Source: an uncultured Methanosarcinales archaeon
GTDB lineage: Archaea > Nanobdellota > Nanobdellia > Woesearchaeales > CAYVYK01
Length of the DNA: 64,000 nt
Direction: 5' to 3'
NCBI GenBank assembly: GCA_964455675.1
Contig: CAYVYK010000010.1
Span: 1 to 64,000, forward strand
In this document: piece after piece, positions 1-64,000 of the stretch
Layout of the letters: every line of letters starts with the position of its first letter
Numbering within the stretch: position 1 is the first letter of the stretch
The notes under the pieces: model-generated
What the model saw: only the letters and a program-made list of their open reading frames with translations
Told to the model about the DNA's origin: nothing
The model's database searches: none
Program-made: the position numbers and the translations under genes

Positions 1-546
1 AAACAAATCCCAATCCCCGTCGTTATCATAATCGCCCATCGCCATGCTGGAATAGTACAATCCAGTCAGCGTCTGGTTTAGTGTTAGCGTAACATTCGCC
101 CGTTCAAGAGTGATATCATCAGTGAGAGTTAATGATTCAATTCCCTGGTTTCCTCCATCACATCGAACAGTGAATTCCTCGGTACCGAGGATTCTGAACT
201 GCCGTGAGTAGTTGTAAATGAATGTTGGACTCGTGATGTAGTCCATCACGATAGGATTACCGTCGTCAAAATCAATTGTGCAATTCACGTCCGTCCCATT
301 GACTGAAATGTTTGTGGCAAGCAGTGTGAAATTCGCATAGAAGTTGATCGTAGTATTGAGTAAGAACGTGTCATTGCTGCCATCATCATTCTCCCACCAA
401 ATACGCAAATGAGTTTCAGTTCCTTCCGTCTCAGACATGATTCGGAATATGCTTAAGCCAGTCAAATCTGATCCCTGCTGAATTACTGTGAGAAGTCCAA
501 ATCCAAGGACGATTCCAAGGATGAAGATCATGGGCAGGGGTTTCAT
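1..546 (-). CDS. Secreted FG-GAP/VCBS repeat protein, 5' part (runs off window start)
   Basis: Manual translation from ATG 546: MKPLPMIFILGIVLGFGLL (hydrophobic leader)...SSMAMGDYDNDGDWDLF (FG-GAP/VCBS motif); several NxT sequons; ATGA overlap with the upstream gene; not in ORF track. Confidence 0.8.
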   Translation of the reverse strand, partial: MKPLPMIFILGIVLGFGLLTVIQQGSDLTGLSIFRIMSETEGTETHLRIWWENDDGSNDTFLLNTTINFYANFTLLATNISVNGTDVNCTIDFDDGNPIVMDYITSPTFIYNYSRQFRILGTEEFTVRCDGGNQGIESLTLTDDITLERANVTLTLNQTLTGLYYSSMAMGDYDNDGDWDLF

Positions 547-1085
547 TGTTCCACCTTGAACGGCAGATATCGTCCGTGTAATGCCCGTCCTTGTGCGAGT
601 TGGTTCGCGAATCGACCATTCCGTAATTCAATCGTGAGCTGAGCACGGCTAAAGAGCAGAATTCGCAATCGCCGTCCAAGTGATTTCTGATACGATTCCA
701 GTTGGGGTGTGGTCCGATCTTCTGTGAGAACCATGATCTCAATGGGTGTCTCGCGAGTATCATTCCCTTCAGCATAATCCCCAAAGAGCATGATGAGCGG
801 CGGAGAGTAATGATTTCGCAGAGCATCCACGAGACCGGAGGTTATGACACTTCGAATGTTGTGGTACCTTTTTGACTCATGAAAAAGCGGATTAGCTACA
901 TTCGCTCGATACCGATGGAGAACTCCGGCTTCTACGAGCGTCAGAAGACCCTCCTTGGCAAGGTCCTGGAGGTATTTACGAGCCGTCATCGGATTCAGTT
1001 TGAGGATCCGTGCAACCTCTCGAATATGGAAATCCTTCTCAGGATTAGAGAAAAAGGGCTGCAAGACGTATAAATTATCATACAT
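543..1085 (-). CDS. wHTH + minimal nucleotidyltransferase-like domain protein
   Basis: HTH 'FHIREVARILKLNPMTARKYLQDLAKEGLL'; MNT-like 'IMLFGDYAEG...PIEIMV' with degenerate GS/DxD. Confidence 0.75.
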   Translation of the reverse strand: MYDNLYVLQPFFSNPEKDFHIREVARILKLNPMTARKYLQDLAKEGLLTLVEAGVLHRYRANVANPLFHESKRYHNIRSVITSGLVDALRNHYSPPLIMLFGDYAEGNDTRETPIEIMVLTEDRTTPQLESYQKSLGRRLRILLFSRAQLTIELRNGRFANQLAQGRALHGRYLPFKVEQ

Positions 1086-1218
1086 TAGTATACTTTATTA
1101 TACAGCTCTATATAAACTTAATCCCCCTATCATCAAGAGGAGTACCTACGATTTTCACCACCCACAAGTTAGGAAAACCACAAAATATAAATAGGAGGAA
1201 GATGCATAATGAAATAGA

Positions 1219-1574
1219 ATGGGGCTTGATGGCATCATTCGGATGGGTAGAACTCTCGGATTCGCAGGACTAGTAGCTATTGCTGCTGCAAGCCCGCAAG
1301 ATACTTCTTCAAAAGCAAAAGAGGTGCCAGTAACGGCAGTTACTCAAGCAACTAGTTCATCTGGTGATGAGGACGGACCACGTGATGGTGATCCGGTATA
1401 CTGGCCGTGTGATGAAANNNNNNNNNNNNNNNNNNNNNNNNNNNNNNNNNNNNNNNNNNNNNNNNNNNNNNNNNNNNNNNNNNNNNNNNNNNNNNNNNNN
1501 NNNNNNNNNNNNNNNNNGACGGCGACGTCGACCTCGCCGACTTCGCCACGTTCCAGACACAGTATCAGCCGTAA
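1219..1574 (+). CDS. Secreted protein with C-terminal dockerin/EF-hand-like motif (spans assembly gap)
   Basis: Signal-like N-terminus; after the gap, frame from 1518 reads DGDVDLADFATFQTQYQP*; linkage across the gap is assumed. Confidence 0.6.
1418..1517. other. Assembly gap (100 N)
   Basis: Run of n. Confidence 1.
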
Positions 1575-1593
1575 TTCTGACATGATTTCTTGA

Positions 1594-1935
1594 CTACCGT
1601 TCGCGATAATCCCCAGGCATCGGTAAATACCTCACGTGCCGTTCTTGAAGTACGCGGTACTCAAGTTGTTTACGCCGTCTTCGCTGTCTTCTTGCAATCA
1701 TCGCTACCATCGCTTCATGGGCATCACGTTGATCTTCGCGTGAGTAGTGCTTGTCGTTGTTTGCCCAAAGGTTTCTCCAGGATGGATCTTTGCCGTACTG
1801 CCGTACTCCTCGCTCGGAAATATTGTACAGTTCGCGCACTGCTCGGTCGCTTCTTTCCTCGGCAAGCATTTGGATATACATCCACCGATACTCGGGGTCG
1901 CACGTCCGAACGAGCCGTATCAGGTCTGGTTGCAT
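1594..1935 (-). CDS. Hypothetical protein, paralog of 1937-2320
   Basis: ATG 1935 directly after the upstream stop; DLIRLVRTCDPEYR aligns with DLITMVRTCRPEER. Confidence 0.7.
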   Translation of the reverse strand: MQPDLIRLVRTCDPEYRWMYIQMLAEERSDRAVRELYNISERGVRQYGKDPSWRNLWANNDKHYSREDQRDAHEAMVAMIARRQRRRRKQLEYRVLQERHVRYLPMPGDYRER

Positions 1936-1936
1936 G

Positions 1937-2320
1937 CTATTCAACCGGTCTTCGTCGCGAGTATCCGTCCAGCCGTAACCAGCGCGGGTCTGCCGGTTCT
2001 TCGTCCGGCTGAATGCCAAACATTTGCTTGACTTCGGATGGTATTTGGCGTCCGTTGTATTTCATGTCATGTAAGATGGCATTACGTATCCGGAGCACTT
2101 CGATGAACTGTCCTGCAAACTCCGCCTCTTCTGGCGTGTACCGAACAGCACGCCGTTGCGAAGTGCCAGGTACGCGTTCGTATACTCGCACATCCTGGTA
2201 ATAGGCTGCCTCGAGTTCTCGAAAGCCTTCCTGTGTCTTCGTTACCGCTAATCCTTCCATATAATCAATTCTTTCCTCCGGACGGCACGTCCGGACCATG
2301 GTTATTAAGTCGTTTGCCAT
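1937..2320 (-). CDS. Hypothetical protein, paralog of 1594-1935
   Basis: 127-aa ORF sharing motifs with its neighbour. Confidence 0.7.
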   Translation of the reverse strand: MANDLITMVRTCRPEERIDYMEGLAVTKTQEGFRELEAAYYQDVRVYERVPGTSQRRAVRYTPEEAEFAGQFIEVLRIRNAILHDMKYNGRQIPSEVKQMFGIQPDEEPADPRWLRLDGYSRRRPVE

Positions 2321-2415
2321 GAATTATTGAAGACATCGCAGAATAATATGTGTTCATGCGGTTTTTTCGGAAGATTTCCGGAACGTTTTAGAAGTATTGG
2401 TGATTCCAGGGTACA

Positions 2416-3138
2416 ATGCCTTCCGTGATACTCTCAGATTTTGACTGCACACTCGCCCATAAGCTTCGGGATGGGGATCAGCGTTCGGTGGGTGATTACT
2501 TTGTTGACGAGCGTGCCATTTCCTTGATTTCCAAGTGGCGTGGTTCCGGTCGGTTCATGATCGCCTCGGGGAGAAGATCGCAGTTTGCCCGCTCTTTAGA
2601 GGGTTTTCCGTGCGACGCGGCGCTTCTTGAGCATGGGTGCGTGATTATGCGTAATGGCGTGCTCGACAGGGAATGGGATGATCGGATGCAGTCCTATAAG
2701 GATGACCTTACAAGTTTTGAGGACTACCTGCGGTCGCTTGGTTATCATGTTGATGTCAGGCATGCAACGATGAGGGTGTACAAGGACACTTGGAACTTAG
2801 ACGAGCCGGAGAAGCAGTATCTTGAAAGTCTTCAGAGACCCGATGGTATCATGTTCATCCGAAACCGCGAGATGCTTGATATCATCCCAAAGGATGGTGG
2901 CAAGGAGAACGCTGCAAGCTACATGCTCGGGAATCTGGGTGTTGGCTGGAATGCTGTTGCTGCCATGGGCGACGATCTCAATGATCTTGGAATGCTAAGG
3001 AATGCCGCTCGGTCAGCGACTCTTCAGGGCGCGCACCCAGAGATAGTGAGGTACGTCAGCGCGAGCGGCGGTTACGTCTCTCCGCACGCGCTCCATCGCG
3101 GGACGGTGGATGTTCTGGAACATCTCGTGCTTCAATAA
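2416..3138 (+). CDS. HAD-superfamily IIB (Cof-like) phosphatase
   Basis: SDFDCTL, ASGR, GDDLNDLGM motifs. Confidence 0.9.
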   Translation: MPSVILSDFDCTLAHKLRDGDQRSVGDYFVDERAISLISKWRGSGRFMIASGRRSQFARSLEGFPCDAALLEHGCVIMRNGVLDREWDDRMQSYKDDLTSFEDYLRSLGYHVDVRHATMRVYKDTWNLDEPEKQYLESLQRPDGIMFIRNREMLDIIPKDGGKENAASYMLGNLGVGWNAVAAMGDDLNDLGMLRNAARSATLQGAHPEIVRYVSASGGYVSPHALHRGTVDVLEHLVLQ

Positions 3139-3700
3139 TGGTATGCGCAAGTTTCTCCTGTGGTTGGATATGGGTGGCGTACTGCTCGTCGCGAAGTGTC
3201 ATCCTCAAAAGGACTTCTTCACGGCTCCGTCCTCGCTTGCTGACATCGCGCATTAAGCATCGCTCGACGCGCTCCGCGCGCGGACACTGTACCAAGAAAA
3301 GCACGTCAAATTCATGAACGAGATTCTTCATGAACACAGCCATTCCCTCGACGATGGTGATCATGCACGGCGTGTATTTCGAGCGGAGGATGTTTCCTTC
3401 GTGGTTCTCGGGGTTGAGGGGTATCGCGAATGGCTCTCCTTTTCGGATCAGTGCAAGATGCTCGTGAATGAGTGCCATGTTCATGGATTTTGGATGCGCT
3501 GCAGTGTGTCCTTTCTTCTTCCGCTCTTCTGCAGGATAGAGATACCCGTCCGTGCTGATGACGAGGCTGTCCGTGAATTTGTCGTGAAGATAGAGTGCGA
3601 GTGATGTCTTTCCTGATGCGGTATCACCACCAATACCGATGAGTATTCTGTTCCCGCGGAGTTTTTCTCTTACTGCATCCACAGCGTCTTGTATGCTCAT
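3056..3700 (-). CDS. Uridine kinase-like P-loop kinase
   Basis: IGIGGDTASGKTS, STDGY, IVEG, RDVSKRGRS. Confidence 0.8.
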   Translation of the reverse strand: MSIQDAVDAVREKLRGNRILIGIGGDTASGKTSLALYLHDKFTDSLVISTDGYLYPAEERKKKGHTAAHPKSMNMALIHEHLALIRKGEPFAIPLNPENHEGNILRSKYTPCMITIVEGMAVFMKNLVHEFDVLFLVQCPRAERVERCLMRDVSKRGRSREEVLLRMTLRDEQYATHIQPQEKLAHTIIEARDVPEHPPSRDGARAERRNRRSR

Positions 3701-4251
3701 GGTTGATCTACTGTCTTCGTTGAGGCACGTACATTGCCTGGTTTTTTCCCTCGATCAAGGTATGGCTTTTGTGTCTTCGAAAAAACGGATTTTGGCATTC
3801 CATGCCGTATCCTCTCGGACAGCACGAGGTTGCTTTCCACTTCTCGGATGCCTTGCATCTGGTTGAGGTCGAGCAGGAATTGGTTGAGCTGCTCCTGACT
3901 CTCTGCCCGAAGCCGTACGAGGAGGTTGTAAGGGCCGTTCAAAACGGAAGCATGCGTCACGTACGGGTACTTTGTTGAGATTTCTTCAACGATATTCTCG
4001 TAGGTCTTCTTCATCCGCCGCAATTCCTTGAGGTCGATCTTGATGAACACATAATTCGTGATCTCAAGTCCGATTCTTTTGTAGTCCACGCGAGCGCTGT
4101 ACTCATAGATGATGTTTCGCTCTTCCATCTTCTTGATGCGGAAGTCGATCGTCGCTGGTGGAATGCCTGTCTTCTTGGATATCTCGCGCAGTGAAAGCCT
4201 GCAGTCCTTCTGGATGACTTCCAGGATGGTTAAATCCACGTTATCAAGCAT
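3697..4251 (-). CDS. Lrp/AsnC family transcriptional regulator
   Basis: LDNVDLTILEVIQKDCRLSLREISKKTG HTH plus GPYNLL ligand-binding domain. Confidence 0.9.
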   Translation of the reverse strand: MLDNVDLTILEVIQKDCRLSLREISKKTGIPPATIDFRIKKMEERNIIYEYSARVDYKRIGLEITNYVFIKIDLKELRRMKKTYENIVEEISTKYPYVTHASVLNGPYNLLVRLRAESQEQLNQFLLDLNQMQGIREVESNLVLSERIRHGMPKSVFSKTQKPYLDRGKKPGNVRASTKTVDQP

Positions 4252-4386
4252 ATATTGTTCATTTGTACAATATAGTATTTAAGGGTACCGGAATATTTGG
4301 CTGTTCAACCAAGTTTTCTTGAGTAAATTATTTATAGAAGTATTACACTACTATATAGTGACAAAATCAGTTGTTGGGGTGATACT

Positions 4387-4911
4387 ATGTTCAGAAAAAT
4401 GTATGATTGGGCCAAGTGGCGATGGAAGACCAGGCGCGACCGTTATCATGACGCACGCATCGATCGAAGTCAGAGAGGAAAGCAGGTTATTGTTTTCGAT
4501 CCTGATTACCGGAGAGAATACACTGTTGAGTACACACCGAATACGGACTTGACTCATGTGATTGGAAGCCTTGCGCGGATGATGTGCCATGAATACTCAT
4601 ATGTGTGGTCACCACGTGTCATTGGGCACTGTGTAGAGGCAATCGCTTCCGAGGAGAATCTGAGTCCAGCGTGTAGGCAATCCCTTGAGAGTGTGGTGAG
4701 AAATTTGGATGCAGATCATTACTTGCATAGCCCCAAGGTCAGTGCGCAGAGAGGAAGACAGTACGGACAGCAAATACTCACAGAGTACCTTGAGCAATAC
4801 CCGGTGAGGAGTTACACTGCAGCCAATCCTCATATTGAAATTAAGCCAAAGAAGCGCACTCCAAATCTATGCGCGCGATGCAGACGTGAAATCGAAGGTG
4901 ATGCAAAGTGA
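4387..4911 (+). CDS. Hypothetical protein
   Basis: 174-aa ORF with GGGGTGA RBS-like sequence. Confidence 0.6.
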   Translation: MFRKMYDWAKWRWKTRRDRYHDARIDRSQRGKQVIVFDPDYRREYTVEYTPNTDLTHVIGSLARMMCHEYSYVWSPRVIGHCVEAIASEENLSPACRQSLESVVRNLDADHYLHSPKVSAQRGRQYGQQILTEYLEQYPVRSYTAANPHIEIKPKKRTPNLCARCRREIEGDAK

Positions 4912-4983
4912 AAGTCATCTGTTTTGCAGTGAAATTCATCCATCTTGGCCACGACGTGAACAACCCATGTTACACAAAGATGA

Positions 4984-6411
4984 TCACGCAGGAGAAGTGG
5001 GAGAACCTTTAGCGATCCACTCCCAGTACCCGATCTCGTATCTATTCGGGAGCACGAGTGCTGGGAGCGCGATTTTTTCCAAGGTTCGCGTTCGCTTGTC
5101 CGGATCAATGTCGAGAAGTCCTGCCACCGTCTCAGCGAGTGGCAATTCTGCGTCGAATGTGTGAATGTCTCCATACGCAAAGTCGCGAGCAAGCGTCTCT
5201 CGCACGTATTGATTCCATTCCGAGCGTTGTGTCATCCTGAGTGGTGGAACAAGGGGCCCAACGTCAGGTTCGATTGCGTGATCCCAGAGCTGCTCGTCCT
5301 GAAGACCGAATGCTTCCGCTCTGTCTTTGAGTCCTCCTTCTGTCGGTTGTACTCGCGAGTGTGCTCGCGAGTGTTTGTTCCTCTGTCCGAGGCAGAATGG
5401 ATCGTACGATCCCGCCCCCATGGCGTCGGGTATGCTCCGTTCCGCCGCGCGTTCGTGGTAGTGGTGCAGTGTGAAGAGCTCAAACAGCACGGCTCCTAGC
5501 CCCCATGCATCATAGCCTTCGTGAATGACGCCCAAAAATCGTTCTGGTGCTGAGTACATTCTGTTTCCGGTGACCACAGGTTCGCGCTGGCAGAGTCCGT
5601 AGTCGATGAGGTGTGCCTTGTTTGTCCCGGCGTTGCACACAAAATTTTGCGGTTTGATGTCCGCGTGAGTAAACCCGGCGTCCAGAAGGTAGTGTACAAC
5701 GCTGATCATCTGGTAAGTAATGCTCCTAATAAGGTTCTCATAGTCAATACCCGCATGGTAGAACGCGTTTGGTCGCATGATTCCTCCATCGTATGTAATG
5801 ACAGTTCCGTACTGCCCTCCTCGCGCTTGACCTCGGATGTCGCGCAGGTGGTTGATCAGCATGCTAAGGTCCATCACTGGTGTTTCCCAGTGGTGCAAGG
5901 TAGGTGGCAACCGTGATAGATTTACTCTCTTCGTCGGAGTGGTGTACGCGTCAAGTGTGCCGCTGTCAAAGAGCGATGTCGTCATGATCATCGTGCTTCC
6001 TTGCTCATTCATAGGGTATCCTTCTTCATGGAATGCGTCCATGCGTTTAGGGATGCAAGGATGGCGAAGCTCTCCAAGTTTTCCCCATTCGTTCGCGATC
6101 CGTTCTTGAAGCGTGAAGGATGCAGTTACCTCGGCGTGTGAAGTACTCGTCGGGCTTCCCTGGTGTCGTAGCTTGTCCATCCTCTTGAGCACGAAAATCC
6201 TTCCAGGAAAGAATGATCCTCCGTCGTAGAGGTGTCCGATAATGGATTCCTTTGCCTCGTCTCGCGCCGATGCAGAAACCGATATATCGTCTGCATGAAA
6301 ACAGAACAGGATGTCGCTCTGGTCAGTAAGCTGTGTCTCCCGTAAGTATACTGCTGTGTACTCCCCTTCCGAAATGTTTAGACCTTCCGGCCTCTGCGAC
6401 CAGTATGACAT
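4984..6411 (-). CDS. Hanks-type Ser/Thr protein kinase
   Basis: HADIKPQN, DYG, GNRMYSAPE, DAWGLG, LLDIDPDKR. Confidence 0.9.
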   Translation of the reverse strand: MSYWSQRPEGLNISEGEYTAVYLRETQLTDQSDILFCFHADDISVSASARDEAKESIIGHLYDGGSFFPGRIFVLKRMDKLRHQGSPTSTSHAEVTASFTLQERIANEWGKLGELRHPCIPKRMDAFHEEGYPMNEQGSTMIMTTSLFDSGTLDAYTTPTKRVNLSRLPPTLHHWETPVMDLSMLINHLRDIRGQARGGQYGTVITYDGGIMRPNAFYHAGIDYENLIRSITYQMISVVHYLLDAGFTHADIKPQNFVCNAGTNKAHLIDYGLCQREPVVTGNRMYSAPERFLGVIHEGYDAWGLGAVLFELFTLHHYHERAAERSIPDAMGAGSYDPFCLGQRNKHSRAHSRVQPTEGGLKDRAEAFGLQDEQLWDHAIEPDVGPLVPPLRMTQRSEWNQYVRETLARDFAYGDIHTFDAELPLAETVAGLLDIDPDKRTRTLEKIALPALVLPNRYEIGYWEWIAKGSPTSPA

Positions 6412-6526
6412 ATCTTCCGTGAATCATCTTGACCATAAAAATCCATCCAGTTGGCTGAAGCGGCGAAATGGCCGATGTTCTTTGGAGAGCCCCGAGGAGA
6501 TACTAAACAGAATTCTTCATAATAGC

Positions 6527-6693
6527 GGGGAATACTGGACACCCACCGTTCAGATAGACGGATGGTTCCCCAGCCCCTTGTGGAATTGCGCGCGTGATAG
6601 CTTAGGAGCTTGTTCTGAACAGAGTGACCGTGGTTGCCCTGTTCCATGACCAAATTATGCAAGGAACAGGGCGTGCCGTCAGGCCGTAATAAG
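6527..6693 (+). repeat. Dispersed structured element, copy A (37-nt core hairpin 6636-6672)
   Basis: GGGGAATACTG...GGTTCCCC..TGTGGAA...GCCCTGTTCC-N17-GGAACAGGGC-GTGCCGTCAGGCCGTAATAA; outer boundaries approximate. Confidence 0.9.
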
Positions 6694-6821
6694 TTTTGTA
6701 GTGTTTATCCTTTTCCATGGAAAGGTCGTACTCTTAGGCCACAACAGTATGTTTAGGAAGGTCTTTGTCATCAATCCACCATCCAAAAGGTTTTTAAAAC
6801 CCCGCCCACCTGTAAAGATAT

Positions 6822-7034
6822 ATGCCAAAGACGAGCAAGGAGCACGACATTGGATACAACAAGGGAGCGCTTGACGTTCTCGCAAAGGAACGTGAGGAAC
6901 TCATCAGGATTGTCTCTATCGTCGAGCAGATCATGGCGATGCATACCCAGAAACTTCAGGATCTTGGCGTTGAGATGGGCGGCCAGTGGGCGAAGCCCAA
7001 GGGTACGGACAAGCCCATTGATGATCTCATATGA
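6822..7034 (+). CDS. Small hypothetical protein
   Basis: 70-aa ORF, ATGA-coupled to DUF371. Confidence 0.7.
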   Translation: MPKTSKEHDIGYNKGALDVLAKEREELIRIVSIVEQIMAMHTQKLQDLGVEMGGQWAKPKGTDKPIDDLI

Positions 7035-7432
7035 GATACTCATTCTTCGCGTATGGTCATGAGAACATTCGAGCAACGCATAAGAATACGCTAGAGTTCA
7101 CAAAGGAAAAGGACCTCTCGCCATCGGGCGACTGTATTTGCGGTGTGCGGTCCACATTCGATCCGATGAAAGCAAGGCCGCTGCTCAAGTGCCAGCTACT
7201 GCATGTTACAATCAGCTTTTCACATCACGTTCTGTCATTTACTGCTATTCCAAATCCTTCGTTTTCCGCTGACGAAATGGTGTTCCGAAGGGGCGACTTT
7301 CTGTCGGACAGGACAATTGGTACGCGCGCGACGAAGGCGTGCAATGATATTCCGAGGGACTTGGTTCCCATCCTTCGCGATCCAAAGACAAAGATTGAGG
7401 TCAGTATCGATGAAGCGCCTATCCAAGAGTGA
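7031..7432 (+). CDS. DUF371 family protein
   Basis: GHENIRATHKNTLEFTKE..LSPSGDCI. Confidence 0.9.
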   Translation: MRYSFFAYGHENIRATHKNTLEFTKEKDLSPSGDCICGVRSTFDPMKARPLLKCQLLHVTISFSHHVLSFTAIPNPSFSADEMVFRRGDFLSDRTIGTRATKACNDIPRDLVPILRDPKTKIEVSIDEAPIQE

Positions 7433-7841
7433 GATTAAGGACTTGAACGTAACTTTGGAAAGTTTTGGTCTCGTATTTGACAGAAAGGACATTCTCGAGG
7501 AGTCCGATCGGTTCATCCGTAAAGACGGCAAGGCTGTTCTATTTTTTCATGAGGGCAGGTGGCTTCCTTCGCTTCACGCAATTGCATCACTAAAATCCGT
7601 GAGGATTGATAAGGGTGCGATTCCGTTCATGCTCAAAGGCGCTGATGTCATGCGTCCGGGTATTACGTCGTGGGATGAGAGTATCAAGGAAGGTGACCTC
7701 ATCGCAATTCAGGATGAGGCGCATCGTAAATCTGTCGCGCTTGGTATTGCGCTCATGGGTTCAGAAGACCTGGCTGTGCAGAAGGTAGGGAAAGCCGTGA
7801 AGAATATTCATTTTGTAGGCGACGAGATCTGGAACGCTTAG
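7410..7841 (+). CDS. PUA-domain RNA-binding protein
   Basis: IDKGAIPFMLKGADVMRPGI...HFVGDEIW; start moved to ATG 7410. Confidence 0.9.
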   Translation: MKRLSKSEIKDLNVTLESFGLVFDRKDILEESDRFIRKDGKAVLFFHEGRWLPSLHAIASLKSVRIDKGAIPFMLKGADVMRPGITSWDESIKEGDLIAIQDEAHRKSVALGIALMGSEDLAVQKVGKAVKNIHFVGDEIWNA

Positions 7842-9304
7842 CCTTCGTGCAGAAGAGTGACGTTATTCGAGCGGCTTTTTCGCGGTATGCCTGACGATGT
7901 CTTGAATCTGACGAGTGCAGATGGCAGAAGGTAGCTTCCAACGATCGGCAGTTTGGAGCGTACCTTGTAGACCACGACGCGTTCATCTCCACCTTCGAGT
8001 GGGTCGATTGACCACTTGATGATCGTGCCCTTATGCTCATGGGAGAGTACTTTTTCGGGCGATTGTGTTCCTAGCTGTTCCTCCCTGATGACTGTTGCGA
8101 TGTTAGACACGCGGTCAATGAGCGCGATTTCACCGACTCGTCCTCTGCTTCTGTTACGGACGTTCAGCACTATCTTGATCTCCGATATGCCGCCATGCGC
8201 ATGCTGCAGGACTCGTGCGCTCTTGCGAACGACAACGGGGCTGCGAAACACAAGGTAGAGGAGATAGATGACAACGATGAGAATGATGAGGAATGCGAGC
8301 GGCCGGTAGCTCGTGCTGTAGGTGATTGTCTGTGTCTCGCCGACGTCGAGTCTCACATCCCATTTCCACTGTCTCTCTCGGTTGACTTCGGCGACGGATG
8401 GGTCAGGGATTGCTGTTGAGAATTTTCCCTTAATGCCTGACATGGGAACGAAGTAGCTTTCCACGCGCGGAGAATTTCCTTTGTTGATGAATGTGATGGT
8501 CGTTGTGCTCCACATGAATCCGCTGCTTTTCTCTTCGCGCTTTTCAACATCCTGGTATGGCACGATTTGATACGTAAGTGGCTCTGTCTTGAATGAGTAT
8601 ACGTTGTCTTCCGTCGTGATGAAGATGTCGATAACAACATGGTCCACTGCGGGTTCTTGCTGCCGATCAGGGAACTCGAATTTCATCTCGAGAGTTTTTT
8701 CCGAACCAAGTTCTCCTCGAGGCTCAAGATTCGTGCTGTATTCTCGCGTGAAGAAGTCGCTTGTCACAACGACCTTGACGAGTGGCAGCGCACGCCTATT
8801 GAGGTTTTCGAGTTTGAGGTCAATTTCAAGTGGGGATCTTGGGTCAACACGGTCATTCTTGAGAACGGCGTTGTACCTGATCTCTGGTGTGTAAGGTAGA
8901 TTGGGAATTTCGACCGGAAGGACATCAACGTACAAGTCTTTCTTGATGGTTTCTCCTGTCGTGAGTGATTTTACGAAGAGTGAGACTGCGCGTGCGCCAA
9001 AGGGCATGGTTGCGCTCGGCCGCAGTGTGAGTTCGATTTCGCTTTTTTGCAGGGGTGAAAGTGAGAGTGGATTCGCATTGGTTGGTTTGATGTCGACTCC
9101 CCATTCCACATCGAGGAATGAGATGAGATAGGAGTCGGAGATTGTCCCGCGGTTGTATACCATTGCTTTGTAGACTGCGCTTTCATTGCGCATGATCCTG
9201 CTTTTGATGGGTAGGACATCCACATCAAACATCGCTGCCGCAAGAACACTGCTCGGAAGGAGTAATGCCAAAAATACGATGATAGATACTCGCCCAAAGC
9301 CCAT
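7838..9304 (-). CDS. Secreted/membrane protein with Ig-like domains (COG1470-like)
   Basis: Signal peptide, beta-rich domains, TM segment near C-terminus. Confidence 0.7.
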   Translation of the reverse strand: MGFGRVSIIVFLALLLPSSVLAAAMFDVDVLPIKSRIMRNESAVYKAMVYNRGTISDSYLISFLDVEWGVDIKPTNANPLSLSPLQKSEIELTLRPSATMPFGARAVSLFVKSLTTGETIKKDLYVDVLPVEIPNLPYTPEIRYNAVLKNDRVDPRSPLEIDLKLENLNRRALPLVKVVVTSDFFTREYSTNLEPRGELGSEKTLEMKFEFPDRQQEPAVDHVVIDIFITTEDNVYSFKTEPLTYQIVPYQDVEKREEKSSGFMWSTTTITFINKGNSPRVESYFVPMSGIKGKFSTAIPDPSVAEVNRERQWKWDVRLDVGETQTITYSTSYRPLAFLIILIVVIYLLYLVFRSPVVVRKSARVLQHAHGGISEIKIVLNVRNRSRGRVGEIALIDRVSNIATVIREEQLGTQSPEKVLSHEHKGTIIKWSIDPLEGGDERVVVYKVRSKLPIVGSYLLPSALVRFKTSSGIPRKSRSNNVTLLHEG

Positions 9305-9377
9305 GTGTTGCGCCCTCCAGTATATAATACTACACAATCCTATCCTAGTTTCCTGATATATAAACTTTTCTAAAGGG

Positions 9378-9539
9378 CTATTTCGGAATCCTTGGGAGCA
9401 CGAGGAACGCAATAAGGGCTACGGCAATGATGACTCCCCAGAAGATCTTCCAGTCAAGCTTGACAAATGAGAATAGTGCAAGGTTTGCTAGTAGGATCAG
9501 GATGAGGATTGCACCTAAGATTTGAATGGTTTTGACCAT
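9378..9539 (-). CDS. Small 2-TM membrane protein (53 aa)
   Basis: Manual translation MVKTIQILGAILILILLANLALFSFVKLDWKIFWGVIIAVALIAFLVLPRIPK*. Confidence 0.7.
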   Translation of the reverse strand: MVKTIQILGAILILILLANLALFSFVKLDWKIFWGVIIAVALIAFLVLPRIPK

Positions 9540-9588
9540 GAGCCATTAACATGGAGTTTGGCTAATAAACTTTACCAATTTCTCCAAT

Positions 9589-9780
9589 GGGAGGAATACT
9601 GCCCGAATACCGAACTCGTGAAGTGGTTCCCCCACTGTGGAACCGTCCGTGAACTTGATTATTGGTTGTGCGCATTCAAATAGCAATCGCCCTGTTCCGT
9701 GACCGAAGGCAGCAAGGAACAGGGCGTGCCGTCAGGCCGCAATAATGAGTTTTGAGTGTCATGAATTGTACCGCTCATCG
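9589..9780 (+). repeat. Dispersed structured element, copy B (core hairpin 9689-9725)
   Basis: GGAATACTG, GGTTCC..TGTGGAACC, GCCCTGTTCC-N17-GGAACAGGGC, GTGCCGTCAGGCCGCAATAAT, TGTACCGCTC tail. Confidence 0.9.
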
Positions 9781-9820
9781 TCAGCCCGCAATACACCTAT
9801 TCCGACAACAGCATCCTTTA

Positions 9821-9843
9821 AACAGGGCCGAAGGCTCGCAATA
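9821..9843 (+). repeat. Partial copy of structured element (B')
   Basis: AACAGGGCCGAAGGCTCGCAATA. Confidence 0.65.
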
Positions 9844-9925
9844 GTGCTTCATTATGAACGAAGGTTCTGCGAACAAAGCTCACAAAAAAGTATGATGTGT
9901 TTCCGATCAGTGCTCTTGTGAGTAT

Positions 9926-11476
9926 TTACTCCTTCGTCTCCGTTTCCCGCGCTAGGTTTCGCACTTGCACCTTGATGTTCTCAAGGATCGCTTCCTGGTG
10001 CGCGCCGACGAATCTGATCGTTCCAGCTACTTCATGTCCGCCGCCATCGACGTTCGCTTCGGGTATTTGCGCCTTGAGCGTTTCGATGATCTTTGCGACG
10101 GGTAGCACGGGTTTCGTTGCCCTGATGATGATCATGTCGGACAAGAGCCCTAGCGTGATGATCGGCTGGTCTTCCCGTCCATCCTTGATGATATCATGGA
10201 TGTTGCCGATCAGTTTTCCAGGCGTTGGGAACTGGAACCGGAGTGTGTATTTCTCAAGGTCGATGTATGACAGTGTGATGTTTCCGATCGTGAACGTGCG
10301 CAGATATGGTAGTGTTGACTGCAGCTGTAGTTCGGTGCTTTCTTTCACTTTCTCATTGATGAGGCTCGTGAATTCCGGTACTGAGAATATTTTCTCGTAG
10401 GTTTTGCGTCCGCTGTCAAACTTCAGGTGGTATGCGAGGAAGTCGATCGCGATCACGAGATGCATGAGTTCCTCCCTGCTCTTGCCTGAGCGTTTCAGAT
10501 ATTCGTCGCCCTCGGGTGTGTTCACCCTATCGCCGATGACGCTGACGGCAGGATAGATCAGATTCTCAAAGTTCTCATGGATCATTCGTGCGATCTCGTA
10601 GCATTCAAGTCCCGCGGCGATGGTGCCATCAAGGCCCTCCATGTAGGGATTCACATGGTCGAGCAAGTACGGGCACACGCTTGTTTTCTTTCCGTGCATC
10701 ACGACAGGATTGTGATGGTCGATGACGATGACGTCATACCCGAGCGATTTCGCTGTGCGTAACGCGAAGATGTCTTCCGGTGTTGATCCGTTGTCAAGCA
10801 CGAGCACGAGTGGTTTCCTGCCAAATGGTGCAAGCACTCGTTCGGACAGGCTAACGTCCCGTAGGAAGTCCGCGAATTCGTAGAACGGCGCGCGTGATGG
10901 GCTTCGGTAGAGATAGTGCTCGCTCTCAAGCCCGATCTCTTGCATGAGCATTTCGCAGCTTTTCTCGATGCTCATTCCTGCCATGATGCCGTCTGCATCA
11001 GCGTGGTGTCTGATGATGATTGCCTGATGGTTTAGGATTGCTTTTCGGATTTTGTGCGCGATGCGGATGAAGTAAGGCCGGAGCTTCTCATAGGATGCTG
11101 ACCGAACTGAGAGTTCCGTGCGCACTGGGTGCGATAGCTTTTCGATATGCGCATCAAAATCATGTGTGGATGCCTTCATATCCCTTGCTTCAATCTGCAG
11201 TCGTCCAGAATATTCCGTGACCGCTCCCTGGATTTCCACAATGTCTCCGACGTTAAATGTCGTGCGGGATATCGTTGCGTCCATGGAGTACATCCCGTCC
11301 GTTACCGTAAGGATGGTCTTTGCTGCCTGGAATTTTCGTGTTATTTTCACGGGGCCTGCAAAGTAGTCCCCGACTTTTAAGCTCTCAAGTGAGTGCTTGG
11401 TTTCCTGCTCGCGGTTTGGATCGCTGCTGTCCATAAGCCTGCGGCTAGGTTTGTTGAATTTGTTGTATGTATTCAT
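9926..11476 (-). CDS. RecJ-like DHH/DHHA1 nuclease with N-terminal OB fold
   Basis: RHHADADG, LDNGS, IDHH, GGGHEVAG. Confidence 0.85.
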   Translation of the reverse strand: MNTYNKFNKPSRRLMDSSDPNREQETKHSLESLKVGDYFAGPVKITRKFQAAKTILTVTDGMYSMDATISRTTFNVGDIVEIQGAVTEYSGRLQIEARDMKASTHDFDAHIEKLSHPVRTELSVRSASYEKLRPYFIRIAHKIRKAILNHQAIIIRHHADADGIMAGMSIEKSCEMLMQEIGLESEHYLYRSPSRAPFYEFADFLRDVSLSERVLAPFGRKPLVLVLDNGSTPEDIFALRTAKSLGYDVIVIDHHNPVVMHGKKTSVCPYLLDHVNPYMEGLDGTIAAGLECYEIARMIHENFENLIYPAVSVIGDRVNTPEGDEYLKRSGKSREELMHLVIAIDFLAYHLKFDSGRKTYEKIFSVPEFTSLINEKVKESTELQLQSTLPYLRTFTIGNITLSYIDLEKYTLRFQFPTPGKLIGNIHDIIKDGREDQPIITLGLLSDMIIIRATKPVLPVAKIIETLKAQIPEANVDGGGHEVAGTIRFVGAHQEAILENIKVQVRNLARETETKE

Positions 11477-11650
11477 GTTAATACCTCTGAAAAAGAACTA
11501 TTGTCGCCAGCGAGTGCTGGTCAATGTAAACGTCTTTTTCTCTCGTATGAGAATAATGGAGTGAACTCCCCTTTATAAATCTATCGTTTAACAGCGACGG
11601 TGAGTAGCCAGACGGTGCCACAGACGGAGTTGGAGGGGCAGTTGATAGTA

Positions 11651-11765
11651 CCCTTTGTAGAATTGTTTCCCTGCGAGCGCGCAGTTCTGCCCAAAAAGAT
11701 AGTAATTGCCCTGTCCATCGATCGTGAAAGGGAGGGGACAGGGCGTGCCGAAGGCTCGTAATAAG
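11651..11765 (+). repeat. Dispersed structured element, copy C (core hairpin 11708-11744)
   Basis: CCCTTTGTAGAATTG...GCCCTGTCC-N19-GGACAGGGC-GTGCCGAAGGCTCGTAATAA. Confidence 0.85.
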
Positions 11766-11805
11766 AAGTATGGGTAAAGATGGTCCGCGGCTACAAGTGA
11801 ATGAT

Positions 11806-12696
11806 TCACATCTGTTCGAGTCTTGCAATCCTATCCGCGATCGGCGGGTGCGTCGAGAATAAATTCATAACAATACCGGTCTTATTCCGGAAGGGTGTTG
11901 AGATGAACAGGTGCGCAGTCGCCTTGTTCGCGTTGTCGACAAGGGGATCGGGATCCTTGGATATTTTCTTTAGGGCGCTCGCAAGGCCCGGCGGATACCG
12001 TGTTAGTATCGCGGCGTTCGCGTCAGCCGCATATTCTCGTTTCCTGCTGATCGCAAGCTTGATCATTTCTCCAATGATGGGCGCAAGGATCGCAAGGACT
12101 AGTCCAACGATGATGAGGATTGCTCCCGCACGTCCGCGGTCATCTCCCTTCTTCCCGTAGAGGAATGACCGCAGCATGAAGTCAGAGAGCAGTGTCACGA
12201 TGCCGACGAGCACGGCCGCAAGCAGCATGACTCGTATATCAAAATTCTTGATGTGGCTCATTTCGTGCGCGACGACTCCTTCAAGTTCCTGCCGGTTCAT
12301 CTTCTCAAGGAGACCTGTCGTAACGGTGATCGACGCGTTTTTCGGGTCCCGTCCTGTCGCAAAAGCATTCATCGCGCTGTCGTTGATGACGTATGCCTTG
12401 GGGGTTGGGATTCCCGCCGCAATCGCAAGACCTTCCACGGTATGGTACAGGTGTGGATACTCTCGTTTCGTTACCGGTCGCGCGCCGGTCATCGAGAGCA
12501 CCATTTGGTCTCCTGAATAATACGCGATGAATGTGTAGATGACTCCGACGACCATCGCAAGGATGATACCAAAGTACAAGCTGCCATAAACGAATCCGAT
12601 CAGCGCTCCAAGTACTCCAATGATGATAAGAAAAACAAGGATGAGGCCCCAGCTTTTCAGCTTATTATTCCGGACCTCATCAAACATTACTCGCAT
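11806..12696 (-). CDS. htpX: M48 zinc metalloprotease HtpX
   Basis: NAFATG, AHEMSH, SRKREYAADA, FSTHPP. Confidence 0.95.
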   Translation of the reverse strand: MRVMFDEVRNNKLKSWGLILVFLIIIGVLGALIGFVYGSLYFGIILAMVVGVIYTFIAYYSGDQMVLSMTGARPVTKREYPHLYHTVEGLAIAAGIPTPKAYVINDSAMNAFATGRDPKNASITVTTGLLEKMNRQELEGVVAHEMSHIKNFDIRVMLLAAVLVGIVTLLSDFMLRSFLYGKKGDDRGRAGAILIIVGLVLAILAPIIGEMIKLAISRKREYAADANAAILTRYPPGLASALKKISKDPDPLVDNANKATAHLFISTPFRNKTGIVMNLFSTHPPIADRIARLEQM

Positions 12697-12704
12697 GCTC
12701 GCAC

Positions 12705-13259
12705 CTAGAAGCTGACTTTCACGTTCTTCTTTTCTTCAGCGGTTGCTTCGAACATGTCTTTTTTCGTGAAGCTGAGCTGTTTTGCGATCATGTTGTTCGG
12801 GAACGTTTGGATCTTCGTGTTGAACAGCATGACCATGTCGTTATAGTGCTGTCGCGCGTACGAGATCTTGTTCTCGGTTCCTGTAAGTTCTTCCTGCAGC
12901 TGCATGAAGTTCTCGTTCGCCTTGAGCGTCGGATAGTTTTCGCTTACCGCAAACAGGCTCTTGAGCGTTTCAGACATCATGTTTGACGCTTTCGCCTTCG
13001 CTTGGAATGTGTCTGCCTTGAGGAATGCCGTTCGGGCTTTCGTCACATTCTCAAACACGGTTCTTTCATGCTTCATGTACCCCTTGACCGTCTCGATGAG
13101 GTTAGGGATAAGGTCTGCGCGCCGCTTGAGCTGCACGTCGATCTGCGCCCACGAATTCTCGATCTGGTTCTTGAGGCGGATCAGACTGTTGTACAAAAAG
13201 ATGATCGCTAGGATGATGACTGCAATGACTCCCAGCACAATCCATAGGACTAATGACAT
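12705..13259 (-). CDS. lemA: LemA family protein
   Basis: [27 protein letters not shown]. Confidence 0.95.
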
Positions 13260-13373
13260 AGTGGTTCACCCCCTTGGTGTTATATACAGCCTTGCGCCCT
13301 CTATTTAAAAATCTTGTTGATTTGGAATGCTCCAAACGCTAGTATTTAATACTTGAAAACTTGGGTTTTGTGC

Positions 13374-14075
13374 ATGAAGCTGCCAGAGTCCTTCGCAAAG
13401 TATCCCTCTGCGTGGGTCCTCATCGTTTCGAACCTTGTTCCTCTGCTTGGGATGTTGTTTCTCGGCTGGGATGTTCGCAGCATCGTGATATTATATTGGG
13501 CGGAGAGTGGCGTCGTAGGATTCTACACGATCTTGAAGATGGTTTTTGCGCAAGGTGAGAGTGTTCCTGTTGATAAAGTGTTACAAGCATTGCGACATGG
13601 ACCAAAAGAGTACAAGGAAGTGAATATCAGGCTCGTTTCGGGATTTCTGAGATCTTTTTCACCGAGCATCATGAAGGTTCCATTGATCCCCTTTTTTATG
13701 TTCCATTATGGAATGTTCATGGCCGTGCATGGTGTGTTCCTGTTTGTGCTGTTGTTTGGGACAGCATCTCCCGGCATCTCTCCCGAGTATTTGTCCCTCA
13801 TTCTCGGAGTGATTGCGTTCTTCGTAAGTCACGGCTACTCCTTCATGCAGAATTACATGCGTGGCGGTGAGTATCGCACGTCAACCCTGCAGAGTGTGAT
13901 GTTCAGCCCCTATCCTCGCATTATTGTGATGCACATCACGATCATCATCGGGGCATTCTTCTTTCTTGCAACGAACCTGCCGGGAGTGTTCCTCGTGCTT
14001 CTTGTCGCAATGAAGACACTAATTGACGTTGTTGCGCATCTTCGGGAGCGCGATAAGCATGTATCACCTGCATAG
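13374..14075 (+). CDS. DUF6498-like membrane protein
   Basis: YWAES, FFMFHYGMF, PYPRIIVMH. Confidence 0.8.
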   Translation: MKLPESFAKYPSAWVLIVSNLVPLLGMLFLGWDVRSIVILYWAESGVVGFYTILKMVFAQGESVPVDKVLQALRHGPKEYKEVNIRLVSGFLRSFSPSIMKVPLIPFFMFHYGMFMAVHGVFLFVLLFGTASPGISPEYLSLILGVIAFFVSHGYSFMQNYMRGGEYRTSTLQSVMFSPYPRIIVMHITIIIGAFFFLATNLPGVFLVLLVAMKTLIDVVAHLRERDKHVSPA

Positions 14076-14124
14076 TACAGTTTTATCCGTAAACTTTTTA
14101 TGCAAAAAGCGCCAGGTTCGTCGT

Positions 14125-15330
14125 ATGGACAAGTTCCGTATCGCTATTGTCTGTGACGCTATCAATAATTTTACTGCTGGATCGTTTGTTTCAGCTCTGA
14201 GATTTTCAGAGCTCCTGCACAAGCGGGGGCATAAAGTGATTATTATTTCTTCTAGATATCCGGGTAATCCGAAAATTGACAATTACAAGGGTATCAAGAT
14301 GTATCGTCTCCGTTCCTTCCCTGTCCCAAACACAAAGAAGCGGCTGTTTTTCGCATACCCGAGCGTGCTCGGGGTAAAAAGAATCCTGATGAATGAGGGG
14401 ATAGAGATCGTGCACTTCATGGTACCGACCCCATTAGCCATCTCATCGATCGCTGCCGCAAAGAGTCTGAAATTGAAGATTGTCGGCCATTCGCATACCC
14501 AGCCCGATAATTGGACGACGTATATTCCTAGCGGCCTGCACAGTGTCAAGGATGGTCTCATGAGCCTTTCATACAAATATATCATCAAGGTGTATCAGCA
14601 AGCAGATGTGCTCGTCTGCCCATCAGAGTTTTCGCAAAGGATCTTAAGATCAAAGGGGTTCAAGAAAAAGACTGTTGTCATTAGCAATGGTGTTGACACA
14701 AATAGGTTTAGAGCAAGGAATGCGGATAAAATGATGAAGCGTTTGGGTTTATCCCAATCGTCAAAAAAACTCTTGTTTGTCGGACGATTAGATCCTGAGA
14801 AGAATATTGAGACACTGATACGAGCGGTTCCTCTCATACAGAAAAGGGTGCAGAATGTTGAGGTATGTATTGTTGGGGATGGGTACAAGCGCGATCACTT
14901 GCAAAAGCTTGCAAGCGCTGTTGGCGTGAGTGGTACGGTCCGGTTTCTTGGGAGAGTATCTGACGAGGATCTTGTCGGGATGTATAATATCTGTCATGTT
15001 TTTGTGCATCCCTCGCTTGTTGAACTTGAGGGGATGGTCGTTCTGGAAGCGATATCATGCGGCAAGCCCTTGCTCATTGCGCGCTCCAGGGACAGTGCAT
15101 CGCGATTCATTGTGAAGAAGAATGGGCTGTTGTTTAATCCGCAAAGCCCAAAGGACCTTGCGTCAAAGGCGATTCTCCTCTTGAAAAATGATAAGCTCAG
15201 GGGGCGTATGGCAAAGGAAAGCCTGCGCATGCGTCAAGAGTATGACATCCAAAGCAGCATGAGAACACTGGAGGACGTATACGCGCGCGTTCTTGGAAGT
15301 TCTGAAAAAAGTGGGGCCGCGAGGATTTGA
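14125..15330 (+). CDS. GT4 family glycosyltransferase
   Basis: HSHTQP, NGVD, FVGRLDPEKN, ELEGMVVLEA. Confidence 0.9.
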   Translation: MDKFRIAIVCDAINNFTAGSFVSALRFSELLHKRGHKVIIISSRYPGNPKIDNYKGIKMYRLRSFPVPNTKKRLFFAYPSVLGVKRILMNEGIEIVHFMVPTPLAISSIAAAKSLKLKIVGHSHTQPDNWTTYIPSGLHSVKDGLMSLSYKYIIKVYQQADVLVCPSEFSQRILRSKGFKKKTVVISNGVDTNRFRARNADKMMKRLGLSQSSKKLLFVGRLDPEKNIETLIRAVPLIQKRVQNVEVCIVGDGYKRDHLQKLASAVGVSGTVRFLGRVSDEDLVGMYNICHVFVHPSLVELEGMVVLEAISCGKPLLIARSRDSASRFIVKKNGLLFNPQSPKDLASKAILLLKNDKLRGRMAKESLRMRQEYDIQSSMRTLEDVYARVLGSSEKSGAARI

Positions 15331-15407
15331 ACCCCGGTTGCTACCATTTTGTACGGAATTCAACCCAAACCCCAAGGTAGAGTGATACCAAGCTACACTA
15401 CGGCCCC
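15312..15407 (-). tRNA. tRNA-Pro(GGG) with 23-nt intron at 37/38 (intron 15347-15369)
   Basis: GGGGCCG/CGGCCCC acceptor stem; CTACC-TT-GGG-G[intron]T-GGTAG anticodon arm; GTTCAAATC T-loop. Confidence 0.9.
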
Positions 15408-15469
15408 GTTGCCATTAGTACTCCCTGCCTTGTTTAAAAACGTTGCGCATACTCGATGTCCTAAATTCC

Positions 15470-16171
15470 CTATGACAGTCTTTGAACAACACCCAGTACT
15501 TGGTCGAGAGAAAATATTTCCGCATGCGGCCGAGTCTGTTCCAAAGTGAGGATTTTGTTCTTCCGATTCAGCCACACTGCAGTGAGTCCTGCGGTCATGC
15601 TTCCCACCATGTCGCGCTCGTAGGAGTCTCCCACAGATAAAATTGTGGAAGGATCATATCCTGATTGCTGTGCTGCGTACGTGTAGAGTTCTCCGGTTTT
15701 CTTGATGAGTCCGACTTCTCCTGAGATGAATGCCGCTCGAAAATAGCGTCGCAGTCCGAGGATGTCAAGCGCGCGCTGCTGCGCGTCCATTGGTCCTTCC
15801 GTCACAATATAGAGTGGGAACGGCAGACGCGCGAGCACTGCTTCTGCTCCTGGATATGGCCGCATGTGCGACTCAAGTGTTGTCCCATACAGGTTCAGAA
15901 GCTCACCAACGAGTATATCGTTTCTGACGCCGTACGCTTCAAGCAGCTGTGCAAATCCTTCCGTGCGGTACTCCGTGCTCGTCTTTCCCGCCCCAAATCC
16001 TGTGCGCACGCGCCGTTCGAGTACTCCCTGGAACGTGTCGCGAAGGGACTGCTCGGAGATACAGTATTCTCGTCCGATCCGGTCATAGACCTGCCGCATC
16101 GCCGCTTCCTGCGCGCTCGAAAAGTCATGCAGGGTATCATCCAGGTCAAAAAACACGGCAGCGACAGTCAT
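15470..16171 (-). CDS. HAD-superfamily IA hydrolase
   Basis: FFDLDDTL, VGDSYERD. Confidence 0.9.
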   Translation of the reverse strand: MTVAAVFFDLDDTLHDFSSAQEAAMRQVYDRIGREYCISEQSLRDTFQGVLERRVRTGFGAGKTSTEYRTEGFAQLLEAYGVRNDILVGELLNLYGTTLESHMRPYPGAEAVLARLPFPLYIVTEGPMDAQQRALDILGLRRYFRAAFISGEVGLIKKTGELYTYAAQQSGYDPSTILSVGDSYERDMVGSMTAGLTAVWLNRKNKILTLEQTRPHAEIFSLDQVLGVVQRLS

Positions 16172-16278
16172 ATGGTGAGGTATAGAGGTGTAATATTAAT
16201 ATCAAAGGATGATTTGATACTACTATCTAAGGGCTACAAATAGCAAACGTTTTAAAGGCAGTAGTACTCCCAAAATGT

Positions 16279-17454
16279 ATGACAAAACCTCTTGAGCAGA
16301 TTGTGCTGGACGACCCCATACGTCTTCCTCCAAATCCATTTACCGAGGCGCTCGTGACGTTTGGCCGTGATGAGATCTTGTCCGGTGTGGGAAATGTTGG
16401 AGGGGCTGCCCTGTGCTCTCTCTGGCTTAGGGGGAATAATGATGCGCTGCTTGCGGCTTCCGGCCTCACGATTGAGAAGGTGGGTTTGTTCGGATGGTAC
16501 TTTTACGACGCGTGGAAGCACTTTTGGCGCGGGGAGAAGAAGAATTGGCGAGAAGGTTGGCAATACTTGAAAGCCGCAGTGCGTGAGGGTATGCCTTCCC
16601 TGATAAAGGATATTACGATCCATGATCCGATGGATTACGCGTGCATGTATTTTGGTTTGCAGGCATTCCCCGATACTCCTACCGCGATGATTTCTCTGAC
16701 AAGTTTTACGGCTTCAGTCATCGCCGCATCGCTTGCCGATGTTGGTGTTAACGAACTGAGGTATCGTCGGTACAAAGACAGATTCCAGAAGGCAGGATTT
16801 GGGAAGGAAGAGTATGTTGAGTCAAGGTTCTTGATTGACGCGTCTCGTGATCCTCATGCAGTACAGGACGCCATCAGAAAACAGTTTCATCTTGATGATA
16901 CTGGCGTATGGGAGTATCATGATACGTACGTCGAGAACACGATTCCGCGCTTTAACGCAAGGACTCCGCAGATTCGTCTTCGGCACCGTCATTCATTGGA
17001 AGGCGGCGACGAGATACGGACCGCGCAGGTCGTGTTCACGAAAGCTCGCGAGACAATCCCGAGGAAATACCGATACTTTCGGGAGAACGATCAATTCCGA
17101 TACTTTGTGTGCATGAAGGATAAATTGTATCTGCTTCTTGATGATCCAATGCCAAAGAGCGTGGGGGACATTCCAGCACCTGATGCAAGGAAAGTATTGC
17201 AGTCCTATTGCGGGAATTCCAGCCCATCGAGACAAGTGCAGTTTTCTCGCAGATATACTCGGAATGATGACCTGCTCGTGACGGTCGATAATGTGTTTGG
17301 AGACCGCTCGTTCTATGTTCTTGAGATGAAAGTCAGGAAGAATGTTCCTCTTCTCCGCGATGCGATGCGCTATGTCATGAGGAATTTTGCCCCGCTCGAG
17401 ACGACGAGGAATAAGCTTGAACTGACTGCAGATTCAAATAGTACTCCCATGTAA
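16279..17454 (+). CDS. Hypothetical membrane protein, possible CYTH-like C-terminal domain
   Basis: Hydrophobic N-half; C-half with ESRF, DTY, RLR, VTVD, LEMK pattern. Confidence 0.55.
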   Translation: MTKPLEQIVLDDPIRLPPNPFTEALVTFGRDEILSGVGNVGGAALCSLWLRGNNDALLAASGLTIEKVGLFGWYFYDAWKHFWRGEKKNWREGWQYLKAAVREGMPSLIKDITIHDPMDYACMYFGLQAFPDTPTAMISLTSFTASVIAASLADVGVNELRYRRYKDRFQKAGFGKEEYVESRFLIDASRDPHAVQDAIRKQFHLDDTGVWEYHDTYVENTIPRFNARTPQIRLRHRHSLEGGDEIRTAQVVFTKARETIPRKYRYFRENDQFRYFVCMKDKLYLLLDDPMPKSVGDIPAPDARKVLQSYCGNSSPSRQVQFSRRYTRNDDLLVTVDNVFGDRSFYVLEMKVRKNVPLLRDAMRYVMRNFAPLETTRNKLELTADSNSTPM

Positions 17455-17473
17455 GAATAGTGCATCCGAGAGT

Positions 17474-18079
17474 TTATTCCTTTTGCTTCACGTGCCTAGG
17501 CACGAATTGCTTCTGCACGCGAGAATAGAGTGGTGGTATGATCGATGCCACATAGACCGCAAGGAAGAGCGAGATGGTCTTGTCGATGAGTTCGACGGTC
17601 ATGTGCTCGAGGAATGCCGCAACGTCGGTTCCCCCGATCATCGTAAGGAAGAATTCGTTGATGAAGATGGTTGGCTGGTAGTTTGCTAGGCTTTGGAACA
17701 CGGTTGCGCTGATGAGGAATGTGATGAGTCCGTTCGTGAAGCCGAGGAGTAGTCCGCCGAGAAGAATACGCAATGGGTGTTTTCGCGATAGAAAACCATG
17801 GTGGATGAGGAATGCGCTTGCAAGCGTGATCCACACACTGCTAAACACCCAGACCCATCCGCTCCATCCCCAGCTTGTTCCTGCCATGATGAGGTTGTAC
17901 GCGATGCTTCCGGCTAGTCCCACCGGTATCCCTCCAAGGATTACTCCAAGCATCGTTCCCCAAGTGTCAAGAAAGAGCGGAAATCCTGTCATTGCGACTA
18001 TTCGGATGGATGCGAGGTTGATCGCAAGTGCAAGGATGATAAGCAAGGTGTAGTGTGTGATCTTGTTCATGGGTTTCAC
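17474..18079 (-). CDS. ECF transporter S-component-like membrane protein
   Basis: PLFLDTWGT, ELIDK motifs, several TM segments. Confidence 0.75.
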   Translation of the reverse strand: MKPMNKITHYTLLIILALAINLASIRIVAMTGFPLFLDTWGTMLGVILGGIPVGLAGSIAYNLIMAGTSWGWSGWVWVFSSVWITLASAFLIHHGFLSRKHPLRILLGGLLLGFTNGLITFLISATVFQSLANYQPTIFINEFFLTMIGGTDVAAFLEHMTVELIDKTISLFLAVYVASIIPPLYSRVQKQFVPRHVKQKE

Positions 18080-18080
18080 C

Positions 18081-19073
18081 TCATAGCCGGAAGTTTTCGA
18101 TGAATGTTTTGATGATCTTGAATTTCGCTAGGTATGTCTTTCCTTTGGAGGAGAGCGTGTATGTGGATCCCTCCGCTTCCACGTATCCATCCTCTATGAG
18201 TTCTTTCATGATGTCCATGCAGACCTTATCGGATAGTCCGCATGTGCGCCGGAAGCGCTGATAGTCTGCGCCTCCCGTTTTTCTGAGGGCTTCAAGCACA
18301 TCGTAGATGGTTTGGATGTGTTCGCGCGGCCGTACATCGAGGAGTGAGTGGGCTAGCGTCTGAATCGCCTTGCTGAAGGGATCAAGGGGATTGGTGATGA
18401 CAAAGATCTGCTGGCTTTCGGCAAGCATGAGTTTTTCCGAGAATGGCAGATATCCCGCGATGCGGATTTTTGATTGTGAGACTTTCTTTGCGAGCGTTTT
18501 GGGATCCATTTGGGATGGTACTCTGTTGAAGACGATCTGCACGTCTCCGGCGAGCTTTTTCGCAAGGGCCGAAAACACAAGTCCCCCTTGGTAGTCCTGC
18601 GCGTCCGGCCGAAGAACGTTGATGAGAATGTCCGCTTTGCTTGCGGCAAGGAGCAGAGCATCGTTTATTCCAGGGTGAGTGTCCACGAAGATATGGTCTG
18701 GGCGGTATTTCTTTTCGAGGTCCTGCAGTCCACGCACAAGTCGTTCTATCGTCTGGCGTTTGGCGAGCACATCCGTGATATCTCCTTTCGCGATGCTTGC
18801 GGGAACAAAGAGCAGTGTTCCTTCCTCTGCGTGCGCAGCCTCAGAGATGTCATAGAGCGCTTCATCGATCTCGGATTCCCCAAGCAGGTAATCGGTGAGT
18901 GTGACATCAAAACTCTGGCTGCCAAAGCCAAATATTGCGTGGATTCCAGGACTTGTGATGTCGGCGTCCACAACAATCACTTTTTTCCCGAAGAGTGCGA
19001 GGTAGCTCGCAAGATTGCTGACGATCGTTGATTTTCCTGTCCCTCCACGGAAGGAGCTTGCGAGAATGATCAT
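18081..19073 (-). CDS. MinD/ParA-like ATPase fused to C-terminal winged helix
   Basis: SFRGGTGKS, VDAD, DTHPG; C-terminal '..ELIEDGYV...YTLSSKGKTYL'. Confidence 0.85.
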   Translation of the reverse strand: MIILASSFRGGTGKSTIVSNLASYLALFGKKVIVVDADITSPGIHAIFGFGSQSFDVTLTDYLLGESEIDEALYDISEAAHAEEGTLLFVPASIAKGDITDVLAKRQTIERLVRGLQDLEKKYRPDHIFVDTHPGINDALLLAASKADILINVLRPDAQDYQGGLVFSALAKKLAGDVQIVFNRVPSQMDPKTLAKKVSQSKIRIAGYLPFSEKLMLAESQQIFVITNPLDPFSKAIQTLAHSLLDVRPREHIQTIYDVLEALRKTGGADYQRFRRTCGLSDKVCMDIMKELIEDGYVEAEGSTYTLSSKGKTYLAKFKIIKTFIENFRL

Positions 19074-19747
19074 GCAAACCCTCGCGAGAACCTCATGACT
19101 TCATACAGCACGACGGCGAAGAGTACAAGCGAGAACCCGATTGTTGCAAGCCCCATGAACGGGATGAGTGTTTCAAGGAGTGTTCCTAGGAAGAATGCAA
19201 GGAAAACCACGAACACGAGGACGATACTGAAAAAATGCGGGCTCCGTGCTATTCCGGACTCTCGTGCCTCTTTGCAGTGCGAGCTCACGAGTGACAACAA
19301 TAGCGTATTGATGTGGATGACAAAGAGGATGTATGGGCCCCTTTCCGCCCCGATATTGATATAATAGAACTCAAAAGCGGCGATGATCGCAGATGCAGTG
19401 TGGATCATACTGATCCAGAATGCCGCAGGAAGTTTTTGTTCGAGCTGTTTCCAGACAAGGCTGTATGATGCATGAAACCCGGCGACGGATGCAGAGTAGA
19501 GAAATCCTATTCCAAGCAGTTGAACGGCCCATGGTATGTGCGTGGCTTGCATGAAGAGCACGGTAAGCCGAAATCCGAATGCTATTCCAAGAAACAGAAA
19601 TCCATTCGAGAAATACCTAAGTCCATGGTACTGCGTGAGCCCATACATCGCGTGAGTCCGTCGGTAAATGATTAGACTGAATATTACGATAAGTATGGTA
19701 ATGATGCTGTCTGCGATGAGTTGCCACGTCGCGGGTGTCAAAAACAT
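19070..19747 (-). CDS. Multi-pass (about 7 TM) membrane protein
   Basis: Hydrophobic 225-aa ORF coupled to its neighbours. Confidence 0.7.
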   Translation of the reverse strand: MFLTPATWQLIADSIITILIVIFSLIIYRRTHAMYGLTQYHGLRYFSNGFLFLGIAFGFRLTVLFMQATHIPWAVQLLGIGFLYSASVAGFHASYSLVWKQLEQKLPAAFWISMIHTASAIIAAFEFYYINIGAERGPYILFVIHINTLLLSLVSSHCKEARESGIARSPHFFSIVLVFVVFLAFFLGTLLETLIPFMGLATIGFSLVLFAVVLYEVMRFSRGFA

Positions 19748-19753
19748 CTCTTC

Positions 19754-21016
19754 TCACTCCTGGAAATAGCTTTTTTTTGGTTTCTTTGGCTCGCGGGTTT
19801 GTGTTCTCGCGATGGTTTTGCGCACGCCCCAGATGATGAGTACGATTGCGATAAGCGCAAATCCGATGATCGCCCAGGTTAGCGGTCGCTCTGGCCTAGC
19901 GTTTGCGACGACAACAGGTATTTTTTTGCTGTACGTGAGCACGTCTTCGCCAACGACATTCTTTATCTCGAGGTCGAGGTAGTAGGTCTGGACGTGCGCG
20001 TCGTCGTTGATGTCAAAGGCGAGCGTTGCCTGCCCGGTTTCTCCGCTCTCCAGGATTGGCGCGATGAAGTCGCTTGATTCGTCGAACTTGAATGGCTGAT
20101 CGCTTTTGCCATACACTTTCAGTCGAACGGACTCGCCTTTCTCTTCTCCGATGTTCTTCACAGTTATGAGCACTTTAACGTCACGGTCGCCTGCTGTTAG
20201 CGATTCAGGTGTGAATACTGCACTGACGATCTCGTAGAGTGGAACGGGACGGATGCTGATCTTCATTGGTATCGTGCGCTGTTCTGTGAGGTATGTTTCC
20301 TCCTCCTGGTCGGGCTTGTATTTGTAGTCAAGCTTGAGCTGCGCGAGGTATTCTCCAGGTTTTACTGTTTCGTCAACATCAATGTAAAATGTTGCGGACG
20401 ATGTGCTGTCTGCACCGATGTTTCCAAGAAGTGAGAGTCCACCATATGATTCGGGAAGCGTGATTCCGCTTGGAAGACCAGCAAGTTCCGCTCGGACATT
20501 CTGTGCGGTGCCATCGCCGATATTGAGGAGTGTGACATCAAGCTTCACGTTCTCATCTCCTGGCTTGATGCGCAAAGGATCTGAATCAAGCGTTCCGATG
20601 GCAAGGTCCACTTCGAGGAGTTCCCGCTCTTCAACGTTGATGTAGAGGTTCGTTTGGGATTCTTCGGTGTCTGAGATGACTTTTGCCTGAATGAGGTTTT
20701 GTCCCTCCGTTGCTTCGCTCCTCACCCGTAGCCGGTACTCAAGTGATTGCGTGCCATATCCCCGAAGGAGTCCGATACGGGTTCGAGCGGGCTGGCCTGT
20801 GGATAGCTCAAGTCCGTCACGCGGAATGATTTCAAGGTACGTGTTGTCCGATGCCTCGACGGAAGGGTTCTCCACCTTAAACCACACGGTCACGATCTTT
20901 CCGGACTCTGCGGGTTTAGGATCGTAGGTCTCCACGGAAACACGGAGGGCCATTGCTGATGTTGCGCTGCTGATTACGATCAATAAACAAACGATGGTTA
21001 GGACGATTTTATTCAT
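19754..21016 (-). CDS. COG1361 S-layer-domain-like protein
   Basis: Signal peptide, three Ig-like repeats (NIGDGTAQNV), C-terminal TM plus basic tail. Confidence 0.8.
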   Translation of the reverse strand: MNKIVLTIVCLLIVISSATSAMALRVSVETYDPKPAESGKIVTVWFKVENPSVEASDNTYLEIIPRDGLELSTGQPARTRIGLLRGYGTQSLEYRLRVRSEATEGQNLIQAKVISDTEESQTNLYINVEERELLEVDLAIGTLDSDPLRIKPGDENVKLDVTLLNIGDGTAQNVRAELAGLPSGITLPESYGGLSLLGNIGADSTSSATFYIDVDETVKPGEYLAQLKLDYKYKPDQEEETYLTEQRTIPMKISIRPVPLYEIVSAVFTPESLTAGDRDVKVLITVKNIGEEKGESVRLKVYGKSDQPFKFDESSDFIAPILESGETGQATLAFDINDDAHVQTYYLDLEIKNVVGEDVLTYSKKIPVVVANARPERPLTWAIIGFALIAIVLIIWGVRKTIARTQTREPKKPKKSYFQE

Positions 21017-23298
21017 GGTTTCACCTTGTGTGTTTTATAGACGATTGAGAGTATTGCTGGAACGATAAGAACACATGAGAAGAACGTGAACATCATACCC
21101 AGCGTGAGCGTTAGTCCGAGCCGTTTTGTTGCAAGGAGCGATGCAAGTGTCAGGGCAAGAAACCCGATCATGGTGGTTATCGTGCTGAGGAAAAGTGACT
21201 CACCGATTGTGGTGATCGTGCGCCGTAGCGCTTCGTTGGGCTTCATTCCTTCCTTGATGCTTCGCTCGGTACTGTGCATGATGTGGATGCTGTAGTCGAT
21301 TCCTGCGCCCATCAGGATTGCAAGCATTCCTGTGGTAAGGACAGTGAATGGAAGGTTAACATAGCCCATGGTTCCGATTGTCCACGCGATCGCGAAGAAT
21401 ATGGGGACGAATGCAAGCAGTCCCCGAACGATGGATCGGAAGAACAATGATGCAATGATGAAAACGAGTGCGAATCCAAGGAGCGTCGTGAGCATCATGC
21501 TGTCATTGATTGTCTTGTCAAGTTCAATGTCTTCCGCAAATCCTCCCTGAGGGATGATCGTAACACCGGTTGGGAGCCGTATCCCCTCGATCTCGCCAAG
21601 CACCTCATAATATTGCTCTCGATCAGTGAACGTGTTGCTTCGTAACGCGACGAGCATGATACTGTAGTCTCTGTTGTACATTTGTTTCGTTTCAGGATGT
21701 TCGGCCATGATCCGCTGTACTTGCTCGAACGTTTGGGGTATCCTTCCTTCATTAATATTCTTGATAGTGTCGGCGGGGCTATCGACAGAGTCGATGTATT
21801 TCAGCCGTTCAAGTGTCGCATCAATGTCCGCGACTGATTGGAGGACTCTTGGGTCTCGAAGGTCAGTGACTGCCTGCTCACCTGATTCTGTATTCTTGTC
21901 AATCATGACAAGGAAGTTTTGTGAATCCACACCGCCAAAATTGTATCCTACTTTGTCGAGTGATTCCCAAACGGGATCATTCTTGGGAAGCCAGTTGTCG
22001 TTGCTCGTGTCCATTCGTACAAGGCCTAGTCCAGGGATTGCAATTACAGTGAGGGCAATAACGGTAACAAGGACGTGATAAGGCCTGCGGGTAATGAGAA
22101 CCGCAAGCCAAGTGAGTACCCGTTTGAGCATCTGATTGCTGCGTGTCTTTTGTTCTCCTCTGATAGTAAAGATCGCCTCGTCAAGTCTTGAGTATACAAG
22201 CTTGCGCTGGAGCACAAGGATCGCAGGAAGCACAAGGATGCTCGTGATAAAGGCATAAGTTATACCTAAAGCGAGGACGATGCCTTGTGTGACCGATAGA
22301 GGGCTTCCTCCAGCGGTCATAGCAAGAAACCCCGCGACTGTCGTCAGGAATGATGCGAAGAGCGCAGACCCCACTGCGACGACAGTGTAATGCGTCGGAT
22401 TCCTTTCGCCTCTCCTGACTGCGTGGTTGTATCCGTGCGTCATATGGATGGCGTAGTCGACTCCAAGGCCTACCATCATTGCTCCGACGCTTGCAATCAT
22501 CATGGTGATCCTTATGCCAAGGAGGCTCATCGTCCCCGCAAGCCAGATAAGGACGAGCACCACGGGGAGTACAGATACGATACCTATGCGGACTGAACGG
22601 AATGAGATGGAAAGGACAATAAGGACGAAAAACAGTGCGATGCCGATCGTTGAGATATTGTCGTTGATCAGGAGGTTCATGATTCGGTTGAGGAGTGTGG
22701 GAAGTCCCGTGAGTGTTGTCTTCATGCCGTTGATCTTTGGTGCATTAATGATGCGTTCGTTGATGGCATCCTCAAGGTTCTCGAGCGCGCCGGGTTGAGT
22801 TTCAACGTTCACCGTAACGATCATGTTCAATAACCGATAGTCCTGGGAGACAAGGCTGCTCGTGTCGCCGAGAAGTGCGAGCATTTCCTTACTTTCCTCG
22901 AGTGTTTCGGGCAGCCGTCCATACCTCGCTCGCAGTACATCTGCAATGCAGAGGACATCGCTGACACTTGACTCGGCCCTGATGCTTCGTGCAAGATCCT
23001 CCGTTGCGGACAGTACGGATGGTTCTCGGATGTCGCGCACTGCGGTGACATCATTGATAGACTCATCGATCTCTATGAGGATAAACAGCCTGTCGGATTG
23101 GCCGAATTCATCGGATACGAGCCTACCGAGAATTCGAGTATCAGAATCTTCTCGGTAGAGTGTGTCAAAGTTGCTGTCCGTCCCGATTCGCACCGCGTAG
23201 TAAGAGAGAAATAAGGTGATTGTCAGCACTCCAAGAAGCCAGAGTACTGGGTATCGTTCTTGTAGGTCTGCTGCTTTTTCAAGTGAGCGCTTCAGCAC
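21013..23298 (-). CDS. MMPL/RND superfamily transporter
   Basis: Duplicated GLGVDYAIH / GAGIDYSIH motifs; likely GTG start at 23298 after GGGGTG RBS. Confidence 0.9.
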   Translation of the reverse strand: MLKRSLEKAADLQERYPVLWLLGVLTITLFLSYYAVRIGTDSNFDTLYREDSDTRILGRLVSDEFGQSDRLFILIEIDESINDVTAVRDIREPSVLSATEDLARSIRAESSVSDVLCIADVLRARYGRLPETLEESKEMLALLGDTSSLVSQDYRLLNMIVTVNVETQPGALENLEDAINERIINAPKINGMKTTLTGLPTLLNRIMNLLINDNISTIGIALFFVLIVLSISFRSVRIGIVSVLPVVLVLIWLAGTMSLLGIRITMMIASVGAMMVGLGVDYAIHMTHGYNHAVRRGERNPTHYTVVAVGSALFASFLTTVAGFLAMTAGGSPLSVTQGIVLALGITYAFITSILVLPAILVLQRKLVYSRLDEAIFTIRGEQKTRSNQMLKRVLTWLAVLITRRPYHVLVTVIALTVIAIPGLGLVRMDTSNDNWLPKNDPVWESLDKVGYNFGGVDSQNFLVMIDKNTESGEQAVTDLRDPRVLQSVADIDATLERLKYIDSVDSPADTIKNINEGRIPQTFEQVQRIMAEHPETKQMYNRDYSIMLVALRSNTFTDREQYYEVLGEIEGIRLPTGVTIIPQGGFAEDIELDKTINDSMMLTTLLGFALVFIIASLFFRSIVRGLLAFVPIFFAIAWTIGTMGYVNLPFTVLTTGMLAILMGAGIDYSIHIMHSTERSIKEGMKPNEALRRTITTIGESLFLSTITTMIGFLALTLASLLATKRLGLTLTLGMMFTFFSCVLIVPAILSIVYKTHKVKP

Positions 23299-23459
23299 GA
23301 GGTTACACCCCAAAAGATAGTCAAGAGAGCCCTCTTTTGATTTATAAATATTGTGTAAAGTGTTCAATAGGATTCAATAGAATTCACGTCATTAGGTTCA
23401 TCATGCCTGGAGGCAAGTATGCCGACGGATTTATAAGCAGGATTTCACGCCTCCTTGGT

Positions 23460-25574
23460 ATGTGCGGCATCGTTGGTTGTTTTAATACAAGTAATGCGGG
23501 CTCTAAGGTAAAGTGCGGACTTCTCAAACTCAGGAACCGCGGAATGGATGGTGCGGGATCGTGTGATGGAAAGAAAGTTCTGCATGCATCCTCTCCTGAG
23601 GATCTTGTGCCGCAGAAAGGAAGGAACTGTATCGGGCACGTGCTGCATGCAATAGTTGATCATGTGCCAAACCCAGTGCAAGGTAAGGGAGTCATTGTCG
23701 CAAACTGCGAGATCTATAACTGGAAGGAGCTGTCTATGAAGTGTGCATTGAACGTGAGAAATGATTCCGAGTTGCTCCTTCGCCTCTGTGACAAGGATCC
23801 TAAAGTGATCCCAAAGGTTCTTGACGAACTTGATGGTGTCTATGCTTTTGCGTATTGGCGTGGCAGCGAGATCTGGATCGCACGGGATATCATTGGCGTT
23901 AAGCCCTTGTGGTTCTCGCACGGTAAGGGTTTCTTTTTCGCTTCCGAGCGCAAAGTGCTAGAGGAGTGGGGGTGCAAGGCTATTGAAGAGCTCAATCCTC
24001 GCAGTGTCCTCATCTATAACATTCGCACAAACCGCATCAGCATCATCCGCCGTGAGTTCTTCGCTTCTCATCCTAATATTAAAGGGAGCGAGGAGGATAT
24101 AAGGAAGGAGCTTGGACAAAAGCTGAAATCAGCCGTCGAAAAGCGAGTTCCTGATCAGAAAACAGGGATTCTGTTTTCTGGCGGCGTGGATTCCGTGCTG
24201 CTCGCCCGGTTGCTTCAGCTCCTCGGAAAAGACGTGACGTGTTATACCGTAGCTGTTGAGGAGCCAGGACTCATGGAGTCTGAGGATCTGGTGTTTGCGA
24301 AAAAAGCAGCAGATGCGCTCGGACTTAAGCTTCGGACAATCCTCCTTTCGTTGAAGGATGTCGAGGCCGAGATTGCGGAAGTGATTCCCCTTATTGAAGA
24401 GACGAACGCGATTAAAGTTGGCGTTGCCGTGACGATCCATGCGGCCGCGAAGGTTGCGCATAAGGACGGCATCAAGGTACTCTTCAGTGGAACCGGTAGT
24501 GACGATCTGTTTGCGGGGTACGATCGCCACAAGCCATCCGCGACCTTGAATGATGATTGTCTTTCCGGAGTGCGCCGTCTGTACGAGCGCGATCTCTATC
24601 GAGATGACGTTGTCGTGATGAATTGTGCAGTCGAGCTCCGCCTTCCATATCTTGACAAATCGCTTGTTAGGTTCGCGCTTCGGATTCCGCCAGAGTTCAA
24701 GATTGCGAGCGATAACAAAATGATTCTCCGCAGGCTCGCTCAAGATTTGGGAGTCCCAGAGTTCATCGCGTTCAGAAAGAAGCGTGCCGCGCAGTACGGC
24801 AGCAGGGTTGACCAGGCACTCGAGAAGATCGCGAAAAGGAAGGGGTACAATAACAAGAATGCCCTCCTCGCAGGGTACCGGAAGAGGAAAATTAGTATTG
24901 CATCCCTGTGGAGCACGGGAAAGGATAGCGCTTTTGCCGCCTATTTGATGACGACGCGGAATTATGAAATCTCCTGTCTTGTCTCATTGCAGAGCGAAAA
25001 TCCGGATTCGTACATGTTTCACACTCCATCGATTGATCTGAGTAGACTGCACGCAAAAGCGATGGATGTTCCGCTCGTGCTGCAGAAGACGCTTGGGGAA
25101 GAGAATGACGAGCTCTGTGACCTCAAAAAGGCGTTGCAGACCGCAAAGAAAAAGTTCCATATCGAGGGCGTCGTGAATGGCGCGCTCTACTCCTCCTACC
25201 AACGCGACCGCATCGAAAAGATTTGTGACGAGCTTGGGCTTAAAGTGTATACTCCGCTCTGGCACATGCGCCAGGAGGAAGAACTCCGTCAGGTTCTGCT
25301 TCATAACTTCAGGATTATCTTCACAAAAGTTGCGGCGGAAGGTCTTGACGCTTCCTGGCTTGGCGTGCAAATAACAAGTGACCACGTGCAGCGGTTGATT
25401 GCTCTCAACAAAAAACTTGGCGTCAACGTTGCAGGTGAGGGCGGCGAGTTTGAGTCGCTAGTGCTTGATTGTCCTCTTTTCTCGCGCGAGATCATCATTC
25501 GTGATGCATCAATCAAGCAGGACGGCTTATGCGCAGTGCTGTCAATAGAAAGAACAACACTGAAAAAGAAGTGA
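23460..25574 (+). CDS. Asparagine synthetase B-like protein fused to diphthine-ammonia ligase (Dph6)
   Basis: MCGIVG Ntn start, NCEIYN, RDIIGVKPL, FSGGVDS; then WSTGKDS, DSYMFH, GEGGEFES. Confidence 0.9.
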   Translation: MCGIVGCFNTSNAGSKVKCGLLKLRNRGMDGAGSCDGKKVLHASSPEDLVPQKGRNCIGHVLHAIVDHVPNPVQGKGVIVANCEIYNWKELSMKCALNVRNDSELLLRLCDKDPKVIPKVLDELDGVYAFAYWRGSEIWIARDIIGVKPLWFSHGKGFFFASERKVLEEWGCKAIEELNPRSVLIYNIRTNRISIIRREFFASHPNIKGSEEDIRKELGQKLKSAVEKRVPDQKTGILFSGGVDSVLLARLLQLLGKDVTCYTVAVEEPGLMESEDLVFAKKAADALGLKLRTILLSLKDVEAEIAEVIPLIEETNAIKVGVAVTIHAAAKVAHKDGIKVLFSGTGSDDLFAGYDRHKPSATLNDDCLSGVRRLYERDLYRDDVVVMNCAVELRLPYLDKSLVRFALRIPPEFKIASDNKMILRRLAQDLGVPEFIAFRKKRAAQYGSRVDQALEKIAKRKGYNNKNALLAGYRKRKISIASLWSTGKDSAFAAYLMTTRNYEISCLVSLQSENPDSYMFHTPSIDLSRLHAKAMDVPLVLQKTLGEENDELCDLKKALQTAKKKFHIEGVVNGALYSSYQRDRIEKICDELGLKVYTPLWHMRQEEELRQVLLHNFRIIFTKVAAEGLDASWLGVQITSDHVQRLIALNKKLGVNVAGEGGEFESLVLDCPLFSREIIIRDASIKQDGLCAVLSIERTTLKKK

Positions 25575-25596
25575 TGAGAATTGGTATTCTTCCGTT

Positions 25597-26001
25597 CTAA
25601 GATTTTTCTTTTGGTTCCGCAAGTTTCTTTGTGATATCAATAGGGGTCTTGCAATATTGGCATAGAACGCGCAGCGTCGGAACTCCGTTGATGTTTTTGC
25701 GCTTGAACGATGTTTCCGTTTCGCCATTCTTAAAGCACGCAGGACATTTGTATGTTACACACGCGGTCAGGCTATCCTCATATGCTTGTTTCTCGACGGT
25801 GTAATGGCATGCCGGGCATTCATATTCTTTGGCGCGGATTTTCACGCTGCCTTTCTTGTCAACCGGCTTTCCCATAAACGCCTTTCCACATTTTGTGCAT
25901 TTCTGCCGTGGAACCCAGCATATCACCTTTCCATTATTTCCCTCTCCGATTGTTCTGTTTGTGAAGTAGACAAGCTCTTCCATGGACTCTGGCTCTTTCA
26001 T
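25597..26001 (-). CDS. Multi-zinc-ribbon hypothetical protein
   Basis: Four CxxC motifs. Confidence 0.75.
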   Translation of the reverse strand: MKEPESMEELVYFTNRTIGEGNNGKVICWVPRQKCTKCGKAFMGKPVDKKGSVKIRAKEYECPACHYTVEKQAYEDSLTACVTYKCPACFKNGETETSFKRKNINGVPTLRVLCQYCKTPIDITKKLAEPKEKS

Positions 26002-26110
26002 GGGATCACCGAAGGTGATGGGTGTTGAAGTTGCTTTTATAGTTTTGGTATGGAATGTTCTAAAGAGGCGTAAAGAAAATGGACTTAGGTTCAGAATGAT
26101 ATGCGAACAA

Positions 26111-26196
26111 TGCGAGGGAGGGGATTCGAACCCCCGAAGGCACTAAGCCACAGGATCTTAAGTCCTGCACGTTTGACCGGACTTCGCTACCCTCGC
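26111..26196 (-). tRNA. tRNA-Leu(TAA)
   Basis: GCGAGGG/CCCTCGC acceptor; CAGGA-CT-TAA-GA-TCCTG; long variable arm; GTTCGAATC. Confidence 0.95.
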
Positions 26197-26277
26197 ATAG
26201 AGAGTAGATTCGCTTGCGTCGTTTTAAATTCTTCCATTTTCTGCGTGGACTCAAGATGAAGCGATCGTGAGGATGTG

Positions 26278-26865
26278 TTAGTCTTGCGAGAATAAACCTT
26301 TCAAGAAACGCAGAGCGTCGCGTACATATGTTCCAACAGTCCGCGCTGGTGGGTAATGCAATACATTGTACAAGCGGTTGCGTTCTTTTCCAAGATACGT
26401 ATAGAGGTCCCTCGCGCGGATGATATCTCCCTTCGCAAGGCTTGCCTCATCGAGGTTCCCTATTCCAACATATGTGTCAATGAGCGACAGAACATCCTGC
26501 TTGTTGATCTGCATAAGCATGCGATGCGCATGTGCTCGCGCATCGATCATTTCTCGCTTGTCTTTTCCTATCGTGATCAGGATATCTGCGATATGATCGA
26601 GAGCGTCATCATATGTGGGGCCAAGGTCTTGCATTCTCTTTCCTGTCTTCATATCCTGCAAAAATTCCCATGCGGTCTCTCCAGTAATTCGACTTTTTTC
26701 ATAGCCGATGGCGTCGCCGAGGATCCAGAGATATCGTTCGACCGGCCCGGTATAGCGGTACTCGCACGCCGATTGTGGGGTTCCCCAGTGGAGAGTGCGG
26801 GCTTCCTCCCCTATGAGCTCGTCGATAGAATGTTTCACCTGTATCAGATCGGACTTCAGATTCAT
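26278..26865 (-). CDS. Hypothetical protein
   Basis: 195-aa ORF. Confidence 0.6.
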   Translation of the reverse strand: MNLKSDLIQVKHSIDELIGEEARTLHWGTPQSACEYRYTGPVERYLWILGDAIGYEKSRITGETAWEFLQDMKTGKRMQDLGPTYDDALDHIADILITIGKDKREMIDARAHAHRMLMQINKQDVLSLIDTYVGIGNLDEASLAKGDIIRARDLYTYLGKERNRLYNVLHYPPARTVGTYVRDALRFLKGLFSQD

Positions 26866-26958
26866 AACCTGAGGGATGGTTCAAGGAATAATAACCTTTG
26901 CTTTATTTGTCACTCCAACGTGACTATAAAGGCGCATCAGTTCATTGGTTGATCCCTA

Positions 26959-28083
26959 TCACATTCCCCGAAGTGTCTCCATGAACACCTGCTTGTTATG
27001 AGCCGCAGTGGTTGTTGGTCTTCCAAGGTCCTTCCTCGCTCCGCCCTTGACAAGAATCTCGAGAAGCGCTGGCCCCTCTGTTGCACAGAGCCGCGCGATT
27101 GCGGCCTTGAGTTCCTCAGGCGTTGCGACTTTTTCGGCGTGCTGGTACTGGCAAGCGATCGCGATTGCAGGTATGTCCATGTCATACGCTGGTGTTGGCT
27201 GCCCTCCAACACTCTCGTGCGATCCATTGTTGAAGATGATGTGCCGAAGATTCTTCGGACTTGCGGCGCCGATTACTGCAAGTGATCCCATGTGCATGAT
27301 GAGCGCCCCATCACCGTCGAGGCAGTAGATGTTTGCGTCGCTTTTTTGTAGCGCAATCCCAAGCGCGATGCTGGACGCGTGTCCCATGGACCCGACCGTG
27401 AGGAAATCCTGGCCGTGACCCTGCCCCTCATGTTCGCGGTACTCAAAGAGTTCTCGGGAGAGTTTGCCGGTTGTTGATACAATGATTGCATTCCCTCCGA
27501 TGCCTTCGAGTGCAATTCCAAGGGCTTGCTCGCGCGTCATTTCATAGTCGCTCGTTTTCTTGGAGTGTGAATACGGCTCAAAGGTATCGGCCCGTACAAC
27601 AATCGCCGCAGGTGCGCCGCGTTGCCGTGCGGCCTGACACATCGCATCAATGGTAGCCTTGGCTTCTGGCATGCTTTGTGGCAGTACTTCGTAGGGTATA
27701 CCGAGCGTATCGAGGAGCGATAGTGTTACTTTTCCCATCTTGACATGCTGGGGCTCGTCTTTCTTTCCAGGCTCCCCGCGCCATCCGATGAGGAGGACAA
27801 CAGGTATTCCATAGACGTCAGGATCCGCAAATGATGTGAGCGGATTGACCGCGTTTCCCTCTCCTGAATTCTGCATGTAGACACATCCCGGATTTCCAGT
27901 GGCAAGATAATGGCCTCCGGCTAGTGCGATCGCGTTGCCCTCGTTTGCGGTGATGATATGGTTTAGCCCCATGTTCTGCTGAAGGTACGAACATGCTTCT
28001 TTGAGGAGCGAGTCTGGTACTCCTGCGTAGAACGATATGCCTTGCTTGCCGAGTGTTTCAAAAAATTCATTGCATGGGATCAT
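26959..28083 (-). CDS. aepY: Phosphonopyruvate decarboxylase
   Basis: GVPDSLL, MQNSG.GN, DEPQH, GSMGH, DGDG. Confidence 0.95.
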   Translation of the reverse strand: MIPCNEFFETLGKQGISFYAGVPDSLLKEACSYLQQNMGLNHIITANEGNAIALAGGHYLATGNPGCVYMQNSGEGNAVNPLTSFADPDVYGIPVVLLIGWRGEPGKKDEPQHVKMGKVTLSLLDTLGIPYEVLPQSMPEAKATIDAMCQAARQRGAPAAIVVRADTFEPYSHSKKTSDYEMTREQALGIALEGIGGNAIIVSTTGKLSRELFEYREHEGQGHGQDFLTVGSMGHASSIALGIALQKSDANIYCLDGDGALIMHMGSLAVIGAASPKNLRHIIFNNGSHESVGGQPTPAYDMDIPAIAIACQYQHAEKVATPEELKAAIARLCATEGPALLEILVKGGARKDLGRPTTTAAHNKQVFMETLRGM

Positions 28084-28088
28084 GGTTT

Positions 28089-29387
28089 TCACTCCTTGTT
28101 TGGTATCAGTGTTAGTATTTCCTTGATGGGCATGCATTGCTTGCTTGCCTCATGCGCTCTCTTGTGGCGGAGGATGTGCTCTGCCGTGCTCACCATTGCT
28201 GGATACGCGCTCCGGAGCATATGGTTCGCGTAGATGACGACGTTGACGCCGGCCGCCGCGAGTTCTTCTTCCGTAATGGTATCGTATGTTGATGGTACGA
28301 CGACGAGTGGCGTGAGATCATCCATCCTTCGGAATTCTCTGCAGAATTCCAGGACTTCTGTTGGTTCCTTCTCTTTGCTGTGGATCATGATGCCGTCAGC
28401 GCCCGCTCGAACATATGCGCGCGCCCGTATCAGTGCATCGTCCATTCCTGCCTTGAGGATGAGGCTTTCGATCCGGGCGATGATCATGAAGTCTGTTGTG
28501 ACACGCGCCTGCTTTCCCGCCCGAATCTTTTCTGCGAAGCTTTGGACGCTGTCCTGAGTCTGCGAAACTTCAGTTCCAAAGAGCGAGTTTCTTTTTGCTC
28601 CGACCTTGTCTTCGATAATGACCGCTGATACTCCAAGTCGTTCGAGTGTTCTGACCATGAAGCGGAAGTGCTCGGTAAGTCCTCCGTCATCTCCGTCAAC
28701 GATCATGGGTTTCGTCGTAATCTCAAAGATTTGATCAATGGTGTGGACGCGCGAACTGACGTCGACAGCTTTGGTGTCGGGTTTTCCTTTTGCGATCGAG
28801 TCCGTGAGGCTGCTGACCCACATGCCGTCAAATTCCTCGGTTTTTCCATCCTGGAAGAGCTTGGTCTTTTCAACGATAAGTCCGGTGAGCCCGTTGTGCA
28901 CTTCGAGTATACGTACGATCGGCTTGAGCTCAAGAAGCCTGCGAAGCTTCTTGATTCGTAGCTCAGCTGTTGTGCCCTGTTCAGTTATTTGATTGATGAG
29001 CGCTGTTGACGAAACGTCCTTGGTGTATTCTGGTTCGATGAGTTGTCCTCCCCACTCAGAGAGTGCCTGCACGACCCGCTCGCGCACTTTTTGCTGAACG
29101 CCAGCCCTCCAATCGGTTCCGTGTACGACATAATCAGGCTTGAGTTTGCGCAGGTTGTCGACGTAGTCGAGCGTATGCTGGGGTACGACAGTCTTTACTC
29201 CGACGAGGTTTTCCACGATTCTCTTGCGCTGTTCCCATGGGATGAGTGGTACTCGTTTGTATGACGCGATCGCTTCGTCGGTGAGAAGTCCTACGGTCAC
29301 CTCGCCGAGTTTTCGCGCTTCCTCCAGGATATTGACATGCCCGTGATGCACAATGTCCGCTGCCATTCCGACATACACCTTCTTCAT
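28089..29387 (-). CDS. pepM: Cytidylyltransferase-phosphoenolpyruvate mutase fusion
   Basis: N-terminal HHGH; PepM-diagnostic EDKxxxxxNS ([10 protein letters not shown]). Confidence 0.95.
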
Positions 29388-29917
29388 GGTTCTCCTCCTC
29401 CGATTACTCTCCTGATGATCTTGGAATTTGACAGTTTCTCATAATACGGGAATGTTTTTATCGTGCCGCCGATCTTTGAGATGAATGGCTTTCCGGGGAT
29501 CTTCTTCCAGTTTGAGCCGTACACGAGAATGATTTTTGCGTGCGGAAATGTCTGGTGAAGGTAGTGCAGGTTTTCTGTGGGATCAAGATGGTTTTGCGTA
29601 AGCACCATGTCCACGCAGTTCAGCGATGATACGACGGCGAGGCGCTCCTTGAGCCCTGCGACAGCGGGCATGCGGTAGCTTGTGATCGCCTCATCCGTGA
29701 GGACTCCGCAGGCGTGGAAGTCCCCAAGGGAATTTGCTTTCTGGAGCAGCTGAAGCTGTCCGTAGTTGAAGAGGTCGCCAGTTGTTGAAGAATAGACAAT
29801 CGTTTTTATCTTGCTTTTTTCAAGGTTTACCCAGTCCCCTTCCTGGATTCCAGATTCTTTTGGGACCGTAACGCAAAGCTGGCCATTGGACTTGTTTGCC
29901 CAGACGATTCGCTTCAT
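29384..29917 (-). CDS. AbrB-like domain fused to degenerate cytidylyltransferase domain
   Basis: [26 protein letters not shown] in place of Hx[12 protein letters not shown] as in the PepM N-terminus. Confidence 0.8.
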
Positions 29918-30142
29918 GTACTAGTATCACTAGTAGAGAATATTTAAACCTTTCTGCGTGTTCATGCTCATGCCTTCCGCCCTCGCGTAATGTGTTGCAT
30001 GCCTGTAGAGGGTGCTTGTGTGGTTAGTGTACAGATTTACATCCGATTTCGATCGAACGAACAGAGGAGAATGTGCGGGAATATGCGTTCGAAAACAGAT
30101 AATTTTATATGCAAATTGGGAGGTTATGCAGGTTGAACAGGG

Positions 30143-30784
30143 ATGGCAAAACAGTACAATGTGTTTCGGAAGTATCTCTATCAACCAATTGAGGGAGCAA
30201 TACTGCCGCTGCTCTACAAGACAAGGCTGACTGGAAACCAGATCACGTCATTTGGTCTTATCTGTGCAATTATTGGATCAGTGCTCATCGTGACGATGCA
30301 CCCAATATTACGGATTGTTGGTGTGCTCTTTCATCAGTTTGCCATTCTTGCCGACGGTCTTGATGGAGCGGTTGCCCGTTATCGGAAACAGGCGAGCGAG
30401 TTTGGTGGCTGGTGGGACAACCTCGCAGCGCGCATCTCAGAGTTCCTCTTCCTTGCTGCTGCATCCATTCATGCCTACTATCTGACAGGTAGACCAGTAT
30501 ATCTCATGCTCGGAATGGTCGTAATCTTCTGCAACACGATGATAAGTTCGATCAGTCAGCTCCGTGAGTATGTGGCGTTTGTCCCAAAGAAGCCTTTCAC
30601 GTCGTATGGAGGCATGCTCATCGGCCGAAGCTTCTTCACGTATGCGCTCTTGCCGCTTCTCCTGCTCCTTGGTCGCACAGATATTCTTCTTATTATCGGC
30701 ACGCCGTTCCTTTTCCTTGGGCTTTGCTTCCAGATTGCAAAGCACGTCCGTGCGTGGCAGCATGTTCATAAACGAAGGAGCTAA
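30143..30784 (+). CDS. CDP-alcohol phosphotransferase family protein
   Basis: NQIT; DGLDGAVAR..G..WDN (last Asp replaced by Ala). Confidence 0.9.
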   Translation: MAKQYNVFRKYLYQPIEGAILPLLYKTRLTGNQITSFGLICAIIGSVLIVTMHPILRIVGVLFHQFAILADGLDGAVARYRKQASEFGGWWDNLAARISEFLFLAAASIHAYYLTGRPVYLMLGMVVIFCNTMISSISQLREYVAFVPKKPFTSYGGMLIGRSFFTYALLPLLLLLGRTDILLIIGTPFLFLGLCFQIAKHVRAWQHVHKRRS

Positions 30785-30817
30785 CTTTATATACTTCGAT
30801 TTCCCGGCCATAACAGC

Positions 30818-31492
30818 ATGAAAAACCCTCTGAAAGGTGTCCCGAAACAGAATGATTCGTACATCGACAGATATCTCTATCGGCCTATCTCGATTCACAT
30901 CTCGGGCGTTCTCATGCAGCTAGGTATGACGCCGAATCAGGCGACCTCGCTGTCGCTTCTTTTTGCGATTGCCGCTGCGGCGTGCTATGCCGTCGGCGCA
31001 TACAAGTATCTTGTGATTGGTGCGATTCTCTTGACGATTAGTCACCTGTTTGACACTGCAGATGGCGAGATCGCGCGCGCGAAAAATATGAAGTCCGATT
31101 TTGGTGCGTGGTTTGATTCTGTCGCGGATCGATTATCCATATTCGTCCTGTTTTTTGGAGCAAGCTATGGTGTGTATCGAGCAACCGGGAGCGAATTGAC
31201 TTTTGCCGTGGGATTTCTTGCGGCAGGTACCCTTACGATTGTTGGCATGATCAGTTCCATGAAGAAATACTTGCCGTTCATGCAAGGCCACCATGAGGGG
31301 CAGTCAAAGTCCGGTTCGTATATAGGAATCGGTAGCATGACGTTGTTTGTAATGACGCTCGCGGCATTGTTGAATATTGTGATGTTCCTTGTGTGGTTCT
31401 ATGCTCTTCTTGGAACGGTGATGCTTCTCAAGCAGATCCATAGCCACTACGTTCGCGGTGTCATGATGCATGGCTCGAAAAAAACGAAGTAG
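30818..31492 (+). CDS. CDP-alcohol phosphotransferase family protein
   Basis: TPNQAT; DTADGEIAR..GAWFDSVADR, complete motif. Confidence 0.92.
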   Translation: MKNPLKGVPKQNDSYIDRYLYRPISIHISGVLMQLGMTPNQATSLSLLFAIAAAACYAVGAYKYLVIGAILLTISHLFDTADGEIARAKNMKSDFGAWFDSVADRLSIFVLFFGASYGVYRATGSELTFAVGFLAAGTLTIVGMISSMKKYLPFMQGHHEGQSKSGSYIGIGSMTLFVMTLAALLNIVMFLVWFYALLGTVMLLKQIHSHYVRGVMMHGSKKTK

Positions 31493-31531
31493 AATTCTCT
31501 CGAAGTAAGATTCATAATATGCGTGAGTGAT

Positions 31532-32529
31532 CTAATAGATGCTTTCGAGGATTGCGCGGATGATTGGCGGCGTGATAACGACCGGATTGTTTGCGATTCT
31601 CTGAGGATTGGAGCTTTCCTCAACTAAGAGTTCAAGATCATTCCTCGGAACGCCAAGTGCTGATAGTCTGCGTGGTAATTGCATCTGGTCCATCAGGTGC
31701 TCAAGGTATTCTTTCGCCTCAGTTGCGTTCGCGACATGAAGCAGTTCGANNNNNNNNNNNNNNNNNNNNNNNNNNNNNNNNNNNNNNNNNNNNNNNNNNN
31801 NNNNNNNNNNNNNNNNNNNNNNNNNNNNNNNNNNNNNNNNNNNNNNNNNATTAGTGTCGGATTCGTAACGGCTTGGAGAGCATTCGGAAGAAGGAGGGAC
31901 AAAGCTTGCGCCGCGTATGTTTGTGACACGCTTGTCGAGTTCACAGACCAATAGGACTCAATCGCCTGCGAGATTGCGTCGGCTGCTGTCGCGGCGGTAA
32001 TGGCAGGACTTAGTGACAAGGTAAGTTGCGGATCAAGGACGATCCACTGGGGAACCATGGAGGGGTGCTCCAGGCTGTACTTCGTTTCTCCCTTGTAGAC
32101 GACGGCAAATGGGGTGATTTCTGCCCCGCTTCCGGCAGTCGTGGGTATGAGGATTTTTGGTATCCGTGAACCTCTTGCCTTCTTCGAACCGAGAATGTAA
32201 TCATCAAGGGGTCCATCTTCAGAGGAAAGGAGAGTTCCTGCTTTTGCGGCGTCTAGGACGCTCCCGCCTCCAACCGCAATCACAAGGTCATATCCTCCTT
32301 TTCGGATGGTATCGGCGACCATGCGGACTTGGTCGAGCCTCAGCATGCTGTGAAATCCCTCGACCCGTTTCACATAGCAGTGCAGAAGCTGCGGTGAAAG
32401 AGCCTCCTGTGCTCCGCTCTGTTCATAGGATTTTCCGCCGGTGACAAGGAGGATGCGCTGCGCATGCGTCTCCTTGAGCGCGTTCGCAACGTTCTTGATG
32501 GATTCTGCTCCCTCATAGATCGTGACCAT
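31532..32529 (-). CDS. Iron-containing alcohol dehydrogenase, probable phosphonoacetaldehyde reductase (spans gap)
   Basis: GGGSVLDAAK, PTTAGSGAE, QAIESYWS, C-terminal RIANNP; cluster context. Confidence 0.85.
31750..31849. other. Assembly gap (100 N)
   Basis: Run of n. Confidence 1.
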
Positions 32530-32585
32530 AACAGTCTGAATCCTGCGTGAACATAAAAATCTTGTTGTGGTGATGTCCCGGGCAG

Positions 32586-33236
32586 TTAGTCTTTCTTGCG
32601 CTGTGGCTTATCATCAGAAAGGAGAGGGTAGTGCTTTGCGATTTGATACATCCACATGAGCATCCCAACGCTCGCAAAAAAAATGACTGCCCATGTGGAG
32701 AGTCCGAGAATCACGAGCACGGGAAGGAGGATAACGGTGAATGTTGACCTGCCGATGTAGGTGTGTTTTCCAAGTTGTGAAAAGGATGTACGCTTGGGGA
32801 GATATTCTTTGATCTGGCTGAGTGTGCCGACCATCGTGATATTGAACACGGCAAGCATCCCAAGGAGAAGATAGAGAGGCTCCGAGGTGGTAGTGTATGC
32901 GTTGTAGCTAACGCCAAACATGATGGCAAAATCGACGACTCGTTCGGCGACATTATCATACCATGCGCCAAATGCGGATTGCATCTTTTTTATTCTGGCA
33001 ACGTCGCCGTCCATCCAGTCGCACATGCGTGCGAGCTGGTACCAGAGGAGTATGCCGATGAGTCGGTATGGTGTGCTTCCTTGCGCAACAAATGCTCCCG
33101 CAAGGAGTCCGAAAAAGATGCCGACAGTCGATATCTGGTTCGGTGTGATGCGTGTTCGTGAGAGACGGAGAGCGAGTGGATCCGTGATATGGCGATAGAA
33201 GTAGTATCGCGCGATGTTCATCTGTGGTTTTCCCAT
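32586..33236 (-). CDS. CDP-alcohol phosphotransferase family protein
   Basis: TPNQIS; DWMDGDVAR..GAWYDNVAER. Confidence 0.9.
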   Translation of the reverse strand: MGKPQMNIARYYFYRHITDPLALRLSRTRITPNQISTVGIFFGLLAGAFVAQGSTPYRLIGILLWYQLARMCDWMDGDVARIKKMQSAFGAWYDNVAERVVDFAIMFGVSYNAYTTTSEPLYLLLGMLAVFNITMVGTLSQIKEYLPKRTSFSQLGKHTYIGRSTFTVILLPVLVILGLSTWAVIFFASVGMLMWMYQIAKHYPLLSDDKPQRKKD

Positions 33237-33240
33237 GGTG

Positions 33241-33912
33241 TCATACCTGGTAAAAGATGATCCGGTAAAACGCTAAGCGAGCAAGTGGAGTCCTTCCAGC
33301 AGCGTGTTCTGCCAACTGCACTACGGACGATACGACGGGAATGGCGTGGATGAGGCTTGCGGGTGTAACGATCCTGAGCCCCTCGTGATGATGGATCTTG
33401 TGTGGGAAGTAGCTTATGATATCATTCATCGTGTCTGCCCTTCGATAGACAGGTGTGCTGTGAATGGCGGCTCTCCAGCTGTAGGGGTTGTAAAACTCAA
33501 GGATGCACCATCCTCCTTTCTTGGTTACTCGTATGGCTTCATGGACTGCTTCACGGATATTTGGCACGTGCGGCAATGTCATGAATGAGTACACGGTATC
33601 AAACGTTCCGTTCTTGAAGGGAATGTGATCCGCTGAGGCTTTGACGACGGAAAGTCCTTTCCCGCGCGCGTATGCGAGCATACCGTCAGAAATATCAAGA
33701 CCTGTTGCGCTACGGGCGTATGTGCTGGTTCGTGCAAGGATGATGCCTGTGCCGCAGCCCACCTCAAGAATGTTCTTCCCGGTTATGTAGGGTTTGAGCA
33801 GATCGATTTTCGCCTTGTTGAAGTATGTGAAGGATGGATTTGTGCGGTCCTTGTCGTACCTTCTGCTGAAGGTATCATAGTACGATGGAATTTCTTGTTT
33901 CTCCTTTGTCAT
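33241..33912 (-). CDS. Class I SAM-dependent methyltransferase
   Basis: ILEVGCGTG, GLDISDGML, FDTV. Confidence 0.9.
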   Translation of the reverse strand: MTKEKQEIPSYYDTFSRRYDKDRTNPSFTYFNKAKIDLLKPYITGKNILEVGCGTGIILARTSTYARSATGLDISDGMLAYARGKGLSVVKASADHIPFKNGTFDTVYSFMTLPHVPNIREAVHEAIRVTKKGGWCILEFYNPYSWRAAIHSTPVYRRADTMNDIISYFPHKIHHHEGLRIVTPASLIHAIPVVSSVVQLAEHAAGRTPLARLAFYRIIFYQV

Positions 33913-33994
33913 GCCTCTGCTATGGGATGCATGATTTATATGTATATCGGTGCACCAAAAGATTTAACAATCGTCTCCTCTTCATGCTGCTACC

Positions 33995-35092
33995 ATGGAG
34001 AAACTGGTGAATCCAAGGAGGATGCTCATCATTTGCCTTTCAGGCATGGGAAATTTTCTCTTGTTCACTCCTGCCTTGAAGCATTATCGGGAATGCTACC
34101 CTAATGCAAGGATTGATCTGTGCGTGCGTTGGCAGTTCCTTGCAGACCTCTTGAAGGAAAACAAGCTGTACAATAATTGTTATATATTCGACGAGAAGAA
34201 GTATGACTGTCCTGGAAAGAAACTGCGGTTCATGTGGTTTCTTAGAAAAAATAGGTATGATACAACCATCTGCGTTTTTCCGACGAACCGCTGGCAGTAC
34301 AATGTCCTTGCGTATGCAACGGGAGCACGCCAGCGGTGTTCGTTTTCATACCCAAGGTCAAAGGGGTGCACCTTGAGTTTTCTGCAGAACAATCTGCTCG
34401 AGGCTGATGAAAGTCTGCATGATGTGGAGCAGAATGTCCGTCTGGCAGAGGAACTGACTGGAAAGGAAGTACAAAAACCGTATCGCATAACTACTCCGAT
34501 TCCAAAAAAGGATCTTCTCTGGGGAGAAAAATTTGTCTCTGGCTTGAAGCGGCCTCTTTTCGTGATCCACCCAAGTTTTGATCAAGCACAGTCCTACAAG
34601 GGTGGTTCGGCGCAGAGGATCTCGTTCTTTCTGGAATTGATGAAGCGCTTGCGCGAGAAATACCACGCTTCGATCATCCTGATTGGCGGCAAAAAGGAGG
34701 GTGATCAGATCAGGGAGATTCTGGATGCTTCGCATGGGAAGGAACATACGAAGCTTGCCGTGGGGCAATCCATCGGAGAAAGTGCAGGTATCATCAAGCA
34801 GGCAAACCTCCTGATTAATATTGACTCGGGCCTCGGTCACATTGCCTCCGTCACAAACACTCCGACGATAACGATCTACGGTCCCGCGATTCCAGGGAGG
34901 ACGAGAAGGTATAATGCAAATCAGCGGTTTATCCAGCATCGTCCGCAAAACGCCAAGGATTATCCGTATCCTTTCAAAAGCAGTAAGCAGGAACAGCCCT
35001 GTGATGCCGAAGCATGGTTCGCGGCAGTTTCAGTTAATGATGTCATCAAGGAAATTGATGATATGAAGAGGAAAGGTGACGTGGTGATATGA
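33995..35092 (+). CDS. GT9 (heptosyltransferase-like) glycosyltransferase
   Basis: GMGNFLLFTP, DSGLGHIA, TIYGP. Confidence 0.9.
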   Translation: MEKLVNPRRMLIICLSGMGNFLLFTPALKHYRECYPNARIDLCVRWQFLADLLKENKLYNNCYIFDEKKYDCPGKKLRFMWFLRKNRYDTTICVFPTNRWQYNVLAYATGARQRCSFSYPRSKGCTLSFLQNNLLEADESLHDVEQNVRLAEELTGKEVQKPYRITTPIPKKDLLWGEKFVSGLKRPLFVIHPSFDQAQSYKGGSAQRISFFLELMKRLREKYHASIILIGGKKEGDQIREILDASHGKEHTKLAVGQSIGESAGIIKQANLLINIDSGLGHIASVTNTPTITIYGPAIPGRTRRYNANQRFIQHRPQNAKDYPYPFKSSKQEQPCDAEAWFAAVSVNDVIKEIDDMKRKGDVVI

Positions 35093-36093
35093 GCGTTGAG
35101 TCACTTGTAGAGAGATTTCCTGGCAGGAAGGTATTGATCGTCGGAGACGCAATGCTTGACGTGTACGTCACAGGCAAGGTTGAGCGCATTTCACCTGAGG
35201 CTCCGGTTGTCGTGCTTCATGTGCAGGATAGGAGTTTTGTTCCAGGTGGCTGTACGAACGTAAGTCTCAACTGTTCAGCACTCGGAATGGACGCGCATAT
35301 CATTGCTGTTGTTGGAAATGATCAGAATGCAAAAGTGCTGCGTGACTTACTTGTAGCTCATCGCGTGGACGTGCAGGACCTCTTTATTGCCGGCGACCGC
35401 CCAACGATTACGAAGATGCGTATGATCGCGCAAGGCCAGCAGCTCATGCGGGTTGATGAGGAGGCGACGCATTTTGTTGACGAATCCACGGACCGGAAGA
35501 TACGTGCAGCCATTGAGAAAAGGATCCCTCTCGTAGATGCCGTGATTGTATCGGATTACGCGAAAGGCGCGTGTACCCCAGATTCAATGCGGGTTTTGAT
35601 AGACCTTGCAAGGAAGCATAATAAGCCGGTCATTGTTGATTCAAAGACGTCTATTCCCGAGATGTACCAGTCCTGTACGGTTATAACGCCAAACGAATTT
35701 GAGGCGATGAGAATGACAGGGATGCATCCCAAGGATGAAGAGGAATTTCTGCGCATGGGTGTGGATCTCCAGAAGCACCTGCACTCCGCAGTGCTGATCA
35801 CGAGAGGAGCGAAGGGAATGACGCTGTTTGAGGAAGGTAGAAAGCCTCATACCATGCCTACAAAGGCTGTGGAAGTGTATGATGTCACAGGGGCGGGTGA
35901 TACGGTGACGGCAGTGCTCTGTGCAAGCATCGCAGCGCAGGGTTCGCTTGTGGACGGAATGACGCTCGCGACGTATGCTGCAGGCATTGTCATTAGGCAG
36001 CTTGGGAGCGCGACAGTCTCCCGTGACGAATTGATTCATGCGGTGAGGAATGATGGACTGCAAGTCAAAGATCAAAACAAGGGAAGAGCTTAG
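35089..36093 (+). CDS. hldA: Heptose-7-phosphate kinase (RfaE domain I)
   Basis: GDAMLD, RISPEAPV, SDYAKG, DVTGAGDT. Confidence 0.92.
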   Translation: MSVESLVERFPGRKVLIVGDAMLDVYVTGKVERISPEAPVVVLHVQDRSFVPGGCTNVSLNCSALGMDAHIIAVVGNDQNAKVLRDLLVAHRVDVQDLFIAGDRPTITKMRMIAQGQQLMRVDEEATHFVDESTDRKIRAAIEKRIPLVDAVIVSDYAKGACTPDSMRVLIDLARKHNKPVIVDSKTSIPEMYQSCTVITPNEFEAMRMTGMHPKDEEEFLRMGVDLQKHLHSAVLITRGAKGMTLFEEGRKPHTMPTKAVEVYDVTGAGDTVTAVLCASIAAQGSLVDGMTLATYAAGIVIRQLGSATVSRDELIHAVRNDGLQVKDQNKGRA

Positions 36094-36535
36094 GAGGATT
36101 CTGCCAAAACACGGTGTTGTGTTTGCCAATGGCAGTTTTGACATCGTCCACGCTCGTCATGCCCTGTTTCTCGAGGAAGCAAAGCGTCTTGGTGATGTGC
36201 TTGTTGTTGGCGTGAATAGCGATAAGTCTGTCAAGGAATGGAAGAAGCACATCGGATACAAGGACTATGACAAGCGACCGATCATACCTGAGCGTTATCG
36301 ATCGATCATGGTCGCCGCAATAAAAGATGTTGATTACGTTGTCATATTCAACGAACCAACGCCGATCGAGCTTATCAAGTTCTTAAGGCCAGGTATATTT
36401 GTGAACGGCAGTGATTATGGTGCTGACTGTATCGAGAGGCCGATCGTACAAGAGTATGGTGGCGTCGTGAAGATCATCCACATCGATGCGGATATCTCGA
36501 CGTCTGCGATCATGCAAAAGATTAAGGAAGCGTAG
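36050..36535 (+). CDS. hldC: Heptose-1-phosphate adenylyltransferase (RfaE domain II)
   Basis: NGSFDIVHARH, GVNSDKSV, ISTSAI. Confidence 0.85.
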   Translation: MMDCKSKIKTREELRRILPKHGVVFANGSFDIVHARHALFLEEAKRLGDVLVVGVNSDKSVKEWKKHIGYKDYDKRPIIPERYRSIMVAAIKDVDYVVIFNEPTPIELIKFLRPGIFVNGSDYGADCIERPIVQEYGGVVKIIHIDADISTSAIMQKIKEA

Positions 36536-36548
36536 AAGGGCGATCAAA

Positions 36549-37277
36549 ATGATGGGTACAAACTTGGGAGTCACGCACGCATTTATTCTTGCAGGGGGAA
36601 TTGGGTCGCGACTCCGCCCCTTGACGAATTCAATTCCCAAGGTTCTCATTCCTGTCGCGGGCAAGCCGATTATTGTGCATAATATCGAGCTCCTGAGAAA
36701 GTTTGGCGTGACGAATATCGTGATTGGGACTGGGTACTTAGGTGAACAGATCGATGAGTATTTTGCAGAGCACCCGATGCGCGGGACCACGATTGTGTGC
36801 AGCCAAGAGAAAGTATTTCTTGGGACTGCTGGAGCGTTAAGGCTTGCAGAAGATCACATTCAGGGCAAGACTTTCTTTATGATGAATGGTGATGAGCTCA
36901 AAGACATTGACATGAGGAAGGTACACGCCGTGCATGTGAAGAACAAGGTTCTTGCGACTCTTGCGTTGACGAGGGTTGAAGACCCCTCAAAGTTTGGGGT
37001 TGTCGCCCAGGATGGGGATCTGATCACAAAATTCGTCGAGAAGCCTAAGGAGAATGCGCCCTCGAATCTGATTAACGCAGGGTTCTACATTCTGGAGAGG
37101 GACGTCCTCTCTATGATTCCAAAAGGGAAGAATGTGAGTATTGAGAAAGAGGTGTTTCCAGTGATTGCACAGCGTGGAATGCTTGCCGGCTGCGAGTTTT
37201 TTGGCGAGTGGCTTCCTACCGATGATTTTGAGCGTCTCGAGTTCGCGCGTAAGAACTGGCACGGCATAAGTTTTTAA
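36549..37277 (+). CDS. Sugar-1-phosphate nucleotidyltransferase
   Basis: ILAGGIGSRLRPLT..PK, GTAGAL, FVEKP. Confidence 0.9.
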   Translation: MMGTNLGVTHAFILAGGIGSRLRPLTNSIPKVLIPVAGKPIIVHNIELLRKFGVTNIVIGTGYLGEQIDEYFAEHPMRGTTIVCSQEKVFLGTAGALRLAEDHIQGKTFFMMNGDELKDIDMRKVHAVHVKNKVLATLALTRVEDPSKFGVVAQDGDLITKFVEKPKENAPSNLINAGFYILERDVLSMIPKGKNVSIEKEVFPVIAQRGMLAGCEFFGEWLPTDDFERLEFARKNWHGISF

Positions 37278-37300
37278 ATACCAACTTCCAGGTTGCTGCC

Positions 37301-37795
37301 ATGGACCTCTTGGACGCATTTGACAATCCTGTGCCACAGAAGAAGGAAGCGAAGGAAGGCACGGAAGGTATGGAAGATCAAGAGAAGCAGGAGGGCGCCC
37401 GCTACATTCCGATGGAGTGGTACGCGTTCACCGTGCTCATCCTCATTGGATTCTTTTGGATGTTTCCTAGTAAGATCGTGAGCGGACTCTATGGGTATGA
37501 TAACTACCTCATACCGGGATGGAAGACGACAATGCTTGACTGGATTCTCATGGTATGCCATCTCTTGTACTTGGGTTTTGTCATCCAGTATTTCAGGTTG
37601 CGGCAGAATGCAAGGTCATTCCTTGCGTGGTCGATTATTGGTGCCTCCGTCGTCGTATGGATCAATTCCACATTCCTTCTTGCGGAAGGTGCGCGTGGAC
37701 TTGAAGTTGCATGGTCGGCGATATTCTTTTTTGGGCTCGCGCTCTACGTCTATGTGTGTTATCGCACTGTTGAGGGCAAACAGTTGTTCCATTAG
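37301..37795 (+). CDS. Hypothetical membrane protein
   Basis: About 4 TM segments. Confidence 0.65.
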   Translation: MDLLDAFDNPVPQKKEAKEGTEGMEDQEKQEGARYIPMEWYAFTVLILIGFFWMFPSKIVSGLYGYDNYLIPGWKTTMLDWILMVCHLLYLGFVIQYFRLRQNARSFLAWSIIGASVVVWINSTFLLAEGARGLEVAWSAIFFFGLALYVYVCYRTVEGKQLFH

Positions 37796-37855
37796 GTTCT
37801 TGATAGATGGAAACAGAGTATCAGATTTATAAGAGCACGCTGATTTGTCTCAGGA

Positions 37856-38263
37856 ATGAAATACCCTGCTGTAACGATGTATATTGACCGCATTTTGCAT
37901 GAGGAAGTGAGGAGTTTACTAATGCGTGAGTTTGCGCTAGTACCGGGGAGACCGGCGAGCGATGTGGGGTTCGCTGTTGGCGGACCATCTGCTCTCTCCG
38001 AACTCGAACGAAAGAAATTAGTATTTGAATACCAAGGAACAGGGATGTACAGGGTTGATTGCCTGGCACCTGTGGATTGTGATGGTGTTGTGCTCTTCAG
38101 GTATTGGGAGCGAGCTGTCACTCCAGAAATCTCCACCATGGATCCTATGCTTGACGCAGTAAGAAGGGTGTACGACAGGTTCGGTCCTATACGTTGTACG
38201 ACCGATGCTGGTTTTTTGAGGACTGCTGATGACACAGAGCGGGATATACAGGGCAGGCCATAG
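37856..38263 (+). CDS. Hypothetical protein
   Basis: 135-aa ORF. Confidence 0.5.
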   Translation: MKYPAVTMYIDRILHEEVRSLLMREFALVPGRPASDVGFAVGGPSALSELERKKLVFEYQGTGMYRVDCLAPVDCDGVVLFRYWERAVTPEISTMDPMLDAVRRVYDRFGPIRCTTDAGFLRTADDTERDIQGRP

Positions 38264-38286
38264 ATAGTGAGCCACACGTGTCGGAG

Positions 38287-38625
38287 TCATTCTTCAAGAA
38301 TTCTAATGGATCGCTTGATTGCAACAAACGCATAGCCCCAGAGGAGTGGCAGCCACAGAGGCATGACGCCAAGGAGGGTTGTTCGCGTAAATGTTTCGAC
38401 GCCCGTCGAGACAAAGAGGTACTCGCAGAGTGTCATGATGAGGATACCGAAGATAAAGATGAACATGTCCCGTTTCTCAAGCTGCAAGAAGAAAGCGATG
38501 GCAATGGTAATTGTGTATAATCCCGTAAGGATGAATTCGTTTTCGACAAGAGGGATGAGCGAGAGCATGAGAGCGATTGGTATCGCTTGGATGATGATTC
38601 GCGTGTGTTTATTCTGTTTCATCAT
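38287..38625 (-). CDS. Small membrane protein (DUF2878-like)
   Basis: PLWLPLLWG motif, 4 TM. Confidence 0.65.
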   Translation of the reverse strand: MMKQNKHTRIIIQAIPIALMLSLIPLVENEFILTGLYTITIAIAFFLQLEKRDMFIFIFGILIMTLCEYLFVSTGVETFTRTTLLGVMPLWLPLLWGYAFVAIKRSIRILEE

Positions 38626-38977
38626 CGGGCCTTTCTTGTTCAGTCGTCATGCGAAAGCATACGATGGCACGGTACAGTGTTTTGCTGCTCTGACGGTGCA
38701 CTCCGTAAATCTTTCTGCTTTCCTTGAGTTCTCCTTTGAATGCGCGCTTCAGTTTGGGACCAAGTGATCGTGTCCAGCGCTGATCGCTCACATACGCGTC
38801 ATACCCTCCCTTGACCTGGACGACTTGTGCTAGGAATAGGCTTGGTCTCTTGCGCATGTGGTTCGCGACGAATCTTAGCACTTCGTCGTTCGTGCCGCGG
38901 AGCTGCAGAATGGCTTCGAAGTAGTTGGACTTTGGATGGATGAATTCCTCGAGGATCATGGAGAGTGGATAAATCAA
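38609..38977 (-). CDS. NMD3-related short protein
   Basis: YFEAILQLR, GYDAY, KTLYR; start uncertain. Confidence 0.75.
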   Translation of the reverse strand: MIYPLSMILEEFIHPKSNYFEAILQLRGTNDEVLRFVANHMRKRPSLFLAQVVQVKGGYDAYVSDQRWTRSLGPKLKRAFKGELKESRKIYGVHRQSSKTLYRAIVCFRMTTEQERPDDETE

Positions 38978-39011
38978 AAGCTTTATATTACTTTCCCGTA
39001 CCCAGTGAAGA

Positions 39012-39665
39012 ATGAAAAAGGTGCGGAATTATTTGAAGAAATTGTGGTATTTCATCTGGGAGGACAACTCGGTGTGGAGCTGGATTGTAAATGTCCTCCT
39101 CGCGTTCGTGATCATTAAGTTTCTTGTCTATCCGGGCCTTGGCCTCGTGTTTCAGACGGACTACCCTGTCGTCGCCGTCGTATCAGGAAGCATGGAACAT
39201 AGGATCGCCCTTGACCGTTCGAATGAGTGGTCGATGTGTGGCGAGAAGTACAAGGAGAAAGCGCGTGTTTCATTTGACGCCTGGTGGGCGACATGCGGTC
39301 CATGGTATGAAGCGAACTCGGAGATTACAAAATCTGTCTTTGAGACTTTCAGGTTTGAGGATGGCTTGAACACAGGAGATATCATGTTCCTCCATGGCGT
39401 GAAGCCTGGCGCCGTGAAGCTTGGTGACATTCTTGTGTATCAGTCGACCTCGCGCGCGGATCCGATTATACATCGGACGGTCAGGATTATTGAAGAGAAC
39501 GGTGCGTATTCCTATCAGACGAAAGGCGACCACAATCCCGACTCAAATTTTGACGAGCGCGAGATTCCTCATGATCGTATTATTGGGAAGGCGATTATTC
39601 GCATTCCTTATCTTGGGTACGTGAAGATTGCCGCAATGAAGCTTGTTGCTTTGGTGAGGGGGTAA
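39012..39665 (+). CDS. Signal peptidase I (archaeal Sec11 type)
   Basis: VSGSME, PIIHR, TKGDHN. Confidence 0.92.
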   Translation: MKKVRNYLKKLWYFIWEDNSVWSWIVNVLLAFVIIKFLVYPGLGLVFQTDYPVVAVVSGSMEHRIALDRSNEWSMCGEKYKEKARVSFDAWWATCGPWYEANSEITKSVFETFRFEDGLNTGDIMFLHGVKPGAVKLGDILVYQSTSRADPIIHRTVRIIEENGAYSYQTKGDHNPDSNFDEREIPHDRIIGKAIIRIPYLGYVKIAAMKLVALVRG

Positions 39666-39669
39666 GGAT

Positions 39670-39987
39670 ATGATGTTCTGCCCAAAATGCGGTTCCTTGC
39701 TTCGCCAAAAGACCGAGCATGAGAAGACGTTTCTCTTCTGCACGTGTGGATTTGAGGATAAAAAGCATGCCGGACCGATTAAGGAAAGTGTGAAAGAGGC
39801 AAAGAAGCTTGAAGTGATCGAGAAGAATGATGCTGACGAGGCGTTGCCGATTATGAATACTGAATGCCCAAAGTGTGGTCATAAGAAGGCAAGGTTCTGG
39901 ATGATCCAGACGCGCGCGGCTGACGAGCCCGAGACGAAGTTCATGAAGTGTGTCAGTTGCGGGAACGTTTGGCGCGACTACTCATGA
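39670..39987 (+). CDS. tfs: Transcription factor S
   Basis: FCPKCG; CPKCG..QTRAADEP.T.F.KC..CG..WR. Confidence 0.95.
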   Translation: MMFCPKCGSLLRQKTEHEKTFLFCTCGFEDKKHAGPIKESVKEAKKLEVIEKNDADEALPIMNTECPKCGHKKARFWMIQTRAADEPETKFMKCVSCGNVWRDYS

Positions 39988-40231
39988 CAATCTTATCAAT
40001 CATTCCTAGGATTCCCCATACAAGAAACACAGAGATTATGATGATGAGTGGATAGTCTTTTCTTGCGATGACGTACATTCCGATGCATAGATATAACAAG
40101 AGGAAGTAGATGATGCTCGCCCATCCGGGTTTCACCGTTTTCCGTCTGATAATTGTAAAAAACAGATGCAGGCAGAGGTAGAATACGAGCGAAATCGCTC
40201 CAACGTACGCGATGATGGAGAAGAGATCCAT
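39953..40231 (-). CDS. Small membrane protein
   Basis: 3 TM segments. Confidence 0.55.
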   Translation of the reverse strand: MDLFSIIAYVGAISLVFYLCLHLFFTIIRRKTVKPGWASIIYFLLLYLCIGMYVIARKDYPLIIIISVFLVWGILGMIDKIVMSSRAKRSRN

Positions 40232-40292
40232 GCAACACATCTCAGCAGAGCTGCTTTTTAAGTCTGTCGTATATGAGGTTTAACAGAACCAT

Positions 40293-40350
40293 GCCCTTTT
40301 CCCTGCGCGCATGCAGCAAGGAAAAGGGCTCGCCGAAGGCTCGTAATGCT
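40293..40350 (+). repeat. Dispersed structured element, copy D (core hairpin 40293-40329)
   Basis: GCCCTTTTCC-N17-GGAAAAGGGC-TCGCCGAAGGCTCGTAAT; compensatory G-C to T-A change. Confidence 0.9.
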
Positions 40351-40400
40351 GATGGAGTTTTGAGGACTAACCGAGAAGGATTAGTTGAGAAGGAATATGA

Positions 40401-40589
40401 TCAATTAATGCAGCATCCCGAGAAGAGATGCCTGCCCATGATCATAGGAGCGGTATGGTTGAGTGAGTAGTCCTGGTCTGCTCTGTCATACATTTGGACA
40501 TGGTGGTCCATAAGATCATGGAACGTCAGATTGGGGAGCTTCCGCTGCGAAAACAACGGCTCCACAATTTCTCGTAGCGTGCTTGTCAT
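40401..40589 (-). CDS. Small hypothetical protein, possibly a fragment
   Basis: AAGGTGA RBS-like sequence before ATG 40589. Confidence 0.35.
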   Translation of the reverse strand: MTSTLREIVEPLFSQRKLPNLTFHDLMDHHVQMYDRADQDYSLNHTAPMIMGRHLFSGCCIN

Positions 40590-40601
40590 GGGTTTCACCT
40601 T

Positions 40602-40637
40602 AAAAAAAAGCTGTTGGGAGACGGTGTCTCCCAACAG
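40602..40637 (-). terminator. Hairpin + U-tract terminator
   Basis: Perfect 12-bp stem CTGTTGGGAGAC/GTCTCCCAACAG followed on the minus strand by CTTTTTTTT. Confidence 0.75.
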
Positions 40638-40668
40638 TATTTGTGTTTAGATGGGCAAAGAACAAGCG

Positions 40669-40800
40669 TCAATCCAGGAAGTCGAATCGATCACGGCTTC
40701 CCGCTCTTATATCAAGTTCACAGGGTCTGCAGAGGTTATTGTACCTCCGGCTACTCTTATGGATGAGGTTTCCGCAGCTTGTGCATGTACTCCGTTTCAC
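40669..40800 (-). CDS. 43-aa zinc-finger microprotein
   Basis: MKRSTCTSCGNLIHKSSRRYNNLCRPCELDIRAGSRDRFDFLD*; GTGA overlap with upstream gene. Confidence 0.7.
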   Translation of the reverse strand: MKRSTCTSCGNLIHKSSRRYNNLCRPCELDIRAGSRDRFDFLD

Positions 40801-41024
40801 ACTAGCACGTCCTGTACTCGCTTTACTCCTTGGATACTCTTTATCTGCTCACGCAGGAATTCTCGGAATCTCCGTTGGCTGTCAGTGATGACGCGGGCAA
40901 GGATTGCTGGTTTTCCTCGGAGGAGCTGAGTCTCCTGGACTACTCCTTCAAACTCGGAGAGTCTCATCCCTACTTTTTCCAAAGCTTCCGGTTCCGTTTC
41001 TATCACCATATACGAATGGTACAT
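40797..41024 (-). CDS. Stand-alone Lrp/AsnC ligand-binding domain protein
   Basis: SYMVIETEP..GV..LLRG..ILARV..IKSIQGV. Confidence 0.8.
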   Translation of the reverse strand: MYHSYMVIETEPEALEKVGMRLSEFEGVVQETQLLRGKPAILARVITDSQRRFREFLREQIKSIQGVKRVQDVLV

Positions 41025-41027
41025 TGT

Positions 41028-41192
41028 TCATTCCTCACGTTGGCTGTCATATCTCATGCCGCATGATGGGCAAACGTAATATGTTGGACCTACCTGGTCC
41101 ATCTTGCAAAGGCAGTAACCGCAGTACACTGGGTGTTCGTCCAGGATGATTCCGCCCATTTCCCGTTCGATCTCATAGTCACCGTCTGGCAT
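41028..41192 (-). CDS. 54-aa zinc-ribbon microprotein
   Basis: CGYC..CPSCG. Confidence 0.7.
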   Translation of the reverse strand: MPDGDYEIEREMGGIILDEHPVYCGYCLCKMDQVGPTYYVCPSCGMRYDSQREE

Positions 41193-41340
41193 TGCGCCCC
41201 ACCCCGTATGAGGTGAGCTTTTGTTGAACTGCGCGCGCTGCAACACTGACAAGTCGTACTCTCCATTCGTGTGGCCATTCCTGAGGTGGCTCTTCACGCC
41301 ACCGAAGTCTATCCATCACGCGGTATTGTACATCTCGCAT
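41179..41340 (-). CDS. 53-aa hypothetical microprotein
   Basis: GGAGG RBS; MRDVQYRVMDRLRW...; overlaps the next start. Confidence 0.5.
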   Translation of the reverse strand: MRDVQYRVMDRLRWREEPPQEWPHEWRVRLVSVAARAVQQKLTSYGVGRNARR

Positions 41341-41553
41341 GCGCGCCCTCCGGGGTCCCAGCTGCTCTTGCTGAGATTGATAACTACCCCCTCAATGGAT
41401 ATAGTAGTTGGAGCATTGATATATAATTAATCATTATATTTTATTAAGATTATATAGTTATTAGTAACTAATACGAATTACGAAATTTATAAGGAATTAC
41501 AAGGTTTTTGGAAACGTTTATATACCAATGAATATTGAGGTTCTATCTGTGGG

Positions 41554-42480
41554 GTGTTGAAGATTAAACGCAAAGTAATCCAGATTGCCGAATCCACGCA
41601 GCTTATTAGCCTACCAAGGAAGTGGGCGAAAGCAAATAACATCAACCGTGGCGATGAGCTTGATGTGGTTATTGATGGTAATAAGCTGACGATTAATACT
41701 GATAAGGAGAAAGTGAGAAGGGTATCCTCCGTCCGCGCTGAGGATTATCCAAATATCATGCCTAGGGTAGTATCCGCGTTCTACCGTCTGGGTTATGATG
41801 AGGTTGAGATTGAGTACAACAATCCAAGTGTTGTAGCTCCTCTTCTCGAGATTTTAACAGAGTTTTTTCCAGGGTATGAGGTTCTAAGCCAGTCCGAGAA
41901 GCGGATGGTCATTAAGGATATCCAGTATGATGTGGAAAATGAGTTTGACAATGTCCTTCGGAGGCTTCTCATGGTTACTGTCTCCATGGGGGAAAATATC
42001 CTTGAGTGCATGAAGAATTTCAATGAGACACGTGTATTGAATGTGCTATCCATGGAGAACACGAACAATCGACTCGCAAATTACTGCATAAGGAATGTTA
42101 TCAATCGAGGTCAGAAGGAGCACACAAGAATGCCTTTCTATGTCCTCTTCGTGTGGGAGCTTGAGAAGATCGGTGATGAGTTTAAGTACATCGGCCAGTA
42201 CATGATTCGTGAGGACGTAAAGAGCCTTAAGATATCTCCTGCGACGATTACCCTCTTTGAGCAGCTCGTAGAAATGTTCAAGATGCTCGTCGATGCCTAC
42301 TACCGGATGGATCCTGACAAGCTTGATAAGATTCATATGAAGAGGAAAGAGATTATTGAGGAAGGATTGCGTTTGCTTGAGTCATCTCAAAAGAAGGACC
42401 GAAAGATCGTGCATAACATTATTGTGACTTCTCAGAAGCTAGCGAATATGTCGGGCGTATATATGGGGATCGCATTCTGA
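41554..42480 (+). CDS. AbrB-PhoU family regulator
   Basis: RKVIQIAESTQLISLPRKW, GYDE, LEKIGD. Confidence 0.9.
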   Translation: MLKIKRKVIQIAESTQLISLPRKWAKANNINRGDELDVVIDGNKLTINTDKEKVRRVSSVRAEDYPNIMPRVVSAFYRLGYDEVEIEYNNPSVVAPLLEILTEFFPGYEVLSQSEKRMVIKDIQYDVENEFDNVLRRLLMVTVSMGENILECMKNFNETRVLNVLSMENTNNRLANYCIRNVINRGQKEHTRMPFYVLFVWELEKIGDEFKYIGQYMIREDVKSLKISPATITLFEQLVEMFKMLVDAYYRMDPDKLDKIHMKRKEIIEEGLRLLESSQKKDRKIVHNIIVTSQKLANMSGVYMGIAF

Positions 42481-44997
42481 ACGGGCTTCCATCAGCGACG
42501 CCTGCATGAGGTAGCTGTCAAGTGTGGAAAGTGCATTTGCAACCTCTGCCCGCCTCGTTAGGTCAACGTCATATAGGTCGTTCAGTGACTGGAGTGCAAC
42601 GTCCATGGTGGTATGGGATATGTCCCAGAGTCGTTTCTCGATCGGCCTGAGGAGTGCTGATCGCTGCTTGGGATCGACCTGCATGGGGCTTTCGAGGGGA
42701 TTTGTCATTGCCTGCAGATGTGATGTTCCAAGAAGATGCCCAATGAACCGTAAAGCTTTGAAGAATTGAAATGCAGTGTAGGCGTCTCGCTGCGCTTCAG
42801 GACTGCTGTTCTCAACTTGTTTTGTTTGGAGCGTCCCAGCGTATCCTGCGAGTTCATGGATATAAGATCTGATGTAGTCGCGTCCAGCATCGCGCATGCC
42901 AGGGTCATTCGCGAACGGCTCGCGCTGCATAAGGTACTCATTCGCAAGTCTCATCGTGCGATCAAGAACGTCGGGGAGCGCAGCGTAGAGTTCCCTTCCT
43001 GCGAGCGGTTGAAACCCGTCCTTGAGGAGCGGGCCAAGCTCACGCATCCATGGACGCTCCCGGACATCATGGTCAATCTCTGCCATGAGGAACTTGTGCA
43101 TATCGGTAAGTGCTTCGTTGACGATATGATTATATTGCTGAATGGCAGTATTGTACTGCTCCACCGCAGAATCAAGGAGTGTGAGTTCGTCTTCTCGTGA
43201 AAGCAGCCGTCCTGCTCCGAACATGTTTCCAATGGTCAGTAGAGAAACCATTTCAAAGGAGATTGGTGTTGCCCGTAGGTTCCCAAGGTCAAAGAGTGTA
43301 ATTCCTCCATCGTCGTCGAATGCCATGTTTCCCGGAAACGCATCGATGCCGGGGTGTTTTGCCAAGTTCTGATACCTTTCCCTGACTGCTTGTTCAATGA
43401 GGGGTAGCTCTCCATTGAGGTAGAAAAAGATTTTGTGGATCTCATCTGTTTCTGGTCCGTTAAAAGGATAGAACGCGAGCGGCAGTGCGATTTCGCGAAG
43501 TGCTCCCTTCCACGTCTGGTTGACGTATGCGCTGATATCATCCGCTTGGCCTTGAATTGTTGGGTACGCTGCAGGGAGCGCTGCATTGAACTGCATCACC
43601 GCTTTGCAGAGTTCGTGGAGTTTTTGTATGCCAATGTCGGTTCCCGCTTGGCTTTGCGTAAAGAGGTACCGAAAGGCGTCGGGCCCTGCTTCCTTTGTAA
43701 CAAGGTATCCAAGGTCCCCTTCATTGAAATGGAGGTTCACATTGACAACGTTCCATGTGGGTTCACCGTCGATGCCTCTGGTGTGGAGATCTTGGACTCT
43801 TCGCCTAATCCTGGACTGGGTGAGGAGCAGATCTCGAAGTTCAGACACTTCCTGTCGCGGTCCTTTTCGAACATAGAGATTTCGCCCCCGACCGTGTGCA
43901 GGAGTCCTGATTTTTGTGACTCCATCCCGTGAGAGCGTGGTTGAATATAGGCCGGTTGCGAGGAGTCGCATGAGATTGAGGTGGCCCACTTCACTGTAGA
44001 CAATATCCTGTCGCAGTTTTTCCGAGAATGTCGGCGGCTGCGCTGCGCTTCTTCCGTTGCCCCGAATATTTTCTGGTGAAATGGCTTCCGCAAATACGGT
44101 GAACGCTTGGCACCGCACCATATCCAGGCCGTGGACCTGTTCGTCAAGGTGCTGAATGATAAGAGGGTACCTTACGGACTTTTTTGGGTCAACGTACGTT
44201 GTCAGGGATTCAAGTGGATGGGATGAGAAGTTTCGCATGGGTCCCTTTTGGTCGTCGGCGCCGATGTGCACGACGGGAAGCCAGGAGTGCGCCTGGTAGA
44301 GTTGATCGAGCATGGCGTCATCCATTGTCTGGACTGCTGCGTCGGTTAGGAGAAGAACATCAAATCCGTGTTCATGCACTGCGGGCGCGTGGCGCAGCAT
44401 CTCGATCGCTTCCTTGACGCTCCTGACTGTCAAAGTCTCGTATCCGTAGGGATTGCATACCTTGGGGATGGCATCAGCGAGTTCTTCCTCAGGTGCCGCG
44501 ATGAGTGCAATCCTGTATGATCCGTGCGATAGGATGTGGTTGATCTTGGGGAGTGCAGTGTTCACAATGCTCACGACGTGCGAGCGAGAATTTTGGTGTT
44601 TCTTGTACGGGTGCCGTAAAGGGTATGTGAGCGCAAGAACTCCGTGCTGCGCATGCTCGCTCGTGTCGATAGGGAAGAGATGCGCTCGACGTCCTTGGAA
44701 TACCGGATGGTACCATCCTGCAGGTGTCACGCGCACTTCGCGGGCGTGCTGTATGATACGATATCCAAGCGGTGTGTCTGCTGCTTGGTAGCACGGCTGG
44801 GGTGGCGACCCACGTGGTGGATAGAAAAGCTGTACAGGTGTGTCGACGGCATCAAGAGTTGTTGACGCGCGGACAATGAGCGGAAGAGTTTCTTCATCAC
44901 GACGGGCTGAGAGGATGCTGATTGATGGCGCTGTCTGGACAACACTGCCTATCTGCTCTGCCAAATCCCTGACTATAGATTCAAGTTCTGCCCTCAT
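42439..44997 (-). CDS. Large multidomain protein with receiver-like and APH/kinase-like domains
   Basis: Receiver-like 'VRSVKEAIEML..FDVLLL..LPVV'; 'DAFPGNM..LFDLG'. Confidence 0.6.
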   Translation of the reverse strand: MRAELESIVRDLAEQIGSVVQTAPSISILSARRDEETLPLIVRASTTLDAVDTPVQLFYPPRGSPPQPCYQAADTPLGYRIIQHAREVRVTPAGWYHPVFQGRRAHLFPIDTSEHAQHGVLALTYPLRHPYKKHQNSRSHVVSIVNTALPKINHILSHGSYRIALIAAPEEELADAIPKVCNPYGYETLTVRSVKEAIEMLRHAPAVHEHGFDVLLLTDAAVQTMDDAMLDQLYQAHSWLPVVHIGADDQKGPMRNFSSHPLESLTTYVDPKKSVRYPLIIQHLDEQVHGLDMVRCQAFTVFAEAISPENIRGNGRSAAQPPTFSEKLRQDIVYSEVGHLNLMRLLATGLYSTTLSRDGVTKIRTPAHGRGRNLYVRKGPRQEVSELRDLLLTQSRIRRRVQDLHTRGIDGEPTWNVVNVNLHFNEGDLGYLVTKEAGPDAFRYLFTQSQAGTDIGIQKLHELCKAVMQFNAALPAAYPTIQGQADDISAYVNQTWKGALREIALPLAFYPFNGPETDEIHKIFFYLNGELPLIEQAVRERYQNLAKHPGIDAFPGNMAFDDDGGITLFDLGNLRATPISFEMVSLLTIGNMFGAGRLLSREDELTLLDSAVEQYNTAIQQYNHIVNEALTDMHKFLMAEIDHDVRERPWMRELGPLLKDGFQPLAGRELYAALPDVLDRTMRLANEYLMQREPFANDPGMRDAGRDYIRSYIHELAGYAGTLQTKQVENSSPEAQRDAYTAFQFFKALRFIGHLLGTSHLQAMTNPLESPMQVDPKQRSALLRPIEKRLWDISHTTMDVALQSLNDLYDVDLTRRAEVANALSTLDSYLMQASLMEARSECDPHIYARHIR

Positions 44998-45126
44998 GGT
45001 TCTCAGGCTAGAGCGGACTATCTGCGCGTAGGTGTCTCACTCTGTGCCCATCACCCAACATTCAGTAATTTACCATTGTAAAGGTGTGAATCATATATAA
45101 ATCTAACGTAGAATTTGTGTCGCTCA

Positions 45127-45375
45127 ATGCCAAGATCGAATCGTGCATCCTGGACTGGAGTGTGGAGTGTGCGCGTGGTTTTGAAGAGTGGCGAGTGCGA
45201 GATACTCTCGTTTGATGAGGGTTCGCGCGAGATGGTTGTCCATCTGTCCGAACCGCCAATGGATGGACGAGCGAATATGGAACTCTTGAAACTGCTTTCT
45301 CGAGAGTCAGGCACAAAGGTGCGGCTAAAGAGAGGTCACACATCAAGAACGAAGATTGTGGAATTCTTGCGGTAA
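45127..45375 (+). CDS. DUF167 family protein
   Basis: PPMDGRANMELLKLL..G.TSR.K. Confidence 0.85.
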   Translation: MPRSNRASWTGVWSVRVVLKSGECEILSFDEGSREMVVHLSEPPMDGRANMELLKLLSRESGTKVRLKRGHTSRTKIVEFLR

Positions 45376-45418
45376 TTCTGATGATAGGGATATTAAGCTC
45401 CGCGTTCATGAATCAATC

Positions 45419-45682
45419 ATGAGTGATGTTGTGCTGCTTGTGATCGTAAATGGCCGCCTGCTCAAGTTTTCTGAGCATTATCATACTGTACGGAAGATAC
45501 TGTACAAACAAACGATGTGCGCGTCAAAAGTTCCAAGGAAGGATGCGGACGAATCCATCCCTGGCGAATGCCTCCCGTATATCCTTTTAGATTGTGATAG
45601 TAGACTCTTAGTAAACGCTCAGACAGTATTTGCTCTTGATGATGCGCTACGCAAGGAATGGATGGTATTGGATTGTATTTAG
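45419..45682 (+). CDS. Hypothetical protein
   Basis: Short ORF filling the intergenic space. Confidence 0.45.
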   Translation: MSDVVLLVIVNGRLLKFSEHYHTVRKILYKQTMCASKVPRKDADESIPGECLPYILLDCDSRLLVNAQTVFALDDALRKEWMVLDCI

Positions 45683-46419
45683 TCAAATCCATGTAATGAG
45701 GTCTGGTGTTTGTCGAATCGCTCCCGATAGTTTGGAGGCTGTACCGATATATGGGTAAAGCCCCACCGTTCCAGCATGCGTTTTGCGTTTGCCGTGATTG
45801 TGGGACTTGCGAGAATTCCACGGACGTTCGTGATTCCCTTTGACTCCTGCACTTTTTCCACATACCTTCGAAGTTGGGACACAGCAGCTAGGTCCGCACT
45901 GTATCGCTTGCATTCAACGATCGTGAGGTTTCTTTTCAGGTCGTATCCCATAAGATCGACAAATCCGTACGCGGTCTGCTCTTCTCTCTTTACGGGCGTA
46001 AATCCTGGCTCCACCATCCCGGGATTATCGAAGAGCATCTGGCTCATGTCATCCTCAGTTCCCTTCACCTGGATGCTCTGGCCATCTTCAAGTGATGCAC
46101 TGTGGAAGAAGTGAACCTTTGTTATGCGTAGGTCCAGGTAGTCTTTGAGAGAAAGGTTTTGTGCGTTCACGAATAGTGTGCCGTCGTGGGTTCCGGCTGA
46201 GAACGTGGTCCCTTGCTTCATGTAATTCACAGGGTTTGTGCCCTCCGGCTGATGCACGAGAAGGTTGCCGTCCGACTTGATGAGGATGATGCGGTCTCCG
46301 CGAGGTAGGTAACTTTCCGCTTTTCCGCTGTACCATACTTCGCATGTGCATCCAAATACCATGCAACGGTTTGCTTTCGCCGCTTCTTCAAAGATGAGGA
46401 CGAAGTCGCCAAACTCCAT
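45679..46419 (-). CDS. nucS: Endonuclease NucS/EndoMS
   Basis: K.DG.LLVH..PVNY, GFVDL, VECKR, QLRRY. Confidence 0.95.
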   Translation of the reverse strand: MEFGDFVLIFEEAAKANRCMVFGCTCEVWYSGKAESYLPRGDRIILIKSDGNLLVHQPEGTNPVNYMKQGTTFSAGTHDGTLFVNAQNLSLKDYLDLRITKVHFFHSASLEDGQSIQVKGTEDDMSQMLFDNPGMVEPGFTPVKREEQTAYGFVDLMGYDLKRNLTIVECKRYSADLAAVSQLRRYVEKVQESKGITNVRGILASPTITANAKRMLERWGFTHISVQPPNYRERFDKHQTSLHGFD

Positions 46420-46480
46420 GGATCAAGGAAGGTAGAGCAGATTAATAAATGTTGGGACAAGAACCTTTTTATAATTCCAG

Positions 46481-46942
46481 ATGATCATGCTCACCATGCG
46501 AGTGCTATCAATGCTCACCTGGACGCTAGTGGTGACTTGTATGCTTGTTCTTGGTTGCACTGAGGGGACAAAACCGCAGCCCTACAGTTACTCATATGAT
46601 TATAGTGACGTCGTGCCAAAAGATACCGCAACACCCGTTCCTGACGTGCTCATAGGTACTGATAACTCAGAAAGCCTGAAGTCACGCCTTGATTTTGAGA
46701 TGAGCGCGATGCTCAAACGAGGATGCCATGATGATCTGGACTGTTTCGCCGGCAGTAGTTTCTGCTACAATCTGAATCTTTTTGGCGATGGAAAGATCGA
46801 CTTGAATGAAGACCCGTTATGCACTGAGGTCCGCCCGCACGAGTGGCTGTGTTACACAGAAGGGGAGTATAATGATTGCAGTTGTGAGAGAATGGTATGC
46901 GAAACGCAGTTCTGCGAGAATGGACGCTGTTCGTGGTACTAG
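46481..46942 (+). CDS. Cys-rich secreted/lipoprotein
   Basis: LVLGC lipobox-like sequence; many Cys. Confidence 0.65.
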   Translation: MIMLTMRVLSMLTWTLVVTCMLVLGCTEGTKPQPYSYSYDYSDVVPKDTATPVPDVLIGTDNSESLKSRLDFEMSAMLKRGCHDDLDCFAGSSFCYNLNLFGDGKIDLNEDPLCTEVRPHEWLCYTEGEYNDCSCERMVCETQFCENGRCSWY

Positions 46943-48267
46943 TCGCGTATAATCCGAAGGACTTCATCGCGCTTCTGTTCCATGATCTTCTGTGTTTTGC
47001 CTTCAACGTTCAGGCGAAGGAGTGGTTCTGTGTTTGATGGGCGCACATTGAATTTCCAGAGAGGATATTCCACGGATATTCCGTCGAGGTGATCAATGCT
47101 TCCATCGTGATACTGCCGTTCAAGCTTTTTTAGGATAGCATCTTTGTCGCGCACTTCTGAATTGATTTCCCCGCTCATGTGGTATTTCTTGCTGTCCTCG
47201 AGGAGCTTTGAGATCGCTCCCTGTTCTGATAAGAGCTCAAGTATGATTATCGCGGTGACCCATGCGCTGTCAAAGTACATGCTGTCCTTGTTGTAGTAGT
47301 AGTGCCCTGAGAGTTCTCCTGCGAATTTTGCATCGTTCTCTTTCATACTGTGCTTGATGAACGCGTGCCCCACTCTGCACTTCATACTTTTTCCTCCAAG
47401 GTCCGATACGGTGTCCTTGACGTACCAGCTTGAGCGCACATCATAGAGGATGGGGTGTTTTGGGTACTTTTCGACCATCGCTCGTGCAAGAAGTCCGGTG
47501 ACAAAATCCCCGGCAATGAACTCCCCGTGTTCATCGAGGAAGAAGCATCGGTCACAGTCGCCATCAATCGCGATCGCGACGTCCGCCTTCTTTTTGCGTG
47601 CGAGCGTCGTGATCTCTGCCCGTGCTTCAGGCAGAAGAGGGTTTGGGGCTGTGCTTGCGTATCTTTCTCCAACATCCCAGTGTACTGGAATGACTGTGCA
47701 GGGAAGGCGCTTGAAGAGTTCGGGGGCAATGACGCCTCCAGCTCCGTGCTGGGTATCAAAGATGATCGTGAGTTTTTTCAGTTTTCTCTCGTCGATGAAT
47801 CCAAGAACAAATTCGATGAAGTCAGGTAGGAGATTGATGCGTTCCCTGCTTCCTTTCTTTTTCGGTGGGAAGGAATTTTTCTGCACTAATCGTTCGATCT
47901 CGGGCATGCCGCTGAGTTCGCCGATGGGTTCAGCGTTCTTCCTGAACATTTTGAAGCCGTTGTAATTCCAGGGGTTATGCGATGCAGTGACGAGGACTCC
48001 GGCAGGAGCCTGTGTTTTCCAGCTTGCGAAGTATCCCATGTCCGTGCTGCACAGTCCCATGTCAAGCACATGGCATCCCGAGTCCATGAGCCCTTTGATG
48101 AACGATTCCTTGAGTTCCTCCGTGGATGTCCGTGCGTCCCCGCCGACGATAACGTCACTAGCCTTTGTAAATGCTGCAAACGCTCGTGCGATCGTGTACG
48201 CGACATCGGGATTAACCTCGCTAGGGTAAGTCCCTCGGATATCGTATGCTTTGAATATTCCTCCCAT
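46939..48267 (-). CDS. Phosphomannomutase/phosphoglucomutase
   Basis: FKAYDIRG, TASHNP, DGDCDR, GELSGH, RPSNTEP. Confidence 0.95.
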   Translation of the reverse strand: MGGIFKAYDIRGTYPSEVNPDVAYTIARAFAAFTKASDVIVGGDARTSTEELKESFIKGLMDSGCHVLDMGLCSTDMGYFASWKTQAPAGVLVTASHNPWNYNGFKMFRKNAEPIGELSGMPEIERLVQKNSFPPKKKGSRERINLLPDFIEFVLGFIDERKLKKLTIIFDTQHGAGGVIAPELFKRLPCTVIPVHWDVGERYASTAPNPLLPEARAEITTLARKKKADVAIAIDGDCDRCFFLDEHGEFIAGDFVTGLLARAMVEKYPKHPILYDVRSSWYVKDTVSDLGGKSMKCRVGHAFIKHSMKENDAKFAGELSGHYYYNKDSMYFDSAWVTAIIILELLSEQGAISKLLEDSKKYHMSGEINSEVRDKDAILKKLERQYHDGSIDHLDGISVEYPLWKFNVRPSNTEPLLRLNVEGKTQKIMEQKRDEVLRIIRD

Positions 48268-48379
48268 GCGAGAAAGAGGGCACACTCCAAGTTATTTAAA
48301 TCTTGTGAGGCAGACATGAATAGTATTCTGAATCGTAAGATATTTATTCTCAATTGGCCCACCTTATGCCTGATTAACC

Positions 48380-48838
48380 ATGCAATGCGACATGTGCGGG
48401 CACGATGCGCCTCTGCTTCTATTGACAAACGTGGAAGGTTCACATCTTTCCCTCTGTAAAGGCTGTGCGTCGTATGGCAAAGTCATAAAAGTGTTGAGGA
48501 GCCCGATTGAAGTATCAAAAAAGCAGGTGCAGAAGAAGGCTCTGCCGCAGCTTGTGGAGACAGTCATTGATGGATTTAATGAGCATATCAAGTCTGCGCG
48601 CGAAAAAATGGGATTAAAGCAGGAAGAGCTCGCAAAAAAGCTTAATGAGAAGGAGTCCCTCGTGCATGCGCTGGAGACAGGACATCATGTGCCGAATCTT
48701 GAACTCGCAAAAAAGCTTGAGCGTCACCTTTCGATCAGGATCACCGAGACTGTTGCTGAAGAGGCGGTCGTTCCTTCGGTGAAGAAGTCTGATAGTTACA
48801 CTCTTGGTGATTTTATAAAAATAAAAGAGAAGGATTAG
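48380..48838 (+). CDS. mbf1: Archaeal multiprotein bridging factor 1
   Basis: CDMCG..CKGC zinc ribbon, HTH, TLGD. Confidence 0.92.
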   Translation: MQCDMCGHDAPLLLLTNVEGSHLSLCKGCASYGKVIKVLRSPIEVSKKQVQKKALPQLVETVIDGFNEHIKSAREKMGLKQEELAKKLNEKESLVHALETGHHVPNLELAKKLERHLSIRITETVAEEAVVPSVKKSDSYTLGDFIKIKEKD

Positions 48839-49833
48839 TTCCTTCCTAGAAGTTTTACGGTTTCTACCATCCTTACCGAGAATCCCCACTCGTTATCATA
48901 CCATGCGAAGACTTTCGCTAGTCGTCCGCCGATGACTTTCGTGAGCTTTGAGTCAAAGATGGATGAGTGCGGATTACCGACGATGTCCTGCAGCACGAGA
49001 TCTTCGTCAGAGTACTCAAGGATGCCCCGAAGGTATCCTTCGGATGCTTCCTTCATCGCTGAGTTAATTTCCTGCACTGTGACATCGCGCTTGAGGAGCA
49101 CAGTGACATCTGTTATGCTTCCGCATGGTGTTGGCACCCTGATTGCAAGGCCGTCCATCTTCTTGTCAAGCTCCGGGATGACTTCTCCGATTGCTTTTGC
49201 GGCTCCCGTTGATGTTGGTATAATATTGATTGCTGCTGCGCGCGCTCGCCTTGGGTCTTTATGCGGCAGATCAAGTATGTTTTGGTCATTCGTGTAGGAG
49301 TGGATGGTTGTCATGAATCCATGCTCAATGCCAAATCTTTTCTGGAGCACGTCTACGACGGGCGCGAGGCTGTTTGTTGTGCAGCTGGCGTTTGACGCAA
49401 CGCTCGCTCCGCGCGCTTTGTCGTTGTTGACGCCGATAACGACCGTCGCGACAGGGTCTCCTTCTTTTGCGGGTGCCGAGATGAGCACTTTTCGCGCTCC
49501 TGCGCTGATATGCATTGATGCCTTGTCCTTTGATGTGAAGAGCCCTGTGCTCTCGACAACAACGTCCACGTTCATGTCTTTCCATGGCAATTTCGTCGGA
49601 TCCTTTTCTGAAAGGTGCTTGATGCATTTGCCGTTTACGATGAGGAATCCGTCTTTTGTCTCGACGCTTCCTCCAAACTTCTTGTGGATCGAGTCCCACT
49701 TGAAGAGATGCGCCATTGTTGAGAGATCTCCCAGGTCATTGACTGCAACCCATTCTATTTCAGGATCATTGATTCCTGCGCGGAGCATCATGCGTCCGAT
49801 GCGTCCAAAGCCGTTGATTGCTACTCGTACCAT
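48835..49833 (-). CDS. gap: Type I glyceraldehyde-3-phosphate dehydrogenase
   Basis: INGFGRIGR, SNASCTTN, WYDNEWG. Confidence 0.97.
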   Translation of the reverse strand: MVRVAINGFGRIGRMMLRAGINDPEIEWVAVNDLGDLSTMAHLFKWDSIHKKFGGSVETKDGFLIVNGKCIKHLSEKDPTKLPWKDMNVDVVVESTGLFTSKDKASMHISAGARKVLISAPAKEGDPVATVVIGVNNDKARGASVASNASCTTNSLAPVVDVLQKRFGIEHGFMTTIHSYTNDQNILDLPHKDPRRARAAAINIIPTSTGAAKAIGEVIPELDKKMDGLAIRVPTPCGSITDVTVLLKRDVTVQEINSAMKEASEGYLRGILEYSDEDLVLQDIVGNPHSSIFDSKLTKVIGGRLAKVFAWYDNEWGFSVRMVETVKLLGRN

Positions 49834-49837
49834 ATGT

Positions 49838-50662
49838 TCACCTCGTTTGTTCTATTGCAGTGTACAGATATATCCTCCCAAAGGAGAAGATGATGAGCGT
49901 GATGAGTGTCGTGATGATCGTGATTGCGTATGCGCGCGTTCCAGGCGTTATTTGAAGCCCTGCGGATACTGCTCGTAGAATGATAAGCCAGATGGCAAGC
50001 ACGATGACGACGAAGAGTCCTGGGATTATTCGTCTGTGGACTTTCTTTGTTCCGTCAATAAATGCATGCTTGAGTGAGTCAAAAACTCCGTGTTTGTTGA
50101 TGAAGTAGTAGTAGAGATTGTGCGTATAGTAGATGGCGATGAGGAGCACGATCCAGAAGAAGATGATGAATCCGCTTGGTGCGTTAAGGCCTGTACCCTG
50201 CGCACGCGCAAGCTGTGCGTATGCATAGAGTGGGATGATTGCGAGGGCAAATGGGATCGCAAGGATAAGGAACCACAGGAGATGCATGACGGTATATTTC
50301 CAGTACCTCCTCCAACTGAACACCTGAGCGCTCATGGATAGCCATATGAGGTATCTGCTCATGGTAAAGAGGAGGAATGGCACAATGATTGCAAGGATGA
50401 TGACGGCGAAGAACTGCACGAGAAACATTCTCATCTGTGATAGGTACTGCTCAGCAACCTGTTGTTCAGTTTCCAGGAATGAGTCGAGATTTGCGAGGAA
50501 TGAGAGCTGCTGCGATGAGATAAAAAGCCAGTAGAGAAGCGCGAGGATGATCGCCGCACTGATTCCATAAAAGAGGAGATCGTAGAGAGTGATGAGCAGC
50601 AATCGGTAGTCAGTGTTCTTCCATGCTGATCTGATGATTGTGTGTTGTTCTTTCCAGTACAT
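49838..50662 (-). CDS. Multi-pass membrane protein
   Basis: About 6 TM segments. Confidence 0.75.
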   Translation of the reverse strand: MYWKEQHTIIRSAWKNTDYRLLLITLYDLLFYGISAAIILALLYWLFISSQQLSFLANLDSFLETEQQVAEQYLSQMRMFLVQFFAVIILAIIVPFLLFTMSRYLIWLSMSAQVFSWRRYWKYTVMHLLWFLILAIPFALAIIPLYAYAQLARAQGTGLNAPSGFIIFFWIVLLIAIYYTHNLYYYFINKHGVFDSLKHAFIDGTKKVHRRIIPGLFVVIVLAIWLIILRAVSAGLQITPGTRAYAITIITTLITLIIFSFGRIYLYTAIEQTR

Positions 50663-50670
50663 GATGCACC

Positions 50671-53475
50671 CTAGATTTGGTTTTCAACGATTGATCCTGA
50701 TGCCGTGCTTGATGCTCCAGTTGAGGTCGTTGTTCCTTCGTATGTGCTCGCTGGAGTGTTGCTCGCGACGATGTCATTGCATACTTGATCGATGTAGCTG
50801 CCGCCGATGCTCCGCACGCTGTTTTCAAATTCAATGCATGCTTCCTCGTACAGGTATGGGCTGTACTGCACGACTGCCGATGTTCCTGATCGGTAAAACT
50901 TCTTTCCTTCCTTGACTTTCACATCCTCTGGATATAATAATATCTCCCTTTGACCCGTAAGGCGCACGTTGAAGATGAGGTCGGTTTCCTTTGGCCGTTC
51001 GGACTTGTACTTGTTCGGATTATCGACGGCGAACGTGATCTTGTAGAAGTATTCTACGGTCGTCCGGTTTGTTGCAGGGTCAAATCCGTAAATGGGGTCG
51101 CTGCGCTCAGCTTCGATATGCGCTCCAACGGTGATGACTCCGCGTGGCGTCTCAAAGTATGCTACGTTGTCTCCCGCAGAGTCACCCCAGCTGCTGCAGA
51201 GCTTGCTCGCCCAGTATTGGCTGCCAAGGTATGTTTGCGCGAAGAATTTGTCCACGCTCTCGCGCCATGGCGCGAGTTGTTTTCTGAAGAAGAGCTGTGA
51301 GTACCCGCTAAATCCTTGGAATTCTGTGAGAACGAAGTTTGCCCCGCCGAATATTTTCCTGCTCGTATCATACGTTTGCTCGGTCTTGAGCCTTGAGGTG
51401 TCCGCACCGCCCTTCTCATATGTCCATCCTTTCTCGGTATCGCTTTGGAATTTTGCGTCGTACACCCCGATAGCATTGCCATCCTCATCTCGCACGATGA
51501 CTTTCCCTTCAAGAGGATTACCGTTCTGGTCTTGCTTGCTGACTTCAACGGCCTCATACTCATAAACGGCTACGGTGTTTCCATCAACAGTCTTTGTTCC
51601 AACCTGTGTTTGCGTAAGCATCTCGGAAACTTGCGTGACGGTTTTCTTTTCTTTTCCGACCTTGATCTCTTTCTGCTCATATGTGGTGGTCGTCACGGTC
51701 TTTCCATCCGCGGAGTATCGGTCATAGAGCCGTGGTCTTCCTTGGTCGTCATACTCGATGATTTCCTGCACTCCTCCTTCGTAGAATGACATGGCGTCCG
51801 GGGTGCTGTCCTGTTCGGAGCTGAATATCTCGATGCGGCCCCCATCCACATGCAGTTGCTTTCCTTGCGATAGTTCGTAGATGCGCTGGAGTTTATCTTT
51901 TCGGACAAGTACCGAGCTCTGCTCGTATGGCTTTGTTGTATCGAAGATTCGCGCTTCCGTCTGGTCCGATTGCGCTCCTTGTGCGTTCAGCTTCACGTGC
52001 TCTCCTACCCAAATTGATGACGTCTTGCCTCCAAGCTGTTTCATGCGCCAGACGTATCCGCCATCTTTTTGCAGTTGCGAAAGCTGCGCGCTGTCCGTGA
52101 TAGGCGCAAGTTGTCCTGTTTCTTTGTTGTACTTGAGTTCGTTTGGATTCGCTGTGCCTTCATAGTACTTGTATCCTTCGCTATCTGTGAGTGTTTCTCC
52201 TGTTCGCGTGGTGAGCCTAAGGTCCCGTCCGTCGACGGTGAGTCGTGCAGGTTTTGATGCTGGCGCGTTGAGGTCCGCGATCGCCCATTGCGGCCCATTG
52301 TATCGTGCCGCGGTTCCACCGCCTGCAGTATGTGTTGCTGAGGAGTAGTCCGCAACGCTGATGCCGTGGTCTTTTTGGAATTGGTCGCTTCGAGTTTTTT
52401 TCTCTGTTTCAAGTCGCGTAATCTCTGCTCGTTTTTCATCTGCTTGCTTTTGGTATCGCGCGGCCGTGTCTTTTTGGCCATTCGCCGCGGCCTCTGCCGC
52501 TTTTTTTGAGAGTTCGAGTCGATCAGCATCGAGCCTGGTGATCGTGGTTTGTATCGTTTCGATGGTTGTTCTGTCCGCGTCCGCGCGCTGCGCGTTGATC
52601 GTTGCAGGCATGACGATTGGCTTTCCGGGCACCATTCCTCCTGGAGGAGTTGCCGGCGTTCCGGTCGCGCCAAGCGCTGCTCCTGCTGGCTGGGTGGTTT
52701 CAGGTTGTGTCGTCGCTGGTTGCGTTGCAGCCGATGCTCCAAACACGGTTTCTGTGTTCACTTCATCTCCACCACTGACCGGTTTCCAGTTGCCGTTATC
52801 TTGGAGGATGTAGTCCTTGCCGTCTTGTCCGTTGAACCTGCTTCCTGGTTTCTGGAGGCCATTACCAGGAACGTTATAAAGTGGAGTGACAAAGTAATCA
52901 TACTCATTGATGGTTCCCTCGCCCAAACCGGTAGTCGTCACTTCAAAATCAACTATCAGGGTTTCCTCGGCTTGTCCGTTTGTGTACGCTCCAGTTTTTG
53001 ACCTTCCTGTCTGTGAATAGACAAAACGCTCGTAGTCGGCTCGTGGTAGCTCGCTCGTGAATGATTGTGAAGTTCCGGATGGCGTGAGCACCCTCATCTC
53101 GTCCCCCCCGCTTTCTCGATACACATAATTCACGAATTCTGCGTTCGTGCCCGTGCCAACAGTGTTGTATGGTGTTGTTCCGTCACTGTTGCTGCCGTAA
53201 TTTGCGGAGTTGTACTTGCGCCACTCTCCGGTATTTGGATCCGTAGTTGATGGTACATAGACGTAGTAAGTGTCCCTGCCCCAGTCATCTACTTGGACTG
53301 CGTAGGACCCCGCGTTTGATATTTTTCCTTTCGTGATGTCGCCGTAAGTGTATTCTGTCCCGCTCCATGTCCTGAGAGTATTGAGATCGACGCTGCTTGG
53401 TGCAGTTACCACAGATGATAGGTAGAGGAGGATGGTGATTGCCGCAAGTATCCTGAGGAGTGGTGTTCTTTTCAC
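50671..53475 (-). CDS. Large secreted protein with low-complexity linker and coiled coil
   Basis: Signal peptide; TQPA repeats; coiled-coil segment. Confidence 0.8.
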   Translation of the reverse strand: MKRTPLLRILAAITILLYLSSVVTAPSSVDLNTLRTWSGTEYTYGDITKGKISNAGSYAVQVDDWGRDTYYVYVPSTTDPNTGEWRKYNSANYGSNSDGTTPYNTVGTGTNAEFVNYVYRESGGDEMRVLTPSGTSQSFTSELPRADYERFVYSQTGRSKTGAYTNGQAEETLIVDFEVTTTGLGEGTINEYDYFVTPLYNVPGNGLQKPGSRFNGQDGKDYILQDNGNWKPVSGGDEVNTETVFGASAATQPATTQPETTQPAGAALGATGTPATPPGGMVPGKPIVMPATINAQRADADRTTIETIQTTITRLDADRLELSKKAAEAAANGQKDTAARYQKQADEKRAEITRLETEKKTRSDQFQKDHGISVADYSSATHTAGGGTAARYNGPQWAIADLNAPASKPARLTVDGRDLRLTTRTGETLTDSEGYKYYEGTANPNELKYNKETGQLAPITDSAQLSQLQKDGGYVWRMKQLGGKTSSIWVGEHVKLNAQGAQSDQTEARIFDTTKPYEQSSVLVRKDKLQRIYELSQGKQLHVDGGRIEIFSSEQDSTPDAMSFYEGGVQEIIEYDDQGRPRLYDRYSADGKTVTTTTYEQKEIKVGKEKKTVTQVSEMLTQTQVGTKTVDGNTVAVYEYEAVEVSKQDQNGNPLEGKVIVRDEDGNAIGVYDAKFQSDTEKGWTYEKGGADTSRLKTEQTYDTSRKIFGGANFVLTEFQGFSGYSQLFFRKQLAPWRESVDKFFAQTYLGSQYWASKLCSSWGDSAGDNVAYFETPRGVITVGAHIEAERSDPIYGFDPATNRTTVEYFYKITFAVDNPNKYKSERPKETDLIFNVRLTGQREILLYPEDVKVKEGKKFYRSGTSAVVQYSPYLYEEACIEFENSVRSIGGSYIDQVCNDIVASNTPASTYEGTTTSTGASSTASGSIVENQI

Positions 53476-56400
53476 ACAACCACCCGGTCAGTGTCTGTCT
53501 TTGCGGAATTGTCTGTTTTGCTCTTCGTGTCTTTGAGGTATCTGCAGTAGTCTCCTTTCGCTTTCCACGTGTTTTCGTCCATGAGGAACATCACGTCGCC
53601 CACGACTTCGCCGATCATGGATACGACTTTGAACCACACGCACGCGCTATGGGGTCCTTCGCTGATCGGGTTTGCGCAGTGCGGCAGGCATGTGAGCGCG
53701 AGGATCGCTCCGACGATCGCGAACGGGTCTGAGAGCATTGCTTTGATCATGTTCATGTAGTAGTCAAAGAGAGCGACAAATGGTATGAGTTGGAATATTT
53801 CTCCAAATACGTACTTGCACATGAGTGTTTCCTCAAGTTCCTCACACGCGCTCGCGGGAATTCCGGTTGTGATCGCGTCCTTCAGGCAGACTGCCTTTGC
53901 GCACTTGATCTGTCTGATCTTGTCGAGATTGTAGAGGATTCCTGGCAGACAGAGTGTAAGGACGCTCATCGCAAGGCTTTCCTTGCCGTTCATGTAGGTC
54001 TTATAGTTCATGCCGGTGACCTTGTCGAGGAATCCGACGCCAGGGTAGTATTGCGGTATCCATTTATCGCCTAGGCCCCCTCCAAGCCAGCTTGACCATT
54101 TCTCGAATGTTCCGGCTCCTGCTCCTGGGAGTGACATTTTGCAGTTCACGAAGTTGCAGAACTGGTTGAAGATGTTGAACCACTTGTTTCCTTCGTCTCG
54201 CGCTCCTTCTGTTGCAAGGCACATCTTGACGCGCGCGGCATGTGTTGGCGGTCCTGATACGGGATTGAGCTTGTTTGCCGCTTCAACATGCCCTAGCTGC
54301 TGTGTCACCGTCTGGTATATTCCGATGAGATTTTGCAGGATGTTGTTAAGGACGCAGATGATGCGCGCGTACCGTACAATCATCGAGAGTATTTCGATGA
54401 CTTTCCATAGGCCGCTCGTTGCGTCTTCTTTTGCATCTTTGTATTTTTGGTTGAGTTCTTTGCGCAAGTCTCCAAGTGGGAGGTTATAGAAGAGGACAGT
54501 AAAGCGTACGTCTTCCTGCTCGGGTATCGCAGTGATGCTGTTCCCGACGCTTGAGAAGATAGAAAGTGGACAGGTTATGTCAAGGCTGTCAACCTTCATG
54601 TCCATTGTAGCAAGCTGGATGGCAAGGTATGGGTCCCTGCTTTCTCTTTGGTTGTTGAGAAGCTGGATGGATGTGATGTAGTTGAGCGGGCTCGTGGCGT
54701 TCGTGTCGTTCGTGCTTGGCCTGCACGCGCCATCTTCAAGGCCAATGGAGAGCGTCTCTGCACCCGTTGATATGGGGGATAGTCCCACGTGGCAGTACAT
54801 TTTTTGTCCGTTGCCTAGCGATGTCACTTGCCGGTCGATCTTGCTTGGCGAGCAAATGACGGTGTTCGTCCAGTGGTTCTGTACGGCATCTTCAAGGAGA
54901 CCTGAAAGGAATACGGGCATGTGGTATCGTACTTCATTTCCCACATCGTCCTTGAGGATAAAGTAGATCGTTGCCTCCTTTGGTCCTGAGATGTCAATGA
55001 TTGGTGTGAGGAACACGCATGAATGCGTGCTGTTTCCAAGGGTAACGCACGCAACGTCCATGATCGGGCTGACGTCCATGAGTTGTGATGCGTTCATCGT
55101 GCCGATGACATACTCTCCGCTATCTCGCATCGTGATGTTGATCTCAAGGCGGTCTCCCCGCACGAGGTATTGTTCAAAGGTGTTTTCTCCTTTCACGATG
55201 CGCATGTTTGCACTAACCGCGATCGGGCTGTCCACGTCAACGGTGATATTTATTGGCGCAAGTTCCGTGGACGGATTCCCAAGGTTATCGACGGAGAATG
55301 GGCTTCCTCGCACGATGGCATTCGTTCCCGTCGGCATCGAGATGAGGATATCATTCCACACGCATTCGTATGTTTCTCCTCCCTTGGACGTGCAGCCATC
55401 CGCAACTTGTGTGCTGCTTCGTCCTATTCCTGATAGGTCAAGGAAGATGCTGTCGTTTGAGATTCCGTTTGGCTCCCTGATATCTGCGGTAAATGTTGTG
55501 GTTGATCCCGCATAGTATCCGCTTCCCCCTGATACGGGATGCTTGTCTGTGGTAATCTGAGCAAATCGCGGTCCCGTGCTATCGACTTCTATGGTGTTGA
55601 GGGCAAGGGATGTCTCCATCCGGTTTCCCGTGCTATCGACGGTCACGACCGCAATGCTTGGTGTTGACGTGCTGTTGAGGAGCACGGTAACGTCCCAGAT
55701 GCATTCCACGTGGTCAGTGTATGCTGTGCATATTCGCGGGATTCTGTTCGTGTACGTTTCGCGAGTGTTGATGTTTGTTATCGTTCCTGCGATGCCGCCG
55801 ATGCCATCATCCGTGGAGATGTTGACCATGATGGATGCTGGTACTTCCCGGTTCGTGACGAGCCTTATCTCGTTGCCGTTTCCATCGTTGAGGACTGCCC
55901 GCTGTGGCTGTGGTGCTGTGCGGTCAATTGTGAAGCTGCTACATGCATCGCCGCTTGTCTGGTTGAATCGGTCGTATGCCCGAGCGCAAATCCTTGTTGT
56001 GCCTTCCTGTGCCTGGGTGTACTCTTCAGTTCCTCTTGCGGTGCAGGAAGCGGAGTTGGGCGTTAGGGTTTTGAAGGGAGACGATGTAAGATCTGTCTCG
56101 AAAAGTTCAATGCGCCCAACTCCGACGCATCCTGTGCCTCCTGCATGGCTAGTGTCGGATGCTTCATAGATGATCGTGACGGTTCCGTTTGTTGATCGTT
56201 CTGGGGAGATGGAGAGGGTGATTCCAGCTCCTGCTCCATCAACCGTGATGGTTTGCGTATCTGTCGCAAGGACTCGTAATCCCTCAACAAGCTGGAGGAC
56301 GAATCGGAATGGTCCTGGATTCATCCTTCCAGAATACTCTTTGCTGCATTGGTATGCCCGTGCGCCGGTATTCGAGCAGCTGTCAAATGGCGCGTTGTTC

Positions 56401-56654
56401 AGCCGTACGTGGCTCGGATTGAGTTCCGTATCGCTGTCTGTGTACACTGCCGCGGTAAACGTCGTGTTGTCCTGCATCTTGCGATATCCGGAAATTGCGG
56501 ACGCGCTCTGGATCGATGTGAGTTCAACGTTTGCTGCAAGTGCCGCGCTCACGTGGAATGGTATTGTGAGGACGAGCGTAATCATCATGAGCGCTGCAAG
56601 TTCAAGTGTTGTGAGCCAGATTTTTCTCTGTTCCGGTGCTGGTTTATCGTTCAT
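53472..56654 (-). CDS. Large surface protein with Ig-like repeats and Cys-rich helical C-terminus
   Basis: ATG 56654; TM leader; DRTAP/DSTGP/DVDSP linkers. Confidence 0.8.
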   Translation of the reverse strand: MNDKPAPEQRKIWLTTLELAALMMITLVLTIPFHVSAALAANVELTSIQSASAISGYRKMQDNTTFTAAVYTDSDTELNPSHVRLNNAPFDSCSNTGARAYQCSKEYSGRMNPGPFRFVLQLVEGLRVLATDTQTITVDGAGAGITLSISPERSTNGTVTIIYEASDTSHAGGTGCVGVGRIELFETDLTSSPFKTLTPNSASCTARGTEEYTQAQEGTTRICARAYDRFNQTSGDACSSFTIDRTAPQPQRAVLNDGNGNEIRLVTNREVPASIMVNISTDDGIGGIAGTITNINTRETYTNRIPRICTAYTDHVECIWDVTVLLNSTSTPSIAVVTVDSTGNRMETSLALNTIEVDSTGPRFAQITTDKHPVSGGSGYYAGSTTTFTADIREPNGISNDSIFLDLSGIGRSSTQVADGCTSKGGETYECVWNDILISMPTGTNAIVRGSPFSVDNLGNPSTELAPINITVDVDSPIAVSANMRIVKGENTFEQYLVRGDRLEINITMRDSGEYVIGTMNASQLMDVSPIMDVACVTLGNSTHSCVFLTPIIDISGPKEATIYFILKDDVGNEVRYHMPVFLSGLLEDAVQNHWTNTVICSPSKIDRQVTSLGNGQKMYCHVGLSPISTGAETLSIGLEDGACRPSTNDTNATSPLNYITSIQLLNNQRESRDPYLAIQLATMDMKVDSLDITCPLSIFSSVGNSITAIPEQEDVRFTVLFYNLPLGDLRKELNQKYKDAKEDATSGLWKVIEILSMIVRYARIICVLNNILQNLIGIYQTVTQQLGHVEAANKLNPVSGPPTHAARVKMCLATEGARDEGNKWFNIFNQFCNFVNCKMSLPGAGAGTFEKWSSWLGGGLGDKWIPQYYPGVGFLDKVTGMNYKTYMNGKESLAMSVLTLCLPGILYNLDKIRQIKCAKAVCLKDAITTGIPASACEELEETLMCKYVFGEIFQLIPFVALFDYYMNMIKAMLSDPFAIVGAILALTCLPHCANPISEGPHSACVWFKVVSMIGEVVGDVMFLMDENTWKAKGDYCRYLKDTKSKTDNSAKTDTDRVVV

Positions 56655-58842
56655 AGGTGGGCACAAGGAGTGCTTCTGTTCCAATTGGTGCTGTTTCAAC
56701 ATAGTCGAGGGCCTGGAGGTCCTCAACGGTTGTGACGTCCACGAGTGCTGGTGCGAATGCGTAGAATACGATTCGTCCGCTGTGGAGGTCCGCGTCTGTG
56801 AATGTGTATGTTGTCTTTGATCCTCCTGAGATGAATTTTTTCTTTCCTCCGCCAAGTTCAATGCGTGGTATTGTGTAACATTCTTCTTTGATGAACGCAT
56901 CAACGCATCGCTCTTCTTCCTCGATCGCGAATGGTTCTTCGCTCATGATCCGGACTTCGATGTTGTAGCGTCCTGGCGCAATCCTGATGGGGTTCATTTC
57001 GTCCTTGTCGACGCTTCCTAGTGCGTGCAGCTGCTGGTCGAATTCCGAGTCATTCCTTTCAAGGATCACGATCGCTTGCTCAAAAGGATTGATGGGCTGT
57101 TCTGTTGGCTGCACGATCCATTCGTCGTTGTGTTTGACCATGAGCCGTTTTTTGACGGTGAAATTGTAGAATTCCAGGTGTGAGAGTTCGATGCTGACGT
57201 TTGATGCTTTTCCCTTGAAGGCGTCAAGCGGGACTGTCTTTCCAAGGTATTCGGGATGATTCACGCCAAGGAGTCCTCCAAGGCACACGGGTAGTCTTGT
57301 GACGAGCATTCCTTCTTCGTCCGTTGCTCCGATGGCGCACGTTTGGCTGGCGCAGCTGTACGTTATTGCTGCGTCACTGACTGGCTTTTGAATGGCAATG
57401 GTTGCGACTCTCACGGTTCCTGACGTGCGCTTATCCATGTCGCAGAGCATTGTCTTTGTGGCGAGCTGTTGCTCAGTGCATTCTCGTTGTTGTTCAACTT
57501 TCTGGGTTTGCTCTCCACTGATCGGGTCGGTGACATTGACGATTCGTTCGTCCATGACGGTGCACACGAGTTCCACGTCGCGCGTGGGGGCTGTTGGGAG
57601 GAAGAAGAAGTCTTTCGTGAATGGTTTGTTGTTGCGCACGTTTGCTTCGAGATAGTACCTGAATGTGTATCCTTTTCCGTTGAATGCGTCTTCGTCGTAT
57701 ATTTCCACTTGTACGGGGAAGGATACATCATATGCGAAGTGGTAGCGCTGCACACCGATGGGGAAGATGATATTTGACATCACGCTTTGGGGCACGCAGA
57801 GTTCTCCTTTGCAGTTGAGGTCAAAATAGATCGGCCACCAGTCAAGGTATGCGAATGTGACGGCGAGGTCTTCAAATCCTTTTTTCATCGGGACGCGCAT
57901 GCCTTCGTTAAAGACTGACTCGCGCAACGGATCATTCGGGAACTGGTGTTCGTGGTAGGTTTTTGTCTGGTACACTTGGAGGAGCGGGATGTATCCCATG
58001 AGCATGTCTTCAACATGTTGTGCAACCTCGCTCTTGATCCAGAATGTGCTTGGCGCGTAGTCAAGCGAGCTGTCGGTCATGGGCGGGATATTTTTCTTTC
58101 GCCCGGAAAATCCGACGAGGAGGTTGAGCGTGTCTTCCTCGATGAACTGGTAGCTTTTTTCTAGGTCCGCGATGGATCCTGCAAGGTCGTAGATGTGCTT
58201 GAGCCGCACCGGGAGCCTGACGCCAAATTCGCTCACACTCTGTTCTGAGTCTCCATGCCTTGCCTGCACGGGGAGTTGCACAACGACCGCGACATCTTCC
58301 TCGGTGATTGTCACATCGGTTGAGAGCGGGCCTGTCTGCTCGACGGCAAGGCCCGCTTCTGCAAGGCCCGTAAAGTCTTCAAGGCATGCGGGCAATTCTT
58401 GTGTGATGTAGGTTTCAAGCTGTTCCTCGATACTCATGCCGGTTCCCCGCAGACCTGGCCGTTTGCTGCTGAACACGCACTGTTCCCTGCATTCATTTGG
58501 CGTCTGCATGTAAAACCAGTACGGGGCTAAAAGTCCTCCTGGACTGGCAACGACGTCGGATTCTGTTGGAACGAGTTCATTGATCGAGAAGAGTTGGGGA
58601 TCAAGTGTGGTATAGCCTCCTTGCATTCCGACTTTTCGTACTCCTTCCTCACCGATCTGTCGAAGGCATACTTCAACAAATGTCTGGAGCGGCTGGTATG
58701 GAGCGGGCAGCTTGATTGCTGGTATGTTCACGGCAGCTTTTTCCTGACGGTCAAGGTATATGGAGATTCCGACACCTACGATAACCAGGAGAAGTATTCC
58801 TACGAATATGAAAATGGTGATTTGTCCTCGTTTAAAGTACAT
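56644..58842 (-). CDS. Large protein with class III (pilin-like) signal peptide
   Basis: MYFKRG|QITIFIFVGILLL. Confidence 0.8.
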   Translation of the reverse strand: MYFKRGQITIFIFVGILLLVIVGVGISIYLDRQEKAAVNIPAIKLPAPYQPLQTFVEVCLRQIGEEGVRKVGMQGGYTTLDPQLFSINELVPTESDVVASPGGLLAPYWFYMQTPNECREQCVFSSKRPGLRGTGMSIEEQLETYITQELPACLEDFTGLAEAGLAVEQTGPLSTDVTITEEDVAVVVQLPVQARHGDSEQSVSEFGVRLPVRLKHIYDLAGSIADLEKSYQFIEEDTLNLLVGFSGRKKNIPPMTDSSLDYAPSTFWIKSEVAQHVEDMLMGYIPLLQVYQTKTYHEHQFPNDPLRESVFNEGMRVPMKKGFEDLAVTFAYLDWWPIYFDLNCKGELCVPQSVMSNIIFPIGVQRYHFAYDVSFPVQVEIYDEDAFNGKGYTFRYYLEANVRNNKPFTKDFFFLPTAPTRDVELVCTVMDERIVNVTDPISGEQTQKVEQQRECTEQQLATKTMLCDMDKRTSGTVRVATIAIQKPVSDAAITYSCASQTCAIGATDEEGMLVTRLPVCLGGLLGVNHPEYLGKTVPLDAFKGKASNVSIELSHLEFYNFTVKKRLMVKHNDEWIVQPTEQPINPFEQAIVILERNDSEFDQQLHALGSVDKDEMNPIRIAPGRYNIEVRIMSEEPFAIEEEERCVDAFIKEECYTIPRIELGGGKKKFISGGSKTTYTFTDADLHSGRIVFYAFAPALVDVTTVEDLQALDYVETAPIGTEALLVPTYER

Positions 58843-58950
58843 CGTTCTCCCTAAAACCCTAGCCTGAACCCTAAGAAATCGACTATTTAAAGCTTTTTAT
58901 GGTACAGCGAGTGAATACGAGTAAAAAAAAGGATAAAGAGTGTTCAGAAT

Positions 58951-59340
58951 TTACTTCGCAGGTGTCTCTTCGGCAGCTTTCGGGATGAGCGGTTCCTTAC
59001 CTTCCTTCGTGACCTGCATGTTGACCTGCGCGGTATGGTCGCCAATCGTGTTTCCCGCAACCGACTTGCGCTGGCGCATGCCCTTATCCATCTTGTGGAC
59101 TCCAATCCCTGAGACGGTGAAGACCTTGCGGCGTGCAACGCCCTCGATGTCCCACCGCATGGGAGTTCCTGAGCGGTCGCTCCCTCCTGTGATCTTGAAT
59201 GTGTATCCAGGAAATCCTATGTCATCTCCTTTGATCTCAGCGCCAATGCGCTTGCCAAGGAGTGCTTGGCTTTCTGGGTCTTTGACTTCCTTTTGTACAG
59301 AGCGGCCGTCCTTGAGGCCGAATACGATTTTAAAATCCAT
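58951..59340 (-). CDS. rps6e: 30S ribosomal protein S6e
   Basis: ITGGSDRSGTPMR, RKSVAGN..QVN. Confidence 0.95.
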   Translation of the reverse strand: MDFKIVFGLKDGRSVQKEVKDPESQALLGKRIGAEIKGDDIGFPGYTFKITGGSDRSGTPMRWDIEGVARRKVFTVSGIGVHKMDKGMRQRKSVAGNTIGDHTAQVNMQVTKEGKEPLIPKAAEETPAK

Positions 59341-59453
59341 GGTGTACCTCCAAGCCACTTCGGAGAGTGACTCAGCAGAATGCATGGAAGGAGCTTCAGT
59401 CCCTTTATAAAGCTATCTGCAGGTTTAATAAATGGATTCGTGAATAGAAGAGT

Positions 59454-59735
59454 ATGGCATCAAAACTGAATGCATCCCATATCCTGGTGAAGTCTGAGTC
59501 AGAAGCAAATGCTCTTCTTTTTGACTTGCGAAGGGGCAAGAGTTTTGAGGACGCTGCAAAGGAGCACTCTCTCTGCCCAAGCAAGAAGCGTGGCGGCGAC
59601 CTTGGCTGGTTTGGCAAGGGTCAGATGGTAAAGGAGTTTGAGGATGCCGCGTTTGCGCTAAAGAAGGGCGAACTCTCAAAAGCGGTTAAGACGCAGTTTG
59701 GCTGGCACATCATCAAGGTTAATGACATGAAGTAG
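59454..59735 (+). CDS. ppiC: Parvulin peptidyl-prolyl isomerase
   Basis: [25 protein letters not shown]. Confidence 0.95.
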
Positions 59736-60644
59736 TTATGCGTGCATGATCGTAAAGTATGGTCCGTAGAGTTCACCGACGTGCGTAATAACGCTTCCAA
59801 GCTGGCTCACGATATACACATCAAGCTTGGATGATTTCTGTAGTGTGACGGGGTAGAGTTCAGACAGTTTCTGCCGTAGTTCCAGGAATTCTCGCGCCTT
59901 GTCCTTATCAAATTTATAGTAGAGTTCGTACATGATCTTGATGAATCGTGCTGTTTCGGTATAGAGTTTTTCAGTCGATGGATTGATTTTTACCTTCTTG
60001 GAAAGCGCGTGTTTGGCAATGTCTCGGTAGCAGTCTGCGATCTTTTCGAAGTCCCTGCACATGCTGTAGTACAGCGTTGCTTTCGAGCTTTCGAAATACG
60101 CGTGCTTGTTGATGACTCGTTTTAGGAAGTCGGTGAGCTTGTTGTTCGTTCGTTCGCCGTCAAGCGCCGCTCGCAATTTGTGTTCATCAGAAGTCTTGAG
60201 TGCGATCAAGAGCTCCTCGGTCATTTCGATGAGCAGCCGAAACATCCGCCGGAACACGGCGTGGAATTCCTCGGGGGATACGCTTGACACGCTTCGTATC
60301 ACACATGATCCTTTGCGTTTTTCGACGATCTCAAAGCCCATGAGGTCGCTCACTTTGTTCTTGAGCTCATCATACATCCTCTCATCGTCGAAGAAAACAG
60401 TCACCTCGTCATACCCTTTTTGGTAGAAATATGAGATATAGTTCTTGTCGAACTTTCCAAGGCTCTGTACAACAAGCTCTGACTTTTTCATGTCTGGTTG
60501 GTGCGAGAATGATATGAGGATTCCCCCCTCATGTTCGCTCACATGCACGTCCTGTCCTTTCTTCACTGCGTATTTCTTCACAAACGGCGTAGGGAGGCTG
60601 ACAACAAGCGTCCTTCCTGCAATCTGGATGACCTTCCGCTCCAT
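59736..60644 (-). CDS. AbrB-PhoU family regulator
   Basis: MERKVIQIAGRTLVVSLP, GYDE, FEKIAD. Confidence 0.9.
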   Translation of the reverse strand: MERKVIQIAGRTLVVSLPTPFVKKYAVKKGQDVHVSEHEGGILISFSHQPDMKKSELVVQSLGKFDKNYISYFYQKGYDEVTVFFDDERMYDELKNKVSDLMGFEIVEKRKGSCVIRSVSSVSPEEFHAVFRRMFRLLIEMTEELLIALKTSDEHKLRAALDGERTNNKLTDFLKRVINKHAYFESSKATLYYSMCRDFEKIADCYRDIAKHALSKKVKINPSTEKLYTETARFIKIMYELYYKFDKDKAREFLELRQKLSELYPVTLQKSSKLDVYIVSQLGSVITHVGELYGPYFTIMHA

Positions 60645-60742
60645 ATCCGTCGAGAATGCAATATATCTTATAAGGATTTCTCAATCAGCAGAGGAATGAA
60701 CTCAAAAGCATTGGACTATGAGCACAGTTCCAGTCCACAGCA

Positions 60743-60835
60743 GCCCTGTTCGAAGAATGTGGTGTGCGGCGAACAGGACGTGCCGTCAGGCTGCAATAAT
60801 GTGGTTTGGGCGTCATTGAAGTGAACCACTCACCC
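60743..60835 (+). repeat. Dispersed structured element, copy E (core hairpin 60743-60779)
   Basis: GCCCTGTTCG-N17-CGAACAGGAC-GTGCCGTCAGGCTGCAATAAT; compensatory C-G to G-C change. Confidence 0.85.
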
Positions 60836-60876
60836 AAGGTTTGCATTCATCCATCATTTTGCCCACTTTAATCATA

Positions 60877-61044
60877 GGGGGGAATAATGGAATTCGCCCT
60901 GCACGTACTTCCGATGGTTCCCCACCCCCTTGTGGAAATGTGTGCGTGACGGCTAGCGCGCGGTTGTGCGTGGTGCATCAGTTATCGCCCTGTCCATCGA
61001 TCGTTGAGTGGCAAGGGCAGGGCTCGCCGAAGGCCCGTACTAAT
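60877..61044 (+). repeat. Dispersed structured element, copy F (core hairpin 60987-61023)
   Basis: GGGGAATAATGG..GATGGTTCCCCA..CCCCTTGTGGAA..GCCCTGTCC-N19-GGGCAGGGC-TCGCCGAAGGCCCGTAC. Confidence 0.9.
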
Positions 61045-61066
61045 TTTTTACATATGATTTTCAAAA

Positions 61067-61131
61067 CGAACAGGTCGTGCCGTCAGGCCGCAGTAATTAT
61101 TTTTTAGCGTTATGCAGTGTACCGCTCGTCG
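61067..61131 (+). repeat. Partial copy G of structured element (right arm + tail)
   Basis: CGAACAGGTCGTGCCGTCAGGCCGCAGTAAT...TGTACCGCTCGTCG. Confidence 0.8.
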
Positions 61132-61169
61132 AGAATTAAAAAATCATGGAAAAGTAGAATGAATCGAGT

Positions 61170-61793
61170 TTATACCCACTGGCCAAGCCCCTGTTTTTTT
61201 CCTGGCGGCAGGATGTCTTTCATTTTTTGAAAGTCAGCAGCGAGTACTGCGCGGAGTGGTGGGTTGTACAGCATTGCCGCAGGATGATAAAGTGGAACGA
61301 CCTTAAAGCTCATTCCATCGACGGTAATATCGACCGCAATGCCGTGCAGATGGCTGATCCCGCCGATGCGTTTCATGCCGGCAACGTCAAATTTCGCAAG
61401 GACGAATTTGGTTGAGAAATTGCCAAGGGTTGCGATGATTGTTGGCTTGATCGTTTTGATTTGCTCGATGAGGTAGGGTGTGTGCCGCGCGATCTCGTCG
61501 GGCTGTGGATCGCGGTTGTTTGGTGGTCGGTACTTGAGGATGTTTGCGATGTACACGTCTTCGATCGATAGTCCGATCGAGTGCAGAAGTTTGTCAAGTT
61601 CTTTTCCTGCTGATCCGACGAAGGGAATGCCTTGGAGGTCTTCCTGCTCGCCTGGTGCTTCCCCGATGAACATGATTGCGGCGTTCGGGTTGCCTTTTCC
61701 AAAAACGAGGTGTGTTGCCCGATCCTTAAGTGGGCACACAAGTTCGTTGAGAATCCGCTGTCGTATGGTGTCGAGTTCTTCAATGCGTCCCAT
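61170..61793 (-). CDS. udg: Family 4 uracil-DNA glycosylase
   Basis: GEAPG..ED..G.PFVG, RPPNNRDP, YHPAA. Confidence 0.93.
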   Translation of the reverse strand: MGRIEELDTIRQRILNELVCPLKDRATHLVFGKGNPNAAIMFIGEAPGEQEDLQGIPFVGSAGKELDKLLHSIGLSIEDVYIANILKYRPPNNRDPQPDEIARHTPYLIEQIKTIKPTIIATLGNFSTKFVLAKFDVAGMKRIGGISHLHGIAVDITVDGMSFKVVPLYHPAAMLYNPPLRAVLAADFQKMKDILPPGKKQGLGQWV

Positions 61794-61825
61794 AAGAAAA
61801 GGTTGTGTGGCATTATTTATATGTG

Positions 61826-63028
61826 TTATTCTGTTTTTTTCCACGGCCGCCATCCGCCATGCGTTCTTTTTTTCGGTTCGTCTCCTGGCTTGATCCCATA
61901 CGTGGCGAGTGCTTCTTCGAGAGTATCGGCATACCGGATCTCGCGTACTTCTGGGACTTTCTGCAGACGGTCGAGCTGTTCATGGGCTTCCTGGTAGCAG
62001 GCCGCGGATGGTGGCAGAATGTATGTTACTTTTGCGTTTTTGACGCCAAAATCTAGCGTTGAGAGGAGGAGTGAATTCCCGACGTATGTTGCGTGTGAGA
62101 GGTCCACAACGAGCGTTTGTGGGGAAAGGTGCATGAGGTATCCCATGATTCGGTCCCGCACTTCATAGTCTCCCACGTTGCCGTGGAGTTCCATGATGAG
62201 AATGCTGCTCTGAAAGACTTTTTGAACCATCGCGACAAGTTCGCTACTTGCTTTGTTCGTCCCGAGCGCAAGGAATGGGAGAATATCGAGGGTAAACCCT
62301 TGGGGATTCAATGGATCCATGCGCCAGTCGCTAATCTCGACGATGTCCTGTTTTTGTTGGTGTACTGCTCTTACTCGGATTGCCGCTGGAACGATGAACG
62401 CGTACCCATGCTCTCCAATGCTTCGAACGCTAAAATCTAGTGGCCGATAGCTAACATCACCCTTTGACTCAAGATATGCTTCAAGCGGTGGATCGCGCTC
62501 TTTCGTTCTGATGGTTTTGACATAATACGGGACGAGGTTTTCTGTCCCGATGAGTGGGAGCGTGACCCCCTTTTCCCCGTTCTCGTGGAATAGGACTTCA
62601 TAAAGGTACAGCTGGTCAAACGATTCCTCTGTCAGTCCAATCATTCTGCGTGCTTCTGCCGTCGTCCCGATGATTGCTCCATCCGCGAGCGTGACAAGCC
62701 CAAAGTAGTGCGCATGCAGTTCTGATGAGAGTAGGGGAAGCGCGTGCCTGAGCACGCGGTATTCTTGGACTGCTTGAGTGTGCTGTTTCGTAAGTTCATG
62801 AAGCTGCCGCTGTGTTTCTGTAAGGTCCTTTTCCTTCTGCTTTGCGGCTTCCTCCGCGCTGGCAAGGCGTTCTTCGAGCCCTGCGATCAATTCGTTCAGT
62901 TCTGCAACGCGCCCCTTGCTGCTCGTTGCCTGGCCTCGCAGCTCCGTCAGAAGGGCTTGGCTGTCAGCAAGCTGTCGTTCAAGCTGTTCAAACGTTGCCT
63001 GCGTGGTAGCTTTCTTGCGTCCGAACAT
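61826..63028 (-). CDS. Coiled-coil + PAS-like + STAS-like protein
   Basis: Heptad N-terminus; 'GAIIGTTAEARRMIG'; 'LVVDLSHATYVGNS'. Confidence 0.65.
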   Translation of the reverse strand: MFGRKKATTQATFEQLERQLADSQALLTELRGQATSSKGRVAELNELIAGLEERLASAEEAAKQKEKDLTETQRQLHELTKQHTQAVQEYRVLRHALPLLSSELHAHYFGLVTLADGAIIGTTAEARRMIGLTEESFDQLYLYEVLFHENGEKGVTLPLIGTENLVPYYVKTIRTKERDPPLEAYLESKGDVSYRPLDFSVRSIGEHGYAFIVPAAIRVRAVHQQKQDIVEISDWRMDPLNPQGFTLDILPFLALGTNKASSELVAMVQKVFQSSILIMELHGNVGDYEVRDRIMGYLMHLSPQTLVVDLSHATYVGNSLLLSTLDFGVKNAKVTYILPPSAACYQEAHEQLDRLQKVPEVREIRYADTLEEALATYGIKPGDEPKKRTHGGWRPWKKTE

Positions 63029-63080
63029 CAGTCAGAGTGTTCAATCTGACATTAAAAAGCTTTTCAATAGAAGTGAAAAG

Positions 63081-63809
63081 TTATGGTATCAATGCGTGTC
63101 TGCACTGGTGGATGATGGGGTCGCAGATATCCTGGGTGTTTTCATTCCCATCGTCGCACTCATCTGCTGTGGTGCATGGATAGTACGGTACGAACTCACA
63201 CCGGCTCATCGCGCACACATCAAGGGTGTATCTGTCGCTGTCCACGCAGTCTGACGCATGCTGGCAGGGTATGCACCCGCTGATGATTATGGCCTCGCAG
63301 ACGACATCTCCTTGGTAGTTGACGACTCCAACCATGCGATGGCAGCTTGTTGGGGGCTCGAGGGCCTCGCAGTCACACTTCTCGAGGCATTGCAAAAGGG
63401 CTTCACCACTAAGCATCTCACATGCTGCTCGGCAAGTGTCAAGGATACAGTCATTATTCCAGTCAAGATCATCATCGTCATCATCATCGTCATCATCAGG
63501 AACCTCTGTCTGGGTCTGAGTCTGGGTCTGAGTCTGGGTCATAGTCGCAATTCTGTCCGAGTCATGCGATCTCGCTGCCTGCTGGTTGAGATCACTAAGC
63601 GCGATCGTGCGCAAATCCGCATATGATGATCTGATCATCGGATTTACGCCCGCTGCTTCGAGGGAGAATCGCTCGCTCACAACATTTCCTGTGTAACTTG
63701 GCGCAAGGAGTACAAGGTTAATGAGCGCAAACGCCCCGATCATTACTGCAATGACGATAGGCATGATGTGCGATTGTGGAGGTGGTGGTGCTTTATTCAT
63801 GGTGATCAC
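63081..63809 (-). CDS. Membrane-anchored Cys-rich surface protein with TQ and poly-D tracts
   Basis: TM + TGNVV; CVDSDRYTLDVC and CDDGNENTQDIC repeats. Confidence 0.75.
   Translation of the reverse strand: MITMNKAPPPPQSHIMPIVIAVMIGAFALINLVLLAPSYTGNVVSERFSLEAAGVNPMIRSSYADLRTIALSDLNQQAARSHDSDRIATMTQTQTQTQTQTEVPDDDDDDDDDDLDWNNDCILDTCRAACEMLSGEALLQCLEKCDCEALEPPTSCHRMVGVVNYQGDVVCEAIIISGCIPCQHASDCVDSDRYTLDVCAMSRCEFVPYYPCTTADECDDGNENTQDICDPIIHQCRHALIP
63468..63540. repeat. Coding microsatellites (poly-Asp and (TQ)n)
   Basis: (TCA/TCG)n run and TGGGTCTGAGTC units. Confidence 0.85.
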
Positions 63810-64000
63810 GTGATTCCGTTCCAGTCAAATCCGATATCCATAGAGACATCAGATAATGTGGCTGTCTGGGTCGCAGTGGTTGTTGGAATTTTTGTTGAGA
63901 TAACTCCTTTCTTGACAACAGCGTTATGTACCACTACTCCGTCATCCACGAGGTAATTATGGTACTTTGCGATTTCAAGGTTGTACACTCGTACTGGTGC
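63806..64000 (-). CDS. 3' end of a Hint/intein-like domain protein (partial)
   Basis: APVRVYNLEIAKYHNYLVDDGVVVHN|AVVKK: intein blocks F and G. Confidence 0.85.
   Translation of the reverse strand, partial: APVRVYNLEIAKYHNYLVDDGVVVHNAVVKKGVISTKIPTTTATQTATLSDVSMDIGFDWNGIT

Follow-up and report, generated by a model that had tools for sequence, protein, structure and literature searches.

The chromosome of an uncultured, deep-branching DPANN archaeon resembling Woesearchaeota/Nanoarchaeia carries a family of short non-coding repeats, each with one conserved hairpin, dispersed between genes. Eight modules of the family (A to H) lie at five loci in the window, the whole 64-kb stretch of DNA that was analysed. 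The family matches no catalogued family; Rfam was searched, and other named systems were compared by their features. We favor, with a probability of roughly 0.45, the interpretation that it is a lineage-restricted, non-autonomous, non-coding hairpin repeat family of the REP/PATE kind. A structured RNA family is the main rival. The genomes of DPANN archaea are very small and densely packed with genes. Little literature on DPANN repeats was found, and none on intergenic repetitive elements of Woesearchaeota. If the family is mobile, it would be a sign that a single-strand transposition system is, or until recently was, active in the host lineage; if it is transcribed, it would be a new archaeal RNA family. 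In either case its covariance model can serve as a concrete probe of the complete genome and of its relatives.

A degenerate 24-nt signature, CAGGGCKYGCCGWMRGSYCGYAAT, was searched for on both strands of the 64 kb, allowing up to 3 mismatches, with 100 shuffles as a control. All seven matches are on the + strand (6667, 9720, 11739, 40324, 60774, 61018 and 61071); none is expected by chance and none occurred in the 100 shuffles. The covariance model, run at every position of both strands, gives the six complete cores 68-84 bits, G 19.8 bits and H 17.7 bits. The best unrelated match has 11.6 bits (E=0.43), and the 64 kb contain no further copies. Matches on the minus strand are palindromic stems only. 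A scan of genome contigs for relatives of the element returned chance matches only. The six cores and the partial copies reported in the initial annotation are all present where it placed them. One of its partial copies, G, does lack the 5' stem arm; the other, H, turned out to have a whole but decayed core (9794-9828).

The unit consists of a 5' domain of ~110 nt followed by one to three head-to-tail modules of ~50 nt each. Units span about 170-250 nt, and the full-length copies (A, B, C and F) are ~175 nt long. In each module a 10-bp hairpin with a variable loop of ~17 nt is followed by a 3-bp GCC/GGC hairpin and then by CGYAAT. The six cores align without gaps across 70 columns, so every core is exactly 37 nt long, as had been noticed at the outset. 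The small hairpin (GCC-GTCA-GGC or GCC-GAA-GGC) and the CGYAAT-like motif, previously described as following each core, are found in all eight modules. The two sub-types, defined by a small loop of GTCA or GAA, combine mosaically with the core types. The downstream tail that B, E and G were said to have in common is borne out by the alignments (B and G are 83.6% identical over 67 nt, B and E 74%).

The 5' domain is present in four copies. The earlier description of this extension was correct for A, B and F and incomplete in that the diverged copy C carries it too (66.4 bits); D and E have no match to the 5' domain at E<=10. A left hairpin, GGTTCC/GGAAYY, is found in A, B and F and is degenerate in C, with no covariation. 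Apical GTTCC/GGAAC pairs occur both in this hairpin and in the core, much as the ends of an IS200/IS605 element are similar, although this is a resemblance only. At their left junctions, A, B, C and F have a loose T-rich YTTYW in common and no fixed tetra- or pentanucleotide. The right end is CGYAAT-like, with an approximate boundary.

All copies described here are on the + strand. Copy A (6517..6697) is full length and scores 81.5 bits with the core model and 82.4 bits with the 5' domain. Its 5' domain (6517-6635) is followed by the core (6636-6672) and by GCC-GTCA-GGC and CGTAAT (6673-6690). Behind it lies A2 (6716..6744), a decayed second 3' module, which the covariance model misses at E<=10; its local alignment to B1 scores 26, as reached in 1 of 200 shuffles. 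Copy B (9581..9777; core model 84 bits, 5' domain 69.2 bits) is full length and has the tail. It comprises the 5' domain (9581-9688), the core (9689-9725), GCC-GTCA-GGC with CGCAAT (9726-9743) and the tail to 9777. It is followed by B2 (9779..9791), a remnant, CGTCAGCCCGCAA, of the small hairpin and CGCAA that is identical to B1 at 12 of 13 bases, a score reached in 1 of 200 shuffles. Next comes H (9794..9843; 17.7 bits, E=0.0049, 0 of 200 shuffles), a decayed whole module in which a 35-nt core (9794-9828) with 5 of 10 pairs left precedes CCGAAGGCTCGCAAT. Copy C (11589..11769; core 78.8 bits, 5' domain 66.4 bits) is full length with a diverged 5' domain; its core occupies 11708-11744, and GCC-GAA-GGC with CGTAAT extends to 11762.

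Copy D (40293..40352; 68 bits) is a core module alone, with the core at 40293-40329 and GCC-GAA-GGC and CGTAAT to 40347. Copy E (60743..60832; 71.3 bits) is a core module with the tail but without the 5' domain, and its core (60743-60779) has a C-A mismatch at pair 2. Copy F (60869..61048; core 74.8 bits, 5' domain 80.8 bits) is again full length. It contains the 5' domain (60869-60986), the core (60987-61023) with U-G at pair 7, and GCC-GAA-GGC with CGTACT to 61041. Behind F is G (61065..61131; 19.8 bits, E=0.001, 0 of 200 shuffles), a 3' module with the tail and without the 5' stem arm. Copy A aligns to F and G together over 233 nt with 66% identity.

Decayed 3' modules thus follow A (A2), B (B2 and H) and F (G) head-to-tail, forming a graded series of decayed and partial pieces directly downstream of intact copies. 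A retro-mobilized, SINE-like element, copied via RNA by a reverse transcriptase encoded elsewhere, would produce such a series, because reverse transcription that begins at a fixed 3' end and stops early gives nested, 5'-truncated copies. The 3' motif is indeed present in every module while the 5' extent varies, from ~175 nt in A, B, C and F to the core only in D and E, ~50 nt in H, ~30 nt in G and A2 and 13 nt in B2, and truncated copies lie behind intact ones. The series comprises only 10 pieces, however, and decay by deletion explains it equally well. Furthermore, the 67 ORFs of the window include no reverse transcriptase, the copies have neither an A-rich or other defined 3' tail nor a target duplication, no promoter for making the RNA was detected, and Rfam gave no group II intron signal even in searches of 60500-61300 and 6400-11900 at E<=10. 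This origin is therefore very unlikely.

The loci are five unrelated intergenic sites, whose neighbors encode a kinase, a RecJ-like DHH protein, an M48 peptidase, a PhoU-like protein and UDG. Every copy lies between ORFs, and the family is dispersed, both as initially described. It occupies the largest true intergenic gaps of the 64 kb. A density of five loci in 64 kb, in the largest gaps, is typical for selfish repeats and not for RNA genes. Copies and modules are about 60-85% identical in pairwise comparison; the copies, at 62-85% identity, are hence old and carry no sign of recent movement.

In the six copies, 57 of the 60 cells of the 10-bp core stem are paired. Double changes are found at three of the ten stem pairs, and five pairs are invariant. 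The compensatory changes reported for D and E and the T-G pair in F are all real; pair 8, which is U-A in A, B, D and E and C-G in C and F, is the third double change. The covariation score, which is based on six related sequences and one helix, was reached in 2 of 500 shuffles. When the register is slid, only 33-52% of cells are paired. The core loops diverge without any indel while the stem stays paired. The initial annotation had proposed that structure and length are selected. Pairing kept through double changes and the 37-nt span speak for this proposal; the evidence comes, however, from a single helix in related copies. The small hairpin is invariant and therefore uninformative on covariation, and the 5' domain yielded no supported helix.

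A constant 37-bp span with a freely diverging spacer might also be expected of double-stranded DNA sites for a dimeric regulator or chromatin protein, with two 10-bp half-sites at a fixed spacing of 17 bp. The five invariant stem pairs indicate that sequence is conserved besides pairing, as such sites would demand. Three symmetric double changes, however, fit base pairing more easily than the sequence preference of a homodimer. Neither the 110-nt 5' domain nor the conserved, asymmetric 3' motif would be accounted for, and the single orientation of all copies also speaks against such sites, which have the slimmest chance of the explanations weighed here.

The strand on which the hairpin might act is ambiguous. 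RNA folding energies of the 37-nt core favor the + strand in two of six copies and the minus strand in four, and full-length folds favor the + strand in three of four copies. The T-G pair of F had been taken to favor folding of the + strand. This inference fails because the C-A mismatch at pair 2 of E, which had been overlooked, becomes U-G on the minus strand and cancels the U-G of F. Whole-unit folds are not unusually stable (z = -2.2, -1.6, -0.7 and 0.0).

All eight modules are on the + strand and neighboring modules are all head-to-tail; the GC skew in the window never changes sign. The earlier statement that the copies point the same way is accurate as such. The co-orientation is weaker than it appears, however, because the eight modules lie in only five independent loci (two-sided p ~0.06). 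It is also confounded with gene direction, since all five loci have a minus-strand gene on their left.

The main rival holds that the family is a multicopy structured ncRNA, an sRNA or RNA scaffold made from the + strand, in which the hairpin and a single-stranded CGYAAU would serve as functional features of the RNA, while the decayed modules would be dead gene copies. Pairing maintained through the double changes, an exact span despite diverging loops, the G-U pairs in the left hairpin of A and the core of F, and the + strand preference of the full-length folds agree with it. Furthermore, runs of T4-T6 that could stop archaeal RNA polymerase lie within ~15 nt after CGYAAT in five of eight modules (A, B, D, F and G), but in B, E and G the conserved tail extends beyond the T run. 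A promoter matrix was trained on 16 of the window's own TATA promoters, which score 9.4-20.3 bits. It finds no + strand TATA/BRE above 5 bits at -25 to -35 of any of the four full-length copies, which weighs against independent RNA genes; the nearest + strand promoter-like match (7.2 bits) is ~70 nt upstream of B. Further points against an RNA family are the contradictory strand signal of the cores, the single supported helix with unremarkable whole-unit folds, the very high density and the decayed copies, which are as numerous as the intact ones. Within the window, complementarity to the loops does not exceed that seen with shuffled controls.

Searches against known families did not favor an RNA either. 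With Rfam 15 (4227 models), the whole window at the gathering threshold yielded two tRNAs only, so that the family is unnamed among Rfam families, as the initial annotation had supposed. Lax searches (E<=10) of 60500-61300 and 6400-11900 gave three matches each, all far below the gathering score; just one of them covers a core, namely mir-764, with 19 bits where the gathering score is 82. As for the protein-coding signal that was to be looked for, no consistent reading frame exists across the copies. Taken together, a structured RNA is unlikely, though its claim is appreciable. It is improbable that the modules are the scaffold of an undescribed, DPANN-specific structured RNA class on a self-propagating element, possibly guide-RNA-like in the manner of omega-RNA or bridge RNA. 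The varying 17-nt loop or the 3' flank would then program a nuclease or recombinase whose gene lies in another part of the genome. None of the omega-RNA-type models in Rfam matches the window.

The position of the loci raises the possibility of a host cis-element on minus-strand transcripts, whatever its origin: a 3'-end stabilizer, terminator or insulator hairpin between the stop of one gene and the next promoter, a role that REPs play in bacteria. At all five loci, 25-76 nt separate the end of the array from the stop codon of the minus-strand ORF on the right; two of these five ORFs (6771..7076 and 40401..40634) have an open frame as their sole support. The arrays of C, D and E are upstream of the TATA box of the left-hand gene (minus-strand scores of 12.7, 9.4 and 10.5 bits), and the core energies slightly favor the minus strand in four of six copies. 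However, T6 runs of the minus strand separate the UDG stop from G (61139-61144) and the RecJ-like stop from H (9884-9889), so the UDG and RecJ-like transcripts probably end before the element. On the minus strand, the G-U pairs in the left hairpin of A and the core of F turn into A-C mismatches. Most genes in the window lack an element of this kind. The chance that the family is such a cis-element is small.

If the family is a hairpin repeat of the REP/PATE kind, as we prefer, the conserved hairpin and adjacent motif would be the recognition structure for a copying agent. The likeliest agent would be an HUH/Y1-type single-strand DNA transposase in the style of IS200/IS605 or REP/RAYT, whose gene would lie elsewhere and which would act in trans. 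Pairing and spacing would be retained while the loop drifts, terminal inverted repeats (TIRs) and target duplications would be absent, copies would be co-oriented, and new copies would insert beside old ones, leaving decayed tandem remnants. Mobility, the single-strand mechanism and the enzyme are all inferred. Several observations count against the REP/PATE interpretation. The 67 ORFs of the window encode no transposase, reverse transcriptase or integrase, the lack of a transposase being as first reported, and RAYT and tnpA/tnpB are likewise absent from them. The left junction has no fixed motif, the copies are old, the 5' domain is unaccounted for, and the 17-nt loop and strict head-to-tail order are unlike the REPs in the accounts consulted here. 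The host may also have put the copies to a secondary use, for instance at transcript ends.

Classical MITEs resemble the family in being non-coding, intergenic and multi-copy and in their length (~170-250 nt). An inverted-repeat scan of the five loci found internal hairpins only and no TIR common to the copies; one 11-nt inverted pair (9533-9543 / 9773-9783) occurs at B alone. None of the six units, whose boundaries are approximate, has a target-site duplication (TSD) above chance: the longest direct repeats across the junctions, of 4-6 nt, were reached in 21 to 284 of 300 shuffles. The lack of a common TIR and of a TSD argues against classical MITEs and fits elements of the IS200/IS605 or REP type.

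Integron attC sites have the core sites RYYYAAC ... GTTRRRY. The whole window contains no such pair at a spacing of 35-130 nt on either strand, there is no integrase among its 67 ORFs, and the flanking genes are housekeeping genes. A CRISPR array was also rejected: similarity among the modules is 60-85% and they decay in the course of each array, the sequence ahead of each first module is conserved too and forms pairs with it, and the 67 ORFs have no cas domain.

REPs, in the portion of PMC3733652 used here, end in a GTAG or CGTC tag, have stems of ~8-9 bp and loops of 4-5 nt, and occur mostly as head-to-head or tail-to-tail dimers; the phyla given there for its two families are bacterial. On that description, the family differs in its 37-nt core with a 17-nt loop within a 175-250-nt unit, and in having no inverted dimers, since neighbors are all head-to-tail. 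GTAG flanks none of the six cores, and CGTC flanks three of six, inside the small hairpin and 5 nt off the stem. Within the same compass, the family is like REP/REPIN/BIME elements and their RAYTs in having a G+C-rich hairpin of <40 nt, intergenic and mostly just downstream of coding regions. Like them it is clustered, has sub-families distinguished by stem, loop and tail, and consists of old copies with no recent burst.

The family also has a parallel in PATEs, the protein-less derivatives of IS200/IS605; PATE-like derivatives that are mobilized in trans appear in the sections of PMC10055086 (Meers et al.) considered here. Compared with what is said of them there, the family differs in its 17-nt hairpin loop and in the decayed modules in head-to-tail arrays. 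Furthermore, no IS200/IS605 tnpA/tnpB with the family's ends was seen in the window, and no target-adjacent or end motif could be fixed for the family. On the same partial account, it resembles PATEs in being short, non-coding, multi-copy, intergenic and co-oriented, without TIR or TSD, and in having no transposase nearby, so that any mobilization would occur in trans. The likeness may extend to the hairpins, with a well-supported one near the right end and a second, putative one in the left part with the same apical pairs.

The repeat in the window is a real, lineage-restricted hairpin repeat that matches no catalogued family. Its six complete core hairpins, A to F (6636-6672, 9689-9725, 11708-11744, 40293-40329, 60743-60779 and 60987-61023), and the partial copies at 9821 and 61067 were all recovered where the initial annotation had placed them. 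Each core spans exactly 37 nt, as had been claimed, and the six align without gaps over 70 columns. A 24-nt degenerate signature, made up of the stem end, the small GCC/GGC hairpin and the CGYAAT motif, matched the window seven times with up to three mismatches allowed. All seven matches lie on the + strand; 100 shuffled sequences contained none. The 70-nt covariance model of the hairpin module, R1, was scored at every position of the window on both strands. The six cores reached 68-84 bits, and two partial modules, G and H, reached 19.8 bits (E=0.001) and 17.7 bits (E=0.005). The remaining R1 matches are palindromic stems read in reverse, and the top unrelated site scored 11.6 bits. When the five intergenic regions were compared with the complete window by sensitive blastn, no further pieces emerged, and every match was plus to plus.

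The overall architecture of the unit was delineated with R2, a model that uses sequence alone and covers the ~110 nt located 5' of the core. R2 matched four sites in the window at 66-82 bits, those of A, B and F and that of C, which has diverged, with the runner-up site at 5 bits. This gives four full-length units, each about 175 nt long. The upstream extension described earlier for A, B and F is therefore present, but C, its fourth carrier, had been missed. In D and E the core module stands without the 5' domain; what looked like a GAATAC-type 5' domain on the upstream side of both was discarded because R2 has no match there at E<=10. At D, a plausible membrane ORF of 95 aa overlaps that region. 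The nested 5' truncations among the copies suggest a retro-copied, SINE-like element. This reading is nevertheless quite improbable, and no reverse transcriptase, integrase or Cas domain was found in the 67 ORFs scanned. The same ORFs contain no transposase, in agreement with the initial annotation.

Decayed 3' modules are positioned directly downstream of intact copies, in identical orientation. They are A2 (6716-6744), B2 (9779-9791), H (9794-9843) and G (61065-61131), all on the + strand, and no more than 1 of 200 shuffles equaled or exceeded the score of each. Further modules picked out by eye (C2, D2, E2 and G2) are at chance level, being equaled by 129-200 of 200 shuffles. A with A2 can be aligned to F with G over 233 nt, so that the layout of a unit plus a second module is itself common to both. 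The tail reported to be common to B, E and G is present and is the beginning of the second module. The small hairpin occurs in two sub-types, with a GTCA loop in A, B, E and G and a GAA loop in C, D, F and H. These sub-types combine in mosaic fashion with two core types.

In the 10-bp core stem, pairing holds in 57 of 60 cells across the six copies, and five of the pairs are invariant. Double changes are found at three pairs: U-A at pair 6 in D, C-G at pair 8 in C and F, and G-C at pair 10 in E. Pair 7 varies on one side only, giving a U-G wobble in F; the sole departure at pair 2 is a C-A mismatch in E, and pair 10 is unpaired in C and F. Of 500 shuffles, only 2 reached the covariation score of the stem, and when the partner strand was slid to other registers, pairing was 33-52%. 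One alignment, A7, was left out of the pair counts because it mixes true copies with minus-strand palindrome matches. Covariation lends real support to base pairing of the core stem. It comes from a single helix in six sequences that are related, to which the program's caveat on relatedness applies, and its strength had been overstated. The small GCC/GGC hairpin is invariant and is therefore neither supported nor contradicted. The four sequences of the 5' domain lend support to none of its helices. A long-range pairing between GCGTGACGGC in the 5' domain of F and GCCGTCAGGC in G, matching at 9 of 10 positions, was rejected, as B and C do not preserve it. The four whole units are not markedly more stable than shuffled sequences (fold z-scores of -2.2, -1.6, -0.7 and 0.0).

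The T-G pair of F had been taken as a sign that the + strand folds. It is offset by the C-A of E at pair 2, which becomes a U-G when the minus strand is read, so that the two cancel as strand evidence. By RNA folding energy, the 37-nt core favors the + strand in C and F and the minus strand in A, B, D and E; the full-length units of A, C and F favor the + strand and that of B the minus strand. The left hairpin of A, GGTTCC/GGAATT, requires two G-U pairs on the + strand. A duplex protein-binding site is a very improbable alternative. The single orientation noted earlier holds for all copies, but there are only five independent loci (p ~0.06) and orientation is confounded with gene direction. 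GC skew is positive across the whole window, so that the window contains no replication switch against which co-orientation could be set.

Several known kinds of element were considered and set aside. The initial annotation had recognized no named family. Six-frame translation of the six copies gave stops in most frames and no common open frame, and an Rfam scan of the whole window at the gathering threshold returned two tRNAs only; lax Rfam scans of the element loci gave chance-level matches. A classical MITE does not fit, as no terminal inverted repeat is common to the copies and target duplication is not above chance in 6 of 6 units. The window has no attC core-site pair. With regard to a tagged REP, GTAG flanks none of the six cores, and CGTC flanks three, displaced from the stem. 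The modules are 60-85% alike and accompanied by no cas genes, unlike a CRISPR array. If the 17-nt loops were guides, complementarity elsewhere in the window might be expected, but the best is 13/17 per loop, equal to that of shuffled loops. C/D-box, H/ACA and K-turn motif bits were seen, by eye, in A only. A DGR target would lie at the 3' end of a coding region, and none of the copies does so; nor does their co-oriented spread over 55 kb suit a replication-origin ORB.

Relatives were sought in 185,579 species-representative genomes with the exact pattern MAGGGCKYGCCGWMRGSYCGYAMT, which fits 5 of the 7 window signatures and would miss diverged relatives. Nine single matches were found in G+C-rich bacteria. 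Under R1 these score 16.2-29.6 bits, compared with 68-84 bits for true copies, and the proper hairpin is absent; they are chance matches, about four being expected by our estimate from the pattern's information content. With no true match, the window's own genome is not in the collection and no representative has the exact signature. The nearest relatives are so distant that this null says little about distribution. Copy B had no blastn match in plasmid and phage collections. Copies were also sought by way of spurious ORFs: the open minus frame over A matched none of 5.8 billion clusters, and a profile of the single + frame open across the six cores matched two of 1.84 billion representatives, both of them long repeat proteins of low complexity with no relation to the element.

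The window, part of a contig of about 70.5 kb, is archaeal. For two of its proteins, the nearest named homologues carry the label Woesearchaeota or Nanoarchaeia. The best foreign identities, 76% for NucS and 58% for a RecJ-like protein, indicate a poorly sampled DPANN lineage. The window proteome is not acidic. A tRNA gene at 15311-15407 (-; Rfam 48 bits), its anticodon not named by ARAGORN, has a 27-nt anticodon-loop insertion, an archaeal-type intron. Runs of 100 N at 1418-1517 and 31750-31849 are masked stretches or scaffold gaps, the second inside an Fe-ADH-like ORF (31693..32529). The cluster at 26959-33912 encodes a PEP mutase-cytidylyltransferase fusion, a TPP enzyme, an Fe-alcohol dehydrogenase, three CDP-alcohol phosphatidyltransferases and a methyltransferase, and looks like a phosphonate head group or phosphonolipid pathway. 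The 784-aa ORF at 23220-25574 (+) combines glutamine amidotransferase, asparagine synthase and Diphthami_syn_2 (diphthamide synthase) domains; its listed start overlaps an MMPL-family ORF (21013..23367) by ~150 nt, and the true start is probably further downstream. Four large minus-strand ORFs, three of them consecutive, have no Pfam match at E<=1e-4 (42439-44997, 50671-53475, 53472-56903 and 56644-58842; 852, 934, 1143 and 732 aa).

The genes flanking the element are unrelated housekeeping genes, among them those for a kinase, RecJ-like and M48 proteins, PhoU and UDG. At all five loci the left-hand gene is on the minus strand, with its start 53-169 nt from the element, and 25-76 nt separate the end of the array from the stop of a right-hand minus-strand ORF, two of these ORFs being only predicted. 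This arrangement would suit a host 3'-end or insulator element acting on minus-strand transcripts, an improbable reading. A promoter matrix trained on 16 of the window's own TATA/BRE boxes found no + strand promoter before any of the four full-length copies; by the same matrix, strong minus-strand boxes of the left-hand genes adjoin C, D and E. About 25 genes have a very regular BRE+TATA of consensus AAAAAGATTTAAATA 15-60 nt before their start codons (for example 12705/13353, 33241/33995 and 56644/58940), several of these boxes serve divergent gene pairs back-to-back, and many genes are apparently leaderless or nearly so. The paralogues at 41554-42480 (+) and 59736-60644 (-) have AbrB/MazE-type and PhoU domains. 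E is 99 nt upstream of the second; directly upstream of the first, at 41395-41530, are ~130 nt of near-pure A+T, which may act as an unwinding element or as a strong promoter region. An Orc1/Cdc6 gene was not seen within the window.

The initial annotation had proposed either a multicopy ncRNA or a REP/PATE-like ssDNA element. Its observation stands with corrections and its interpretation in part, with the strand inference and the weight of covariation reduced. A structured RNA family, the main rival, is less likely. A selfish repeat is favored over RNA genes because the copies occupy five unrelated intergenic sites at very high density, form sub-types and mosaics, have no promoter, and include as many decayed as intact members. 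The repeat would then move by single-strand, hairpin-recognizing transposition of the IS200/IS605, PATE or REP kind. This fits the lack of TIR and TSD, the near-end hairpin that keeps both sequence and pairing, the second hairpin with the same apical GTTCC/GGAAC pairs, and the one orientation throughout. A selfish hairpin repeat transposed as ssDNA is accordingly our tentative reading, at a probability of roughly 45%; it concerns how the element works, not membership in a named family. Protein-less derivatives mobilized in trans are on record for the IS200/IS605/PATE kind (PMC10055086). REP sequences, as described in PMC3733652, carry a terminal tag, form inverted dimers and have only a small loop, whereas the present element is a hairpin repeat with none of these features.

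Follow-up and report, generated by a model that had tools for sequence, protein, structure and literature searches.

A predicted phosphonate surface-tailoring locus with three AF2299-like CDP-alcohol phosphotransferases in a Woesearchaeales genome

The window analysed here (the whole stretch of DNA, 64,000 nt) carries genes for phosphonate synthesis together with three genes for CDP-alcohol phosphotransferases (CDP-APs), raising the question of which acceptor receives the phosphonate. Surface-tailoring steps beyond the CMP-phosphonate have been called enigmatic (PMC6697681), and a large group of CDP-OH clusters is described as having no known product (PMC8942020). The host genome (1.72 Mb, 99% complete) belongs to the Woesearchaeales; its initial placement as DPANN-like agrees with the naming as Ca. 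Woesearchaeota of proteins from genomes of the same order (G138, G359, G389). The initial annotation also presented the locus as a costly C-P investment for a reduced lineage, a framing that is weakened by our survey across relatives, in which PepM scored over cut-off in 20 of the 401 genomes of the order (and in 12/301 of the class). As this frequency of about 5% is that reported for bacteria (~5% with pepM; PMC8942020), the presence of the gene alone is only moderately surprising. Further points against that framing are the size of the genome, its enolase gene, and its four flippase loci. No description of phosphonate synthesis in Woesearchaeota was found in the literature searched.

Locus organization and predicted CMP-HEP synthesis

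All genes previously listed for 26959..33912, namely a PepM-cytidylyltransferase fusion, Ppd, an iron-dependent alcohol dehydrogenase (Fe-ADH), three CDP-alcohol transferases, and a methyltransferase, were found there (Table 1). They form three oppositely oriented units rather than a single operon, and the interval also holds a gene (CT2) and a promoter box that had not been noted before. A fourth unit just beyond it, 33995-37277(+), encodes GT9, HldE kinase, HldE adenylyltransferase, and NTP transferase; contig C11 has a paralog of the GT9 gene within a flippase locus, and both HldE domains score under cut-off (TIGR02198, 338 bits against 345; TIGR02199, 149 bits against 181.5). For the methyltransferase, no informative solved relative was found at E<=1e-9.

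Table 1. Coordinates of features at and beside the phosphonate locus (window positions).
Feature	Position	Strand	Basis
Ppd/AepY phosphonopyruvate decarboxylase	26959..28083	-	TIGR03297 over cut-off; start inferred from relatives
Fom1/AepX-type fusion (CT-PepM), N-terminal cytidylyltransferase (HHGH) + PEP mutase	28089..29387	-	TIGR02320; PF01467 + PF13714; 5X3D
CT2, weakly AbrB/SpoVT-like N-domain + cytidylyltransferase-fold domain	29384..29917	-	homologs, Foldseek
Palindromic box ACTAGT-N3-ACTAGT, probable operator	29920..29934	.	box counts in genome and relatives
TATA-like element TTTAAATA of CT2-pepM-ppd unit	29941..29948	-	sequence reading; relatives
AF2299-like CDP-AP 1, D4 = Ala	30143..30784	+	PF01066; motif
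AF2299-like CDP-AP 2, signature complete	30818..31492	+	PF01066; motif; model; structure match
Fe-dependent alcohol dehydrogenase, PhpC/FomC-like phosphonoacetaldehyde reductase candidate	31532..32529	-	PF00465 + PF25137; bridged gap
AF2299-like CDP-AP 3, D4 = Glu	32586..33236	-	PF01066; motif; tree
Class I SAM-dependent methyltransferase	33241..33912	-	PF08241
GT9 (heptosyltransferase-like) glycosyltransferase, divergent from methyltransferase gene	33995..35092	+	PF01075
Split HldE: sugar-7-phosphate kinase domain + adenylyltransferase domain	35089..36535	+	TIGR02198, TIGR02199
Sugar-1-phosphate nucleotidyltransferase	36486..37277	+	PF00483

A chimeric join at the 31750 gap, initially raised as a concern, was ruled out: a 2366-nt contig from a different sample of the same study (run X2) links 31749 to 31850 in frame, with 242 letters between. 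The true length of this scaffold gap is 242 nt, and the restored Fe-ADH frame measures 1140 nt (379 aa). The halves on either side (PF00465 and PF25137) both align to single Fe-ADHs of relatives. The best NCBIfam model for the visible half, TIGR03405, is under its cut-off, and the N gap covers the conserved His motifs; the same protein family occurs in 42/57 pepM loci of relatives.

The fusion protein scores 407.8 bits against TIGR02320 (cut-off 319.55), while the competing models for phosphonopyruvate hydrolase (TIGR02321, 141) and methylisocitrate lyase (prpB, 93) both stay under their own cut-offs. It has the EDKxxxxxNS motif of PEP mutase at residues 259-268, the HXGH motif of its N-terminal domain lies at residue 14, and that domain matches the Fom1 CyTase (5X3D) at E 3.4e-52. 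Ppd reaches 483.7 bits (cut-off 312.5); its reading frame is open to 28137, and residue 19 corresponds to the starts in relatives. PEP could be supplied by the enolase encoded in the genome. With PepM and Ppd over their family cut-offs and the fused domain matching Fom1, synthesis of 2-hydroxyethylphosphonate (HEP) with CMP activation, as first proposed, is a well supported prediction.

The early fosfomycin pathway of Streptomyces wedmorensis employs the same CyTase-PepM fusion, as Fom1, and here too Ppd and Fe-ADH, which we take to be the equivalents of Fom2 and FomC, are adjacent. The fosfomycin cluster adds a cobalamin radical-SAM methyltransferase and an epoxidase to this core; neither was found among the neighbours of our locus, which instead has three CDP-APs, the GT9/HldE unit, and a probable regulator. 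Radical-SAM-like proteins are encoded elsewhere in the host genome. CyTase-PepM fusions are common (23.6% of Ppm proteins), and the product of Fom1 is CMP-HEP (PMC6697681). The three-gene core is also shared with aepX-aepY-phosphonoacetaldehyde reductase loci of Bacteroidota (fusion identity 64% in Fulvitalea and 55% in Segatella, where the locus is a polysaccharide locus), but there the terminal transferase candidates are LicD or TagF-like rather than CDP-APs, and neither a CT2 gene nor the box is annotated.

Candidate transferases and their acceptor

The three CDP-APs are 213-224 aa long, and only CDP-AP 2 keeps the full D1xxD2GxxAR...GxxxD3xxxD4 signature, the catalytic D4 being lost in the other two. 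In PIPS, activity is nearly abolished by D4N (PMC4634129), and CDP-AP 1 is possibly inactive or non-canonical. D4 is variable in Woesearchaeales members of the AF2299-like family, and is Asp in 5 of 27 pepM-linked CDP-APs. The model of CDP-AP 2 (pLDDT 94) consists of a juxtamembrane helix (JM1) and six helices, without the three to four extra C-terminal TM helices of CPT1/CEPT1. Its best structural match is AF2299 of Archaeoglobus fulgidus (PDB 4O6M, 4O6N, 4Q7C; Z 24.1, rmsd 2.5, 205 aligned), likewise with six helices and a reported soluble CDP donor, followed by DIPPS (Z 20.2), PIPS (18.5), and CPT1 (14.6), a ranking that agrees with profile searches against the PDB (E 5e-39, 5e-17, 2e-15, and 3e-11, respectively). 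AF2299 differs in its fused N-terminal soluble domain, which the window CDP-APs lack. All three scored far under the NCBIfam cut-offs of archaeal and bacterial phospholipid synthase models (AIPS, ASS, PgsA, PssA). We know of no CDP-AP that modifies a glycan. Six-TM CDP-APs are reported to take soluble-type acceptors, lipid-acceptor enzymes having three to four extra helices, and Af2299 to accept CDP-glycerol and not to process lipids (PMC4634129); its own acceptor is unsettled, however, and its function disputed, another source calling it probably involved in PI-phosphate synthesis (PMC8633023).

In a phylogenetic tree, CDP-APs 1 and 3 are sister paralogs, and module-linked CDP-APs split from CarS-linked housekeeping ones (SH-aLRT 99), although grouping of the window's three with the housekeeping clade was not rejected by the AU test (p 0.31). 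A module-type CDP-AP is carried by 26 of the 57 distinct pepM loci of relatives, and 24 of these 26 have flippase, GT, or AglB genes; CarS was found in none of the 57. Sulfatase-like or LicD genes occur in 3/26 CDP-AP loci versus 14/31 other pepM loci (Fisher p 0.008), in a sample enriched for CT2 loci and with kin not independent. Where the subfamily occurs without pepM, all 20 loci sampled were glycan loci. The host genome itself encodes AglB and four flippase loci, neither adjoining the phosphonate cluster; since no sulfatase-family gene and no match to LicD was found in it, the CDP-APs are the sole candidate transferases found.

The initial annotation left both lipid and surface glycan as possible acceptors of CMP-HEP transfer and suggested a check for lipid backbone genes. 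The 99%-complete genome yielded no GGGPS, CarS, CdsA, or PAP2, and the proteins closest to its UbiA are decaprenyl-phosphate phosphoribosyltransferases; thus no route leading to a CDP-lipid donor, or to a free diether as acceptor, was found. Together with the six-helix architecture and the glycan-locus context, this favours the glycan option and leaves the lipid option weak, and the CDP-APs are likely to attach HEP to sugar chains of the cell surface instead of lipids.

A phosphonolipid could nonetheless arise by remodelling of host lipids, with a CDP-AP using CMP-HEP to place HEP on scavenged archaeol or diacylglycerol in a Kennedy-type reaction that would give a parasite a phospholipase-resistant head group. 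We consider this unlikely, even though the three CDP-APs are the only PF01066 genes of a genome that also encodes two PlsC-like acyltransferases, and a Parabacteroides homolog is flanked by a cytidylyltransferase and a lyso-lipid acyltransferase. The six-helix rule may also have exceptions, since the CDP-choline:diacylglycerol enzyme of Treponema denticola is presumably a CDP-AP. A prokaryotic pathway condensing CDP-choline with diacylglycerol is reported for that species (PMC6805115), DPANN are reported to obtain lipids from hosts (PMC11035636), and bacterial clusters joining pepM and CDP-OH genes are predicted phosphonolipid makers (PMC8942020). Among the latter, Group 1 'Burkholderiales_CDP-OH' clusters resemble our locus in their pepM, ppd, cytidylyltransferases, and phospholipid-type genes, their product being described as predicted and never isolated, but have an AEP transaminase, an alpha-KG oxygenase, and PntC where the window locus has Fe-ADH/HEP and a PF01467 domain (PMC8942020). 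A scan of 24 ORFs across 19754-39987 found neither the transaminase nor the oxygenase, and, unlike those clusters, our locus belongs to a genome that has no detectable genes for a lipid backbone. The helix count and the glycan context also argue against a lipid acceptor, and 15/21 pepM-positive relatives have CarS elsewhere in the genome, several beside a separate housekeeping CDP-AP.

Two further readings depart from transfer of HEP to a glycan in other ways. Joining of two soluble substrates, HEP and a polyol, sugar phosphate, or second HEP, would yield a building block or compatible solute attached to the surface later or never; neither of the top two structural matches, AF2299 and DIPPS, is reported to process lipids (PMC4634129), and a small molecule with several substituents could be the work of three paralogs plus a methyltransferase. 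This is nevertheless quite unlikely, as the persistent glycan-locus context and the alternation with sulfatase-like or LicD transferases suit direct decoration better, and the searches of the genome for sulfatase-family and LicD genes gave no additional transferase that could handle such a block. We regard it as highly unlikely that the CDP-APs use a donor other than CMP-HEP (another CDP-donor, or a host-derived CDP-lipid accepted by the HEP hydroxyl), with the link to pepM reflecting shared variable glycan islands. The subfamily is not phosphonate-specific, being present in 49/379 pepM-free genomes, its members linked to PepM, PhnD, GlpT, and phosphoramidate intermingle in the tree, and the scarcity of Asp at D4 among pepM-linked members also fits; yet the subfamily is enriched in pepM genomes outside the profile-building set (6/15 vs 49/379, p 0.01), CDP-AP genes are interleaved with the ADH gene at the locus, and blastp with the fused CT domain, a survey limited to that domain's own family, finds nothing in the genome beyond CT2, the HldE domain, and the query itself.

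CT2 and the ACTAGT box

CT2 has 356 homologs at E<=1e-10, and 64 CT2 loci were collected, mostly titled Woese-, Pace-, or Nanoarchaeota. The best Foldseek match of its model is the Fom1 CyTase, and its HXGH motif reads NYGQ in the window copy. Enzyme-fold sensors of the NadR type and swapped-hairpin regulators of the AbrB/SpoVT/MazE type are known regulators, and CT2 resembles them in its short N-domain (~38 aa, TIP...GD pattern), its gene being first in its unit, and the palindrome over its own promoter. In contrast to AbrB/SpoVT/MazE proteins proper, its matches are weak: PF04014 was hit under cut-off by one homolog (E 0.027) and not by the window copy, AbrB structures in the PDB at E 0.3-0.9, and hhalign gave 9.5%. 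Since 82/117 CT2 homologs keep HYGH and the AbrB-like call is below every cut-off, CT2 may still be an enzyme. No description of a fusion of AbrB-like and cytidylyltransferase-fold domains was found in the literature searched.

The box follows the TATA-like element and precedes the CT2 start codon, and no other site in the genome matches it with <=1 mismatch (chance expectation in the window, 0.02). It recurs in 55/57 CT2 upstream regions versus 4/893 controls, and 50 of the 55 box-bearing relatives have a TATA-like match <=25 nt upstream of it. The exact box stands just upstream in 11/12 genomes with full CT2, versus anywhere in 10/178 others; genome G079, whose CT2 lacks the N-domain, has no box. 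ACTAGT-N3-ACTAGT is thus the predicted, and probable, operator of CT2, which is likely a ligand-sensing autorepressor heading the pepM-ppd unit. Across relatives, the cassettes led by CT2 are interchangeable and serve phosphonate synthesis, PhnCDE or GlpT-like import, or the synthesis of phosphoramidate.

Proposed pathway and implications

We read the locus as a variant of known phosphonate surface tailoring, the acceptor and the regulator being the parts that we infer. By family membership, PepM, Ppd, and Fe-ADH would convert PEP to HEP, and the fused domain, by its likeness to Fom1, would form CMP-HEP. On the cytoplasmic face, CDP-AP 2 would move HEP to a hydroxyl of a polyprenyl-linked oligosaccharide or soluble precursor with release of CMP, and the paralogs with changed D4 may be its partners or act on other positions. 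The decorated glycan would be exported by flippases and AglB encoded elsewhere, while CT2 may bind the palindrome over its own promoter and sense CTP or a CMP-adduct through its cytidylyltransferase fold. We lean, at somewhat better than even confidence, towards such an intact cassette, combining CMP-HEP synthesis from PEP, AF2299-like transfer to a sugar hydroxyl of a glycan precursor, and an ACTAGT-box repressor. More tentative, and in our view doubtful, is its extension to a 'make or steal' system of surface decoration in Woese- and Pacearchaeota, in which a nucleotide-sensing AbrB-like-cytidylyltransferase repressor would control, through the ACTAGT-N3-ACTAGT operator, swappable cassettes for making HEP, for taking up phosphonates (PhnCDE) or glycerol phosphate (GlpT-like), or for building phosphoramidate, and AF2299-type CDP-APs would form a new class of glycan phospho-transferases attaching the resulting groups.

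The locus offers a small, complete test set: it pairs a Fom1-like donor pathway with three candidate transferases, and the genome yielded neither a further candidate for the transfer nor a route to lipid backbones. Should the glycan reading be true, the CDP-alcohol phosphotransferases would gain a new reaction class and the orphan structure AF2299 a suggested function. In uncultured DPANN, regulator-operator pairs open to direct testing are rare, and the probable repressor with its 15-bp box would be one of them. It would also mark the cassettes for phosphonate synthesis, phosphonate salvage, and phosphoramidate as different means to the same end, namely varying the surface of a cell that depends on a host.

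Gene content, integrity and distribution of the phosphonate cluster

Every gene listed in the initial annotation was recovered in the window by ORF calling and family scans. The closest PDB sequence match of the PepM N-terminal domain is the cytidylyltransferase of Fom1, the cytidylyltransferase-PepM fusion of the fosfomycin pathway (5X3D, E 3.4e-52), and Ppd scores 483.7 against TIGR03297 (cut-off 312.5). In the accessible text of PMC6697681, the Fom1 cytidylyltransferase is experimentally shown to yield CMP-HEP, the cytidylyl-activated form of 2-hydroxyethylphosphonate (HEP), and such fusions make up 23.6% of Ppm proteins. The Fe-ADH gene runs across a 100-N gap, at which a chimeric join had been considered; this objection fails because a 2366-nt contig from sequencing run X2 (another sample of the same study) bridges the gap in frame, placing 242 letters between the two sides and giving a gene of 1140 nt (379 aa), and because both halves align to single Fe-ADHs in relatives. 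The cluster is real and intact and belongs to a known kind, and its gene set very probably specifies CMP-HEP synthesis.

The region is not one operon and comprises four units: CT2-pepM-ppd (minus), CDP1-CDP2 (plus), MT-CDP3-ADH (minus), and GT9-HldE-HldE-NTP transferase (plus). The methyltransferase (MT) had no informative relative bearing on its substrate. In the GT9/HldE unit, heptose synthesis cannot be called complete because GmhA, searched with one query, had no match in the host genome; similar GT9/HldE genes recur near CT2 or CDP-AP loci (L109, L128, L142, L164). A tRNA-Leu(TAA) gene lying one gene past the ppd end could mark an integration site, but no island is evident from GC content.

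Features of the window and of fetched loci (L-numbers)
Feature	Position	Strand	Description
tRNA-like element	15311-15407	minus	ARAGORN call, four-base anticodon, overlaps end of GT4 gene; probably spurious
Dph6-like fusion	23220-25574	plus	asparagine-synthase/glutamine-amidotransferase domain fused to diphthamide synthase domain
tRNA-Leu(TAA)	26110-26197	minus	
PepM	28089-29387	minus	TIGR02320 407.8 (cut-off 319.55); ten-residue motif
CT2	29384-29917	minus	177 aa; conserved 38-aa N-domain plus cytidylyltransferase fold
Box	29920-29934		ACTAGT-N3-ACTAGT
CDP-AP 1	30143-30784	plus	Ala at D4
CDP-AP 2	30818-31492	plus	Asp at D4
CDP-AP 3	32586-33236	minus	Glu at D4
GT9, split HldE, NTP transferase	33995-37277	plus	ADP-heptose-like pathway in an archaeon
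PhoU-domain protein	41554-42480	plus	clear AbrB/MazE N-domain; seven related proteins in host genome
PhoU-domain protein	59736-60644	minus	
Three long ORFs	50671-58842	minus	934, 1143 and 732 aa; strong AT skew; no Pfam match at 1e-5; possibly surface proteins
L126 (also L130, L133)	10001-13660		CT2 fused to ~790-aa PRK05849 kinase, then gamma-glutamyl-CDP-amidate hydrolase-like gene
L086	10540-14749		PhnD/PhnC/PhnE beside nucleotidyltransferase
L111	10549-15356		PhnD/PhnC/PhnE beside nucleotidyltransferase
L123	10546-12842		headgroup cassette: cytidylyltransferase-like and citryl-CoA-lyase-like domain fusion, then second such domain
L047	17148-19528		resembles L123 cassette (only L123 scanned)
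L039 (also L149, L152, L160)	18128-19454		several B12-binding radical-SAM genes with sat and cysC (sulfate activation) in CDP-AP glycan loci
L145 (host)	1012-2216		bacterial-looking signal peptidase II gene adjoining PlsC-like acyltransferase
L201 (host)	125-6124		flippase locus: bacterial-looking Bac_transf initiating transferase, exosortase, WecG-like GT

The host genome (1.72 Mb, 25 contigs, 99.0% complete) belongs to an order with genomes whose proteins are named Ca. Woesearchaeota. With the host counted, a pepM above the cut-off is present in 5 of 61 relatives, in 20 of the order's 401 genomes and, at class level, in 12 of 301, the order-level tallies including nine genomes flagged as unpublished (G393, G292, G196, G194, G127, G192, G370, G318, G279); the first three also give housekeeping rows in the CDP-AP trees, and no conclusion depends on flagged genomes alone. 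The rate in order and class is close to the ~5% stated for bacteria in the accessible part of PMC8942020. A literature search reached no paper describing phosphonate synthesis in Woesearchaeota, and the portion of PMC11066067 at hand names DPANN for phosphate transport only. The named top homologs of PepM are from Woese- and Nanoarchaeota, and Bacteroidota AepX proteins are 55-64% identical to the window fusion. The PepM phylogeny that the initial annotation had proposed (FastTree, 60 mutase domains) places the window protein as sister to that of genome G077, nested in Woese- and Pacearchaeota sequences that mix orders; with only three bacterial rows, it supports no claim of a donor or single origin. 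The patchy distribution fits the horizontally moved surface-variation traits as which phosphonate genes of marine microbes are reported in the available text of PMC8931226. The phosphonate had also been described as a costly investment, an argument weakened by pathway arithmetic, since each unit takes a single PEP, a single NAD(P)H and a single CTP; enolase is encoded in the host genome.

CT2 and its upstream palindrome

CT2, a gene overlooked by the initial annotation, has 356 homologs, and the best Foldseek match of its predicted model is the Fom1 cytidylyltransferase. The HXGH position reads NYGQ in the window copy, while HYGH is retained in 82 of 117 aligned homologs. The N-domain bears a weak likeness to AbrB/SpoVT and had no usable match in the ESM Atlas.

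In the genome collection, 64 CT2 loci, mostly titled Woese-, Pace- or Nanoarchaeota, differ in content: 35 hold pepM, 12 PhnCDE without pepM, seven a GlpT-like MFS and Gct-like cytidylyltransferase without pepM, eight a PRK05849 kinase with a gamma-glutamyl-CDP-amidate hydrolase-like gene, and two none of these. The kinase-hydrolase pair we take to be phosphoramidate synthesis of the Campylobacter type, here in DPANN. CDP-APs occur in 32 of the 64, across all four cassette types. PhnD, PhnC and PhnE over NCBIfam cut-offs adjoin nucleotidyltransferases in L086, L111 and 12 more CT2 loci of Woesearchaeota, pepM being absent from 12 of these 14, in an apparent phosphonate salvage for surface decoration.

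The palindrome ACTAGT-N3-ACTAGT (the box) lies upstream of CT2, immediately 3' of a TATA-like element and, by archaeal promoter geometry, presumably over the expected start site. At no more than one mismatch it is found in 55 of 57 distinct CT2 upstream regions, compared with 4 of the 893 remaining ORFs in these loci, and the window copy is the sole such site in the host genome. In an unselected sample of 190 genomes, the exact box stands directly upstream in 11 of the 12 with full CT2 (the twelfth, G032, is without it) and anywhere in 10 of the remaining 178; G079 has a CT2 copy without the N-domain, and no box. The simplest reading is that CT2 is a self-repressor with a nucleotide-sensing domain, and repression by CT2 is likely on this prediction. 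A literature search found no such regulator, and no earlier description turned up of this probable regulator-operator pair common to make-or-import cassettes.

Relationships of the CDP-alcohol phosphotransferases

The three window CDP-APs (PF01066) are the only ones in the host genome; having three was dropped as a special feature, since 236 of the order's 401 genomes hold CDP-APs of any kind, in up to 8 copies. A 15-sequence profile, built from the window's three enzymes, four homologs taken from databases and eight pepM-linked enzymes, has as its best PDB match AF2299, the Archaeoglobus fulgidus CDP-AP of solved structure (E 5e-39), followed by DIPPS (5e-17), PIPS (2e-15) and CPT1 (3e-11). 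The model of enzyme 2 (pLDDT 94), with a predicted juxtamembrane helix and six helices, gave the same ranking: AF2299 Z 24.1 (rmsd 2.5, 205 aligned), DIPPS 20.2, PIPS 18.5, CPT1 14.6 and PgsA 11.1. The closest homolog, P0002, had no relative in the metagenome scan.

Eight of the 89 rows, second domains or fragments that a loose motif had caught in CarS loci, were removed. The CDP-AP tree sets module-linked enzymes apart from CarS-linked housekeeping enzymes, with 2 label changes versus 26 when shuffled. The split recurs with support 99 on a thinned set holding 16 of 34 housekeeping rows, the two longest left out, although an AU test did not reject grouping the window's three CDP-APs with the housekeeping set (p 0.31). 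Residue D4, the fourth Asp of the signature, is Asp in 37 of 37 housekeeping-locus rows versus 5 of 27 pepM-linked (His 9, Gly 8); in the accessible text of PMC4634129 it is the catalytic base.

Candidate acceptors of the phosphonate

The initial annotation had left the acceptor as lipid or glycan. Transfer to lipid is unlikely, although a Parabacteroides CDP-AP homolog adjoins a lyso-lipid acyltransferase. In the 99%-complete host genome, GGGP synthase, CdsA, PAP2, the sulfatase family and CarS had no match, the last also with a profile built from three Woesearchaeales CarS; a self-made lipid backbone was dropped on the GGGP synthase, CarS and CdsA results. Two PlsC-like proteins are present. 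The polyprenyl-synthase match is weak, and the single UbiA is nearest to decaprenyl-phosphate phosphoribosyltransferases, under cut-off. DPANN depend on host lipids, according to the part of PMC11035636 available. CarS is encoded elsewhere in the genome in 15 of 21 pepM-positive relatives, and GGGPS had no convincing full-length match in any of 22 pepM-positive genomes (2 partial matches over cut-off); CarS in 15 of these 22 without convincing GGGPS therefore suggests head-group remodelling of scavenged archaetidic acid. In many Woesearchaeales, CarS adjoins housekeeping CDP-APs, which are often in tandem or fused (L053-L073); the host genome lacks this module.

According to the portion of PMC4634129 at hand, six-TM CDP-APs use soluble acceptors, lipid-acceptor enzymes carry 3-4 additional helices, and Af2299, which uses CDP-glycerol, does not act on lipids, whereas the available text of PMC8633023 regards Af2299 as probably involved in PI-phosphate synthesis. 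A soluble diester as the product would be a poorer prospect still than lipid transfer. Glycan genes accompany the CDP-AP in 24 of the 26 pepM loci that carry one (from 57 distinct loci of relatives, enriched for CT2 loci, window excluded, kin not independent, labels taken from scanned clusters), with CarS in none of the 57. In that set, 3 of the 26 CDP-AP loci carry sulfatase-like or LicD genes, against 14 of the other 31 (p 0.008), and radical-SAM genes are found in 24 of 57. Bacteroidota loci share the core but have LicD or TagF-like genes, and a Sphingomonas CDP-AP homolog sits in a capsule locus. The host encodes AglB, a GT9 paralog elsewhere and four flippases; GT genes neighbour the flippase in at least three cases.

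That the CDP-APs use an unrelated donor is the most improbable of these alternatives. The profile matched 62 of 401 genomes of the order (E<=1e-25), including 13 of 22 pepM-positive genomes (7 by construction); among the other 15 there are 6, compared with 49 of 379 pepM-negative genomes (p 0.01). All 20 pepM-free loci sampled, from 20 of the 49 genomes picked by score and contig size, hold flippase, glycosyltransferase or AglB genes, and in these loci a Gct- or LicC-like nucleotidyltransferase often adjoins the CDP-AP. The glycan half of the original proposal is favoured by locus context, and we lean towards transfer of HEP to glycan by a CDP-AP. Nor did any earlier description turn up of AF2299-like enzymes as probable glycan phosphonate transferases. 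We infer that several terminal transferases may stand in for one another in adding CMP/CDP-activated groups to surface glycans, the AF2299-like CDP-AP among them.
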